The notes beneath the pieces were generated by a model, which saw nothing but the letters and a program-made list of their open reading frames with translations, had not been told where the DNA came from and ran no database searches. From Euglena gracilis (taxonomy: Eukaryota): a stretch of DNA of 64,000 bases. The stretch spans positions 40,107,572 to 40,171,571 of the forward strand of contig CP154954.1 of the NCBI GenBank assembly GCA_039621445.1, given 5' to 3'. Positions 1 through 64,000 of this stretch are shown one piece after another. Positions within the stretch are counted from its first letter, which is position 1, and the number at the start of each line of letters is the position of its first letter. Both the position numbers and the translations under genes were made by a program.

Positions 1-375
1 CTCTTCCAGCCAATCCTTTCAGCAAAGATCCAAATGTGGACCCGTCCCAAGAATAAGATCCCCTTAATGTCCATTGGAATTTTCAAATCAAAATAAAATG
101 TGGGATACGGTACTGCTCTGATGGTATGTGCACTCCATTTGTGTGCGTGTGGCAAAGGTTCTTTGGATCAACACCAACTGATTACAAAGCTGTAGCTTAA
201 GTTTTCACTGTATCCTGCTGCTTTAACTTTTGGGAACCTGTCTGTCCCCACCAATTGTTTTGGCCAAGTTTTTGGAAAGAGCAGGATGAAACGTCCATGA
301 CAGATTTACGATTGGCCCCCAAACTTGGCCCACACACAGGGAATGGGAAAGAAGGGAAAAAGAAAAGCATACCCG

Positions 376-790
376 CCCCCCCCCCCGGGCAATTGTCGCG
401 CAACAAATCGGACAGCACGGAGGGGGGTGACAATTTCCCAGGGTGACAATTTGGCCAGCACAGAGGGGGGTGACAATTGCCCGGGGGCGTCAATTGCCCG
501 GGGACGTCAATTGCCCACCCATGTAGGCCACATTAAATCCAAATGACCAAGAACACCATCTGAAACACCAGTGAACCCGCAAAAATGCAGCTATGGTTGT
601 GATATTGTGCAGAGCATTTGGTGAGGATCAATCGAGCCGTGCCGGCGAAAAGAAAGTTCACAAACATCTTCTGTGGGGGGGGGGGTGACAAATTGGGCAG
701 CACAGAGGGGGGTGACAATTTCCTGGGGTGACAAATTGGCCGGCACAGCCAGGGGTGACAATTGCCCGGGGGCGTCAATTGCCCGGGGGG
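376..790. repeat. Two copies (376-519, 674-790) of a GGGGTGACAATT / CAATTGCCCGGGG repeat element
   Basis: Near-identical blocks CAGCACAGAGGGGGGTGACAATT..GACAATTGCCCGGGGGCGTCAATTGCCCGGGG. Confidence 0.8.
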
Positions 791-2525
791 GGGGAGGGCG
801 GGTATGGTGTTGATCCTGCTGATCGTCTCCCCTCCAAATGAGCACGGTGCACAGCACTACAGGGGAAAAAAATGACGTTGGGCCGTGGAGGTGCACTCAA
901 AAGGCATCTCCTTTTTCTAAAAAAAAAATGTCATGAACGTTGCCTTTTGGCGGTCGTCCATGCATGAAAGGCATACTTAGACTACCCGCCAGCTTGGGCG
1001 GGACACAATCGCTGATGCAATATTTCAGAGTGACCACTCAACAAATCACCAAATATTAAACTCCCACCACACAATAAAAATGATCCCCCCCACCTGGAAA
1101 CCTCCATTTGAACTCAAAACAATTGAAAACCTCACAATGATTCAATCAAAAAGAGAAGCTCATTTGCAGAAGAACTGCCAGCACAAGATGTGACCAAAAA
1201 CCTTACGAAAAACTGGCTTTTTTGAAAAAATTCTGAGGCACCAAAAAAAAAAACCTGCGCAACAAATAGACCAGGGGTGAAATTGCAGCAAAAAATTGCA
1301 GTGGAGGGGGGGTTGTAAAAAGTTGCAAACGGGCCATGCCGGGGTTGCCAGGGGGTGAACACCTCTGCAGGGGGGAACGGTGAAAGAACGACAGGGGATT
1401 GTTTTAAAAACGTGAGGTCAAGTGGAGGTGACTCAGGCCAGGTCCTTAGTAAAAAAAAAAATGGATGAACGTGGGGTGTCGCCATGCCGGATTACTTAGA
1501 CTCACCCCGAGGGAATTCCCCTACTTTGCGTTGTTCGCTGATTTCGAATGCTTTTGGAGTTGCAGATTCTTCTGCTATTCATTCTTTGCAATATTCATTG
1601 TGAAGTGACCATAACTCACCACAATCAACACCCTCACCGAAACCCATAAAACTCCAAATTAAAAAATGCACAAAAGCATTCATATTCAAAAAATGACGAA
1701 TTTCCTTCCCATCAATTTTTGCCCGGGTGAGGAACCTTGGGTTTAAAATGGGAGGAATCCAATCCATTTGAAAGACCTTCTGTGAATCACTCACATTTGA
1801 AGAAAAAAAAACCTCCGCATAGCTTCTATCATCATTAGCCCAAGAATTTGAGAGCAGCCCAGCAGCCGGTGATTAATGCAGTCAAAAGGGTTCAGAGTGG
1901 TCTAATGCGCCATTGCCAGAGTTGCGGGAACCAAAATGCCAAAATGCGGGAACCAAAAATGGTTGGTGGTGGCCGGGTGCACCCACCACCAACCATAGCA
2001 CTTTGCGACGAAAAACGTTGATATTTTTTTGACCAGAGAATTTCTGAGGCACCAAAAGAATGGAAGGCGTGGGAACCTGCCCCGCCTATCAGGATGGAGT
2101 GGAGGACACCAGTGGCAGGGGAAAAGTGGAAATCTCAGGAAATTCTATGATTCTGCGCTGGTCAATCGGTTCTGACAGGCAAAAAATTGGGCAAAATTTT
2201 GTGGAAGGTGCTCTTTTTAAAAAAAGTTTGCGCAAAACACTGGAAAGAAATACGCACGTTTTGGGGCGTTTCGGGGTTGGCCTGGACCCCCTTGGTGGTC
2301 ATGGGGGTGTGATCTGGACCTTCCTGCAGTCTGCGGGGAAAGCACCAAAACCCTGACCCTCCACCGTTGGCTTTTGGGGAGTCCCAGTCAACCCTGGTGA
2401 TTGCTGAAGGAGGTTTGCTGTGGCAGGTCAGGAAGAGCCTGAGGTCACAGGAATGAAGGTTACGATGCCTTGGGTCAGAGAACATAACAGATGGTGGGCC
2501 TGGAGGAGGGTCTGGTGGTGGGGTC

Positions 2526-3541
2526 CAGGCTTCTGTTTAAGACACCCGGGGGGTCCCCCCACCCACCCGGCCCGGTGCAGAATGGCCCCCCCCCCCCCCC
2601 CCGGGGAGGTGGGGCGTGGGCCAGGCTTTTGCTTAAGGATGGGGGGGGGGCGCTGGCTAGCCATTTACTAGACACTGGAAAAGAGGCACTAGCTAGACCC
2701 CCCTCCCCAGGGGGAGGGGTCCCGAATGGAAAAAAAAATTCATCCGTAGCTCTCCACCATCGGTGGAAATCGGGTGTGAAATGCATTGTTTTTTGGCCAA
2801 TTTGTTCCAGAAAAATCTCAAAGCTGGCCAAAAATGGGCATTTTTGGCCGGTTTTTGGGGTTCAAAATTTTTTCGGCGCTTCACGCCGGTTATTAGAAAG
2901 GGTTTTCCAGCACTGGCCCTGCCAGCGGTCCTCCCAGGTCCCTGAGCATTTCCACTGGCCAATTTGGACTAGCTGTAGTCCGTAGTCCACCCTGGGGGGG
3001 GGGGGGGTACAGTGAACCTTTAAGCAAAAGACAGGCGGGGATACCCCCTAACCATTATCGGGCTGTCTAAGGGTATTTCCCAAAAAAAATTCCGGCGCAT
3101 TGCACTGAGACCCATGTTTGGGCCTCCGACCATACAATTGCTTACCGACCCCGGTGGGGGGGGGGGGTCACTCCACTTTTTTAAAAACCAGTCAGTCACT
3201 CAGAATAAACCAGCCAGCCAGTCATTACCCCTCCCCGGGGGGGGGGGTCGGCCACTCAGAAAAACGGCCACTTTCCAGTCACTTTAGGCCATTGTAGGCC
3301 CAAAAAAAAGTTTCCGCCGCCTTCGGCGGCGGGTTCACTCAAGCCTCTTTTCCCGACTCCTGGCCTACCCCCCCCCGGGGGGGGAGGGGTCCGGGCCAAA
3401 AACCAGTCAGTCACTTTGAAAAAACCAGTCACCCACCCCCCCGGGGGGGGGGGGGGAGGGGTTGGTCAGTGCTTAAGCAATTGCCTGCCTCCGACCCGGG
3501 GGGGGGGGGGTTCCAAATTAAAAAAAAAAAGAAGAAGCCTG
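2526..3541. mobile_element. Nested MITE stack (outer CAGGCTTC element, inner family-C copy 2622-3034, plus a CCAGTCAGTCACT-type repeat)
   Basis: Outer ends CAGGCTTCT / AGAAGCCTG. Flanks GTGGGGTC / GTTGGGTT (6/8). Confidence 0.65.
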
Positions 3542-3686
3542 GTTGGGTTGCCCCTTCGTTCGTTCAACGGTCTCCTTTACCGCATCCCCCCAGCCACCGT
3601 CCTCCCACTGAGGGGCGTTGCCCCCCACACACAGACCCCACCCCACCGGAGGGCGGGGGGGGGGGGAGGAGCGGGGGGGCAGCGGG

Positions 3687-6600
3687 TCAGTAGTCGTCGT
3701 AGAGGACGTCCTCCCAGAAGCTGTTGGGGTTCACCATGCCCACCTTGCGGCTGCAGTTGCCGGCCCCGCCCGGCGGCCGATTGGGTTGGGGGGGCGCCTT
3801 CGGCACGCCGGGCCTCCCGGGGCGTGCCCGGACTTCGATGCCCTCCGCCGGGGGGGGGGGGGTCAGAAAAGCGTGTGAGAAAAAAAGAGAATGGGGGGCA
3901 TGGACGCCGGAACGCCAATTGACCACCACCGGGGGAAACTCGTCCCCCCCCCCCCCCCCCAGGTGCAGGTTGCTCCCGAGCACGTCCAAAGGCAGGCCAA
4001 CCCAGCAGCCGCCCGCCCACCCACAGGGGAACGCATCGCCGCCTCCCGAGGATGAGGCGGCCAGCGGGGGCTGCCGGGCGGGGGACGTGGGCGAAGGTGT
4101 GGCAGTTGTCGGTGCCAGGGATTTTTTTAAGACCAGGGGGGGTCAGCACCCACCCACCCACTCCCTGGGCCCCCCAGGGGGGAGGGGGGAGTTCCAGGGG
4201 GACCCACCCACCTTTGCCCGAAAATGGCCAAAAAAATGGCCAAAATAGCACCTTTTCAAAATTTTCAGCGCCTTTGGCGCCGAAAAAGATATACCCACCA
4301 GCCCCTCCCCCCCCCCCCCCGGGGGCCAAGGGACCCACCCACCCTACCCCCCCCGGGGGGGGGGTCCAAGACTATACCCCTGGTCGGTGTATTGCTTGAA
4401 CTCTGGGTGCTCCATCGCCCAGCACAGCAGCTCTGTAGTGGTGAGGCGCACGTCGGTGGTCGACCTGCAGCATACGGCAAGGGGGGCGTGAGGGGGGTTG
4501 GGGGCTTGGTTGAGGACCACAGTTGGGGGTCAAATCTGCGGGTCTCCGGATTCTGAACATTCTTTGTGCATGTCTTCCAGGGTTGAAGGAGAAGGAGAAG
4601 CAGGGGAAGTCTTATCACCCTTAAATTTTTTTAAAGAATGCGCCCAAAGAGACGGGCCATACCATGTAGCTCACCGTCCCCACCCCCTGCCGCTTGTTCA
4701 CAAATCACCAGCCAGTCACCGCCTTGAAACCAATCAGCAACTTCCACCCCCCCCCCGAAAGGCAGTCACTCCAGCACTCCCACCGACGCATTGATTCAAC
4801 CATATCCACTCATGGCAAATCGGAGTTGGGGTCGTTGGATCTATGTTGAAAGTGTTGAAATGATCCAATTGTCTTGAGATTGAAGAAGGAAGGTACGGGA
4901 TCAGAGTTTAAGGATCCCTGCACCCACCCTTAGGCCCTCTGGGGGGGGGGGGGGGCTGTGCGGGGGTGATCACCCCCCACGCACCACAGCACCCTGGAAG
5001 GAAAATTCCTTCGACACGGAAGGAAAATATTGAGCTAAAAAACCGGTGCCCCCAGAATGGTGGAACGTCGTGGGTTGCCCCTGCACACATGCACATCCGG
5101 TTGGTTGTGCCGCACACGGTGGCACACTGTGCACGTCCAAGCAAAAGGTGTGCCGTGCTGGAAATCCAACACGCAATCCTCTCCGAAACACTGCGCCAGT
5201 ACTCGGGGTGAACGGCTGTTCCAAAACGTTCGGGTGTGTTCCGGGGCGCAGTGGAAGAGCTCGCCTTTGACGAAGAGGGGTTGAATCCATAACAGAAGGC
5301 TTGGTGGCAGGGGAGCCACCCATGGGTTTAGAGAATCCCTGTATAACCCTGGGGGGTCAACTTTGGGGCCCAAAAAAAAATGGCGCTTTGCACCGAAATT
5401 AGAGGAACCCCCCCCCTCCGGGTAGCACCTGCCCCCCCCCCCGTGAGGCAGGGAAAAATTCAACCTCCCTGAGCTAAGAGAGTCTCTGCATGCCATGAAT
5501 ATTGATAGGAAAGGTTTGATCAAAATTGGTCATGTGAAGGACCAAACTGCCAGTCCACACTCGCAGCTCCGGAATCCATGGCAAGCACGGCGTGGCACAC
5601 TGGACGAGGTGCGGCGCTTTGCGTTGCGACAGCCGGCCGGGCCCAAACCATTTGCCCCGGCTGCGAACGGCATCATCCTGCCCGGCAAAAAGAATGCACA
5701 GAAACCACCGCAGCGAAAACAAAGAACTTATTGAGACCATGGCTGGCTTCTGCTCAAATGAAGCAGAATGAAGAGAAGGAAGGGTGTCCCCCCACCCCAC
5801 CTAAACAATGGCGGTCTGGGTCTGGGTGGGTAACTGGTTTTCGGCCCAATGCAAAGTCTCAGGCCGAAAATGAAAGTGCCATTTTGGGAGGGGGAGGGGG
5901 GCAGCTGGCTGACCCCTTGGGGAGTCCACCCAGCTGCAATGGACCCTGAGCTCAACAGAATCCATAGCTGACCCATGGCTCATTTTCGCAATTTCAGCTG
6001 GAGCAGGAGGGCCCACTGCGGCATGATATCTTGCTGATCGATCCAACGGAAATTTCCGAAATGTGAAAAGCGCCGGAAGGAAAAACTTGAACTGTTTTGG
6101 GGGGTCAGGTACCCTCCGCGTCGGTCCGGACCCCCTTGGCAGGTGGGGGGGGGGGGGCGGACACCCCCCCCGGTCTGGAGGGAGGGACACCTCCCACCTA
6201 AACCTCGCACACACCTTTTCCTTTTTTCGAACCCCCCTGCCTCTCGGCCGAATTAGGTTCCATTTTTTGACAAAAGACGAGCTGTTCGGCAACAGTGCAT
6301 CTATTCAGCTTTGAGTAAAGTTTCAAAACTTTCCATTTGATCAAGGGAAAGAAGAAGCTACGCAATCCGATGAACGCATTAACAAAGCAAATTCCTTAGC
6401 AGAAGAGGGTTGAAAGTTCTAGTAGTAGGTGTTAAAAAAAAAACTGAAAATAAATCAACAAACCTGGGGAATTGCGAAAAACGCCTCGGCAACAACATAC
6501 AGGCAACGTGCCCCCCAAACAAACAGCCAAATACCACAACAACAAGGAAAATAAATTCTCACTTTGTCAAGAAAGGATGTGTTGTCTTTCCTTTTTCGGC

Positions 6601-9600
6601 CATTTTCGGCTGAAATTGGCTGCGTACGTGCCCAAAAAACGAGCGATCTGCCCCGGCTAGAGGTCGGCGATCCTTTACCTAATTGTTGCGAAGGGCGCCG
6701 GGCAGACAGACGCAATTTGGCCTGCGGCGGGCGTGCGTAAAACGCAGCAGTTACCGCCCGGGAGGCGCAAAATAGCACGTTGGTAACGGACTCCCCAAAA
6801 AACGTCATATTTCAGCCATTTTCGGCCGAAATTGGCTGCGTCGGCACTCCAAAAACGAGCGCTCTGCCCCTGGTACGAGCCTTGGGCCACCTTCTCGGGG
6901 CCAACGGGGCAATGATCCAGCGCATCTTCCACAAAAGCATTGTGGAAGATGGCAGGTGTAGCACGCTGCATCTGAACCAACGGGGAAAAGAATGATATCG
7001 GTCGGAGGATAACCAAACAGGCTTCTTTTTGAGACCCCGGAGGGGGGTCCCCTATGCAACCGGCCTGGCACGGGCCCGCGGGGGGGGAGGGAGAGCACCC
7101 AGAAAAATCGGGCTGTCTAAAGGCATTTCCCCAAAAAGATTTTGGTGCTTTGCACCCAAAACCATACTCGGGCCTCCGGCCCCGGTCCCCCCAGGGAGTG
7201 TCAGGTCCCAGACACATCCACCCCCTGGGAAGCCTTCCAAGTTAAAAAGAAGCCCTTTAACTACATTCCAAGGCTGGTGGCAGGCACACTTTTGCTTCAA
7301 CCTGGGCAGAGAGCGGAAGCCACACGTGTCTCACAGAAGCCACACATCTCAGCTCACAGATGGCAAATCTCTCTCCCATTCCTACACTTCTCATTTTCCC
7401 AACAAAGTCCTTCAGCGGGTGTTAGGGTCCCAAGTGAGCCGTGAACACGGGGGTGCCCGTGGAAATCGGTGGGGGTGGGGGGCACATCGGGCAGACCTTC
7501 CGCTTGAAGCGGGAGATGGCCACGCCGTCCCGCCACTTCTCCAGCACGTACATCCACGTCTCCGTCTCCACCAGGATGTACCTGCGCCGCCCGATTCGAA
7601 AGGTCAGCGGCGCTGCCCCCCCCCCCCCGGCGGCTCTCCAACCAATTTGTAACCCATCGGGACAGCCATCGCGATACACTCAAGGACGGCAGCAACGATT
7701 CTTGTAAGCAGGCACGTCGAAAACGTGGAATTTCACGGGTTTCTGCCAGAACCAGGGCACCCGAAAAAAAGAGTCACATCGCCAAAAAAAAACGGAATGA
7801 GGAGCCTCACAAGCTTGCTGGTGGATACGCGCTGAATAATAACACACAGGAAGTGAAACACATACGGGTGAATGATCGGCAGGATGGGCCGGGGCTTGAT
7901 TGTCTCCTCGTACAGTGCCACGCTTTTGATGGGCTCATCCCGGTAGCGGAGGTTCATGAAATCCACCCCCCACACACCTGGGCAGGGGAAGATCACAATA
8001 AACATGAGCACATACCTGACGTTGCTCTAAAGAGAGAGATGGCATTGCTGTTTCACTGAGACAGTTGAGAATGGTGAAATAAATCTGTTGTTTGGAATGG
8101 CACCAATTGGCCTCTCCGCTTTTTTCTTTCTTCGACTGTTGGAGCACCGAACATCTGCGCCGGGAATCAGTTCAACATCGCTTCCCTTTCTGTTGGGATT
8201 ACAACAGCAATATCCATTCAACCCAATCCTTAAGATGCAAGATGGTGAAGGAAAAAAATATATTTCCCCCCATTAATTTCCAAAGCGTTTCAAGTTTCCA
8301 TCTTTGTTCCATTTCCATTTGTAGGCTGCAGCAATTGAGTAGTTTTGTCGTTGCAATTATTGCCTCCAACGTCATCATCCCCAACAGTGCCGTGCAAATT
8401 TTGTAAAAACACGCAAGCGGGAACACCTTCTGTGATGGTAAAGAAAATATCAGCTTCATACATCAACTTAATACTTATTTATTTTACCCCCGTGCTGCAA
8501 GAAACCGTTCACCAAGGGCTAGAGGCACCTGGAGACATCGTAAAAACGTGCATTGTGCGCGTTCTGCATGCTTGAGCAGATGGTATAAGAACCTGCAATT
8601 TCCCTTCTTTTGCTGGGAAGAAATTTATAATTTATAAAACTGTGATCAAATGGAATCTATTCAGGGTAAACCACCCCCCAAATAAACTGGCAGGTACCTT
8701 GCTCCTGGCGGTGGCCGAAAAACCTGGGCGGGGAGGTGGGGGGGGGGTGAAAAAAGGTGGTTCCAATAACTTGTCACCCCCCCTTTTTCCGGCAAGTTCC
8801 TTTCCTTTTCCGACCGCTTGAAAAAAGCCAATGGCCCTCGCCAGGGGGGGGGGGCGGCAATGTGGATGTTCATCGTAGTACCTCAGGTAGCCTGGAGCCA
8901 CAAAAGTCAATGCTCCTCCTCCCGCCGGAAGCAATTTCAGCAAGGGGCACGGGAGGGGATCAGAAAAAAAGAAAGGGAAGAAAAGGGGCGTCCAAAACTC
9001 AACTCGGGGAACAACCCCCTTTGTTACAACTCAGGGTGAAATGAATTACTGTGGGTCCCCTGGGAAGACAAATCGGGGTGGGCTTTCTTAGACACTGCAA
9101 ACATGCGCGAACCTACCACACGGAAAAGTATGCCCTGCCGGGAATCAGCGGAAAAAGCAAAAAAACAAAATATTGAAAATAAAAAAAGATAGGGAAAAAA
9201 ACGGAAAAAAGCAAAAGCGTCAAAAATTCCATACGTAAAAAAGCTGATACAAAAATGTCCCAGAATCACAAAAAAAAAGTTGTCAAAAATTGAAAAATGG
9301 AAAAAAACACGCCAACAAAACACTCTCACAATGGCAGAACAGAAAAGCATCATGCGCCCAAAACCTTCACCAAAAAAACAACACCATACCATCAATTTCT
9401 GAGATAAAAAAGAGTGAAAAAAAATCTAACTTCAAAAATTTCCACAAATGAAAAGCACAACACACAAAATGGCCAAAAACAAAACCTTCTGTAAATTAAA
9501 AAAAAATCACAAAAATAACAAAAAAAAAACAACCCCAAAAACCATAAGTGTGGCAAAAAATTGGTTCCGCGCTGTGAGGCAACAAGAAAAAACGGACGCC

Positions 9601-12404
9601 AGGGGGGAGGGGGGAAAAAAGACCCCACAAAAAACAAATAACCCTACCGCGTCACCCCCCGCCCGCCCCCATTGAAAAAAAAAACAGAAAAAGCACCCCG
9701 GCCCCCTTGCCCACCTCAAACCCACCCCCAAAACCTCGGTGCATCCCAGCCCCCACATCGTTGGCCCACCGCCCGCCGGGCCGGCGGTTTTACCCTGGTT
9801 GCCCATTCCCCCCCCCCGACACCCCGAAAAAAAAAGCCGGGGGGGGGGTAAGGCTCCCCAGAACCCAAGCGACCACCATACACCGACCCGAAGATCTCCT
9901 CTCGTCGAGCTGCGCCTCGGTGTCGCTGTCCGCGTCCTTCCCCTCGCCCCCCTCTGCCCGCCGCTGCCTCCGCCGCTGCTGGTCCGCCTCCGTCAGCTCC
10001 CGCAGCCGGTCCCGCACATGCTACGGGGGGGGGGGGGGCAGGCCCTGCCACCCCACAGGTGGGAGTCCCCGGCCTCGGGGGAAGGCTGTGCCACGGGGAA
10101 GGCCACAAACAAGTTTCCACCTTTGTTTCAACCTCAGAGGTGCACGGGAAAACTGGGGGGGGGTCGGACCCACCACCCACCCACCGCCCATCGGGTTTCG
10201 GGATTTCCCGTACAGCCCTGCCCTACACCTACCTACCCAACACTGCCTCACAGGCCAGCGCCGCCCCACACCTGGGCCACCGGGACGGTCGCCTCCGGCC
10301 CCTCCGTCACCGCCTTGCGGCAGAACTTTGCGCCGGCGGCGCTGCCGAGGTACCGCCGCTTCGCCCAGAAGATGACGCAGCCCCCCGCCACGATCTGCGG
10401 GGGGGGGGGCGGAGGGGCGCGGGGAGGGGGGGGGGGGCATCATTGTGCTTGCAGCTGTTCCTGGGACGCCACACACATGCAAATGAGCATTCGAGCAAAA
10501 AAAAAAGAGGCTCCAAAATCCACCCACACGTCAACAAACTGCAAAACGCTGTGTCGAGGAGGAAGGCCATGTCCACAAAAAATGATTTGTCACCGTTCCA
10601 ACAGGCAGAAATTGCAAGCTCTGCCAATTGTGTCGTTTCGTTAACCAGGTTTTGAATCGGGCTGAGCTCTTTGTTATCAAAAGCAACACGCCCGGCGGTG
10701 CGGCCCTGCAGAACGGCCACAGGGATGTATGGGAAGCCTTGGGGGGACCCCCTCCCAATAGAGGGGGGTGGGTCAGACCCCCCTCAAACCTCGAGACTGA
10801 AGGGGGCCAGGAAAATTTTCGATTTTGTGGACTGGGAAAGGGCGGATACCAGGCCAAAATTGGTATAAAAAAATCGGTGATTTTTCTTTGAAAATAAATT
10901 AAAAAAAATGCTCATTTTTCAAAAGTTTAGAACACTTTTTATGTGGGAAACACCAAAACATCAAAAATTCTGCAATATCCTCAAAAGTGAGGAAAAACAC
11001 TTTTTTGCTCACTTTCCGGCGCTGTGTGCCGGAAAAGAAAATTTGCTACTTTTGGAACCTGCCAGGGGGGGTGGGGGTCCAGACCCCCCCCCCACCTGCC
11101 TCAAAACCAAAGGGCTTCCCATCGATCCCTGCCTGGAGTGGCCTGGCAGTCCGGCCCGGCCCCACCCGGCCCGGCCCGACTACTCAGCGGAAAAATTGAT
11201 TCATTGACCCAAAAACGGCCGAGAATGGCAGAGATGGAGGGCTGCAGCACTGTTTTGCAGCGTAAACGTGCCGTATCTCGGGCCAAGTGCTTCATTTGAC
11301 GTTTCAAACGTTTTCTTTCATTTTGCGTAATTTTCGAGATATTTTGAGAATTGTGTGTTTTTTTTAGCCCATTTTCACCAAAAAACCGGACCAAAAACGG
11401 TCGAAAAACACAGCAAAAAAAAAACGGGGCTGTGGGCCAGCTATGCAGCTTCCAGGAAATCCAGGTATGGTTGGATAGGGCGTTGCACATGTTTGAATTT
11501 TTCTGTTGGGCCCTCTTTGCGACTCAGCAGCCATGGGGAGTTACTTCAAAATATGTAGTTTCTGGCTGGCAGAGAGACCCTGTTTTATAGTCCCTTTTTT
11601 GGACCTCGGCCTGTCAAAATGGGAATATCTCGTGTGGGTACAAAATTAGGATGACAAAAGGGTATCTCTGGATGCGAGGGACCGTGGGGATATTTTTCTC
11701 CAAGAAAAGTTCCCGGGGTGGGAGTCGGTTCACACCGGGAATCTTGGTTCTCCCGAGGTGGCCCCGAGAGGGGGGGGGTCAAAAGGGCCCCATGATAAGC
11801 TCTGCTCGGACATGAGCTTAGCGACCCCTCCCATATGATTGTCATCCCTACAGACTGTACGGCAAAACAATAAAAAACATTTTGGGCGAAAATGAGTGTC
11901 ATTTGGGGAAGGATCCTATTTTGTGTACACCGCATTGCCGCATTGCAAACATATTTTTCAGGATTTGGGATTTAAGCCCAGTCCCCTACACAACAAAGAC
12001 CGACAAATTACCTCTGCTGAACAAATTCAGTGCAATTCTCCCAAAATAGTACACACGAATCAGCATTGTCCACTACCAGAAAGCATGGATCACACAAACC
12101 CGGACTCGGGTTGATTATTTGGGTGGGTTTAGGGAGGGTCGCTCTGGTCCCCACTTCGCAACCTGTTTCGCCACAGAAATCCAACAGGTGGAGACGAAGA
12201 GTTGCGATGCAGCCAGGTCAGCAAACATAATTTCCGGTCAACACCGACTGCACTTGCACATACCACAGCACACCAACACCAGGATTAGGGGGAGAAAAGA
12301 TCAGAGGCACTGCCCACAGATAACGGCAAAACCCCTGCAAATCAGCGCAGTCCCGTCCCCGGGGGCAACCCATCGCAAAGGCGCACCTCGACGCCGCCAA
12401 ACAT
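3687..12404 (-). CDS. Multi-exon gene, ~240 aa, permuted papain-like/NlpC-P60 (PPPDE/LRAT-like) putative cysteine hydrolase
   Basis: Exons: 12387-12404, 10272-10394, 9888-10020, 7866-7977, 7497-7581, 5601-5677, 4386-4464, 4087-4110, 3687-3758 (723 nt, all phases consistent). Six GT-AG introns and two stem-defined introns. The C-terminal part reads ...PIIHPYILVETETWMYVLEKWRDG...ELLCWAMEHPEFKQYTDNCHTFAHNCSRK...DDY*, a His-before-NC layout typical of permuted papain-like enzymes. The first exon (MFGGVE) is the least certain. Confidence 0.72.
3759..4086 (-). other. Non-canonical ('intermediate', GT start but no AG) stem-defined intron
   Basis: The +4 arm CCCCGCCCGGCAGCC pairs 14/15 with GGCCGCCGGGCGGGG ending at -6. 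Junctions are C|G...C|A. Removal joins FAH|NCSRK in frame with the terminal exon. Confidence 0.75.
4111..4385 (-). other. Non-canonical intron formed by a MITE (4116-4382) with an 8-bp TSD
   Basis: Reads C|GAC CAGGG...CCCTG GCACC|GAC. Flanks on the + strand are GTCGGTGC (4108-4115) and GTCGGTGT (4383-4390). The 275-nt length is frame-breaking. Removal restores KQYT|DNCHTF. The body is colinear with MITEs at 20168-20430 and ~56270-56524. Confidence 0.88.
7018..7257. mobile_element. Degenerate CAGGCTTCTTTTT-ended MITE
   Basis: Ends CAGGCTTCTTTTT / AAAAAGAAGCC. Flanks TAACCAAA / TAACTACA. Confidence 0.55.
10720..11131. mobile_element. MITE (family E)
   Basis: TIR CAGGGATnnATGGGAAGCC at both ends. 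Related copies at 61489-62021 and ~45653-46000. The TSD is not preserved here. Confidence 0.75.
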
Positions 12405-14651
12405 CCCACCGCCGGAGGTCACGCTGGGCTGCCTCGTGGCATAAGGGGAGCCGGAGCTGAAGGGGCAGGCGGAGGGCTTCCGGTGCGGCAGCCGGGTTGG
12501 TCCAACCGGTCAGACAACTGAGGCCGGCCCCAGGCGTCCGGAGGGCAGTTGCAGCCTCAGTCAGGCGACACTGGACGGCAACGCCGCAGTTGGGGGGGGG
12601 GGTCCGGTCCTATTTTTGGATTTTTTCTCCACTGACCCGGGCCCGGAAAAGACGTCAATTTTCAGGTTCCCAAAAACACCAAAGTTTTTCCTTTGGCGCT
12701 TCGCCCCACATGTATGTAAATTAGTGCAAGTTCAAATTTACTATTTTTTTGCACTTCAAACATCTAAAAATTTTGAATTTCAACACTTGTTGTTAATGAA
12801 ATTGGGGTTTTTGGTAATTTGCAGGAAAAGTTTCACCCTCCCCGGCGCTTTGCACTGCCGGGGGGTCTCAATTTTTTGGGGTGGGGCATTAAACCCCTCC
12901 CCCCAAACAACCTGGCGGGGTGCCAGTTATTGGAACCAACTTTTGACCCTGCCCCCCCCCTGCCAGGTTTTTTGGGCCCTTTTTTTTCAGCGTCGTAAAG
13001 GAACTTTGCCTGAAAAAGGGGAGTGCCAAGTTACTAGAAGAATATTTTTTGCCCCTCCCTCCACCAGATTATGGGGGGGGGGGGGCGGGTTTATTTGGGG
13101 GGTTGAGGGATTGTGTGTTCAAGGAAATGAAATGTGCCAAGGAAAAAGAAGTCTTTCATTGTCAATTGCTGCCAAATAAGCAATCGGCTACTTTACCAGC
13201 TGCATTTTTTTTAAATCCAAAGGATTGTCTGTCATTTTTTTGCTTGCCATTTTGTTCGCAATAGAACTGGCACTTCAATGTCTTTTGGCACATTAAAATG
13301 AAGAGAAAAGCATGCCCTCCTGCAAAACGAAGCAGCGTTCATTTGCATTTGCAGAGAGGTGCAAACTTTAATTGAACTTGACGTGTGTTTCTCAAGGAAA
13401 TGAAGGTTTTGAACATCAAAGCATAAATTGCCGAGGGCATTTAAAAAGCATGATATGAGCACCGCTGGCTATGTATTGCTGGCCACCTAAACCCTTGAAG
13501 GATACAAAACTTGTGAGCGACGAGGGGTGCTTTCGTGGGCTCAAAAGAGGTCTTTGCTCAAAGAGGTCAAAAGCGAGTCTTTGCCATCGAGCACAATTGG
13601 TTTTAATCAATTTGTTTTGCCAGGAACCTTTGACATTTCGACTGATGATTGAAATCCTGCTGAACCAACGGACGTGTTTATCAGTGTTCGGGTGGAATCT
13701 GAATTTTGAAGTGAATCACAAACAGACGGGCGATAATCATGAAGCTTGAAAATTTGGGAAGGTTTAAAACTGCCACACAAAAACATGTATTTAAAAATTG
13801 TACAAGACGGATGAGAATCGGAAATTACATGGGGAAAGAAGGTTGCGGAGCCGTATCCAGCGCTGTGGAAAGGAGTCACTCCGCTCCAGCAGGCCCGAGA
13901 CACTTTACTGTACAGACGATTCGCCCGGGGTGCGTGCTGCCAGTGGTCACGGGGAGAAGACGGGCAGCAGCAAATAAGGGGTTGTGCCACGGGAGAGGGC
14001 AGAGGGCCCGGAGAGGGTAACAGAGTGTACTGGGCCACGAGACAACTGCATGTGCAGGCAGAGCAGGGCAGGCAGAGCAGGGCAGCACAATGGAGCGGCA
14101 CAGGCCGCGAGCTGCCAAAAATGCAGAGCGCTGCGGACTTACGGAACGCTCCTGTCGATCCTGTTTGATGGGCGACGGCACTCACCTGAGGGGGTGGGGG
14201 GAGGGGGGTCAGACACAAATGCATGTGCGTGAGCAAGAGGGTGGGGGTATGGCTGGGGTGGTCAGATGATGGCGTTGGCGCCAGGGTAGTTGAAGGAAGA
14301 ACAGCGGGGAACACAGCGGGAGATGGAGACAGAAATTGAAGGGTTGGACGTTGCAGAGACGAGCTGCTTTCAGCAATTTGATTCGATCAATGCACCCCCA
14401 AAATAGCAGAGTGGGGTCCAAAAATGTACACGAGCAGGTAGCTAAAAGGGCACCCCCCTTCCACGGAGCGTACGTCCAACGATGACATCGCCCCCCCCCC
14501 CCACCGACAAACCAAGAGAGGTGAATCCCAGTGGCAAACATTCCATGTCAAACAAAGCTCTTTGACCTTTCCTCCAAACAAAGCAGATCTATTGTGTTGG
14601 ATGAGGGAAAGGCATGCAATGTACACTGCAGTTCAAACAAAGTGCCCCCCC

Positions 14652-14778
14652 CAGGGTTCGATATAAGGACAGGTGGGGGGGGGTGGTCCGGACCCCCCCC
14701 TGCGGGCCAGGAGGGGGGGGGGGTGGGGGGGACACCCCCCCACCTAAACCATATACGCCCTCCTTATATCGAACCCTG
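14652..14778. mobile_element. Short internally deleted family-B MITE
   Basis: Same 18-bp TIR as 48634-49034. Flanks GCCCCCCC / CCCCCCCC. Confidence 0.82.
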
Positions 14779-14902
14779 CCCCCCCCCCTCCGGTTGGAAG
14801 CGTCGGTCCACCAAAAAGACGCCCTCCACCGTGGGAGGGGGAGGGGGAGGGAGAGGGTTGTGGCAAGCTGAGTGCGCAGCATGGCCTACCTGCCTGCCTC
14901 CG

Positions 14903-15617
14903 CTACCCCTCAACGCTGCCTTCCGGCGCTGCCCAGGCCCAAGCCGGCCCATCCGGCGTGGTGAGGGCAGCCCCAGGGCACTGAGAGACCCCATGGCTGG
15001 GACCCATGGCCGGCGTTTGGCGTCAAAGAAGACACTTGTGATGCCCTTTAGCACAATTTCCAGCGTGCATCTTCCGTTCATCCCCTGGGGCGGCGGGGGG
15101 GGGGGGGGGCTTCTTCCCAAACTCCCCCACCCACTTTTTTTCTCTTAAAAAAAACAACAACCCCATGCACAACCCCAGAGGGGGGGGGGTCCACCCATCC
15201 ACCGTGAACTGGGAAAAAACCCAAGGGGGGTCCTTTGGAAAATCCAACACCCACTCACCACCTATCCAAACCCCACCCAAAATCGGCCAAAAGGGCATAG
15301 AAAAAATCAAGCTGGATTTTCTGCCCAGCCTTCGGCCGCAGCGGACTAACCCATGTCACCCCAACACCTGGTGGGGGGTAGCGGCCCCAACCACCCGCCC
15401 ACTCTCAAAACCCGCCAGGGGAGAGGTCAGTACACTTTGAGTGAATCTGTGTTCCCAGCATGGCTGATCCATATCAAGCACAAGCCCCAGTGCTCTGTGT
15501 GTGTTTTCGAGCACGTTCGAGGAGGCTCGAGAGCCTCCTCCTACGGAGCCAACTCCTACCGTAACCCTGCTGCTGACATTTGGCTTTGCTGTATATTTGC
15601 TGTATATAACAACCCAA

Positions 15618-15651
<34 letters not shown>

Positions 15652-15844
15652 ATGGATGGATGGATGGATGGATGGATGGATGGATGGATGGATGGATGGA
15701 TGGATGGATGGATGGATGGATGGATGGATGGATGGATGGATGGATGGATGGATGGATGGATGGATGGATGGATGGATGGATGGATGGATGGATGGATGGA
15801 TGGATGGATAGATGGATGGATGGATGGATGGATGGATAGATGTG

Positions 15845-15897
<53 letters not shown>

Positions 15898-18800
15898 TGT
15901 TGTCCATGGTTTGCTTTAGTTTGGAGCTTTGGTCGTTCCAACAGCAATATTTGAATGAAAATTTCATCGCTTATTGAGTGGAAATACATTCAAAAAAATA
16001 AAAAAAGAATTGGTTAAATCCGAACAGAAAAGTTTGTAAAAATCCATACGTAAAAATTCTTTGGCACCACATTCCCATCAGACCTCCACTTTCCTTTGAA
16101 CAAGGTTCGATGCAATGCGCAAAAAACCCCCAAAATTCAAGCAACCCCTCACTGCAAACACCTAGATCTTTTGGCCCACCCTGGAATTTGGGGGGGATTA
16201 CAGCAACCGTTCCGCCTCCAACCTTCAACCAACCTGCCGAGGCCGGGGTCCTCCCAAGTGTGAATTTCGTTGTGGGTCGTTGCTGGGTTGCTTTTGGCCG
16301 TTCAATCCGGATCGAAACTGAACGGCCCGGGGCTGGTTCTGGACTGTCACGTGCGTGTCCGTCTCCACAGCCCGGCACACGTCGGGCCACAGGGTGGCCA
16401 CCTCCACCTGAGGACCGTGAGGTGAGGAGCTTCCTGGAGGCCCACAGGAGCCTCCTGTGGCCCCCCCCCCCACAATGGGAGCAAAGCCGACACTCAACGG
16501 GTGCGGAGGGAAACACTGAACCTCAAAAACGGATACGAGGCAACGTCCCCGTCCAAAAAAAAAAGATCCCACTGGAGGTGATAGGAAGGATAATGAGTTG
16601 TCCGTTATGGAAGGTACACCATAAAAAAAGGATGAGGTGATAAAATGCGTCTGAGAATCTGTTGAAATTCAGTCAAACCACCCCAAAACTTCAAATGCTA
16701 AGTGTCCATCTTTTGGGCCCCCTCCCCGGATATGACAAAACCCACCCCAAAGAAATAACTTTCTGAATCCTAGCAAAACCCAAACATCAGCAGCACATTC
16801 AACTTGTTGCCGTTGTTCAAACCTTGATGCTGCGGGCAGAAGCGGGACTGGAGCACACCTGCGCTCCATACTCCTCCTCCAGCGTCCGCTGCACGCCACT
16901 GACAGCGAACGGCTGACCAGCCAAGCTCTCGAGGGAGTTGAGCACCACTTCAATTCGAAGCAGACCTTTGATGGGTTTGTGTACAAGGTGACTGACCAGA
17001 CTGGATGCCCTGGCGCAGGAACCTTTGTTTACGAAATCACTCAACAGACACGCACCAGCCATTGTCGTGGGGGATTTAGGCGCCGAGGACGTTTCTTCGC
17101 TCCATTTCTGCATCTTTCCTTCCTCGTGATCCTTCTTCTTTCCCTCCCCCCCACGCCATAGCTGGCGCGGGCATCTGCGCCACTTGCCGACATATCATTC
17201 GCAACTCGCCTCTTGCCAGCAAAGGCCTGCGGTAGGAATCGAGTCTGCTGCACCGCCCTGCGGTACCTGGGGGGGGGGCAGGAGGTGGGTCCGGAAACAA
17301 CCCTTCTCCATCAGGGCAAAGAGGGGCACAAGAGGGGCACAGAGGAGGCGCACTCCTCCGCGAGGGGTGACGTTGAGGCCCCTGTTGACTATTTGCAGCA
17401 CTGAGGCGCAAATTCCGGAGCCTCGCACAATACTCACCCACATCCAATCCTTCAATCATTTCCTCCAAAATTCGTCAGATCCGAACGCGCCTTGAAAATG
17501 CACGATTGCATGCGACGTCAACCAATAACCTATGCGATTCCGCACAAGCAGTGTGTATCAGCCTCACTGGCGAAAGCCAGCCCAGAAGAGCTGATAGATG
17601 GAACTTGAAATCAGGGTGGACAGGAGGGCGATTGATTTCTTGTGAATGAAGCCCCCACAGTGGACTGTGCCACACCCCAGCCCCAGGGAAACGGTGCCCC
17701 CCCCCCCCCGCAACAGCGCCCGGGGCCACACCTCCCAAACCACCGCCACAGCCTCAGCAGCAGCGGCACCGCCAGCAAGACGCCCACCACCGGCCACACC
17801 GCCTGCCGGGCCAGTCCGCCCCAGGGGACGCCGGCCCGGCTGGCTGGCGGCGGGGGCCCCTATCGCCCCACTTCTGCCCCCTGCTGCTTCCTCTGCACAA
17901 ATGCAACCAAGGTATCCCTGGGGAGCGTCATAGCCACAGCTTGGTCCACCGGGGGGCAAAGAGCAGCCGTTGCCGGGCAGGCTTCTTTCGAAACCCCTGG
18001 GAGTGGGGCTGGGAGGTGTGGGTGCCAGCCCAGTGCCAGGCACCCCCTTGTGGGGTTCCGGGTATCATCGGTCTTGGGGCCCACCCAGCTGGGGACCACC
18101 CAGAAAAATTCGTTTTAAAAATGGCCACCAGGGGTTTTCTTAAGGACCCCGGGGGGGGGGCAGCCTCCAGCTGGTAAAAAGGCTGCTGGCTGGACCCCCC
18201 AGGGGTATAGGGGGGGGGGGTCCGGGGCTGGAGGGGGCTGGGCTGGGCTGGGCTGGGCTGGGCTGGGTCGATGAAAAACAAAAATTTCTGAAAAAATATT
18301 GCCATTTTCGACATTTTGAGGGATGTTTTGGCAGAAAATCTTCAGAATTCTGTCAAATTCTTCACAAAAAAAAGTGTTGCAGTTTTGGCTGAGTTTAGGG
18401 TTGACACCTTTCTGCCTGGCACTGTATGCCAAATATATCAATTTGGCCATGCCATTGTTCAGGCCCCGGCCCCGCCGCCACCGTCTGCCTTTCCCCCTCC
18501 TCACAATAGACACAGCAGTGCTCCAGGGATGTGCCGTTGACACAGGGTGTGTACCGAAAGCGCGGTGTGCCTTGTACAAGGGGGGGGAATTCAAGGCAAC
18601 AACCCCTCACCTAACGCCAGACCCCGGACCCCAGGCATCTTCTGCCTATCGAACCTTGTACTTCCACCCCCCCCCGGCCTGCCCAGAGCACCGGGGGGCG
18701 GCCAGTTGGGTGGGGGCTTCTCAGGTCCGAAACAGCGCCGGCGTCCCCTGGCCCCCGGAGCCACGCCACCACGCACGGGAAGGGGGCGGAGAGGGGCATG

Positions 18801-21800
18801 CGCCGGAGGCGGTCGCCGGATGGACGGCAAACGCGGCATTTCAACAGTTGTTCTTTCCCCCAAAAATTGCAATGCTCCCACAAAGCCCAGGTGGGGTCGT
18901 TCCGTCCGGCCCACACATCCCGAAGACCGCTTGCCAATGGTGGACTTGGTGTGGAACAAAACCTGCACCCAATGTACGGTTTCGCTTTTGAACGTCAGGC
19001 ACTGGCATATTTTGGGGTTGCCCCCGGGGACCGAGCAGAGCAGCCAGTTGTTGTCCTCCGGGTGGGGCACTGCCACGCCGCTCCACGACACAGCCTGCTG
19101 GCGCAGCGACGTCAGCGTGAACGTCCACACCTGCGGCGGGCCAGAGAATGCCCCAGGAAACAATGAGGCCTGCCATGACTTGAACCCCACAGTGACACAT
19201 CCAAACGGTGCCACCTTTTTGCAGCTGCCCATGCTTATGCTGGGCAGGGGAAAAAATGTTTTGTGAGCAGCCATGGGGAACGATGAAGGCGTTTGAAATG
19301 GAGGCACATGGAACAGGCCGAAATTACAACCCCGGAGGGGAGGAGGGGGATCCCAGCCCAAAAATGGCCTTTTCTGGGCTTCCGGCTCCTTGGCCAAGTG
19401 CCCAGGCACTTTGGCCATGTACCCCCCCCCTTGGTTGCACTAACAGCGCTAGCTTCACTTCTGGCCCAGTTTGCTGTGTGGTGAGTGGCCAGGTGCCCCT
19501 TACACCAGTGCTCTTGTGTTGCTCCACCAGGCCGGGTGAGCAACTCTGGTCCTCATGTCCTGAGGAAAGGCAAGGGGAAGGCCTGAAGCATCAAAGGCCC
19601 CAGGAGGGGGAGAACCCAGCAAAGCCAAGCCCAGAAAGAATCAGGGCCAGCAGGCCCCCTCTGCCCAGGAAGGGCAAGCCAGACCCAAGATTGATCTGGG
19701 GAGAGAGCCCCCAGCTGAGCCAAGGGAAAAGGGTAAGTCCTCAGCTGACCGCTGCCCGGATGTCATCTCCAGACTGGCAAGGGCTTCTGGAAGGAGTGGC
19801 ATGGCCCTCACCACATTCCCCCCCAGAGCAGTGGGTGAAAGGCATCATTCAGGGGCTGGAATTCAGAGAACTGGCATGGCAGGGAGTGCCATTGTTGCGG
19901 AGATTGAGGAAATGTCTGCCATGGTGGCAGAAAAATGACACCCAGTGGGTGGTATCCCTGATTCAAAATGGGGTTCAGCCAGACCACCCCTTACCCCAGT
20001 TTCTGTCAAGACAGCAACAAAAGTCAGCTCAGGAAATCAGCCTGGCTTCAGAAATCCTGAAGGGGGTACCAAGAAAGTGGGGCAACCAAGAAATTGGAAA
20101 CTGCCACAGGGACTGTCCACTTGGTACCCTGGTTTGTGTTGTCAAAACCAGAAGGAGACCACCCCACCAGGGGGTTTTTTTAAGACTGGGGAGGAGGGCC
20201 CCTCCCACCCACCTACCCCCCTGGGCCCCCGGGGGGGGGGGGGGTCCCGGGGGGGGACCCACAAAAAATCGCGAAAAAAGCTAAAAATAGCGCCTTTTCA
20301 AAAATTTTCGGCCGAAAAAATATATCCCACCCCCCTCTGGGGGGACCCCCCCCCCCCGGGGGGCTGGGGCTCAGCCGGACCCACCCACCCTACCCCCCCC
20401 CCGGGGTCCACGACTAAAAAAAAATCCCTGTCCCCCACACAACCGACAGTGAAACCTCTTGGGTTTGCCAGTCAAGAGACACAAAATTGTCAGATGGAGA
20501 ATCAAACAGGATGCTGGTTATGGTGCCAGAAAATAAGGTCAATGCCAACAGAATAAACCAAAAGATTGCAGCGATTAAAAGCATGCAAAGTCTACCATCA
20601 GACAACCAATTAGGAACGTTGCAAGAACACATAATGACCTGTGAGCTTCAACGCAACACAAACAAATGCAAATTCGGAGTGCAAGAGCCCCCCGAGGCGC
20701 AAACGGTGGCCATCTACGTCCCCGAGGACACACCTCCTCAAACCGGTCGCCGCTCAGCCCCGTGGCCTGCCGGGCCGCCGTCTTCAGGAACTGGCTCGGC
20801 AGGGCGGCCCGGGCCAGCGGCGCCCCCCGCGCCAGCTGCCCGCACGCGTTGTCCACCAGGTGGGCCAGCACGCTGCCGCCAGGGCCGGCGGGGGGGGGGG
20901 GGTGGCCGTGCCGTCGAGGGGGACTGCTCCGAGCAGTTCGGCAGCAACGCGGGAAACGGTGGGTGTGAGTTGACCCGCCGATCCAAACGCAGAGGAGGGG
21001 ACCCTGTGCCTGCCCCGCCCGGCCCTGCCCCTCCATCGCCAGCTCACTGTCCTCCGCGAGGGCCGCGTCGGGCAGGCAGGGGAGCTTGTCTTGGAACGGC
21101 CCCAGGGCCCCGGCCACGGGGCCCGGCCCGCCCCTGGCGACGGAGGAGCCCCCACAGAAGCCGCGGCGGGCGTTGACGGCGCCGCCCGACCGACCCGGTA
21201 GTACTTGCCGGGAAGAAATGGGACCGTCAGGGGGGGCCCCACCACCCATCCCCCACGCGGCCACCGGGATCCCCATCCAGCCCTGCCCCGAGGGCCTGGG
21301 GCCAGGGGAGGGAGAGGATCCAAATGGCGTGGGTCCGGCAAATGCGTGGGACGGCCCCGCCCCGCCCCAGCCCATGTGCCGGGGAGCGGGGCTGAAGCGG
21401 AGGGAGGCCGGGCCAAAAGGGGAAAATGGGCCAAACCGTACACAGTAAACACGGGATGGTGTTGCTGTCAGAAGGGAAAAAATTCGGCATTTTCATGGGA
21501 ATGTGCGGAACCCGCACGCACAACCCTCGAACCCTCGGGGTTTTGGGATCCAGTGGGGTGGAGGGCTGGGGGGGGTGATTTTTTGTGGCGGTTTTAATGT
21601 GTTTTGAGGTAATAGTCTGTAACTAGCCCAAGGCTATTGTGTCCAAAAAATGTATTTTTTTGTCCCACTAGAGGTGTAAACCACAGATTTTGTTATAACC
21701 AAAGGAGGGGGAGGGGGGGTCCCCCCAGGCGGGGGGGGTCAGGGGGAAGAAAATCCCCCCTCGTAAGGTGTCAGGTAAGGTGGGGTGCCTTGCCTGACCA

Positions 21801-23365
21801 AGGTGTCGCTCAACAACCTCGGGGGGGGGGGGTCCAGCTCAGAAGGCTGGAAAATCTAGGCTGGCCGGAAAAAGGCTGCTGGCTGATCCCCCCATAGGGT
21901 CCCCCAGCTGGTGCTGGACCCAAATGGGGCCAAAAAAAATTGAAATTGAAGGAAAAAAAACTCCACCGCTGCTAATTATGAAAAAGAACTGGCCAGCCCT
22001 TGAACTGCCCAGCCCTTTCCCCACCCATTTCTGCCCATTTCCAGCCCATTTATTGCAGAGCAGCGGAAAATAAATATTATCGATGGGGGGGGAGGGTCCG
22101 GGGCTGGAAACAGGCTGCTGGTTGAGAAAAGGCTGCTGTTTGCTGCTGGTCGGAAAAAGGCGGGTTGTTTTTTCTACCAACAATTCTCATATGATTCAAT
22201 GCTTCAATTCATCCGACAGCAAAACGTTGTGGTATTTCAGGTTGTTTTTTTTTCTGGGCTTACCATCTCCTGATTTTTTGAAAGATGCATCAGTTTGCAT
22301 GTTGTCCTTGTGAAGGGGGGGTGGCAAAGTATTGTCTTCGGCCTTCTCCCCTGCAGAATTCTTTGGGCATGCAATGCTTCAGGGCAATGCAAAGTTATTT
22401 GGGGGGTTTTATAAACCGGGGATTTTTCAAAGCTTGGGCCCCGGGACGCGGGATATCAATGCAGTATCTATGCAGGTCTGGGGGTTCGGCCGGGCTGGGC
22501 GGGGTACAGGAAGGGGGGGGAGGCTGCTCGGGACACTGCATCGAAAACTGCTGCGTTGTCTCAAGGTTTGGGGACGGGGCTTGTTTTGAGGGTGGGAACG
22601 GTCCGGGGCCCTGGCCACCACGCAGGGGACGCAGCGGTCGCCGATGCGCTTGCTGCGCGGCTTGCACGCCAGGAGGCCGAGCTGGCACTCCCCCTCCGGG
22701 TCGCACGGGATCCGGCCGGGGCCGATCAGCAACACACCCCATTGGCGCCGGATCTGTTTCGCTCCACCCGCTCTCCAGCAACCTTGCCCATATCGTAAAA
22801 TCCCCTCTGTTGTTGGGACAGGGGAGGTGACCAGGTGGAAATAGACCAATCCGGGGGGAGGGGAGTCTCGGTGCCTGCCTGGTCGTGGGCCAAAAAGTGC
22901 CCCAAAAAAAACTCTGGGCTTCCGGCGCTGTAGGCGCCGGAAGTGCCTTGGCCAAGTGCCCAGGCACTCTTGGCCATGTGCCCCTGCCCCCCCCACAGGG
23001 GGGGTCAGATCTGGGTGCCTTGGAGTGCCTGCCCAGGCACCCCCCCCCCCCCCCCCCCGGGGGGGGGCGGGCCCACCACGGGGCTTTTGGGAAAAATTCA
23101 GCCTGGAGGTGACAACTGTTCCAGTTTGTTTGGTGCAAGGTAGCGTTGCGCCTGATTTCTCATCACTTACTGACCCCCGGTCCACTTTCAAAAACTCAGC
23201 CGGACACCGTTTGAGAACAAACCATTCACTAGTGACCCACACCGCTGAGAAGTCGGCCACCTCAAAATGGTCAAATCCATCGGGGTGGGAAATGAGCATC
23301 CATACATATCAAGATCTATCTCTGTATCTCTATCTATATCTACATCCATATCCATATCCATATCC

Positions 23366-23399
<34 letters not shown>

Positions 23400-26300
23400 C
23401 TACATCTACATCTGCATCTATATCTATATGTTGCTCTTTTTAAAAAAAATCATTCACCCTTTGGCAAAAGGTTGGGGGCTGCTTTGGGCGGGGCCTGGCC
23501 GACTACAACATGTATCATCATGGACTCACTCAGGGGGGGGGGGGCAGCCAGTCAAAATGGTTGCCTGGGCGGGTCGGGCCCCGGGCACAGCCACCCTCCG
23601 GGGCTGCCCCGGAGCTGCAATAGCGGGGACGGCCCCACCACCAGCCCACGAGGAGGAGGACGAGGCCCAAGGCAGCAGCCCGCCGCCAGGGGAAGCCCCT
23701 TTGAAGGGGGGGGGGGGCGAACACACGCGCTCTTTTTTTGCGGTTTTTTTTGCACTTTTCGTCATGTATAAAACAAAAAATTTAGCGGGTTCTTATGAAT
23801 TTTTGCGGGTTTTTTTTTGTGATTTTTTTGGCGATTTTGCTGGAATTTTTTTATTCTGAAAAACTCCTCATCTTTTGGCTCCAATTTCCCCCCGAGACCA
23901 AAATTCTTGTCATTTTTTTTGTGAATGCTTTTGCATTTTTGGGTCAGAAAGTTGCATATTATTTTGTACAATGAAAACTCCTCCAATGCAGAGGTAAAAA
24001 ATTATCTCCGTCTTCTCCAGCAGACAATGTGCATCCTGGGGGACCTCCTACGGGATTTAACTTGCAACTTGCGTGTTTTTTTTTGCATTTTTGTGTGTTT
24101 TTTTTGTGTCGTGCTTTTCGAGGGTCACTGTTGCATATCCCCCCCGCTTCAAACTACCGGATGTGTGGGAATGGGTGTAAACAGTCACCAGGTATATGTG
24201 TGGATGTGATCAGGTTGTCGGTTTGTCATAATTTGCGGCAAGTGTTTATTCTACCCGAATTAGCAGAATGATGGTAATTTTTAGGTGAAAAGGGGGGGTT
24301 GGGGGCATGATTTTTGTGGCGAAATGTCTCGATGCCCGAAAATTAGCTGTGGCAAAACTGGCAGCCAGTCCCCGGGACAAGGTTTTCTGGGCTTCCCACC
24401 CTCAAGAATATCTGTCAACCCCATCATGGTCTGCTCAGCGGAATGATGGCAAGTTTTAGGAGAAACGAGGGCTTTGGGTTTCTTTGCTTGTAGAATCCCC
24501 CGTGGGATGCTTGATTTGGCGCCCAGAATGAACCCCATATTTGAGGCGCAAAAAACATAGCCCCCCATCAAAATACAAATGCACGGTGTTGATGAGAATC
24601 CATAAAAACGTTGCTTGACATTGATTTTTCATCACCTGCAAATTGGGGCATATTTAAATGTACTCGAAAAACTTTACATGTGGTGCAATCAGGGTTTGAT
24701 GTAAGGACAGGTGGGGGGGGCGGTCCGGACCCCCCTCCTGCGGGCCAGGGGGGGGGGGGGGGGCTGGGGGGGACACCCCCCCCACCTAAACAGTGGCGCG
24801 GTCCGGGTGACCGAAATTTTTTGACCCCCCAAAACGACCAAAAGTGCAATTTTGGGCACTTTTGGGCAAAAATTTGCCAAAAATGCAAAAAAAAATCGAC
24901 GCGAAGCGCCGGAGGAAAAAATTGACCCTGTTGGGGGGGTCCCGGGTACCCCCCCCAGGGACCCCCCCCTGCGGGCCAGGAGGGGGGGGGTGGGGGGACA
25001 CCCCCCACCTAAACCCCGTACGCCCTCCTCATATCAAACCCTGGGTGCAATACTTAGAAAAAACGCAGCCTTTTTCCAATTTTCCAGCCTTTCCCCTGAG
25101 GCACGACTGAACTAAAATTGGCCAAACATGAGGACAAAAGCCTGACCCAGGCCCTATCCATGACGACGGCCCATCCTTTTCTCACTCAGTATCCCGAAAA
25201 AAACATAAATCTGGCAAGTCAGGGATTTTTGGTATACCCGCCCAGACTCGGGTGCCGATTTGTGTTTTGTACTTTCCGGGCCCAAGGTGGCTAATCCCCC
25301 ATCTTAATAGTGGTCCCAAACCTCTGGGGCACTAATGTCAGGCGTCCAATCAGGTTTGTTCAAAATTTCATTTAGGGGTGGGAATATTCAGCGTTACTAC
25401 ACTCAGGAGGGCCTGAAATGGCCATTTCGAGGGGGAGATCAGCAGAGTTGGCCTCGGCCGAAACCAAAGCCGACCCCCCCCCTGTTTTGCTTGCTATGGA
25501 CAGGCAACCCATTGCACAAGCCACCCCCAAAGGGTTCAAAAGAATCTTGGTCCAGACCCCCACCACCTAAACAGACCACAATGACCCATTTTTCAGCCGA
25601 ACAATGTTGACCCCCAAGATTGCCAATTATACAATTTGAGCACCTTTGATGGGATGTTCTTAAATTTGCAAAACTGCCAGCAATTTTTTGGGGTCCAGGT
25701 ACCCCCCCAGGTGAAAGAATAACTCTGGAACTTCCAGCGACTTTGTACTGACAATTACCAAGAAAAAATTCAGCATGACAAATTCAAGCCATTTTTGGCA
25801 TCCTATCATTTTGTATGTGCCTGAGATGCCTTGCTGATGCAGTGTTCGAGGACGTATCTGTGGCCAAACAAATATGATCATCCACACCAGCAGCCAGGAA
25901 CGAATGGTCCATGAACAGCTGCGCTTTACGGCCTTACCGTTTGCTATGAAACTTTCATTTAAGGCAATCAGGGTTTTCAGGAATTTCGGGAAATTTTTTC
26001 TTCCAGTTTATTTAGGCTCGTTTGGGACCTAAATACCTGCCCCCCCCCCTGCCGGCTCCAGTTCCTTTATTTGAAATAAAATCAGCACTGAGGCCCTGTA
26101 ATGACCACACATGCACACCACCAGGGCTTTGTCTGCTCCTGAAAAAAAAGAACCAACAACGAAATCTTTCCTTCCAATAATGCATCTATGCAGGGTGATA
26201 ATCTCACTCTCTGATTTTCACCCCCCCCCCGCACACTTTCTTTTTTGCCACGGCTTCCTCAAACCAGAGTGCAAAGGAGAGGTTCCAAACAAAGTCACCA

Positions 26301-29300
26301 ACCAGTCCAACAATGCAACGACTGCGAGCGACCGTGCGTGTTGAAGAGCAGTTAATCCGCATGGGGAACGACCAACCAACAGAGGGGCTTGGCCAGGACC
26401 ACCACGAGGGCAGCAACGCGAGCAAGCACCACTTCCCTCCATATGCATGGGAGAAGGGTTGTGGAATCTGCTGTCCGCTTCAGGTACGGCCAAGGCGACG
26501 GATGGCTGGAACAAAAATCGAGCATCGTTGCCCATTGGGCTGGTGCTTGTGCAATGACGAAGGAAGTGGGATGGCCTTTGAAGGCGGCAGCTTGACAGTG
26601 GAGGCCAGAGGTGGTGTGGAGGACTGTTGGGTGGGCTGGACTGCGGAGGAGAGGGATGGTAGTCAAGGAAGCGCCAAAAAGTGGCTCTGGACGGTTTTTG
26701 CTTTGTTTCCAGGTGCCCACCAGGTAGGTCCATCCCAGCAGCGGGCTGGACTTCCAGTCAGTTTCTTTCCTTTCCAGTTGCGTGGTTGTACCCCCCCCCA
26801 CAAAGTTCTGAAAAAACCTCCGCCAGTGACCCCGTTTTCGAACGGTTCGGCTCACCCCAGCTGTGGTTGGCCAACCTTTCGTACAGCAGACCGCCAGAGG
26901 AGGATCCCACACCCCGGCGGAGCTGCTGGCTGGAAGAAAAAAAAACAACGATGTGCTGGCTGGGGTGTGGTCCCCCCCGGCTGCAAACATTGGGGAGGTG
27001 TGTTTGCGGGCATGTGCATGTGCGTGTGTGTGTGTGTTATCGTGGGTGGGTGGGACCCCCACGTGGGCAGGCGATCGGAGGCATTCCCGCGGGCCCCCGG
27101 CCCCGGCCCAGCCCCGGCGGGTGGTGGGGCGCAGGCTGGCCGGCTCCCGCGGCGCAGCGGCCGGGGCGGGGCGGGGCGGGGCGGCCTTGGTGGGGGCCGC
27201 CGCCCGGAAGGGGGAGGCCCACTGGCTGGACGGCTGCCGCGCCCGGCTGGGGTGTGTGCGGGGGGACCCCCGGCCCCTGGCCGTGGGGGCAGTTCCGGGG
27301 AAGGCTGCCTCCCCTCCCCAAACCTTCCACCCCATGTTCATGAGGTAACCGATGGAAGGTTTCCAAACAAACACGTTTGGGGTTGTGTACCCCGGATGCA
27401 TCTGGTGACACTTGCTCTGAGGCACCCTGAATGGCAAAGTCCCTGCTTCCATCTCCCCGTCCCGGGGCACCAGATCACATTTTGCCGTGCTTGGGTTTTT
27501 GGGATTTTGATTATTCTTTTTTGCCAAAAAACCCAAAGTGGCATTTTGGATCCATTTTTCGGGAACTTTTTGGTCACTTTGGCTGTGCCACTATTTAGGT
27601 GGGGGTGGTGTTCCTCCCCCCACTGAGCGAAAGGGGGTGGGGCTGGAGCTGCCCCACCTGCCCTTGATATCGAATGCTGCTCCCAAATTGGGAGCAGCAT
27701 CCCAATTTTGAATTTGTGAGAACCCAATGATTGGTGTAAATGCGCAAATGAACCATTTGCACAAATCTGTGAACGGGCCACATGTGCAAGCTGAGATTGG
27801 TGCGTTGTGAAATTCCACAAACAACATTGGTTTGCACAATGCGCAAATAGTCTGTTTGGTCGGTTGCGCATCTGCACACTGACCACTTGTGCAACTTAAC
27901 ACACATACCATTTAGAGGTATGTTGTCCGCAGTTGAGCCTGTGAAAAACAATTTTTGATCCTCAAAATAAATGGTATTTCTGGGTTGTATAAATTTAACG
28001 GTGACCTTTACCCCCCCCCAGCATTTTAGTCTGAAAATGAGGCACAGTACATTGGCTGGAAATGGATGTGTCAACTGAGTTGAAAATCTTGGTGTTGGAG
28101 GCCATATAAGACAATGCCGTGACATGCTTTATTTGACCTTCTCGGACGCACAGCACCTCCACTTTGAGCACAACAACTCCGCAGGCTGCTCTCCTCCTTC
28201 TCATCTTGTCTCGATTGTAACAGCTTCAAAATTAAAACAAAACTTTGGTCCATTTGCGAAATGGAGCACAATCAACCATCAGAATATGAAATGACGTGTG
28301 GGGAGGGGGGGGAGGCGGACTGGAGTTTTGCGTATTGGTGGATGGATGGATGGATGGGTGGTTGGATGGGTGGAAGGAAGGATGGACGGACGGATGGATG
28401 GATGGACGGACGGATGGATGGATGGATGGATGGATGGATGGATCTGTATATGTGCATCTGTATGCCAAAAATACACGAGAAGCCCGGTCCTTGCTCTTGC
28501 ATATACTTCACTTTGGAGAGGTCAGCGGGTTTCACAACTCAGCGACGAGTTTCAGAGGGTCAAAACAAATTTGTGTTCCTGAGGATGTTTACCACCAGAA
28601 AATAAACAAATGGAGGGACGGTGTGTCACAAACAGTTCAAAAACCTGGACCCCAACCCTTCAAAACAAAAATGCTCAAGTTACGCCACCTAAGCCCTTGG
28701 CAGGTGGGGGGGGGGGGTCGAACTTCCCCTACGGTAGGGAGCACGCCCTACCAAAAGCCATGACAAACTCCTTCCATCAAAGGGAGCGGAATGCAATCCA
28801 AGGTTCACCTCAACACCATTGGGCTTTCCCCAAAGGGGGCCACAGACCTTCAGGGCCCCGACACCCTGATGGAACCCGCCCCAGGGGAAAATGCAAGCAA
28901 AAGACGACTTTCCGGAACAAAATGCGGAAGTGGGTTGAAACCTGAAATACCCGCGGGGGACAACGGGAGAAACATCCCTTTTAGGGACGAAAAGCTTGGC
29001 CACCCACCACTTGCCTACCCCCCCCCACAGGCAGTGACAGCGGCAGCGGGGCGCGGGCCGCGCTGCCGAGGCGCTCCACGAGGCCGGAGAAGAACGGCGG
29101 CGACCGCAGGCCGAGGCCGGGGGACGGGCAGACGTCGCCGTCGGAGGGGGACGGCGACAGGGCTGGTGGGCTGGGGGCAGCACCGCGAGGACCAGACACG
29201 GTGCAGGCTTCCCTGTGGGGGGCTTGAAGGCAGATATGACGGGACGATGTGAATTATTTTAACTTCGCACGTTCCAATTCTACTCAAACACACCCACACC

Positions 29301-29849
29301 CACACCCACACCCACCCATACCGTTCTTGGGTGTGTCCTTATAAACTCCCTACTGATGACCTCCCCCACTTATAACCCCCCTCGTGGAGAAAAATGAAAA
29401 GCACTGGTGATGATTTTTTCGGTCGCAAAACGCCCAAAACTGATTTGGAAATTCTTATGAGACCAACCATCATCAAAAATGCCATTTCTGATAAATTTTG
29501 TCAAAAACATCCAATTTGGGGGTTCCCAGCTCCTGCCAACACCGACCGGGGCCTTCCCGATGCTCCTCGAATCCGGTGGAGTACAATGTCTCAAGCCCTT
29601 CTTTTCGGGCAACAAATGCTCAGACGGCCAGGCATGGGGGTGGGGGGATGCGTGCGCGCCGTGAGACCAGTGCTGGGCGGAGAAGTCCGGCGGGCTGGCG
29701 CTGTCAGCGGGGCCATCCCGGCGGTACCGCTTGGGGGAGTGCCCGCCCTCCCCCTCCGTCTCCGCCTCCTCCTCCTCCTCCGCCTCGTCCTCCTCCAAGT
29801 CACGCTTCAGCCCGTTGGCGGGCTCGTCGTCCAGATCCATCCGGGACAT
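14903..29849 (-). CDS. MAN1/Src1/Heh1-like inner nuclear membrane protein (MSC domain: TM1, Cys-rich lumenal domain, TM2, winged helix), ~435 aa
   Basis: Exons: 29679-29849, 29060-29172, 27095-27231, 23587-23681, 22617-22711, 21031-21097, 20734-20874, 19037-19130, 18754-18804, 17732-17816, 17234-17266, 16859-16955, 16339-16407, 14903-14962 (1308 nt). Acidic/Pro-rich N-terminus. TM1 [15 protein letters not shown]. Cys-rich segment [36 protein letters not shown]2 [22 protein letters not shown]-terminus [29 protein letters not shown]. Three GT-AG introns and ten stem-defined introns. Confidence 0.8.
14963..16338 (-). other. Non-canonical stem-defined intron
   Basis: Reads AAC CAGCCCCGGG...CCCTGGGGCTG CCCTC. 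Joins [17 protein letters not shown], giving the terminal WxW of the MSC winged helix followed by a stop. Confidence 0.8.
15619..15893. repeat. Compound microsatellite (TA)n-(GATG)n-(TG)n
   Basis: Directly visible in the sequence. Confidence 0.97.
16956..17233 (-). other. Non-canonical intron, offset variant (4+5 or 3+6 flanks)
   Basis: Stem CAGGCCTTTGCTGG / CCATCAAAGGTCTG. The in-frame join TRFL|IEVVL needs 9 flanking nt rather than 8, so the exact junction is uncertain. Confidence 0.6.
17817..18753 (-). other. Non-canonical stem-defined intron containing nested MITEs
   Basis: Perfect 14-bp inverted repeat CAGGGGACGCCGGC (17822-17835 / 18737-18750) at +4/-6. Joins [12 protein letters not shown] in frame before TM2. 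Confidence 0.85.
18805..19036 (-). other. Non-canonical stem-defined intron (CGG/CCG stem)
   Basis: Reads T|GCT CGGTCCCCGG...CCGGCGACCG CCTCC|G (stem 9/10). Joins NNWLL-W-RMPLS in frame. Confidence 0.75.
19760..20160 (+). pseudogene. DIRS/Ngaro-like retrotransposon reverse transcriptase N-terminal fragment
   Basis: Reads [31 protein letters not shown], then a +1 frameshift into [18 protein letters not shown]. Cut off by the MITE at 20168. Recognised by motif only. Confidence 0.5.
20168..20430. mobile_element. MITE (family D), the same family as the 4116-4382 intron
   Basis: Ends CAGGGGGTTTTTTTAAGAC / AAAAAATCCCTG. Shared core AAAATAGC(A/G)CCTTTTCAAAA..CCGAAAAA..GACCCACCCACCCTACCCC. Flanks CACCCCAC / TCCCCCAC. 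Confidence 0.8.
20875..21030 (-). other. Non-canonical stem-defined intron
   Basis: Reads GGG CAGGGCCGGGCGGGG...CCCCGCCGGCCCTG GCGGC. Joins ELAME|SVLAH in frame, whereas the nearby GT/AG pair would frameshift. Confidence 0.8.
21098..22616 (-). other. Non-canonical stem-defined intron
   Basis: Perfect 11-bp inverted repeat CAGGGCCCCGG (21103-21113 / 22603-22613). Junctions are T|G...C|G. Joins [16 protein letters not shown]. Confidence 0.85.
22712..23586 (-). other. Non-canonical stem-defined intron (CGG/CCG stem)
   Basis: Reads T|GCC CGGGGCCCGA...TCGGCCCCG GCCGG|A. Joins GGC|IPCD, restoring the CxPC motif. Confidence 0.8.
23682..27094 (-). other. Tentative non-canonical intron (imperfect stem, 3.4 kb)
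   Basis: Reads GCC CGCGGGAATGCCTC...GGGGCTTCCCCTG GCGGC and gives the in-frame join AGAG-G-AAALG. Additional hidden exons cannot be excluded. Confidence 0.45.
24690..25043. mobile_element. hAT-like MITE (family B) inside a non-canonical intron
   Basis: TIR CAGGGTTTGAT/ATCAAACCCTG and perfect TSD GGTGCAAT. Colinear with 48634-49034. Confidence 0.9.
27232..29059 (-). other. Non-canonical stem-defined intron (CCG/CGG stem)
   Basis: Reads C|GGC CCGCGCCCCGCTG...CAGCCGGGCGCGG CAGCC|G (stem 12/13). Joins LGS-A-SSQW in frame. Confidence 0.75.
28340..28443. repeat. (GATG/GACG)n microsatellite
   Basis: Directly visible in the sequence. Confidence 0.95.
29173..29678 (-). other. Non-canonical stem-defined intron
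   Basis: Reads C|GCC CAGCACTG...CGGTGCTG CCCCC|A. Joins PPDFS|SPPAL in frame. Confidence 0.7.
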
Positions 29850-29865
29850 GGCGCCCGCAGGCCGG

Positions 29866-29930
29866 CTGTGGATGGGAGGCACCGCAGGCAGAGGGGGGCG
29901 GGCGGCGGGGTGGGGGACCGCCTGGCCGGG
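29866..29930 (-). promoter_or_regulatory. Candidate spliced-leader trans-splice acceptor of the Src1-like gene
   Basis: A pyrimidine-rich tract ends in CCACAG 16 nt before the ATG at 29849. A similar CCCCTTCAG lies at ~12457 ahead of the first gene. Inference only. Confidence 0.4.
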
Positions 29931-31089
29931 CCGGGGTGGACCTCCCTGGGTCTAGTGGTGGCCTTTGTCGGGTTGGGCAGTGCGCACGGGGAGCCAAACC
30001 CGCTGTGACGCATGTGCAGCCTTGCCTGGGCGAGTGGGCTCTCTGGGGGTACGCTTGCAGGGAGGGGGCGTTGCAGGAGTTTGCTCCGTGGCGAGCACGC
30101 AAGCAGAGGGGAAGGCAATGCACGGCGGTGGGGAAGGCGAGGGGCCCATTCACGGGTAGGGGGCAGAAAGGGTCAAAAAATCGTCGATTGGAAATCGTGC
30201 AGATGTGGGGCCGTTGCTGTGGTGGAAGGGTGAGAGTGATGAGAGGGGGGGAGGACCATTTGGGTGATGTGACAATGAGGGTGCAATGGTGCAGAGGGGC
30301 AAAAGATGAGGACGAAGGGCACAGGTTCCTCTCTGGATCTGCCAACCACTGCAAAACGAAAATATGTCTTTCTTGCTGGCGGTCTGTCTGTCTGACTGTC
30401 TGTCTGTCTGTCTGTCTGCCTGTTTTCTGTCTGTATGCACGTATGTACGTATATATGTGTGCATGTACATATTGTAGACATGCACACGTAAGCACAGCCT
30501 GCACAATGCAATATGTACGATTTTATGTATGCACATATATGTGTCATTCCAAAAAAAATTCTGGGGCTTCGCTCCAAAACCCACATCCACGCCTCCAACC
30601 CAGATGGGGTCCTGGGGAATCTGGCCTGGATCCCAGCCCACCCCTGAGGGGTTTTTTGAGTTAAAAAGAAGCCGGTTTCCCTGGCAAAATGCAATGCGGC
30701 GTGGGAGGGTGATGGTCACCCCATAAGAGGAAATGACGGACGGCTGTTTTTTTTTGGTAGTCAGCCGCACACGAGACGGGTGGGGCCCCCCCCCCCCCCA
30801 GCTGGGTGGGTCAGCGGACCCCCCCCCCAGCCCGGGGGACTTGAGTGCTTGCAGGAAACGTGTGAGTGGAAGTTGCCGGAAAAAAAAATAACTGAGTAAA
30901 TCCGCATTTATTATTGGGGGTTACACTTCAAAATAAAGGGGACCATCCGTGGTTGGGGTGCTGCCTGTGTGGCCCTTTCTTTGGCTCCTGAGGGCAAAAG
31001 GAGCGAGCAACTTTGTAGGGTATTCGGGTATTTGGGGAGTTGGGGGGGGGGATGGTTCAAGTTCTGCCAGCCAGTCACGTTGGTATACA

Positions 31090-31187
31090 CAGACAGACAA
31101 AAAGACAGACAAACAAATATACAGCCAGCCTGCCAGTCAGACAGGCAGGCAGATATTCAAAAAAAAAACATAAGACAAGCAGACAGA

Positions 31188-31222
<35 letters not shown>

Positions 31223-31243
31223 AGAGCCAGCCAGCCAGACAGA
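31090..31243. repeat. (CAGA)n/(CAGC)n microsatellite
   Basis: Directly visible in the sequence. Confidence 0.85.
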
Positions 31244-31827
31244 CCCCAAATTATTATTTGGCGGTATCGGTTAATTATATTTCCAACCCCCCCCCAAAAA
31301 GGCAACAAAAACACTTCACCAACCCCTCTGGTCCTTGTTTCGCTAGTCTCAATTTTTTTCAATTTCTGTAATTTTTTTTTTGGAATTTGCAGTATTTTCC
31401 GGAAAGTCCTTGGGAAGAGGGGTTATTATTCTGCGGGTAACTTTAGGAAGATGGTGACAAAAAAGAGTTTGGGTTCATGCTGCATGGTTGTTCAAATGTT
31501 TAAATGACACTTCCTGCTAGCATCCTGCCATCCTCAGTCAAAGACCAAACCATGGGCGGATCTTCTTTCAGGGATGCAACAGTATGAGGTATTGAGGGGG
31601 GGATTGACTGCCAGCCAAGAACTGCGAAACAGAGACGAAGGACGAGGAAGGACGAGGAAGGGAGAGGGTCCAGGCGGCACAGCAGCAGAGAGAGGGGGCG
31701 ATCGGCTCGCGGTTAGCAGCCCGCCAGGCTGCTTCGGGGGTCGGTGAGCTGCCACCCCACAACACCAGGTACTTGCTTTAGGGGGGGGGGGGGGCACAAC
31801 ACAAACAGGGATGGAACCGCAGCCCTG

Positions 31828-31941
31828 ACACACAACACAACACAACACAACACAACACAACACAACACGACACGACACGACACAACACAACACGACACGA
31901 CACGACACGACACAACACAACACGACACAACACAACACAAA
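31828..31941. repeat. (CACAA/CACGA)n microsatellite
   Basis: Directly visible in the sequence. Confidence 0.95.
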
Positions 31942-31994
31942 CACGCATGGAACTGCAGCCTTGAAATGGGAATCCATGGAGAAGCCCGCGGAAG

Positions 31995-58855
<26,861 letters not shown>

Positions 58856-61488
58856 CTGCGACAGGTGAACAAAACACCACAATCAACAATGAATTCAGAC
58901 AGGAGGGAAGAAAAGACCTACTTCCTAAGGAAAACCACAAACAACAAATACAGGGCAGGAAACAGCCTGGCTCCCATGTGTTCAGAAAATCGAACTGTGC
59001 AGCAAAAAATAGGCCAAACTCGCACTTCAGTATGGTGATGAAAGAAAGTCCTGAAAAACGAGTCGCCCCCCCCCCCGGGGTGCACGACTAAAAAATGTGC
59101 TTCAATTTGGCGCCACATGAAATCCGTCGTTCCAACAGTTATTTGCACTCAACAAGACACCAGTTTGCATTTGATTGGAAAGCTTCCGCCCGAACCGATG
59201 TCTCTAGACACTGGATCCGGTGGTTTGGGGGGCATGTCCGGGTTTGGAAAGCAAATTTCTTGGTCACTAGAAAATGAGGTTGCATCTCAAAAAAACAAAT
59301 AATTTCCAGCATCTGTGAAAATTTGTACCGAGAATTATGTCCCAGGCACCGGCATAGTTTATTAAGAACCAGCGTCTGGGACACAGTCCTTGAAACCGTT
59401 TCTAGGGGGCTCCGGCTTCACGCCCGAACCGGCGTCTGAGGAATTACGGCCAATTTGGCTCCAAATGTCCATGTTTGGGACACGTTTGGGCGACTTTGGT
59501 CCGAATCGATCACCAATCGAAATTGGTGGATTTCACAACCATGATGCCATGTTATCCATTGCCAAATCCCACAGTTTTTTAGGTGCTGTATTGGCTCCGG
59601 TGCTAAATTGCATGTCAATTGAAAGCTCTCCACAAGACCTTTCGCTTGATACCACAGAACTCAGCCACACTTCCACCAGCGCTCTGAAAATCGCAGGTCG
59701 CATGTTTTGACCCTGTTCACAAATTCCAAATTCCACTTTTCACCTGCCAAGTTGCCCCTCAAATGAAAGCTCTTCTCAAGGGCTTTCAGCACATAACTCC
59801 AAATTTCAGCCATTCTGCATGGCTCTCTTGTTACAGAAATTCCCCAAAATTTGCACAAGGGAATCCACAAACAAACCTAATTTCTGGTCTCAGACATGTT
59901 ACCAAAGCATTTTGGACACTTTTTAGCACTTTTTATTTTGGGTCCTCCAGACGCTGGGTTCAGGCGCGAACTAGACACCGTTTCAAATTATTTTCAGCCC
60001 ATTCACAATTCATGATGTCTTTATCCCCATTTCGAGAGCAGTGGCAAGAAATTGTTGTGTGTAATGCTGTTTTTGGCGTGTTCTGCCTGCAAAATTTCAC
60101 AAAATGGTATACAAATTGGTAAGAATTCAGCTTTGGGCCATTTCATTTGAAACTTGAAAAGTGGATACCACCTCAGCACCTTTTTGGGCGGTGAAATGAT
60201 TTGTATCTCAATTTTGTCGCTGGCACCCCCCAGACCCCCTCCCTGCCGACCCTTCACCGCTTCATTTTACCCGCATCATGCAGGACCTTCTTGCTGCAAT
60301 AAAAATGTTACGCAATTTCTGCCCAAAAAAGCACCAAATTTCCGAAAATACCAGATGAAATATTGTGCGCACAGGCGCACTTTGGGACGTTTTTGGCCAC
60401 CGCCAAAAATTGTCAGAAACGGCCGAAAAGGACCTTTTGTTTGGGGTGACCCAAAATCCCCCAATCAAAGTGCCGTATTTGGGGTGAAATTGTCCGTGAT
60501 TCTTTGAATGCCAGTTTGGACCGTGGAGCCAGAGCGATAATTGCAGGCCAAAACGCCCCCCAAAAGTGCAAAAGGTTACGACAACGACATTCTATGACCA
60601 TTTTGGTCACCTTTTTACTCTTTTCAGTTGAGACCCTTACATGCTGGTATCACACTCGAACCGTTGTTCTGGACACCGGTTTCAATGACAAGCGGCTGTG
60701 CTGACATTGGAGGTTTCTGTGAGGAATCCAGCACCACATCCATTTTTGAACTTTGTATTCACTTTCTCATGCTTTCTGTGGCATGTTTACAATTTAAAAA
60801 GCAATCCTCTTTACGGATGCCAAAATCTGCAAGCAACCCAAAAAAAACCACTGTGTATTCCCCCCCTCAAATTTCAGGAATTTTGGCTGCCCAAGGGGGA
60901 AATTCATCGGGGTGACGCTGGGTTAGGAGGGGGGGCATCCCCCTGATTGTCCCTCCCAAATTGGCCAGAAGGGGGAGGCCGCCCAAAGGGTGGCCAAATA
61001 GAGGGGGGGGGTCATGTTACCATCCTCCCTTTGTGTGGTGGCGGCCGCCGGGTTCACAACAGAGCCGGCGTTCTGTCGTGAACCTGGCGGCAGAAACGCT
61101 GGTTTCAGCGACACCCCTACAGCCTCGCGGGGTTGTCCAATTGCCCCCCAATCACAATTGGGGGTGAATTAGGGAGGTTGCTGAGCTCTTATCCCTGGGT
61201 AAGAGCTTACCCCCCCTTGACCACACCCTTCGTTCGACTTTCCAGTGCCACACTCTGTTTGGGGTCAGCCACCCACACCTTCTCAGATGCTTTCTGCCAC
61301 ATTTTACAAGAGTTTGGTTCCCGTTGGTTGGCAAAAAATAGGTTCAAAAAAATCGTTTAAAGCAAAATTTACTATCCAATGTGATCTTCAATTTTCGACA
61401 AACCTCATCTTTCCGTCAGGGGATTTCTTAAGAACCCCTGGGGGGGGGTCCCGGTCTGGGCCTGGGGGGGGTCGTGGGGGGGGGAGCA

Positions 61489-62021
61489 CAGGGAAGGATG
61501 AGAAGCCTTGAGGGGGGGAGGCTGGTTCGGACCCCCCCCTCCGGACACGGAGGGGGGGGGTCGGACCCCCCCCCCCCTCCTACCTCGAAACTGAGGGGGA
61601 GCCGAAAAATTTTCGATTTCATGGACGGGCAAAGTGCCGAAAAAAGGGTCGAAATTGGTCAAAAATCCCTGATTTTTCTTTGAAAATCGATCCAAAAATG
61701 CTCATTTTTTGAAATTTTTTGAACATTTTTTGGGGGGAGAAACACGAACACATCAAAAAATGGGCAATATGTCTAAAAGTGAGCAAAAGGGGTGTTTTTT
61801 TGCTCATTTTCCGGCGCGCAGCGCCGGAAGAAAATTTTCTGCTATTTTTGGCACCCGTCAAGGAGGTGGGGGTGGGGTGGTCCGGACCCCCCCTCCCAAC
61901 ATCTAGGGGGGGGGGGTGGTCCGGACCCCCCCCTACCCCCTTACCCCCCCAGGGGGGGGGGGGGTCCGGACCCCCCCCCTCCCACCCACCTCCATACCAA
62001 ATGGCTTCCCATCCTTCCCTG
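61489..62021. mobile_element. MITE (family E)
   Basis: TIR CAGGGAAGGATG(A/G)GAAGCC. Colinear with 10720-11131. Confidence 0.75.
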
Positions 62022-62339
62022 GGTGCGTACCTGGGGTACTACCACCCCAGTACCTGTTGTACCTGTACAGGTACTGGGGGGTACACGCAGGTCCTGGGGG
62101 GGGGGTAAGTACCCCCCCACACCGGCGCCGACAAGGCCCATGTTTAAATAGGTACGTACCCCGCCCAGAACCTGTTGTAACCTGTCCAGGTCCTGGGGGG
62201 GTACACGGAGGTCCTGGTGGGGGTACGTACCCCCCCACACCGGCGCCGACGAGGCCTATGTCTAAACAGGTACGTACACCCCCAAATCGTGTTGTACCTA
62301 TACAGGTACACGCAGGTCCTGGGGGGGGAAACACAATTG

Positions 62340-63545
62340 TTGGAGGGCCCCAAAATAACAAAATACCTTGTGTTTCCAAGTCGTTTTGGGGGGCAAATCC
62401 CTTGTGTTTCCAAGTCGTTTTGGGGGGCAAATCCCATTTGTTGCTCAATTGTTGGAGGGCCCCAAAATATCAAAATCCCTTGCGTTGCCAAATCACTTTT
62501 GGTGGGCAAATCCCTTGTGTTTCCAAGTCATTTCGGGGGGCAAATCCCTTTTGTTGTCCAACTGCTCGAGGGCCCCAAAAATATCAAAATCGCTTGCGTT
62601 TCCAAGTCATTTTGGTGAGCAAATCCCTTGCGTTTCCAAGTCATTTTGGGGGACAAATCAGTTTTGTTGCTCAACTGTTGGAGGGCCCCAAAGTAACAAA
62701 ATCCCTTGTGTTGCCAAGTCATTTTGGGGGCAAAATCCCTTGCGTTTCCAAGTAATTTTTGGGGGCAAATCCCATTTGTTTTCTGAATTGTTGGAGGGCC
62801 CCAAAATATCAAAATCCCTTGTGTTGCCAAGTAATTTTGGGGGGCAAATCCCTTGCGTTTCCAAGTCATTTTGGGGACAAATCCCTTTTGTTGTCCAACT
62901 GCTTGGGGGCCCCAAAATAACAAAGTCCCTTGTGTTTCCAAGTCATATTGGTGGGCAAATCCCTTGTTTTTCCAAGTCGTTTTGGGGGGCAAATCCCTTT
63001 TCTTGTCCAACTGCTCGGGGGCCCCAAAATATCAAAATCGCTTGTGTTTCCAAGTCATTTTGGTGAGCAAATCCCTTGCGTATCCAAGTCATTTTGGGAG
63101 GCAAATCCCTTCTGTTTCTAAGTCGTTTTGGGGGGCAAATCCCTTTTGTTGTCCAACTGCTCGAGGGCCCCAAAATAACAAAATCCCTTGTGTTGCCAAA
63201 TAATTTTGGGGGACAAATCCCTTCTGTCTCCAAGTCAATATGGGGGGCAATTCCCATTTGTTTTCTGAATTGTTGGAGGGCCCAAAATATCAAAATCCCT
63301 TGTGTTGCCAAATCACTTTGGTGGGCAAATCCCTTGTGTTTCCAAGTCGTTTTGGGGGGCAAATCCCTTTTGTTGTCCAACTGCTCGAGGGCCCCAAAAT
63401 ATCAAAATCGCTTGTGTTTCCAAGTTATTTTGGTGAGCAAATCCCTTGTGTTTCCAAATCATTTTGGGGGGTAAATCCCTTTTGTTGTTCAATTGTTGGA
63501 GGGCCCCAAAATAACAAAACCCCTTGTGTTTCCAAGTCTTTTTGT
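62340..63545. repeat. Tandem satellite with a ~112-113-bp unit built from ~33-bp subrepeats (~10.5 copies)
   Basis: GGGCCC(C)AAA recurs at ~62345, 62457, 62570, 62683, 62796, 62907, 63019, 63165, 63278, 63389 and 63501. One unit is ~146 bp because it has one extra AAATCCCTTGTGTTTCCAAGTC subunit. Confidence 0.93.
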
Positions 63546-64000
63546 TGTGTATCTGTACCTGTACAGGTACATGCAGGTCCTGGGGGGGGGTGCGTACCTG
63601 TTTAGACATAGGCCTTGTTGGCGCCGGTGTGAGGGGGTTGTATCACCCCCCAGTACCTGCTTGTACCAGGTACGCGCCTTGTACCAGGTACGTACCCCCC
63701 AGAACCCCCCCCCACGGCCAGGCTCCCCCCAGGGGGGGGAGGGTCCAGCCTCCGGCTGGAAAAAAGGCTGGCTGGACCCCCAAGGGGACAGGGGGGGGGG
63801 TCCGGGGCTGGAGGCAACTGTGCTGGGCTGGGCTGATGAAAAACAAATTTTTCAAAAACATTTTTGCCTTCTCGAACACAAGTTTATGTGCCAGACATTG
63901 GGGGCGAGGAAGCTGTGATGAGAAAAAAAAATGCAGGGATGGGTGAGCCGGGCAGCCCAATTGGCTGACCAGGCTGGACCAGGCCTCTGGCCAGGCTGGA

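Follow-up and report, generated by a model that had tools for sequence, protein, structure and literature searches.

In the window, the whole 64-kb stretch of Euglena gracilis DNA analysed here, a 275-nt nonconventional intron (4111-4385) is very likely a decayed CAG...CTG miniature inverted-repeat DNA transposon (MITE) together with one copy of its 8-bp target-site duplication (TSD), removed from RNA by a fixed 3+5 cut. The splice itself, the sister elements in the same window, and a spacer sum of 8 together make the equation of 3 + 5 with one 8-bp TSD well supported. Published work on euglenid nonconventional introns, in the main texts consulted, calls their MITE origin a hypothesis and their mechanism of removal unknown.

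Structure, flanks, and age of the element

The element lies in a coding exon on the minus strand. On the plus strand, it runs from CAGGG at 4116 to CCCTG at 4382, a length of 267 bp, and its plus-strand flanks, GTCGGTGC (4108-4115) and GTCGGTGT (4383-4390), are identical at 7/8 positions (Table 1). In a shifted-flank control, a match of at least 7/8 arose by chance in 6 of 3340 comparisons. GT-AG, GC-AG, and AT-AC ends are absent in all eight cut registers of the 275-nt intron, and register 0 has the ends GT..TG on the plus strand. The coordinates and flanks were re-read, and the earlier note was right in describing a 267-bp CAGGG...CCCTG element with a 7/8 direct repeat and without GT-AG ends, all eight registers being noncanonical. 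A terminal pairing of 6 bp (CCAGGG/CCCUGG) is possible. In the minimum-free-energy fold of the intron, the 5' end pairs with an internal CCCCUGGUC, not with the terminal CCCUG, and the fold shows no clear advantage over shuffles (z, -1.87). The inverted repeat, CAGGG/CCCTG, matches at 10/20 positions overall, compared with 16-19/20 in the sister elements. With its weak inverted repeats and ~70% identity to relatives, 4116-4382 is an old, decayed copy, and the sequence does not support "caught," the word of the earlier note, in the sense of a recent event or of recent mobility of this family.

The family of 4116-4382 has three copies in the window, at ~70% identity. The copies at 20168-20430 and ~56270-56524 had been described as colinear, "free" MITE copies. 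Colinearity was confirmed (69% and 73% identity), but "free" was not, since a retroelement-like ORF surrounds the 20168 copy, and truncation or degeneration has affected the copy at 56270; both are old relatives of 4116-4382 rather than near-identical copies. Taking out 20168-20430 plus 8 nt joins two ORFs into one of 569 codons. A homologue search at near lengths with the retroelement-like ORF (19196-20284) returned none, and the full homologue search returned 26 relatives; in 1 of the 10 scanned, RVT_1 lies immediately downstream of the matching region. A metagenome scan with an 18-nt terminal repeat yielded eight loci, and when ≤4 mismatches were allowed, none of them had a partner repeat less than 3 kb away. 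One locus has a 5-mismatch site, and the eight loci were rejected as element copies and taken as chance matches.

Table 1. Positions of the element, its relatives and sister elements, and the features of the host transcript in the window
Feature	Positions	Strand	Details
MITE-like element body, decayed	4116-4382	-	267 bp, CAGGG...CCCTG; 10/20 inverted-repeat matches over terminal 20 nt
Upstream (sense 5') copy of the 8-bp flanking duplication	4383-4390	-	Sense strand ACACCGAC
Downstream (sense 3') copy of the 8-bp flanking duplication	4108-4115	-	Sense strand GCACCGAC
Nonconventional intron, 275 nt, drawn in the N3-CAG...CTG-N5 register	4111-4385	-	RNA joint; skips 4108-4382 to 4115-4389 all allowed
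Conventional GT-AG intron, upstream of exon 4386-4464	4465-5600	-	RNA joints
Coding exon ending ...EFKQYT	4386-4464	-	RNA joints, translation match
Coding exon DNCHTFAH, 24 nt, with the invariant Cys	4087-4110	-	RNA joints, translation, homologue alignment
Second nonconventional intron, 328 nt	3759-4086	-	Joint 3758->4087, slides by 1; sense ends GT..GC
Last coding segment, NCSRKVG...YDDY, then stop codon	3688-3758	-	Translation match
CAGGC...GCCTG element, 1016 bp, 3' UTR	2526-3541	-	6/8 flank repeat; shares 70% identity across 322 bp with perfect-TSD element 52242
Nonconventional 3' UTR intron, 488 nt	1912-2399	-	Joint 1911->2400, slides by 5; element 1917-2396 inside
Family copy of 4116-4382	20168-20430	+	69% identical over 277 columns, E 6e-26 to 7e-25; CAGGG/CCCTG ends; flanks CACCCCAC/TCCCCCAC, 6/8
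Family copy of 4116-4382	56270-56524	-	73% identical over 173 columns, E 2e-19 to 2e-18; one end intact (CAGGGG...), far end degenerate; flanks 0/8
Member of the 48634 family, 127 bp	14652-14778		7/8 TSD; within a conventional intron (14184-14887 region)
CAG...CTG element	24690-25043		Perfect 8-bp TSD GGTGCAAT; pair search, TIR search
CAGGC...GCCTG element	36703-37030		7/8 TSD; pair search
CAG...CTG element, 77 bp	40742-40818		Perfect 8-bp TSD GTCCAGCG, TIR 19/20; pair search, TIR search
CAG...CTG element	47884-48404		Perfect 8-bp TSD GCCAGCAG; pair search, TIR search
CAG...CTG element, host of nested insertion	48594-49219		Perfect 8-bp TSD GTGGCCAA; pair search
Nested CAG...CTG element	48634-49034		Perfect 8-bp TSD GGACCCTC; 91-96% identical to 14652-14778 over aligned parts
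CAG...CTG element	52242-52591		Perfect 8-bp TSD GTTGAGAC; pair search, TIR search

Removal of the element from RNA

RNA was mapped onto positions 1-15600 of the window; elements from 20168 onward lie outside the mapped part. The junction for which the earlier note proposed an RNA-seq search was found. This joint, 4107->4383, skips exactly 275 nt (267+8), slides by 7, and is supported by one contig in each of two transcript-like sets and by 10+8 raw RNA-seq reads (18 reads with 17 starts). The same joint was present in 0 contigs from DNA, where the search covered one DNA run, itself a possible source of the assembly, and no empty site was seen. The other introns of this transcript are conventional, apart from the nonconventional joints considered below.

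Because the joint slides by 7, eight registers give the same mRNA, and the cut register is unreadable from RNA. The N3/N5 register (intron 4111-4385) falls within the sliding range, and the acceptor exon then begins with G. The proposal that cutting 3 nt before CAG and 5 nt after CTG restores YT/DNCHTF therefore stands as far as the exact 275-nt removal is concerned, with a product identical to a transcriptome protein. The 3/5 split itself, one of eight registers that fit the RNA, is taken from published knock-in genetics (PMC12501133) and probably applies here.

The spliced translation is identical to the 242-aa E. gracilis transcriptome protein eukprot EG_transcript_16500, including ...FKQYTDNCHTFAH.... 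The host protein is conserved and has invariant His and Asn-Cys-His motifs. The junction motif is ungapped in 14/14 euglenid homologues, in which F207-K-Q-Y and D212-N-C-H-T are invariant and T211 is nearly so. The name of one UniRef homologue and feature look-alikes (scores of 0.90-0.95) are leads toward a PPPDE-like protein, and a Pfam scan of the single exons and of EG_transcript_16500 gave no family above the cut-off. Two other readings were rejected. The frame after DNCHTFAH is not read on into unspliced sequence, as the second intron begins there, and a "micro-exon" at joint 7978->9901 was discarded since most of its 18 unplaced letters match the DNA adjoining 9901 with a one-base shift.

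Other nonconventional introns of the transcript

Two further nonconventional joints allow the spacers to be compared. Intron 3759-4086 has an 11-bp terminal stem from +4 to -6 with C-C-C/G-G-G, without CAG/CTG, and its flanking 8-mers match at 4/8 positions. Intron 1912-2399 has CAG at +4..6, CTG at -8..-6, an exon start with G, and flanking 8-mers that match at 6/8 positions. The number of nucleotides removed beyond the terminal stem is 8 in 3/3 nonconventional joints among those listed (275-267, 488-480, and 328-320), with 520 further joints standing outside this listing. From contig-piece coordinates, element 2526-3541 also seems to be removed from the transcript, with a loss of ~1025 nt, i.e., apparently 9 extra nucleotides. 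The ruler is thus not strictly 8, because the published code tolerates N6 and 2526-3541 seems to lose 9. In the 4116-4382 family, splicing is shown for one copy. Of two more CAG/CTG elements, which belong to different families, 1917-2396 is spliced and 2526-3541 seems to be; 2526-3541 shares a family with the perfect-TSD element 52242 (70% over 322 bp).

Sister elements with 8-bp duplications

Six other CAG...CTG inverted-repeat elements in the 64-kb window have perfect 8-bp flanking duplications. One of them is nested, and each element of this pair (48594/48634) has its own perfect 8-mer. Flanks identical at 8/8 positions were found in 6 of 835 CAG...CTG pairs with terminal inverted repeats (TIRs) of at least 9/12, compared with 0/3340 in the shifted-flank control, and 20 dinucleotide shuffles produced one perfect-8-mer case in total. 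Among 199 strong pairs, an exact flank repeat occurred 6 times at k=8 and never at k=9-12. In a TIR search without the CAG requirement, 5/5 pairs with perfect 8-bp flanks begin with CAG and end with CTG. These comparisons show that CAG...CTG inverted-repeat elements of this genome make 8-bp TSDs. The elements at 14652, 48634, and 24690 form one family with three copies that are 78-96% identical. A repeat is also present in the window at 15648-15809.

The termini are CAGG...CCTG in 11/12 window elements, in agreement with the logos of E. gracilis nonconventional introns, which have CCAGG at +3..+7 and CCTG at -9..-6 (PMC11170887). In the TSDs of the 12 elements, position 1 is G in 11/12 and position 8 is C in 7/12. 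With respect to the earlier claim that the 3+5 offsets equal one 8-bp TSD, the length agrees, given six elements with perfect 8-bp TSDs, none extending to 9 bp, and the spacer sum of 8 in 3/3 listed joints; the exact 3/5 split and the causal direction (a TSD that shaped the ruler, or a ruler that acted as a filter on TSDs) do not follow from these counts.

Proposed mechanism and alternative explanations

In the mechanism proposed here, a 267-bp CAG...CTG miniature inverted-repeat DNA transposon would have inserted in an exon and made an 8-bp TSD. The ends of the element would pair in the pre-mRNA, CCAGGG with CCCUGG, and the euglenid nonconventional pathway would cut at a fixed distance outside the stem. 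The cuts would fall 3 nt before CAG and 5 nt after CTG, and the next exon would open with a purine. Because 3+5 equals the duplication length, the removed piece would be the element plus exactly one duplicate, and the pre-insertion reading frame would be regained inside an invariant motif. The arrival of 4116-4382 by transposition is presumed, and the cutting ruler and the duplication length may be causally matched. We further infer that, with spacers differing by 2 nt, the excised intron would carry a 2-nt 3' overhang across an extended helix, as products of an RNase III-type cut do, and that this helix would gain a G:C pair from the G and C at TSD positions 1 and 8.

The match between ruler and duplication could also have arisen in the opposite order. 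A staggered-cut enzyme that acts 3 and 5 nt outside a stem (RNase III-like, or tRNA-endonuclease-like plus a ligase) need not have been shaped by transposons; only elements that happen to combine pairing CAG/CTG ends with 8-bp duplications would then survive in exons, and the TSD match would be a selective filter. This order of events is conceivable but rather unlikely. It is consistent with the knock-in genetics, in which the donor spacing is a hard requirement and the acceptor is tolerant (5-6) (PMC12501133), with the RNase III or ligase route proposed for diplonemid and euglenid introns (PMC12621601), and with intron 3759-4086, which has no CAG/CTG, has its stem at +4/-6, and is still removed. 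However, the same 8-bp-duplication families dominate outside exons too, at least in the small sample of 64 kb, and a filtering out of other duplication lengths is therefore not apparent. A ruler that preceded the elements and a ruler that bears the footprint of their TSD predict the same anatomy and are not mutually exclusive.

Termini starting with CAG and 8-bp duplications are the pattern of the hAT superfamily, whose termini are of the type (C/T)A(A/G)NG and whose target-site preference is nTnnnnAn. The CAGGG families in the window fit this terminus motif, and the CAGGC and CAGAC families fit its first three or four bases only. T at TSD position 2 (6/12 elements) and A at position 7 (5/12) fit the target preference weakly. 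The transposon may therefore be hAT-like on this pattern, but its origin from another superfamily with 8-bp duplications, e.g., Merlin, P, or an undescribed one, is a substantial minority possibility. The 4 ORFs scanned with Pfam, out of 78 window ORFs of at least 180 aa, contain no hAT or other transposase domain. E. gracilis is reported to have two Merlin families, both of which make 8-bp TSDs (PMC8101967), and a literature search on hAT in this species yielded only that paper. Merlin is similar to the window elements in being a DNA transposon with 8-bp duplications in the same species, whereas its inverted repeats end with 5'-GG-3' (PMC8101967); here, the perfect 8-mers directly adjoin CA...TG. 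Of the hAT assignment made in the earlier note, the 8-bp TSD is the part that was confirmed.

Two explanations dispense with transposition of DNA. Double-strand-break repair with filler DNA, as proposed for the new gapC intron of E. agilis, would make the flanking repeats repair scars, and an 8-nt direct repeat at that strain-specific new intron has been read as a repair fingerprint (PMC4770533). Neither a fixed repeat length of exactly 8 nor the constant CAG-starting inverted-repeat termini, the multicopy families, and the nested insertions with their own 8-mers are predicted by repair, which is improbable here. RNA-level spread, in which excised circles would insert anew through reverse splicing followed by reverse transcription, and in which the 8 nt would be spacers carried along and not a duplicated target, draws on the release of nonconventional introns as full-length circles (Guminska et al. 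2021, as cited in PMC11282704 and PMC12621601). Carried spacers would be constant within a family, but each copy here has a locus-specific 8-mer on both sides, and copies are also found outside exons, within another element and within a conventional intron; spread of this kind is very improbable.

Comparison with known introns and transposons

The nonconventional intron code N3-CDG...CH'G-N5-6/R was defined by knock-ins (Nomura et al. 2025, PMC12501133). Like other euglenid nonconventional introns (Nomura et al. 2025, PMC12501133; Milanowski et al. 2014, 2016), 4111-4385 has no GT-AG in any register and has ends that could pair; given the one fitting register of eight, CAG and CTG would stand at the code positions and the acceptor exon would start with a purine. 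It is lost from the mRNA beside conventional introns of the same gene, and its direct repeats make it "slidable." Introns of this kind are characteristically released as full-length circular RNA once the conventional introns are gone. It differs in being tied to a multicopy inverted-repeat family, with sister families within 64 kb that have perfect 8-bp duplications. A MITE origin, TIRs with CAG/CTG at +4..6/-8..-6, and TSD-like repeats have already been published (PMC11282704), as has the 8-nt repeat in the newly gained E. agilis intron (PMC4770533). The novelty of the TSD arithmetic, on which the earlier note was unsure, is therefore confined to the arithmetic link: the main texts do not equate 3+5 with the duplication length, and neither an explicit link of the 3+5 spacers to an 8-bp TSD nor a hAT assignment of these introns was found in the literature searched, which comprised main texts without supplements or subscription papers.

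Introners of Micromonas and Aureococcus (PMC11282704) are also short nonautonomous DNA transposons in exons that are removed with one duplication copy, by which the frame is restored. However, they are spliceosomal, and of their two splice sites, one (GT/GC or AG) comes from the element and the other from the duplication (PMC11282704), whereas the Euglena element provides no splice-site dinucleotide and its cuts would be set by the stem and fixed spacers. The noncanonical introns of Fritillaria borealis and Amoebophrya are similarly abundant, non-GT-AG, and equipped with inverted repeats and duplications that point to a MITE origin (PMC11282704). An adapted spliceosome is thought to be responsible there, whereas euglenid introns appear to be spliceosome independent and released as circles (PMC11282704).

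MITEs of the hAT superfamily share with the window elements the 8-bp duplications and the inverted repeats starting with CAG, but no hAT transposase is linked to the latter among the four ORFs scanned. Giroux et al. 1994, as listed in PMC3935182, reportedly describe how Ds serves as a de novo intron in maize, where an exonic insertion is likewise tolerated through RNA processing. The removal of Ds is imprecise and uses cryptic spliceosomal sites, whereas removal is exact in Euglena.

Implications for euglenid introns

Two questions are at stake: where euglenid nonconventional introns come from, and why their 3/5 spacing rule is asymmetric. A spliced transposon copy with its duplication, sisters with perfect 8-bp duplications, a nested insertion, and three joints with an 8-nt extra removal stand side by side at one locus. 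The MITE-origin hypothesis is thereby turned into countable predictions concerning flank identity versus element age, the peak of duplication length, the junction of the excised circle, and the outcome of knock-ins in which the duplicates measure 7, 8, or 9 bp. The search for the enzyme is narrowed to one that measures from the stem with a 2-nt stagger.

In a broader proposal, for which we see about as much reason for belief as for doubt, the second splicing system of Euglena would be an RNA-level excision matched to one class of DNA transposon. CAG...CTG elements with 8-bp duplications would be born spliceable in either orientation, the excised circle would be the element plus one TSD with a junction that rebuilds the 8-mer, and the 2-nt cut offset would be the mark of staggered, RNase III-like cleavage of a helix extended by the weakly palindromic target (G...C). 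If true, this would account for ~70% of Euglena introns being nonconventional and most of them "slidable." The match of 3+5 with the 8-bp TSD may be the reason why this second splicing system has so unusual a spacing rule.

Splicing of a transposon-like element

On the forward strand, the element under study begins with CAGGG at 4116 and ends with CCCTG at 4382 (267 bp). It is bordered by the 8-mers GTCGGTGC (4108 to 4115) and GTCGGTGT (4383 to 4390), which read ACACCGAC and GCACCGAC on the minus, sense strand and are 7/8 identical; a flank match of at least 7/8 arose by chance in 6 of 3,340 shifted-flank comparisons. Whichever of its eight possible registers is cut, the 275-nt intron lacks GT-AG, GC-AG, and AT-AC ends. 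The body, the direct repeat, and the lack of GT-AG ends described in the earlier note are therefore all present in the sequence.

RNA and DNA evidence covered positions 1 to 15600 and came from two contig sets whose RNA nature is a guess (X1 and X5), a DNA contig set containing 0.72 of the sequence words (X20), and a raw RNA-seq run of which about 5% was read (X21). The predicted junction, joint 4107→4383, was found in one contig of X1, one contig of X5, and 10 + 8 reads (17 starts) of X21, and was not found in X20. Since 275 equals 267 plus 8, the RNA loses the element and one copy of the 8-mer. Five conventional introns and two further non-GT-AG joints occur in this transcript as well; the three nonconventional joints are those among the joints listed, all from one transcript, with 520 more joints beyond these.

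The transcript contigs of X1 and X5 stop at 12457 on the minus strand with the loose letters GAAAAAAAA on the plus strand, or TTTTTTTTC in sense, which resemble the 3' terminus of the Euglena spliced leader; the mRNA is thus probably trans-spliced there. Hundreds of RNA-seq reads finish in long poly-C/poly-G loose ends at 2584 to 2602, 3943, 14731, and 15109, coinciding with genomic G/C homopolymer runs, also internal to MITE-like (miniature inverted-repeat transposon) elements, and may represent read-through artefacts or length-variable runs.

Joints and CAG...CTG elements in the window
Feature	Position	Flanks	Detail
Nonconventional joint	4107→4383	7/8	275 nt skipped, slidable by 7; 275 - 267 = 8
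Nonconventional joint	3758→4087	4/8	328 nt skipped, slidable by 1; 328 - 320 = 8
Nonconventional joint	1911→2400	6/8	488 nt skipped, slidable by 5; 488 - 480 = 8
Conventional intron, CT..AC on plus strand	4462→5599
Conventional intron, CT..AC on plus strand	5676→7496
Conventional intron, CT..AC on plus strand	7578→7863
Conventional intron, CT..AC on plus strand	10020→10272
Conventional intron, CT..AC on plus strand	10394→12387
CAG...CTG element	24690-25043	8/8	GGTGCAAT
CAG...CTG element	40742-40818	8/8	GTCCAGCG; 77 bp
CAG...CTG element	47884-48404	8/8	GCCAGCAG
CAG...CTG element	48594-49219	8/8	GTGGCCAA
CAG...CTG element	48634-49034	8/8	GGACCCTC
CAG...CTG element	52242-52591	8/8	GTTGAGAC
CAG...CTG pair	14652-14778	7/8
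CAG...CTG pair	36703-37030	7/8
Distant relative	20168-20430	6/8	69% identity to 4116-4382
Distant relative	56270-56524	0/8	73% identity over 173 columns; one end degenerate

Host gene and exactness of removal

Joining the exons by script gave an open frame ending in EFKQYT/DNCHTFAH/NCSRKVG...YDDY and then a stop, which restores YT/DNCHTF as the earlier note had predicted. With the unaltered 41-amino-acid exon as the query, a 242-amino-acid transcriptome protein (P0001; eukprot EG_transcript_16500) was retrieved that equals the spliced model except for two residues and six placeholder positions adjoining 9901. These mismatches result from a difference between window and transcript at 9883 to 9906 on the minus strand, where P0001 has QLEEEEIFGS and the window has QLDE followed by a shifted frame. 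The two seem to differ by one base and one substitution within a GAG run, which could reflect allelic variation, a paralogous copy, or a fault in the assembly. At joint 7978→9901, the transcript contigs hold 18 letters found on neither side.

Fourteen euglenid homologues align without gaps over the junction, with F-K-Q-Y, D-N-C-H-T, and an upstream H-P-Y invariant, so the element interrupts an invariant motif and its removal is exact. The insertion point lies two codons upstream of the conserved Cys, and the exon separating the two nonconventional introns has just 24 nt (4087 to 4110). A Pfam search of P0001 gave no match; the UniRef name of one homologue (PPPDE-domain protein) and feature look-alikes provide leads to a PPPDE-like protein.

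Eight nucleotides beyond the body

How many nucleotides are lost outside the CAG...CTG body or terminal stem is the same however far a cut slides; the figure is 8 in all three nonconventional joints among those listed. Around element 1917-2396, 3 nt separate the donor from CAG and 5 nt separate CTG from the acceptor, and the following exon begins with G. Intron 3759-4086 has an 11-bp stem (CCCCGCCCGGC and its complement, from +4 to -6) with a motif other than CAG/CTG. A 1,016-bp 3' UTR element (2526-3541) appears, from contig-piece coordinates and 19 loose letters, to be lost together with 9 additional nt, which would fit the published N6 tolerance. The earlier note equated the 3 + 5 splice offsets with one 8-bp target-site duplication (TSD). 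The constant sum and the exact removal agree with this, but the division into 3 and 5 and the purine rule come from published genetics (PMC12501133, in part), and the cut of intron 4107→4383 slides by 7, so that its register is not readable from RNA.

Duplications flanking related elements

Of the CAG...CTG pairs in the window, 835 reach 9/12 or more inverted-repeat matches, and 6 of these have perfect 8/8 flanking repeats, compared with 0 of 3,340 in the shifted-flank control and 1 altogether in 20 dinucleotide shuffles. Requiring 10/12 or more matches left 199 pairs, which had 6 exact flank repeats of length 8 and none of length 9 to 12. When CAG was not required, 3,260 pairs remained past the low-complexity filter, and all 5 with perfect 8-bp flanks begin with CAG and finish with CTG; the remaining rows were the same elements in shifted register, artefacts of G/C runs, and a few 5- to 6-bp cases. 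The proposed 8-bp duplication thus holds for this class. Element 48634-49034 lies inside 48594-49219, each with its own perfect 8-mer, which is difficult to account for except by insertion at the DNA level.

Elements 14652, 48634, and 24690 form a family with 78 to 96% identity, and 2526-3541 shares 70% identity over 322 bp with 52242-52591. The element under study is a decayed, old copy, with 10/20 inverted-repeat matches in its terminal 20 nt, and it failed the 9/12 filter. Its two claimed relatives proved to be family copies, but distant ones. No transposase was seen in a Pfam scan of 4 of the 78 window ORFs of at least 180 amino acids, and no empty site for 4116-4382 was seen in X20, one DNA contig set.

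Removing the 263-bp copy 20168-20430 plus 8 nt fuses plus-strand ORFs 19196-20284 and 20418-21176 into 569 codons. For the left ORF, a representative library contains 26 relatives (best E value, 8e-21), and in P0019, 1 of 10 relatives scanned, an RVT_1 domain lies just downstream of the matched part, so a retroelement ORF may be interrupted by the copy, which may in turn be removed by splicing. The minus-strand ORF 39499-40167 weakly matches an IBR domain (PF22605; E value, 7e-4, short of the cutoff). This points to a gene for an RBR-type ubiquitin ligase, and the 77-bp element may lie in the upstream part of that gene.

An inverted-repeat pair of a different kind (62258-63609; 13/13, starting ATGTCTAAACAGG) has a 6-bp flank repeat, AGGCCT, and may represent a further transposon class whose duplications differ in length. 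Simple-repeat or strongly skewed stretches occur at 15648 to 15809, 32569 to 33657, and 52000 to 54400, with long ORFs of homopolymeric codons near 33 kb and GC skews of 0.52 at 52 to 54 kb and 0.32/-0.29 at 32 to 36 kb.

Proposed mechanism and published introns

The data show the splice itself, that it is exact, that the sum is constant at 8, and that elements of this class make 8-bp duplications. Beyond this, we propose that the element ends pair and that a stem-measuring activity would cut at distances of 3 and 5 nt on their outer sides. An element inserted with an 8-bp duplication would then vanish from the mRNA whichever way round it lies, because CAG...CTG is identical on both strands, and the excised piece would comprise the element and one full 8-mer. 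Cuts offset by 2 nt would leave a 2-nt 3' overhang, like RNase III-type cuts; an RNase III route has been proposed for euglenid nonconventional introns (PMC12621601, in part). TSD position 1 is G in 11/12 elements and position 8 is C in 7/12, which together would add a G:C pair beside the stem. In the minimum-free-energy fold of the 275-nt intron, the terminal CCCUG is unused, and shuffled sequences do not fold clearly worse (z, -1.87).

The 275-nt intron is a euglenid nonconventional intron, a kind already known and long suspected of MITE origin. Milanowski et al. (2014; PMC3935182) proposed that origin when no euglenid transposable element was known, and Milanowski et al. (2016; PMC4770533) ascribed a strain-specific new intron with an 8-nt direct repeat to break repair. 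A 2024 review (PMC11282704) treats the CAG/CTG repeats as terminal inverted repeats, with TSD-like repeats at junctions. The E. gracilis logos of Gao et al. (2024; PMC11170887), CCAGG at +3 to +7 and CCTG at -9 to -6, match the CAGG...CCTG termini of 11/12 window elements and the frequent C at TSD position 8. Lopes et al. (2021; PMC8101967) describe E. gracilis Merlin elements with 8-bp TSDs and GG termini. The knock-ins of Nomura et al. (2025; PMC12501133) defined N3-CDG...CH'G-N5-6/R, with junction direct repeats ("slidable") in 84.4% of introns and a MITE-like source suggested; a term search of the main text returned neither "TSD" nor "hAT," and its sole "target site" is the knock-in site, so that the main text does not tie the spacers to duplication length. 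These statements concern the available portions of each paper. No explicit equation of 3 + 5 with a TSD and no hAT assignment was found in the openly accessible main texts and passages searched.

The observation of a transposon-like element spliced as a nonconventional intron is confirmed, and the core of the TSD-arithmetic interpretation is well supported at this locus. The gain is that the published 3/5 spacing code can be tied to an 8-bp TSD in a concrete and countable way.

Follow-up and report, generated by a model that had tools for sequence, protein, structure and literature searches.

Two Euglena gracilis genes with two kinds of introns

The window analysed here was a 64,000-nucleotide stretch of Euglena gracilis DNA, and all positions are counted from its first letter. 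The earlier note concerned 3759-29678. Two minus-strand genes, rather than one, were located there, with 23 introns between them, of which 14 were non-GT-AG (referred to below as nonconventional) and nine were GT-AG (conventional):

Gene A, coding span 14903..29849, minus strand, 16 exons and 15 introns, 462-aa product
Gene B, coding span 3687..12404, minus strand, about 10 exons and about 9 introns, matching protein P0002

The reading frame of gene A was open across all joints and its N-terminal 115 aa were those of P0001 (eukprot EG_transcript_53968) with 1 mismatch, while no full-length database match was found for the 462-aa product. The gene B model came from protein-level mapping only, using P0002 (eukprot EG_transcript_16500, 242 aa). 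Eight P0002 blocks of 7-41 aa were placed exactly on the minus strand, exon 1 corresponded to the 6-aa start block, and the remaining 8 P0002 residues fell in an indel region. Overall, the window exons matched these two transcript-derived proteins at 96-100%.

The nonconventional introns are given below as 5' spacer-triplet...triplet-3' spacer-first exon base. Each joint listed was present in three contig runs and in the number of raw reads shown in brackets:

A1, 29173..29678, minus strand: GCC-CAG...CTG-CCCCC-A, 8-bp helix; junction from P0001; three equivalent placements, one with spacers 3/5
A2, 27232..29059, minus strand: GGC-CCG...CGG-CAGCC-G, 8-bp all-GC helix; contig loose end at 27232 with a unique match at 29061-29090, joint also spanned by P0001; three placements
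A3, 26629..27118, minus strand: GCCG-GGG...CCC-ACCC-A, 9-bp helix, spacers 4/4 (3/5 in 0/7 placements); joint 26628>27119 (2); 6-nt direct repeat CCACCC at the junctions
A4, 26418..26552, minus strand: GCA-CAA...TTG-CTCGC-G, 9-bp helix, present in the MFE and centroid folds; joint 26416>26552 (8)
A5, 23687..26393, minus strand: GCC-AAG...CTT-CCCCTG-G, 8-bp helix, spacers 3/6; joint 23684>26392 (11); 6-nt direct repeat CCTGGC
A6, 22712..23586, minus strand: GCC-CGG...CCG-GCCGG-A, 7-bp helix, unique boundaries; joint 22711>23587 (10 RNA-seq reads), sliding freedom 0
A7, 21098..22616, minus strand: GGC-CAG...CTG-GGGCC-G, 11-bp helix; joint 21096>22616 (12)
A8, 20875..21030, minus strand: GGG-CAG...CTG-GCGGC-A, 9-bp helix, present in the MFE fold, unique boundaries; joint 20874>21031 (12), sliding freedom 0
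A10, 18805..19036, minus strand: GCT-CGG...CCG-CCTCC-G, 5-bp helix, then a C.C mismatch and 4 further Watson-Crick pairs; joint 18803>19036 (9 RNA-seq reads), sliding freedom 1
A11, 17817..18753, minus strand: GGC-CAG...CTG-GGGCG-G, 14-bp helix; joint 17815>18753 (16)
A13, 16955..17232, minus strand: CCG-CAG...CTG-CTTCGA-A, 10-bp helix including one G.U pair, spacers 3/6 (or 4/5); joint 16954>17233 (19)
A15, 14963..16338, minus strand: AAC-CAG...CTG-CCCTC-A, 10-bp helix; contig loose end at 16338 mapping to 14932-14961, where the 67-letter aligned side assigned one shared base to the mRNA; an (ATGG)n microsatellite lies inside this intron
B7, 4111..4385, minus strand: GAC-CAG...CTG-GCACC-G, 7-bp helix; junction from P0002; 8 equivalent placements, 7-nt direct repeat CACCGAC
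B8, 3759..4086, minus strand: GTC-CCC...GGG-CCGGC-A, 11-bp helix; junction from P0002 at the protein level, 2 placements; GT at the 5' end and GC at the 3' end

The conventional introns of the same genes were:

A9, 19131..20733, minus strand: GT-AG (GTGTGT...CCGCAG), helix 0-2 bp; joint 19125>20729
A12, 17267..17731, minus strand: GT-AG, helix 0 bp; joint 17264>17730
A14, 16408..16858, minus strand: GT-AG, helix 0 bp; joint 16404>16856
Gene B, six introns within 4465..12386, minus strand: GT-AG type by protein mapping, at 10395-12386, 10021-10271, about 7979-9883, 7582-7865, 5678-7496 and 4465-5600, helix 0-3 bp in the five measured

The junction of the gene B intron at about 7979-9883 was fixed to within 1 nt, and this intron was left out of the helix measurement.

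Transcript evidence for the junctions

The spliced form of gene A was represented by one contig per run in X1, X2 and X4 and by raw RNA-seq reads in X21, although the RNA nature of three of the four runs behind the joints is presumed rather than certain. Twelve joints of this gene were each found in one contig per run across 3 runs, with support from 2-29 raw RNA-seq reads, and two further introns were supported by contig loose ends mapping to the next exon. Removal of the 14 nonconventional introns was documented by about 10 RNA joints, 2 contig loose ends and, for 2 introns, transcript-derived protein only; for B7 and B8 the evidence was at the protein level. The four introns without a CAG triplet that the earlier note had singled out (A2, A6, A10 and B8) were all confirmed in the sequence at the positions it gave, on the minus strand. 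Their junctions, whose absence from transcripts would have spoken against that note, were present: A6 and A10 in reads, A2 in a contig loose end and P0001, and B8 in P0002.

Joints of this kind could in principle be spurious, arising when reverse transcriptase switches templates or when reads are misaligned across repeat-flanked hairpins. Hairpins favour template switching, and a slide of 1-7 nt was possible at 12 of the 14 junctions. However, the two junctions with a sliding freedom of 0 had no repeat at all, and the joined form reached a depth of 77-208 in the same runs where unspliced pieces had 2-5. Moreover, the 462-aa frame was open only once all 15 introns were removed, and introns knocked into a gene have been reported to restore a cellular phenotype (Nomura 2025, PMC12501133). 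We therefore consider an artefact hardly credible.

Terminal helices of the nonconventional introns

No placement giving the same mRNA or protein produced a GT-AG pair in any of the 14 nonconventional introns. Their ends were complementary instead, with a terminal helix of 5-14 bp beginning at about +4 and -6 in 14/14, in contrast to 0-3 bp in all 8 measured conventional introns. The complementary triplets described in the earlier note held throughout: all 42 outer pairs were Watson-Crick, and every position was occupied by three different pair types across the set. The triplet pairs were CAG/CTG (7), CGG/CCG (2) and one each of CCG/CGG, CCC/GGG, CAA/TTG, AAG/CTT and GGG/CCC, so that CAG, which had been said to occupy +4 in most introns, did so in half. 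Contiguous helices from +4 measured 11 bp in B8, 5 bp in A10, 7 bp in A6 and 8 bp in A2.

The position of the helix was nearly constant. The 5' spacer was 3 nt in 13/14 introns and the 3' spacer was 5 or 6 nt, also in 13/14; +4..+6 paired exactly with -8..-6 in 11 introns, the 3' triplet lay at -9..-7 in two, and one had spacers 4/4. Accordingly, overhangs of 3 and 5 nt, as proposed in the earlier note, described 11 of the 14 stems, and three departed from them, namely 26629-27118 (4/4) and 23687-26393 and 16955-17232 (3/6). A purine opened the downstream exon of every nonconventional intron and was the first intron base in 13/14. The same note had stated both purine rules for all introns; the first broke down at the conventional intron 10021-10271, whose downstream exon begins with C, and the second at one nonconventional intron.

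A contiguous helix that began at +4, extended for at least 5 bp and left a 3' spacer of 5-6 nt was present in 13/14 nonconventional and 0/8 measured conventional introns. Helices of at least 5 bp occurred in 2.4% of 200,000 random pseudo-introns from the same strand (binomial 1e-20, Fisher 2.8e-5), and multiplying this null by 8, the largest count of equivalent placements, still left a binomial value of about 5e-9. End duplexes averaged -25.8 kcal/mol when an intron's own ends were paired and -16.6 when partners were swapped; conventional introns ranged from -3.9 to -16.0. For two short introns, folding the whole intron gave no gain in energy over shuffled sequences (z -0.48 and +1.66); only the terminal helix was special. 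No match to Rfam at gathering score was found anywhere in the window, whether to group I or II introns or to any other curated RNA family.

It may be argued that the ordinary spliceosome removes these 14 introns, the helix serving only to draw poorly defined splice sites close to each other, as happens in other mostly non-GT-AG lineages. This was the third possibility listed in PMC12621601; B8 does start with GT, and the nine GT-AG introns of the same genes imply that the spliceosome acts on these transcripts. Eight of those nine had GT/GC-AG ends, the GTGTG 5' motif and a pyrimidine tract (C-rich, before CAG), the ninth being ambiguous by 1 nt. None of the 14 had both GT and AG, however, and the motif and the C-rich tract were missing from them, so that membership in the U2-type class was rejected. 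Furthermore, single-base changes in the triplets and 1-nt changes of the donor spacer abolished splicing in PMC12501133, and the excised products were cited in PMC11282704 as full-length circles with no lariat form (Guminska 2021). Removal of the 14 introns by the spliceosome is thus improbable.

Introns outside the published code

The pattern was already described for euglenids. According to Milanowski 2016 (PMC4770533), it is the complementarity at +4..+6/-8..-6 rather than its sequence that is preserved, purine rules apply as well, and compensatory changes are seen when homologous introns are compared between strains. From knock-in mutagenesis, Nomura 2025 obtained the code N3-CDG/CH'G-N5-6↓R (the arrow marks the cut). 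In that assay no single-base change in CAG or CTG left splicing intact, a 1-nt change of the donor spacer abolished it as well while the acceptor side tolerated 5-6 nt, and function was lost when the complementarity behind the triplets was removed. Others have shown that the triplet, spacers, purine and helix are necessary and that the excised products are circular. Since CTG-CAG was the sole working compensatory variant at the middle position in PMC12501133, its authors fixed C..G in the code, to which 61.2% of E. agilis introns were reported to conform. Because the paired ends, fixed spacers and purine rule had been both described and tested by mutagenesis, the pattern in our window is real and not new.

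Nine of the 14 introns fitted this code, and A2, A3, A4, A5 and B8 did not; the CCG/CGG pair of A2, for example, has a middle C that the code excludes. Three of the exceptions (A3, A4 and A5) were supported by reads and joined in the same transcripts as CAG/CTG introns, while for A2 the spliced junction was carried by P0001 and the loose end of a contig, and for B8 by a transcript-derived protein. The proposal of the earlier note that position and pairing matter, and not sequence, thus survived in its first half, which agreed with both the window and the published genetics. Its second half was overstated in view of the CAG/CTG substitutions. One tentative possibility, which we regard as somewhat unlikely, is that the helix-end triplet is free in vivo and the machinery reads geometry alone, that is the helix end, single-stranded spacers of 3 and 5-6 nt, and the purine. 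If so, the CAG/CTG "code" would be the inverted-repeat terminus of a dominant MITE-like family that includes the intron 4111-4385.

A dispersed inverted-repeat element

The intron B7 belongs to a dispersed inverted-repeat family, the element being about 270 bp long, and two further copies lie elsewhere in the window:

20166..20425, minus strand: B7-type copy inside the conventional intron A9, blastn identity 69% over 277 nt, E 8e-25
56255..56526, plus strand: third copy, outside 3759-29678, blastn identity 73% in alignments of 173-255 nt, with E from 3e-18 to 4e-35

The inverted ends were clearest in the A9 copy (GGA-CAG...CTG-GTGGG-G), which carried an inverted repeat of roughly 19 nt. Covariation of the triplets between unrelated introns could be a legacy of parent transposons that each had their own inverted repeats, and need not reflect selection on pairing. 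On that account the complementary triplets would be a fingerprint of ancestry, uninformative on what the machinery reads, and Milanowski 2016 raised this question explicitly. B7 itself, with its 7-nt direct repeat flanks, is in line with this, as is the excess of the element's end motif (9 occurrences against 0.18 expected) and of junction direct repeats of at least 6 nt (3/14 introns, null expectation 0.3%, p 1e-5). Moreover, helix positions 1 to 10 contained 6 G.U pairs and 2 A.C mismatches, a difference too small to call G.U clearly more frequent. Nevertheless, ancestry and function are mutually compatible, and both the mutagenesis, in which triplets, spacers and the following helix were needed, and the compensatory changes between strains speak against ancestry alone. 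Ancestry by itself is an improbable explanation of the triplets.

Proposed mechanism

The most coherent reading of these data is a helix-positioned excision. The two intron ends would pair in the pre-mRNA, leaving 3 nt of the intron ahead of the helix on the 5' side and 5 nt, sometimes 6, behind it on the 3' side. The helix end would position both cuts, the 3' one falling directly ahead of a purine, by a machinery that is probably not the U1/U2 spliceosome. The triplets would co-vary because the pair is required, or as an inheritance from the inverted repeats of the parent transposon, with C:G, A:U and G:C preferred. A helix-positioned endonuclease may make the cuts and a ligation may follow, so that the exons would be joined and the intron released as a full-length circle. 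In our data, no back-joined (circle) rows were present among the 15 joints listed, with 213 further joints beyond these. RNase III plus a ligase, or a machine derived from tRNA splicing, are hypotheses published in PMC12621601. An endonuclease/ligase, which the earlier note had also put forward, is an unproven candidate that fits the reported circular products, and that note's interpretation as a whole was partly supported.

As a discovery the locus carries little weight: the paired triplets, spacers, purine rule, circles and endonuclease/ligase idea are all in print, and the stem and spacer mutants, covariation analysis and lariat-versus-circle assay that had been suggested were essentially done in published work. 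The window adds five introns out of 14 that lie outside the published code and are spliced nonetheless, and one intron that is a dispersed inverted-repeat copy. The latter directly supports the transposon-origin hypothesis, elsewhere argued mainly from inverted ends in the published text we could consult. The value of the locus is to place 14 nonconventional and nine conventional introns, verified by transcripts, side by side in two genes.

Comparison with known systems

In bulge-helix-bulge introns of tRNA and Archaea, a splicing endonuclease cuts at sites set by RNA structure, a ligase joins the exons, and the intron circularises. Such introns have a 4-bp helix between two 3-nt bulges, with further helices on the exon side. 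We rejected this type for the 14 introns, which lacked such geometry and had 3- and 5-6-nt spacers flanking an intron-internal helix. Their exon flanks paired no better than those of conventional introns (duplex energies of 0.8 to -8.0 and 0.8 to -7.1, respectively). The analogy with tRNA was drawn in PMC12621601. That paper also described the noncanonical introns of hemistasiid diplonemids, which likewise lack GT-AG and draw their splice sites together by extensive pairing of the ends. These belong to another lineage, however, and the accessible part of the paper does not state a CAG/CTG triplet at fixed spacers.

Transposon-derived introns (introners and MITE-derived introns, PMC11282704) share with ours the terminal inverted repeats and the direct repeats at the junctions that resemble target sites, and B7 is, like them, a copy of a dispersed element. 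In other lineages they are removed by the spliceosome, whereas the euglenid products are circles (PMC11282704).

The closest match was to the euglenid nonconventional introns (Milanowski et al. 2014, 2016; Nomura 2025). The common features were non-GT-AG borders, pairing of +4..+6 with -8..-6 that is mostly CAG/CTG, a 3-nt 5' spacer, a 5-6-nt 3' spacer, a purine as the first base of the downstream exon, junction direct repeats and GT-AG introns in the same gene; CGG/CCG is a known derivative. We are highly confident in assigning the 14 non-GT-AG introns, from two Euglena gracilis nuclear genes, to the euglenid nonconventional class; they differ in nothing of kind from those described, and five of them stand outside the genetically defined code.

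Two genes in the span

The DNA was G+C-rich and eukaryotic, with long G and C runs, and the span that the earlier note had described covered two genes. The predicted minus-strand exon at 29679-29849 was a 100% match to the 115-aa eukprot protein EG_transcript_53968 and was the first exon of gene A, while the exon at 3690-3758, the last of gene B, led to the 242-aa EG_transcript_16500. These two proteins belonged to different genes. The EG_transcript prefix co-occurs with Euglena gracilis in the literature, the transcriptome paper among it, and the window was accordingly taken to be nuclear DNA of E. gracilis.

Genes and conventional introns
29849 to the stop at 14905-14903, minus strand: gene A, with the frame followed through the joints
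12404 to the stop at 3689-3687, minus strand: gene B, from the mapping of EG_transcript_16500
16408-16858, 17267-17731 and 19131-20733, together with introns of gene B, minus strand: conventional introns, from their end motifs

Once the joints were applied, the reading frame of gene A was open for 462 codons. The collection contained only the first 115 aa of its product, with one residue changed (S vs A), and the longest gene A exon (48 aa), used as a protein query, had no match. The predicted 462-aa protein had an acidic N-terminus, stretches rich in proline and serine and two hydrophobic segments. Pfam searches with EG_transcript_53968 and EG_transcript_16500 returned 0 families. A language-model search for look-alikes of the gene B protein gave weak leads, the top score (0.91) being to unnamed clusters; in another weakly matching cluster (0.88), 24% of the members had an LRAT domain. 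The C-terminal NCHTF motif of this protein resembles the catalytic NCEHF box of the LRAT family. Additionally, the GAG-rich stretch in exon 3 of gene B (about 9880-9910, minus strand) had 1 base fewer than EG_transcript_16500 and was thus frameshifted, and in the intron that follows, GT and AG could not be combined in a way that yields this protein. The discrepancy could reflect an indel in the assembly, an allelic or paralogous difference, or decay of this copy.

There were 23 introns in the span. Eight were clear GT-AG introns with GTGTG-like or GTATG 5' ends and a C-rich tract followed by CAG at the 3' end, in agreement with the E. gracilis consensus in an excerpt of PMC11170887; their junctions could slide by 2-7 nt because (C)AG|GT was present at both ends. 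One more, at about 7979-9883 in gene B, looked conventional at each end, and no placement with GT and AG reproduced EG_transcript_16500. The other 14 lacked GT-AG ends.

Transcript support for the junctions

RNA alignments covered 15900-28330 and comprised raw reads from one RNA-seq run together with contigs from three other runs that were taken, as a guess, to be RNA. Twelve joints were carried by one contig in each contig run (depth 77, 161 and 183-208), and the same 12 were found in the raw reads (2-29 reads per joint); unspliced pieces reached depth 2-5 over some junctions. Two loose contig ends had unique matches, 14932-14961 and 29061-29090, in the exons next to them. In the last gene A intron, one base common to both ends was part of the mRNA (67-letter aligned side at 16338), so the intron was placed at 14963-16338. 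The junctions of gene B, including those of 3759-4086 and 4111-4385, were defined at the protein level by exact mapping of the EG_transcript_16500 blocks, and all placements reproducing this protein were listed.

Several repeats or repeat-like stretches were located inside introns. Namely, (ATGG)n microsatellites occupied 15648-15842 (~49 units) in the last gene A intron and 28339-28443 (~26 units) in the intron 27232-29059. At 19220-19634, 22955-23369 and 24615-25029, RNA depth was 10 to 100 times that of exons, and these over-deep stretches looked like high-copy transcribed repeats. An opposite-strand joint, 23040/24748, was supported by 1025 raw reads and had poly-C and poly-G alongside.

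The earlier note had named four introns with paired outer triplets other than CAG, and in all of them (27232-29059, 22712-23586, 18805-19036 and 3759-4086) the claimed triplets were present at +4 to +6 and -8 to -6. Far from being absent from transcripts, these junctions were recovered, three at the RNA level and the fourth at the protein level. The boundaries of 22712-23586 were unique. A slide of 1 nt was possible for 18805-19036, and 27232-29059 could move 1 nt in either direction; in both, the triplets paired only in the placement originally proposed. It had also been claimed that introns and downstream exons all start with a purine; this held for the exon start (14/14 nonconventional introns) and failed in one case for the first base of the intron (13/14).

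Terminal helices of the nonconventional introns

A contiguous helix of 5-14 bp (G.U counted) was found near the ends of all 14 nonconventional introns. With the 5' spacer set to 3 nt and the 3' one to 5 or 6 nt, a helix of at least 5 bp was present in 13 of the 14, in contrast to 0 of 8 conventional introns, the intron at about 7979-9883 being left out of this comparison. Among 200,000 random same-strand pseudo-introns, 2.4% reached 5 bp (binomial 1e-20, Fisher 2.8e-5). For slidable introns the placement fitting the rule was chosen, while two non-slidable introns fitted without choice; with the null raised eightfold to allow for the maximum of 8 placements, the probability was still about 5e-9. 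The paired-end observation was real and far above chance; the phenomenon itself was already known.

The outer triplets were CAG/CTG in seven introns, CGG/CCG in two, and CCG/CGG, CCC/GGG, CAA/TTG, AAG/CTT and GGG/CCC in one each, and every one of their pairs (42/42) was Watson-Crick. The spacers were 3/5 in 11 introns, 3/6 in two and 4/4 in one, and in the last case none of the 7 equivalent placements gave 3/5. The mean end-duplex energy was -25.8 kcal/mol with the introns' own partners vs -16.6 when partners were exchanged between these introns; the conventional introns ranged from -3.9 to -16.0 kcal/mol. In two short introns the terminal helix appeared in both the MFE and the centroid folds, and whole-intron folding of the same two showed no significant gain over shuffles (z -0.48 and +1.66). 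Only the terminal helix stood out in folding. An Rfam search gave 0 matches.

Possible transposon ancestry and a dispersed repeat element

Complementary ends would come free of charge if every intron were derived from a transposon that carried an inverted repeat of its own, and the introns compared here were not homologous to each other. One of them, 4111-4385, illustrates this: it aligned over almost its full length with two further stretches of the window (identity 69-73%, E 3e-18 to 4e-35).

Copies of the repeat element
4111-4385, minus strand: nonconventional intron of gene B
20166-20425, minus strand: copy inside the conventional gene A intron 19131-20733
56255-56526, plus strand: copy aligned to 4111-4385

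The element was 260-275 bp long and had inverted termini; its centre was AT-rich, it contained (GGGT)n as well as runs of G/C, and its 3' terminal motif occurred 9 times in the window vs 0.18 expected. In the copy at 20166-20425 the inverted terminus was roughly 19 nt and started with CAGGG, whereas in 4111-4385 only about the first 6 nt still paired. A direct repeat of 7 nt lay at the junctions of the latter intron; junction repeats of at least 6 nt were found in 3 of the 14 introns vs 0.3% in the null. That 4111-4385 belongs to a dispersed inverted-repeat family supports a MITE-like origin. In the excerpts available, the literature argued for a MITE origin from inverted ends and junction repeats, and no title or abstract opening found on Euglena, MITEs and nonconventional introns claimed such a dispersed family.

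A helix inherited in this way could still be functional. Over the first ten helix positions we counted 6 G.U pairs vs 2 A.C mismatches, a count that did not settle RNA-level selection on pairing. Support for functional pairing comes from the mutagenesis in the literature and from the compensatory changes that Milanowski et al. 2016 report, not from this window.

The copy at 20166-20425 also had N3-CAG...CTG-N5|G ends on the minus strand and could be a nested nonconventional intron that is cut out; no joint for its excision was among the joints listed.

Proposed mechanism

In the scheme proposed as most likely, the two intron ends would pair, and an activity reading the helix end would place its cuts beyond the helix, 3 nt away on the 5' strand and 5-6 nt away on the 3' strand, where a purine follows. 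Joining of the exons and circularisation of the intron would come next, and we infer an endonuclease-plus-ligase step. Junction use, helix potential, spacers and the purine rule were observed in the window; that every element is required and that the products are circular came from published work (PMC12501133; PMC11282704, in excerpt). An excerpt of PMC12621601 proposes RNase III with a ligase, a tRNA-splicing-derived machine or the classical spliceosome. Exon-exon pairing at the nonconventional introns, sought as a bulge-helix-bulge analogue, was no better than at the conventional ones, so bulge-helix-bulge geometry was absent. RNase III-type enzymes cut within duplex RNA, so cuts outside the helix would fit them poorly.

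Comparison with published nonconventional introns

The 14 introns without GT-AG ends were the published euglenid nonconventional introns. According to an excerpt of Milanowski et al. 2016 (PMC4770533), the most conserved feature was the pairing nucleotides at +4, +5, +6 and -8, -7, -6, with CAG/CTG in 33/55 introns, a purine at the intron 5' end in 51/55 and at the downstream exon start in all, and compensatory changes between homologous introns. Terminal pairing was described genome-wide in E. gracilis (excerpt of PMC11170887), and the excised products were reported as full-length circles without a lariat form (Guminska et al. 2021, as cited in an excerpt of PMC11282704).

Knock-in experiments with natural, mutated and synthetic introns in an exon of E. 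gracilis were reported by Nomura et al. 2025 (PMC12501133). Splicing was abolished by each single CAG or CTG substitution, by a 1-nt change of the donor spacer and by removal of the complementarity behind the triplets, while an acceptor spacer 1 nt longer was tolerated, as was, weakly, one 1 nt shorter, and a purine was preferred at the start of the downstream exon. CGG-CCG and CGG-CTG introns were spliced, and among middle-position variants that kept pairing CTG-CAG alone worked. The earlier interpretation, that the machinery measures distance from a helix end, was largely the accepted one, but its assertion that sequence does not matter went too far in view of the single substitutions.

The resulting code, 5'-N3CDG-/-CH'GN5-6|R, described 61.2% of E. 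agilis nonconventional introns and misfitted 38.8%. Here, 9 of the 14 introns fitted it and five were outside; the mean end-duplex energies of the two groups (about -25.6 vs -26.1 kcal/mol) did not separate them. One of the five was CCG/CGG, with a middle C barred by the code, and its splicing was seen in a loose contig end at 27232 (one row of one contig run, X4) and in EG_transcript_53968. What was slightly new, then, was that five of the 14 introns went beyond the genetically defined code and that one intron belonged to a dispersed inverted-repeat family.

What the first reader, a model, noticed from the sequence alone, without database searches (positions are those of the whole stretch)
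14903..29849. A hidden MAN1/Src1-like gene in which 10 of 13 introns are defined by base-pairing rather than GT-AG
Seen: applying only the rule 'stem from +4 to -6' joins 14 small exons into one 435-aa frame. It rebuilds family motifs across junctions ([31 protein letters not shown]). The stems pair across 0.16-3.4 kb of repeat-filled sequence. The flanking 8-mers match only ~2-4/8, consistent with old insertions whose TSD decayed while the stem was kept. Standard gene finders and the ORF track miss this gene. An MSC-domain nuclear envelope protein in a euglenozoan-like genome also bears on nuclear lamina evolution. I found no LEM/HEH domain in the N-terminus.
Basis: partly seen in the sequence, partly recalled or inferred. 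Interest (0 to 1): 0.82.

Follow-up and report, generated by a model that had tools for sequence, protein, structure and literature searches.

The report
Expressed Euglena-type gene, mostly nonconventional introns

Summary
RNA evidence shows one spliced transcript on the minus strand, from the ATG at 29849 to the stop ending at 14903. The true model has 16 exons and 15 introns and encodes 462 aa, not 14 exons, 13 introns and 435 aa.

Twelve introns lack GT-AG. Eleven of these have terminal stems of at least 8 bp, against 82 of 2000 random placements. Eight fit the published Euglena nonconventional splicing code, N3-CDG...CH'G-N5-6|R (PMC12501133). Three introns are GT-AG.

This intron class makes up 71.8% of introns in a Euglena genome, so 12 of 15 is ordinary. 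The stem rule alone is very permissive: about 48,000 position pairs in this span satisfy it.

The protein has a disordered N-terminus, two hydrophobic segments, a 168-aa loop holding 10 of its 12 cysteines, and an 89-aa C-terminal tail. That layout fits LEM2/MAN1/Src1 proteins. MSC membership therefore remains a plausible inference (about 0.6), not a result.

The parts
29679..29866 (-). Exon 1: 17-nt 5' UTR (29866-29850) plus 171 coding nt starting at the ATG at 29849. Acidic, disordered N-terminus.
   Evidence: Contig pieces 29679-29866 (X1) and 29679-29860 (X2), and joint 29172>29679. Translation.
29173..29678 (-). Intron 1, 506 nt, nonconventional (GC..CC). CAG/CTG at +4 and N5, 8-bp stem.
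   Evidence: Joint (X21 6 reads, X22 10 reads)..
29059..29172 (-). Exon 2, 114 nt.
   Evidence: Contig pieces and joints..
27231..29058 (-). Intron 2, 1828 nt, nonconventional. 8-bp GC stem, CCG/CGG variant of the code. Contains a (TGGA)n microsatellite at 28339-28443.
   Evidence: Joint 27230>29059 (X21 3 reads, X22 8 reads)..
27119..27230 (-). Exon 3, 112 nt.
   Evidence: Contig pieces end at 27119 in X1 and X2 (table 8). Side = 112 for joint 27230>29059.
26629..27118 (-). Intron 3, 490 nt, nonconventional. 9-bp stem at +5/-5. Does not fit the strict code. The acceptor is inferred.
   Evidence: The donor comes from the contig piece end. The acceptor comes from the frame, the stem scan, the depth arithmetic (E4+E5 = 102 nt in bin 26328-26801) and the X2 contig offset of 767 nt, which equals E4 through E13.
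26552..26628 (-). Exon 4, 77 nt.
   Evidence: As for intron 3. The 3' end is given by joint 26416>26552.
26417..26551 (-). Intron 4, 135 nt, nonconventional. 9-bp stem, CAA/TTG at +4 and N5.
   Evidence: Joint (X21 8 reads, X22 14 reads)..
26392..26416 (-). Exon 5, 25 nt micro-exon.
   Evidence: Flanking joints both have side = 25.
23685..26391 (-). Intron 5, 2707 nt, nonconventional. 8-bp stem. Holds a G/C-homopolymer repeat element at 24690-25043.
   Evidence: Joint 23684>26392 (X21 11 reads, X22 20 reads)..
23587..23684 (-). Exon 6, 98 nt. First hydrophobic segment and start of the cysteine-rich loop.
22712..23586 (-). Intron 6, 875 nt, nonconventional, not slidable. CGG/CCG code.
   Evidence: Joint 22711>23587, both = 0..
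22616..22711 (-). Exon 7, 96 nt. Cysteine-rich stretch (IPCD...).
21097..22615 (-). Intron 7, 1519 nt, nonconventional. 12-bp perfect stem, CAG/CTG after sliding by 1.
   Evidence: Joint 21096>22616 (X21 12 reads, X22 17 reads)..
21031..21096 (-). Exon 8, 66 nt ([10 protein letters not shown]...).
20875..21030 (-). Intron 8, 156 nt, nonconventional, not slidable. CAG/CTG, 9-bp stem. Open in frame, which is why one long ORF runs through it.
   Evidence: Joint 20874>21031..
20729..20874 (-). Exon 9, 146 nt.
19126..20728 (-). Intron 9, 1603 nt, conventional. GT-AG once the cut is slid by 5.
   Evidence: 'CT..AC (cut +5)' on the + strand..
19036..19125 (-). Exon 10, 90 nt.
18804..19035 (-). Intron 10, 232 nt, nonconventional. 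CGG/CCG code, but only a 5-bp contiguous stem.
18753..18803 (-). Exon 11, 51 nt.
17816..18752 (-). Intron 11, 937 nt, nonconventional. 15-bp perfect stem, CAG/CTG.
17730..17815 (-). Exon 12, 86 nt. Second hydrophobic segment.
17265..17729 (-). Intron 12, 465 nt, conventional. GT-AG once the cut is slid by 2.
17233..17264 (-). Exon 13, 32 nt.
   Evidence: Side = 32 at joint 17264>17730.
16955..17232 (-). Intron 13, 278 nt, nonconventional. 11-bp stem, CAG/CTG with N6. The acceptor is inferred.
   Evidence: Frame plus stem scan. Depth bin 16848-17321 gives 131 nt, which equals 32 + 99..
16856..16954 (-). Exon 14, 99 nt.
   Evidence: The 3' end is given by joint 16404>16856. The variant at 16895 is carried by the main contig..
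16405..16855 (-). Intron 14, 451 nt, conventional. GT-AG once the cut is slid by 3.
   Evidence: X21 29 reads, X22 20 reads..
16339..16404 (-). Exon 15, 66 nt.
14963..16338 (-). Intron 15, 1376 nt, nonconventional. CAG/CTG, 10-bp stem. Contains (ATGG)n at 15648-15842.
   Evidence: Loose end at 16338 in one X2 contig equals window 14932-14961..
14903..14962 (-). Exon 16, coding part: 19 codons plus the stop at 14905-14903. The 3' UTR continues below 14903 (about 378 nt by contig arithmetic).
   Evidence: The UTR length is inferred from the 1788-nt contig offsets.

Best explanation
This is a real, transcribed nuclear gene of a euglenid on the minus strand, running from 29849 to 14903. It has 16 exons of 25-171 coding nt. 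Three introns are spliceosomal GT-AG introns. Twelve are Euglena-type nonconventional introns. In these, a short helix forms between roughly +4 onward at the 5' end and the bases just upstream of a 5-6-nt spacer at the 3' end, bringing the two exon ends together. This is the known N3-CDG...CH'G-N5-6|R code, carried out by machinery that is still unidentified.

Shown: the joints in RNA, the open 462-codon frame, the stems and the fit to the code.

The product is a 462-aa two-pass membrane protein. Its parts are an acidic, Pro/Ser/Ala-rich N-terminus of about 166 aa, a hydrophobic segment at 169-185, a 168-aa loop carrying 10 of the 12 cysteines, a hydrophobic segment at 354-372, and an 89-aa C-terminal tail.

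Inferred, at about 0.6: it is an MSC-domain (LEM2/MAN1/Src1-Heh type) inner-nuclear-membrane protein without a recognisable LEM/HeH domain. On that reading the loop lies in the perinuclear lumen and both ends lie in the nucleoplasm, where the tail would contact DNA or chromatin partners.
For: Splicing. Twelve joints are each present in the same main contig of X1 (depth 160.9; one joint sits on a separate contig in X2, depth 183.1 against 208.5). Each is also present in raw RNA-seq reads of X21 (3-29 reads) and X22 (8-22 reads). The last junction comes from a contig loose end identical to 14932-14961.

Coding. The frame is open across all 15 junctions, against 7 and 6 stops in the other frames. 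GC3 is 0.89 against 0.72 overall. Eight exonic variants were seen. The 3 in codons 320-408 are all synonymous, and 4 of the 5 in codons 37-107 change the residue.

Intron class. Eleven of 12 non-GT-AG introns have stems of at least 8 bp, against 82 of 2000 random placements and 0 of 3 GT-AG introns. Eight of 12 meet the strict published code, against 0 of 3 GT-AG introns. The code and the 71.8% genome share are from PMC12501133 (abstract and sections 5 and 11 read).

Protein layout. There are two hydrophobic segments, and 10 of 12 Cys lie between them. The stretch from the first hydrophobic segment to the C-terminus is about 294 aa, against 337 positions in PF09402. MSC proteins are described as having two TM helices in the middle and a C-terminal MSC domain. 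The Tetrahymena members lack a canonical LEM domain (PMC7285967, passages). The MSC domain is reported as broadly distributed and traced to LECA (PMC5630835, passages). From recall only, not tested: the spacing of the cysteines just after the first hydrophobic segment and a W-x-W near the C-terminus resemble the family.
Against: No sequence-based support for MSC was obtained. Pfam scans of 12 exon peptides and of the 122-aa read-through of exons 8-9 gave 0 families at E<=10. PDB phmmer searches gave 0 hits. A word-indexed search with exon 9 gave 0 of 150 candidates at E<=0.01. The full HMMER search of the read-through gave 2 hits, both on the intron-encoded low-complexity part and unrelated. 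The Atlas searches were uninformative. These pieces are 22-57 aa (read-through 122 aa), so the blanks are weak evidence. They still mean that membership is unproven.

Two acceptors (E4, E14) are inferred, not listed joints. X1 and X2 are only guessed to be RNA. One nonconventional intron (I10) has only a 5-bp contiguous stem, and I3 fits no form of the published spacing.
Confidence: 0.62

Rival explanations
1. The gene and introns are as described, but the protein is not an MSC family member. It is a lineage-specific two-pass ER or nuclear-envelope membrane protein with a disulfide-rich luminal loop, and its resemblance to LEM2/MAN1/Src1 is topological only.
For: Every sequence search with window-encoded pieces was blank for MSC. 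No LEM/HeH domain was found in exons 1-4. The motif resemblance rests on recall by two language-model readers, which is not independent evidence.
Against: The layout matches the family description closely: a long disordered N-terminus, a TM segment, a loop of about 170 aa, a second TM segment and a tail of about 90 aa (PMC7285967 passages). The searches used fragments too short to detect a divergent 337-position domain.
Confidence: 0.33
2. The nonconventional introns are old transposon (MITE or introner-like) insertions whose target-site duplications have decayed while the terminal stem, formerly the terminal inverted repeat, was kept.
For: The 8 nt ending the upstream exon match the last 8 nt of the intron better than chance: mean 3.67 of 8 in 12 introns, against 2.02 for 5000 random pairs and 2.33 for 132 mismatched pairs. 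Ten of the 12 nonconventional introns can be slid by 1-6 nt. A review on transposon-derived introns mentions Euglena nonconventional introns (PMC11282704, search listing only).
Against: The excess comes from short direct repeats of 1-6 nt, which PMC12501133 reports at 84.4% of all introns, conventional ones included. Here the three GT-AG introns score 7, 4 and 7 of 8, higher than the nonconventional ones. The other 8-mer comparison (intron start against next exon start) averages 2.75. No family of similar intron bodies was found among these 12 introns. The shared end motif also explains the raised mismatched-pair stems (14 of 132 at 8 bp or more) without any insertion history.
Confidence: 0.25
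3. Artefact. The joints come from a paralogous or processed copy elsewhere in the genome, or from chimeric assembly of repeats, and not from splicing of this locus.
For: The region is rich in repeats. One search also lists repeat-driven joints (23040/24748 'opposite strands', 20903>21863, 18156>26924), and 162 more joints were not shown. Table 5b, which would show the joined form in DNA runs, was not given.
Against: All 12 listed joints lie collinear on one strand at a single contig depth (X1, 160.9). The same joints appear in raw reads of two runs on record as RNA-seq. The exon pieces match the window with 0-1 differences (table 8). The joined frame is open for 462 codons. Every intron carries either GT-AG or the nonconventional signature at this locus.
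Confidence: 0.02

Closest known systems
Nonconventional (NC) nuclear introns of Euglena (PMC12501133, PMC6221363, PMC11170887, PMC3935182)
   Same: They have variable non-GT-AG borders and base-pairing between intron ends that brings the exons together. [quoted passage not shown] They coexist with GT-AG introns in one gene, and their junctions can be slid because of short direct repeats.
   Different: Nothing essential differs. Four of 12 do not fit the strict code (CCG/CGG, CAA/TTG, AAG/CTT, and one stem at +5/-5). This is in line with the 61.2% fit reported genome-wide. The 80% NC share is close to the reported 71.8%.
LEM2 / MAN1 / Src1-Heh1 / Heh2 inner-nuclear-membrane proteins (Pfam PF09402, MSC)
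   Same: They share the order: a nucleoplasmic N-terminus, TM, luminal loop, TM, then a C-terminal tail of about 90 aa. Overall sizes are similar. Like the Tetrahymena Lem2 and MicLem2 proteins, this one has no canonical LEM domain (PMC7285967).
   Different: No profile match has been demonstrated. No LEM/HeH or LEM-like domain was detected. There is no RRM as in MAN1. The N-terminus is acidic and Pro/Ser/Ala-rich.
Transposon-derived introns (introners / MITE-like)
   Same: They have complementary ends and short direct repeats at the borders, and the intron interiors are rich in repeats.
   Different: No multi-copy family of these intron bodies was seen in the span, and there are no clear target-site duplications. 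The direct repeats are as strong or stronger at the GT-AG introns.

Membership tests
Euglena nonconventional introns | Removed from mature RNA at borders that are not GT/GC-AG in any allowed register | tested here: met
   Twelve of 15 introns. Ten joints are listed directly and one comes from a loose end. Two introns have inferred acceptors.
Euglena nonconventional introns | Terminal sequences base-pair, bringing the two junctions together | tested here: met
   Eleven of 12 have contiguous stems of 8-15 bp starting at +2..+5 and ending at -5..-9. The figure is 82 of 2000 for random placements and 0 of 3 for the GT-AG introns.
Euglena nonconventional introns | Published code 5'-N3-CDG ... CH'G-N5-6 | R(exon) (PMC12501133) | tested here: met
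   Eight of 12 meet it in an allowed register. Three more have a paired triplet at the right spacing but different letters, and one (I3) does not fit. None of the 3 GT-AG introns meets it. The paper reports 61.2% genome-wide.
Euglena nonconventional introns | Excised by non-spliceosomal machinery, possibly as circular RNA | not testable with these tools
   No back-splice or circle junction analysis could be run. The single lay of reads was used on the linear locus.
MSC (Man1-Src1p C-terminal) family, PF09402 | Match to the PF09402 profile (337 positions) at or above the curated 29.7 bits | tested here: inconclusive
   Only single-exon peptides and one read-through could be submitted, and all gave 0 families. 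The spliced 462-aa product could not be handed to any profile tool.
MSC (Man1-Src1p C-terminal) family, PF09402 | [quoted passage not shown] | tested here: met
   Kyte-Doolittle maxima lie at 169-185 (1.95 with a window of 15) and 354-372 (1.97 with a window of 19). Ten of 12 Cys lie between them. No dedicated TM predictor was used.
MSC (Man1-Src1p C-terminal) family, PF09402 | Winged-helix DNA-binding fold after the second TM segment | not tested
   The 89-aa tail is spread over exons 12-16, so no single window-encoded piece could be folded. PDB sequence search with exon 14 gave 0 hits.
LEM/HeH-domain proteins | N-terminal LEM, LEM-like or HeH/SAP motif | tested here: not met
   Pfam gave 0 families for exons 1, 2, 3 and 4, scanned one by one at E<=10. 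A motif split across an exon junction would be missed.
MSC (Man1-Src1p C-terminal) family, PF09402 | Inner-nuclear-membrane localisation | not testable with these tools
   This needs tagging or immuno-localisation.
Transposon-derived introns | Target-site duplications and multiple related copies | tested here: inconclusive
   The 8-mer match averages 3.67 against 2.02 by chance, but the GT-AG introns score 7, 4 and 7. No repeated intron bodies were found within the span. No genome was available to search.

The most novel reading that the evidence does not exclude
Euglenids retain a LECA-derived MSC-domain inner-nuclear-membrane protein that has lost, or never had, a LEM/HeH module. It would be the first concrete candidate for the chromatin-to-envelope tether in an organism reported to lack lamins, NMCPs and NUP-1/2 (PMC6366073). 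It would also place the loss of this protein cohort, reported as undetected in trypanosomatids (PMC5630835), within the kinetoplastid line and not at the base of Euglenozoa.
Probability: 0.5. Interest if true: 0.45.

Novelty: new member of a known kind. Interest (0 to 1): 0.3.

Why it matters
The intron finding itself is textbook Euglena biology. Annotation therefore needs RNA evidence as well as the code.

The gene matters only if the MSC identity holds. The Euglena gracilis genome paper states that lamins, NMCPs and NUP-1/2 are absent and that chromatin anchoring must use another mechanism (PMC6366073, passage). An MSC protein would be a testable candidate for that role, in an organism where genome editing is available.

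I could not see the figures or supplements of PMC5630835 and PMC7889174. These may already record an MSC or LEMD orthologue in Euglena, so the gene may not be new to the field.

Tried and rejected
- A whole-genome search of the window's own assembly was not possible, because none is held.

Run finder: no RNA holder was listed by the index. The raw RNA runs came in as additions under the same species label.

Searches for relatives or for a cDNA that could serve as comparator, all blank:
- Word-indexed protein search with exon 9: 0 of 150 candidates.
- Exact 36-nt exon pattern in metagenome contigs: 0 matches.
- Degenerate-pattern search with exon 9: 596 pattern matches, 0 confirmed.
- HMMER against 1.84 billion representatives with the exon 8-intron 8-exon 9 read-through: 2 hits, both on the intron-encoded Gly/Pro/Ala-rich part. 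One carried bZIP and methyltransferase matches, the other only a weak zinc-finger match. They are irrelevant.
- PDB phmmer with exon 14 and with the read-through: 0 hits.
- ESM Atlas with exon 9 gave bacterial transposase-like clusters at 0.80-0.85, below the level that means anything. Exon 14 gave no usable hit.

Other attempts:
- I tried to reach MSC sequences by a PF09402 family search through an E. coli handle, hoping the control genomes included a eukaryote. The controls are prokaryotes.
- The script machine holds no profile libraries.
- Earlier findings of this scan: none.
- Rfam and tRNA scans of the window: none.

Print searches: (Euglena/MAN1/Src1/lamina; Euglena/Lem2/inner nuclear membrane; Man1-Src1p/PF09402 with euglenid, diplonemid and kinetoplastid terms) listed no paper whose visible text assigns an MSC protein to a euglenid. 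PMC7052976 contains none of the six nuclear-envelope terms searched.

Rejected idea: using the strict +4/-6 register to fix junctions. The RNA junction of intron 7 is 2 nt from the best +4/-6 register. The true donor of intron 6 was not among the top eight stems.
Full report
WHAT IS THERE

No whole genome is held for the window.

I laid two contig sets (X1, X2; their RNA nature is only guessed) and two raw RNA-seq runs (X21, X22; on record as cDNA libraries) of the same coded organism on window 15900-30100.

One transcript dominates. It is a 1788-nt contig in X1 (depth 160.9) and a 1175-nt contig in X2 (depth 208.5). Twelve collinear joints are listed, each also seen in raw reads (X21 3-29 reads; X22 8-22 reads):
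- 16404>16856
- 17264>17730
- 17815>18753
- 18803>19036
- 19125>20729
- 20874>21031
- 21096>22616
- 22711>23587
- 23684>26392
- 26416>26552
- 27230>29059
- 29172>29679

A contig loose end at 16338 carries 30 letters identical to window 14932-14961. This gives the last junction, 16339|14962, with a 1-nt ambiguity.

TWO JUNCTIONS NOT IN THE SHOWN LIST

Contig pieces stop at 27119, and the shorter side of joint 17264>17730 has only 32 letters. Two more joints must therefore exist; 162 joints were not shown.

I placed the two missing acceptors at 26628 and 16954, on four grounds.
- Frame: only these phases keep the frame open.
- Stems: 9 bp and 11 bp, the best among 37 and 98 in-frame open candidates once ties on the same stem are resolved by depth.
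- Depth arithmetic: bin 26328-26801 holds about 104 nt at contig depth, against 77+25 expected plus about 2 nt from a low-depth contig. Bin 16848-17321 holds 131 nt, against 32+99 expected.
- Contig offset: in the X2 contig, 767 nt precede 27119, which equals the sum of exons 4 to 13.

These two acceptors are inferred, not read directly.

THE MODEL

There are 16 exons and 15 introns. The CDS is 1389 nt, giving 462 aa plus a stop, and it is open throughout. The other two frames have 7 and 6 stops. GC3 is 0.89.

Of 8 exonic variants seen in the reads, the three in codons 320-408 are synonymous. Four of the five in codons 37-107 change the residue. The counts are small, but they fit a constrained C-terminal two-thirds and a loose N-terminus.

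That accounts for 34 of the 27+34 codon bookkeeping only in part, and a 7-aa difference stays unexplained.

THE INTRONS

After sliding within the direct repeats at the borders, I9, I12 and I14 are GT-AG. The other twelve are not GT-AG in any allowed register.

Eleven of the twelve have contiguous terminal stems of 8-15 bp, starting at +2..+5 and ending at -5..-9. For comparison:
- the three GT-AG introns have at most 4 bp;
- random placements of the same lengths reach 8 bp in 82 of 2000 cases;
- mismatched 5'/3' ends of different introns reach 8 bp in 14 of 132 cases, which is raised because the ends share a GC-rich consensus.

Nomura et al. 2025 (PMC12501133; abstract, introduction and sections 5 and 11 read) defined the code genetically as 5'-N3-CDG...CH'G-N5-6|R. 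They found nonconventional introns to be 71.8% of all introns in a Euglena genome, with 61.2% of them fitting the code. They also found short direct repeats at 84.4% of all introns.

Here 8 of 12 fit the strict code. Three more have a paired triplet at the right spacing, one does not fit, and 0 of 3 GT-AG introns fit.

The rule is not sufficient to find a gene. Within this 14,947-nt span, 47,956 position pairs 100-3500 nt apart have a +4/-6 stem of at least 8 bp, and 50,985 meet the strict code. Decoy donors outrank or equal the true ones for two of the three acceptors I tested.

THE TSD ARGUMENT

The exon-end against intron-end 8-mers match at a mean of 3.67 of 8 in the 12 nonconventional introns. 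Random pairs give 2.02 and mismatched pairs 2.33. The three GT-AG introns score 7, 4 and 7, and the other comparison averages 2.75.

This is the general 'slidable junction' property and not evidence of decayed target-site duplications. No repeated intron bodies were found in the span.

The introns do hold microsatellites, (ATGG)n and (TG)n. They also hold a G/C-homopolymer element with inverted ends at 24690-25043, with a copy at 14652-14778 in the presumed 3' UTR.

THE PROTEIN

Hydropathy gives two segments, 169-185 and 354-372. The 168-aa loop between them holds 10 of 12 cysteines. The first 166 aa are acidic and then Pro/Ser/Ala-rich (45% P+S+A). The last 89 aa follow the second segment.

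This is the layout described for Lem2/Man1 proteins: two TM helices in the middle and a C-terminal MSC domain, with the Tetrahymena members lacking a canonical LEM domain (PMC7285967, passages). PF09402 has 337 positions and a cut-off of 29.7 bits. The region from the first segment to the end is about 294 aa.

I could not test membership, because no tool takes a multi-interval reference and a joined sequence may not be typed. The results on pieces were as follows.
- Single-exon peptides (12 of 16 exons long enough to submit) and the in-frame read-through of exons 8-9 gave no Pfam family.
- They gave no PDB hit.
- They gave no relatives.
- They gave nothing usable from the Atlas.

These pieces are too short for a divergent domain, so the blanks weigh little either way.

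From recall only: the cysteine spacing just after the first segment and a W-x-W near the C-terminus resemble the family.

I put MSC membership at about 0.6.

CONTEXT IN PRINT

- Koreny and Field 2016 (PMC5630835, passages) report that the MSC domain is broadly distributed and traceable to LECA. They report that none of the lamina-associated cohort is detected in trypanosomatids. Euglena appears only in their reference list.
- Ebenezer et al. 2019 (PMC6366073, passage) state that lamins, NMCPs and NUP-1/2 are absent from E. gracilis, and that chromatin anchoring must use a distinct mechanism. MAN1, Src1 and LEM are not mentioned in that text.
- PMC7889174 searched E. gracilis peptides with nuclear-envelope queries that included Lemd2 and Lemd3. 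The outcome for Euglena is in figures or supplements that I could not see.
- Searches listed no paper whose visible text assigns an MSC protein to a euglenid.

VERDICT

The gene, its ends and the quoted junctions are real. The intron class is real but already well described, and the model needed two more exons. The family assignment is plausible but unproven. Interest is modest unless the MSC identity is confirmed.

Noticed in passing
window 14652-14778 and 24690-25043: A repeated element with inverted ends (CAGGGTTCGATATAAGG...CCTTATATCGAACCCTG) surrounds long G and C homopolymers. One copy lies in the presumed 3' UTR and one in intron 5. RNA contigs and reads pile up there (bin depth up to about 2700). 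Reads also join 23040/23059 to 24748/24772 on opposite strands, as expected for an abundant hairpin-forming repeat family.
   Followed up: partly
window 29866-29870 (minus strand, 5' end of the transcript): The X1 contig runs 4 letters beyond 29866 that do not fit the genome. The genome reads ...ACAG there, so an AG acceptor for spliced-leader trans-splicing is possible. The letters themselves were not shown.
   Followed up: no
window 15648-15842, 15855-15894, 28339-28443: (ATGG)n and (TG)n microsatellites lie inside introns 15 and 2. The first blocked read laying on the last exon.
   Followed up: partly
window 16895, 17757, 19071, 27196, 29145, 29151, 29164, 29741: These exonic single-base variants are present in part of the RNA reads, so they are alleles or strain differences. 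They are synonymous in the membrane and C-terminal part and mostly non-synonymous in the N-terminal part.
   Followed up: yes
window 20903>21863 and 18156>26924 (joints): These extra joints are seen only in contigs: depth 424 in X1 for the first, and 19 inserted letters for the second. They do not belong to the gene model. They are probably repeat-mediated or come from other loci.
   Followed up: no
window 32853-33560 and 62334-63544: There is a long imperfect (TGT/GTGTT)n array, and a satellite with a 112-nt unit (about 7 or more copies, with higher-order periods of 224-482). Neither was examined further.
   Followed up: no
window 17021-17128 and 17917-17965: Low-depth X2 contigs (depth 4-7) cover intron sequence next to exons 13 and 12. 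This is compatible with unspliced precursor RNA or with DNA carry-over.
   Followed up: no
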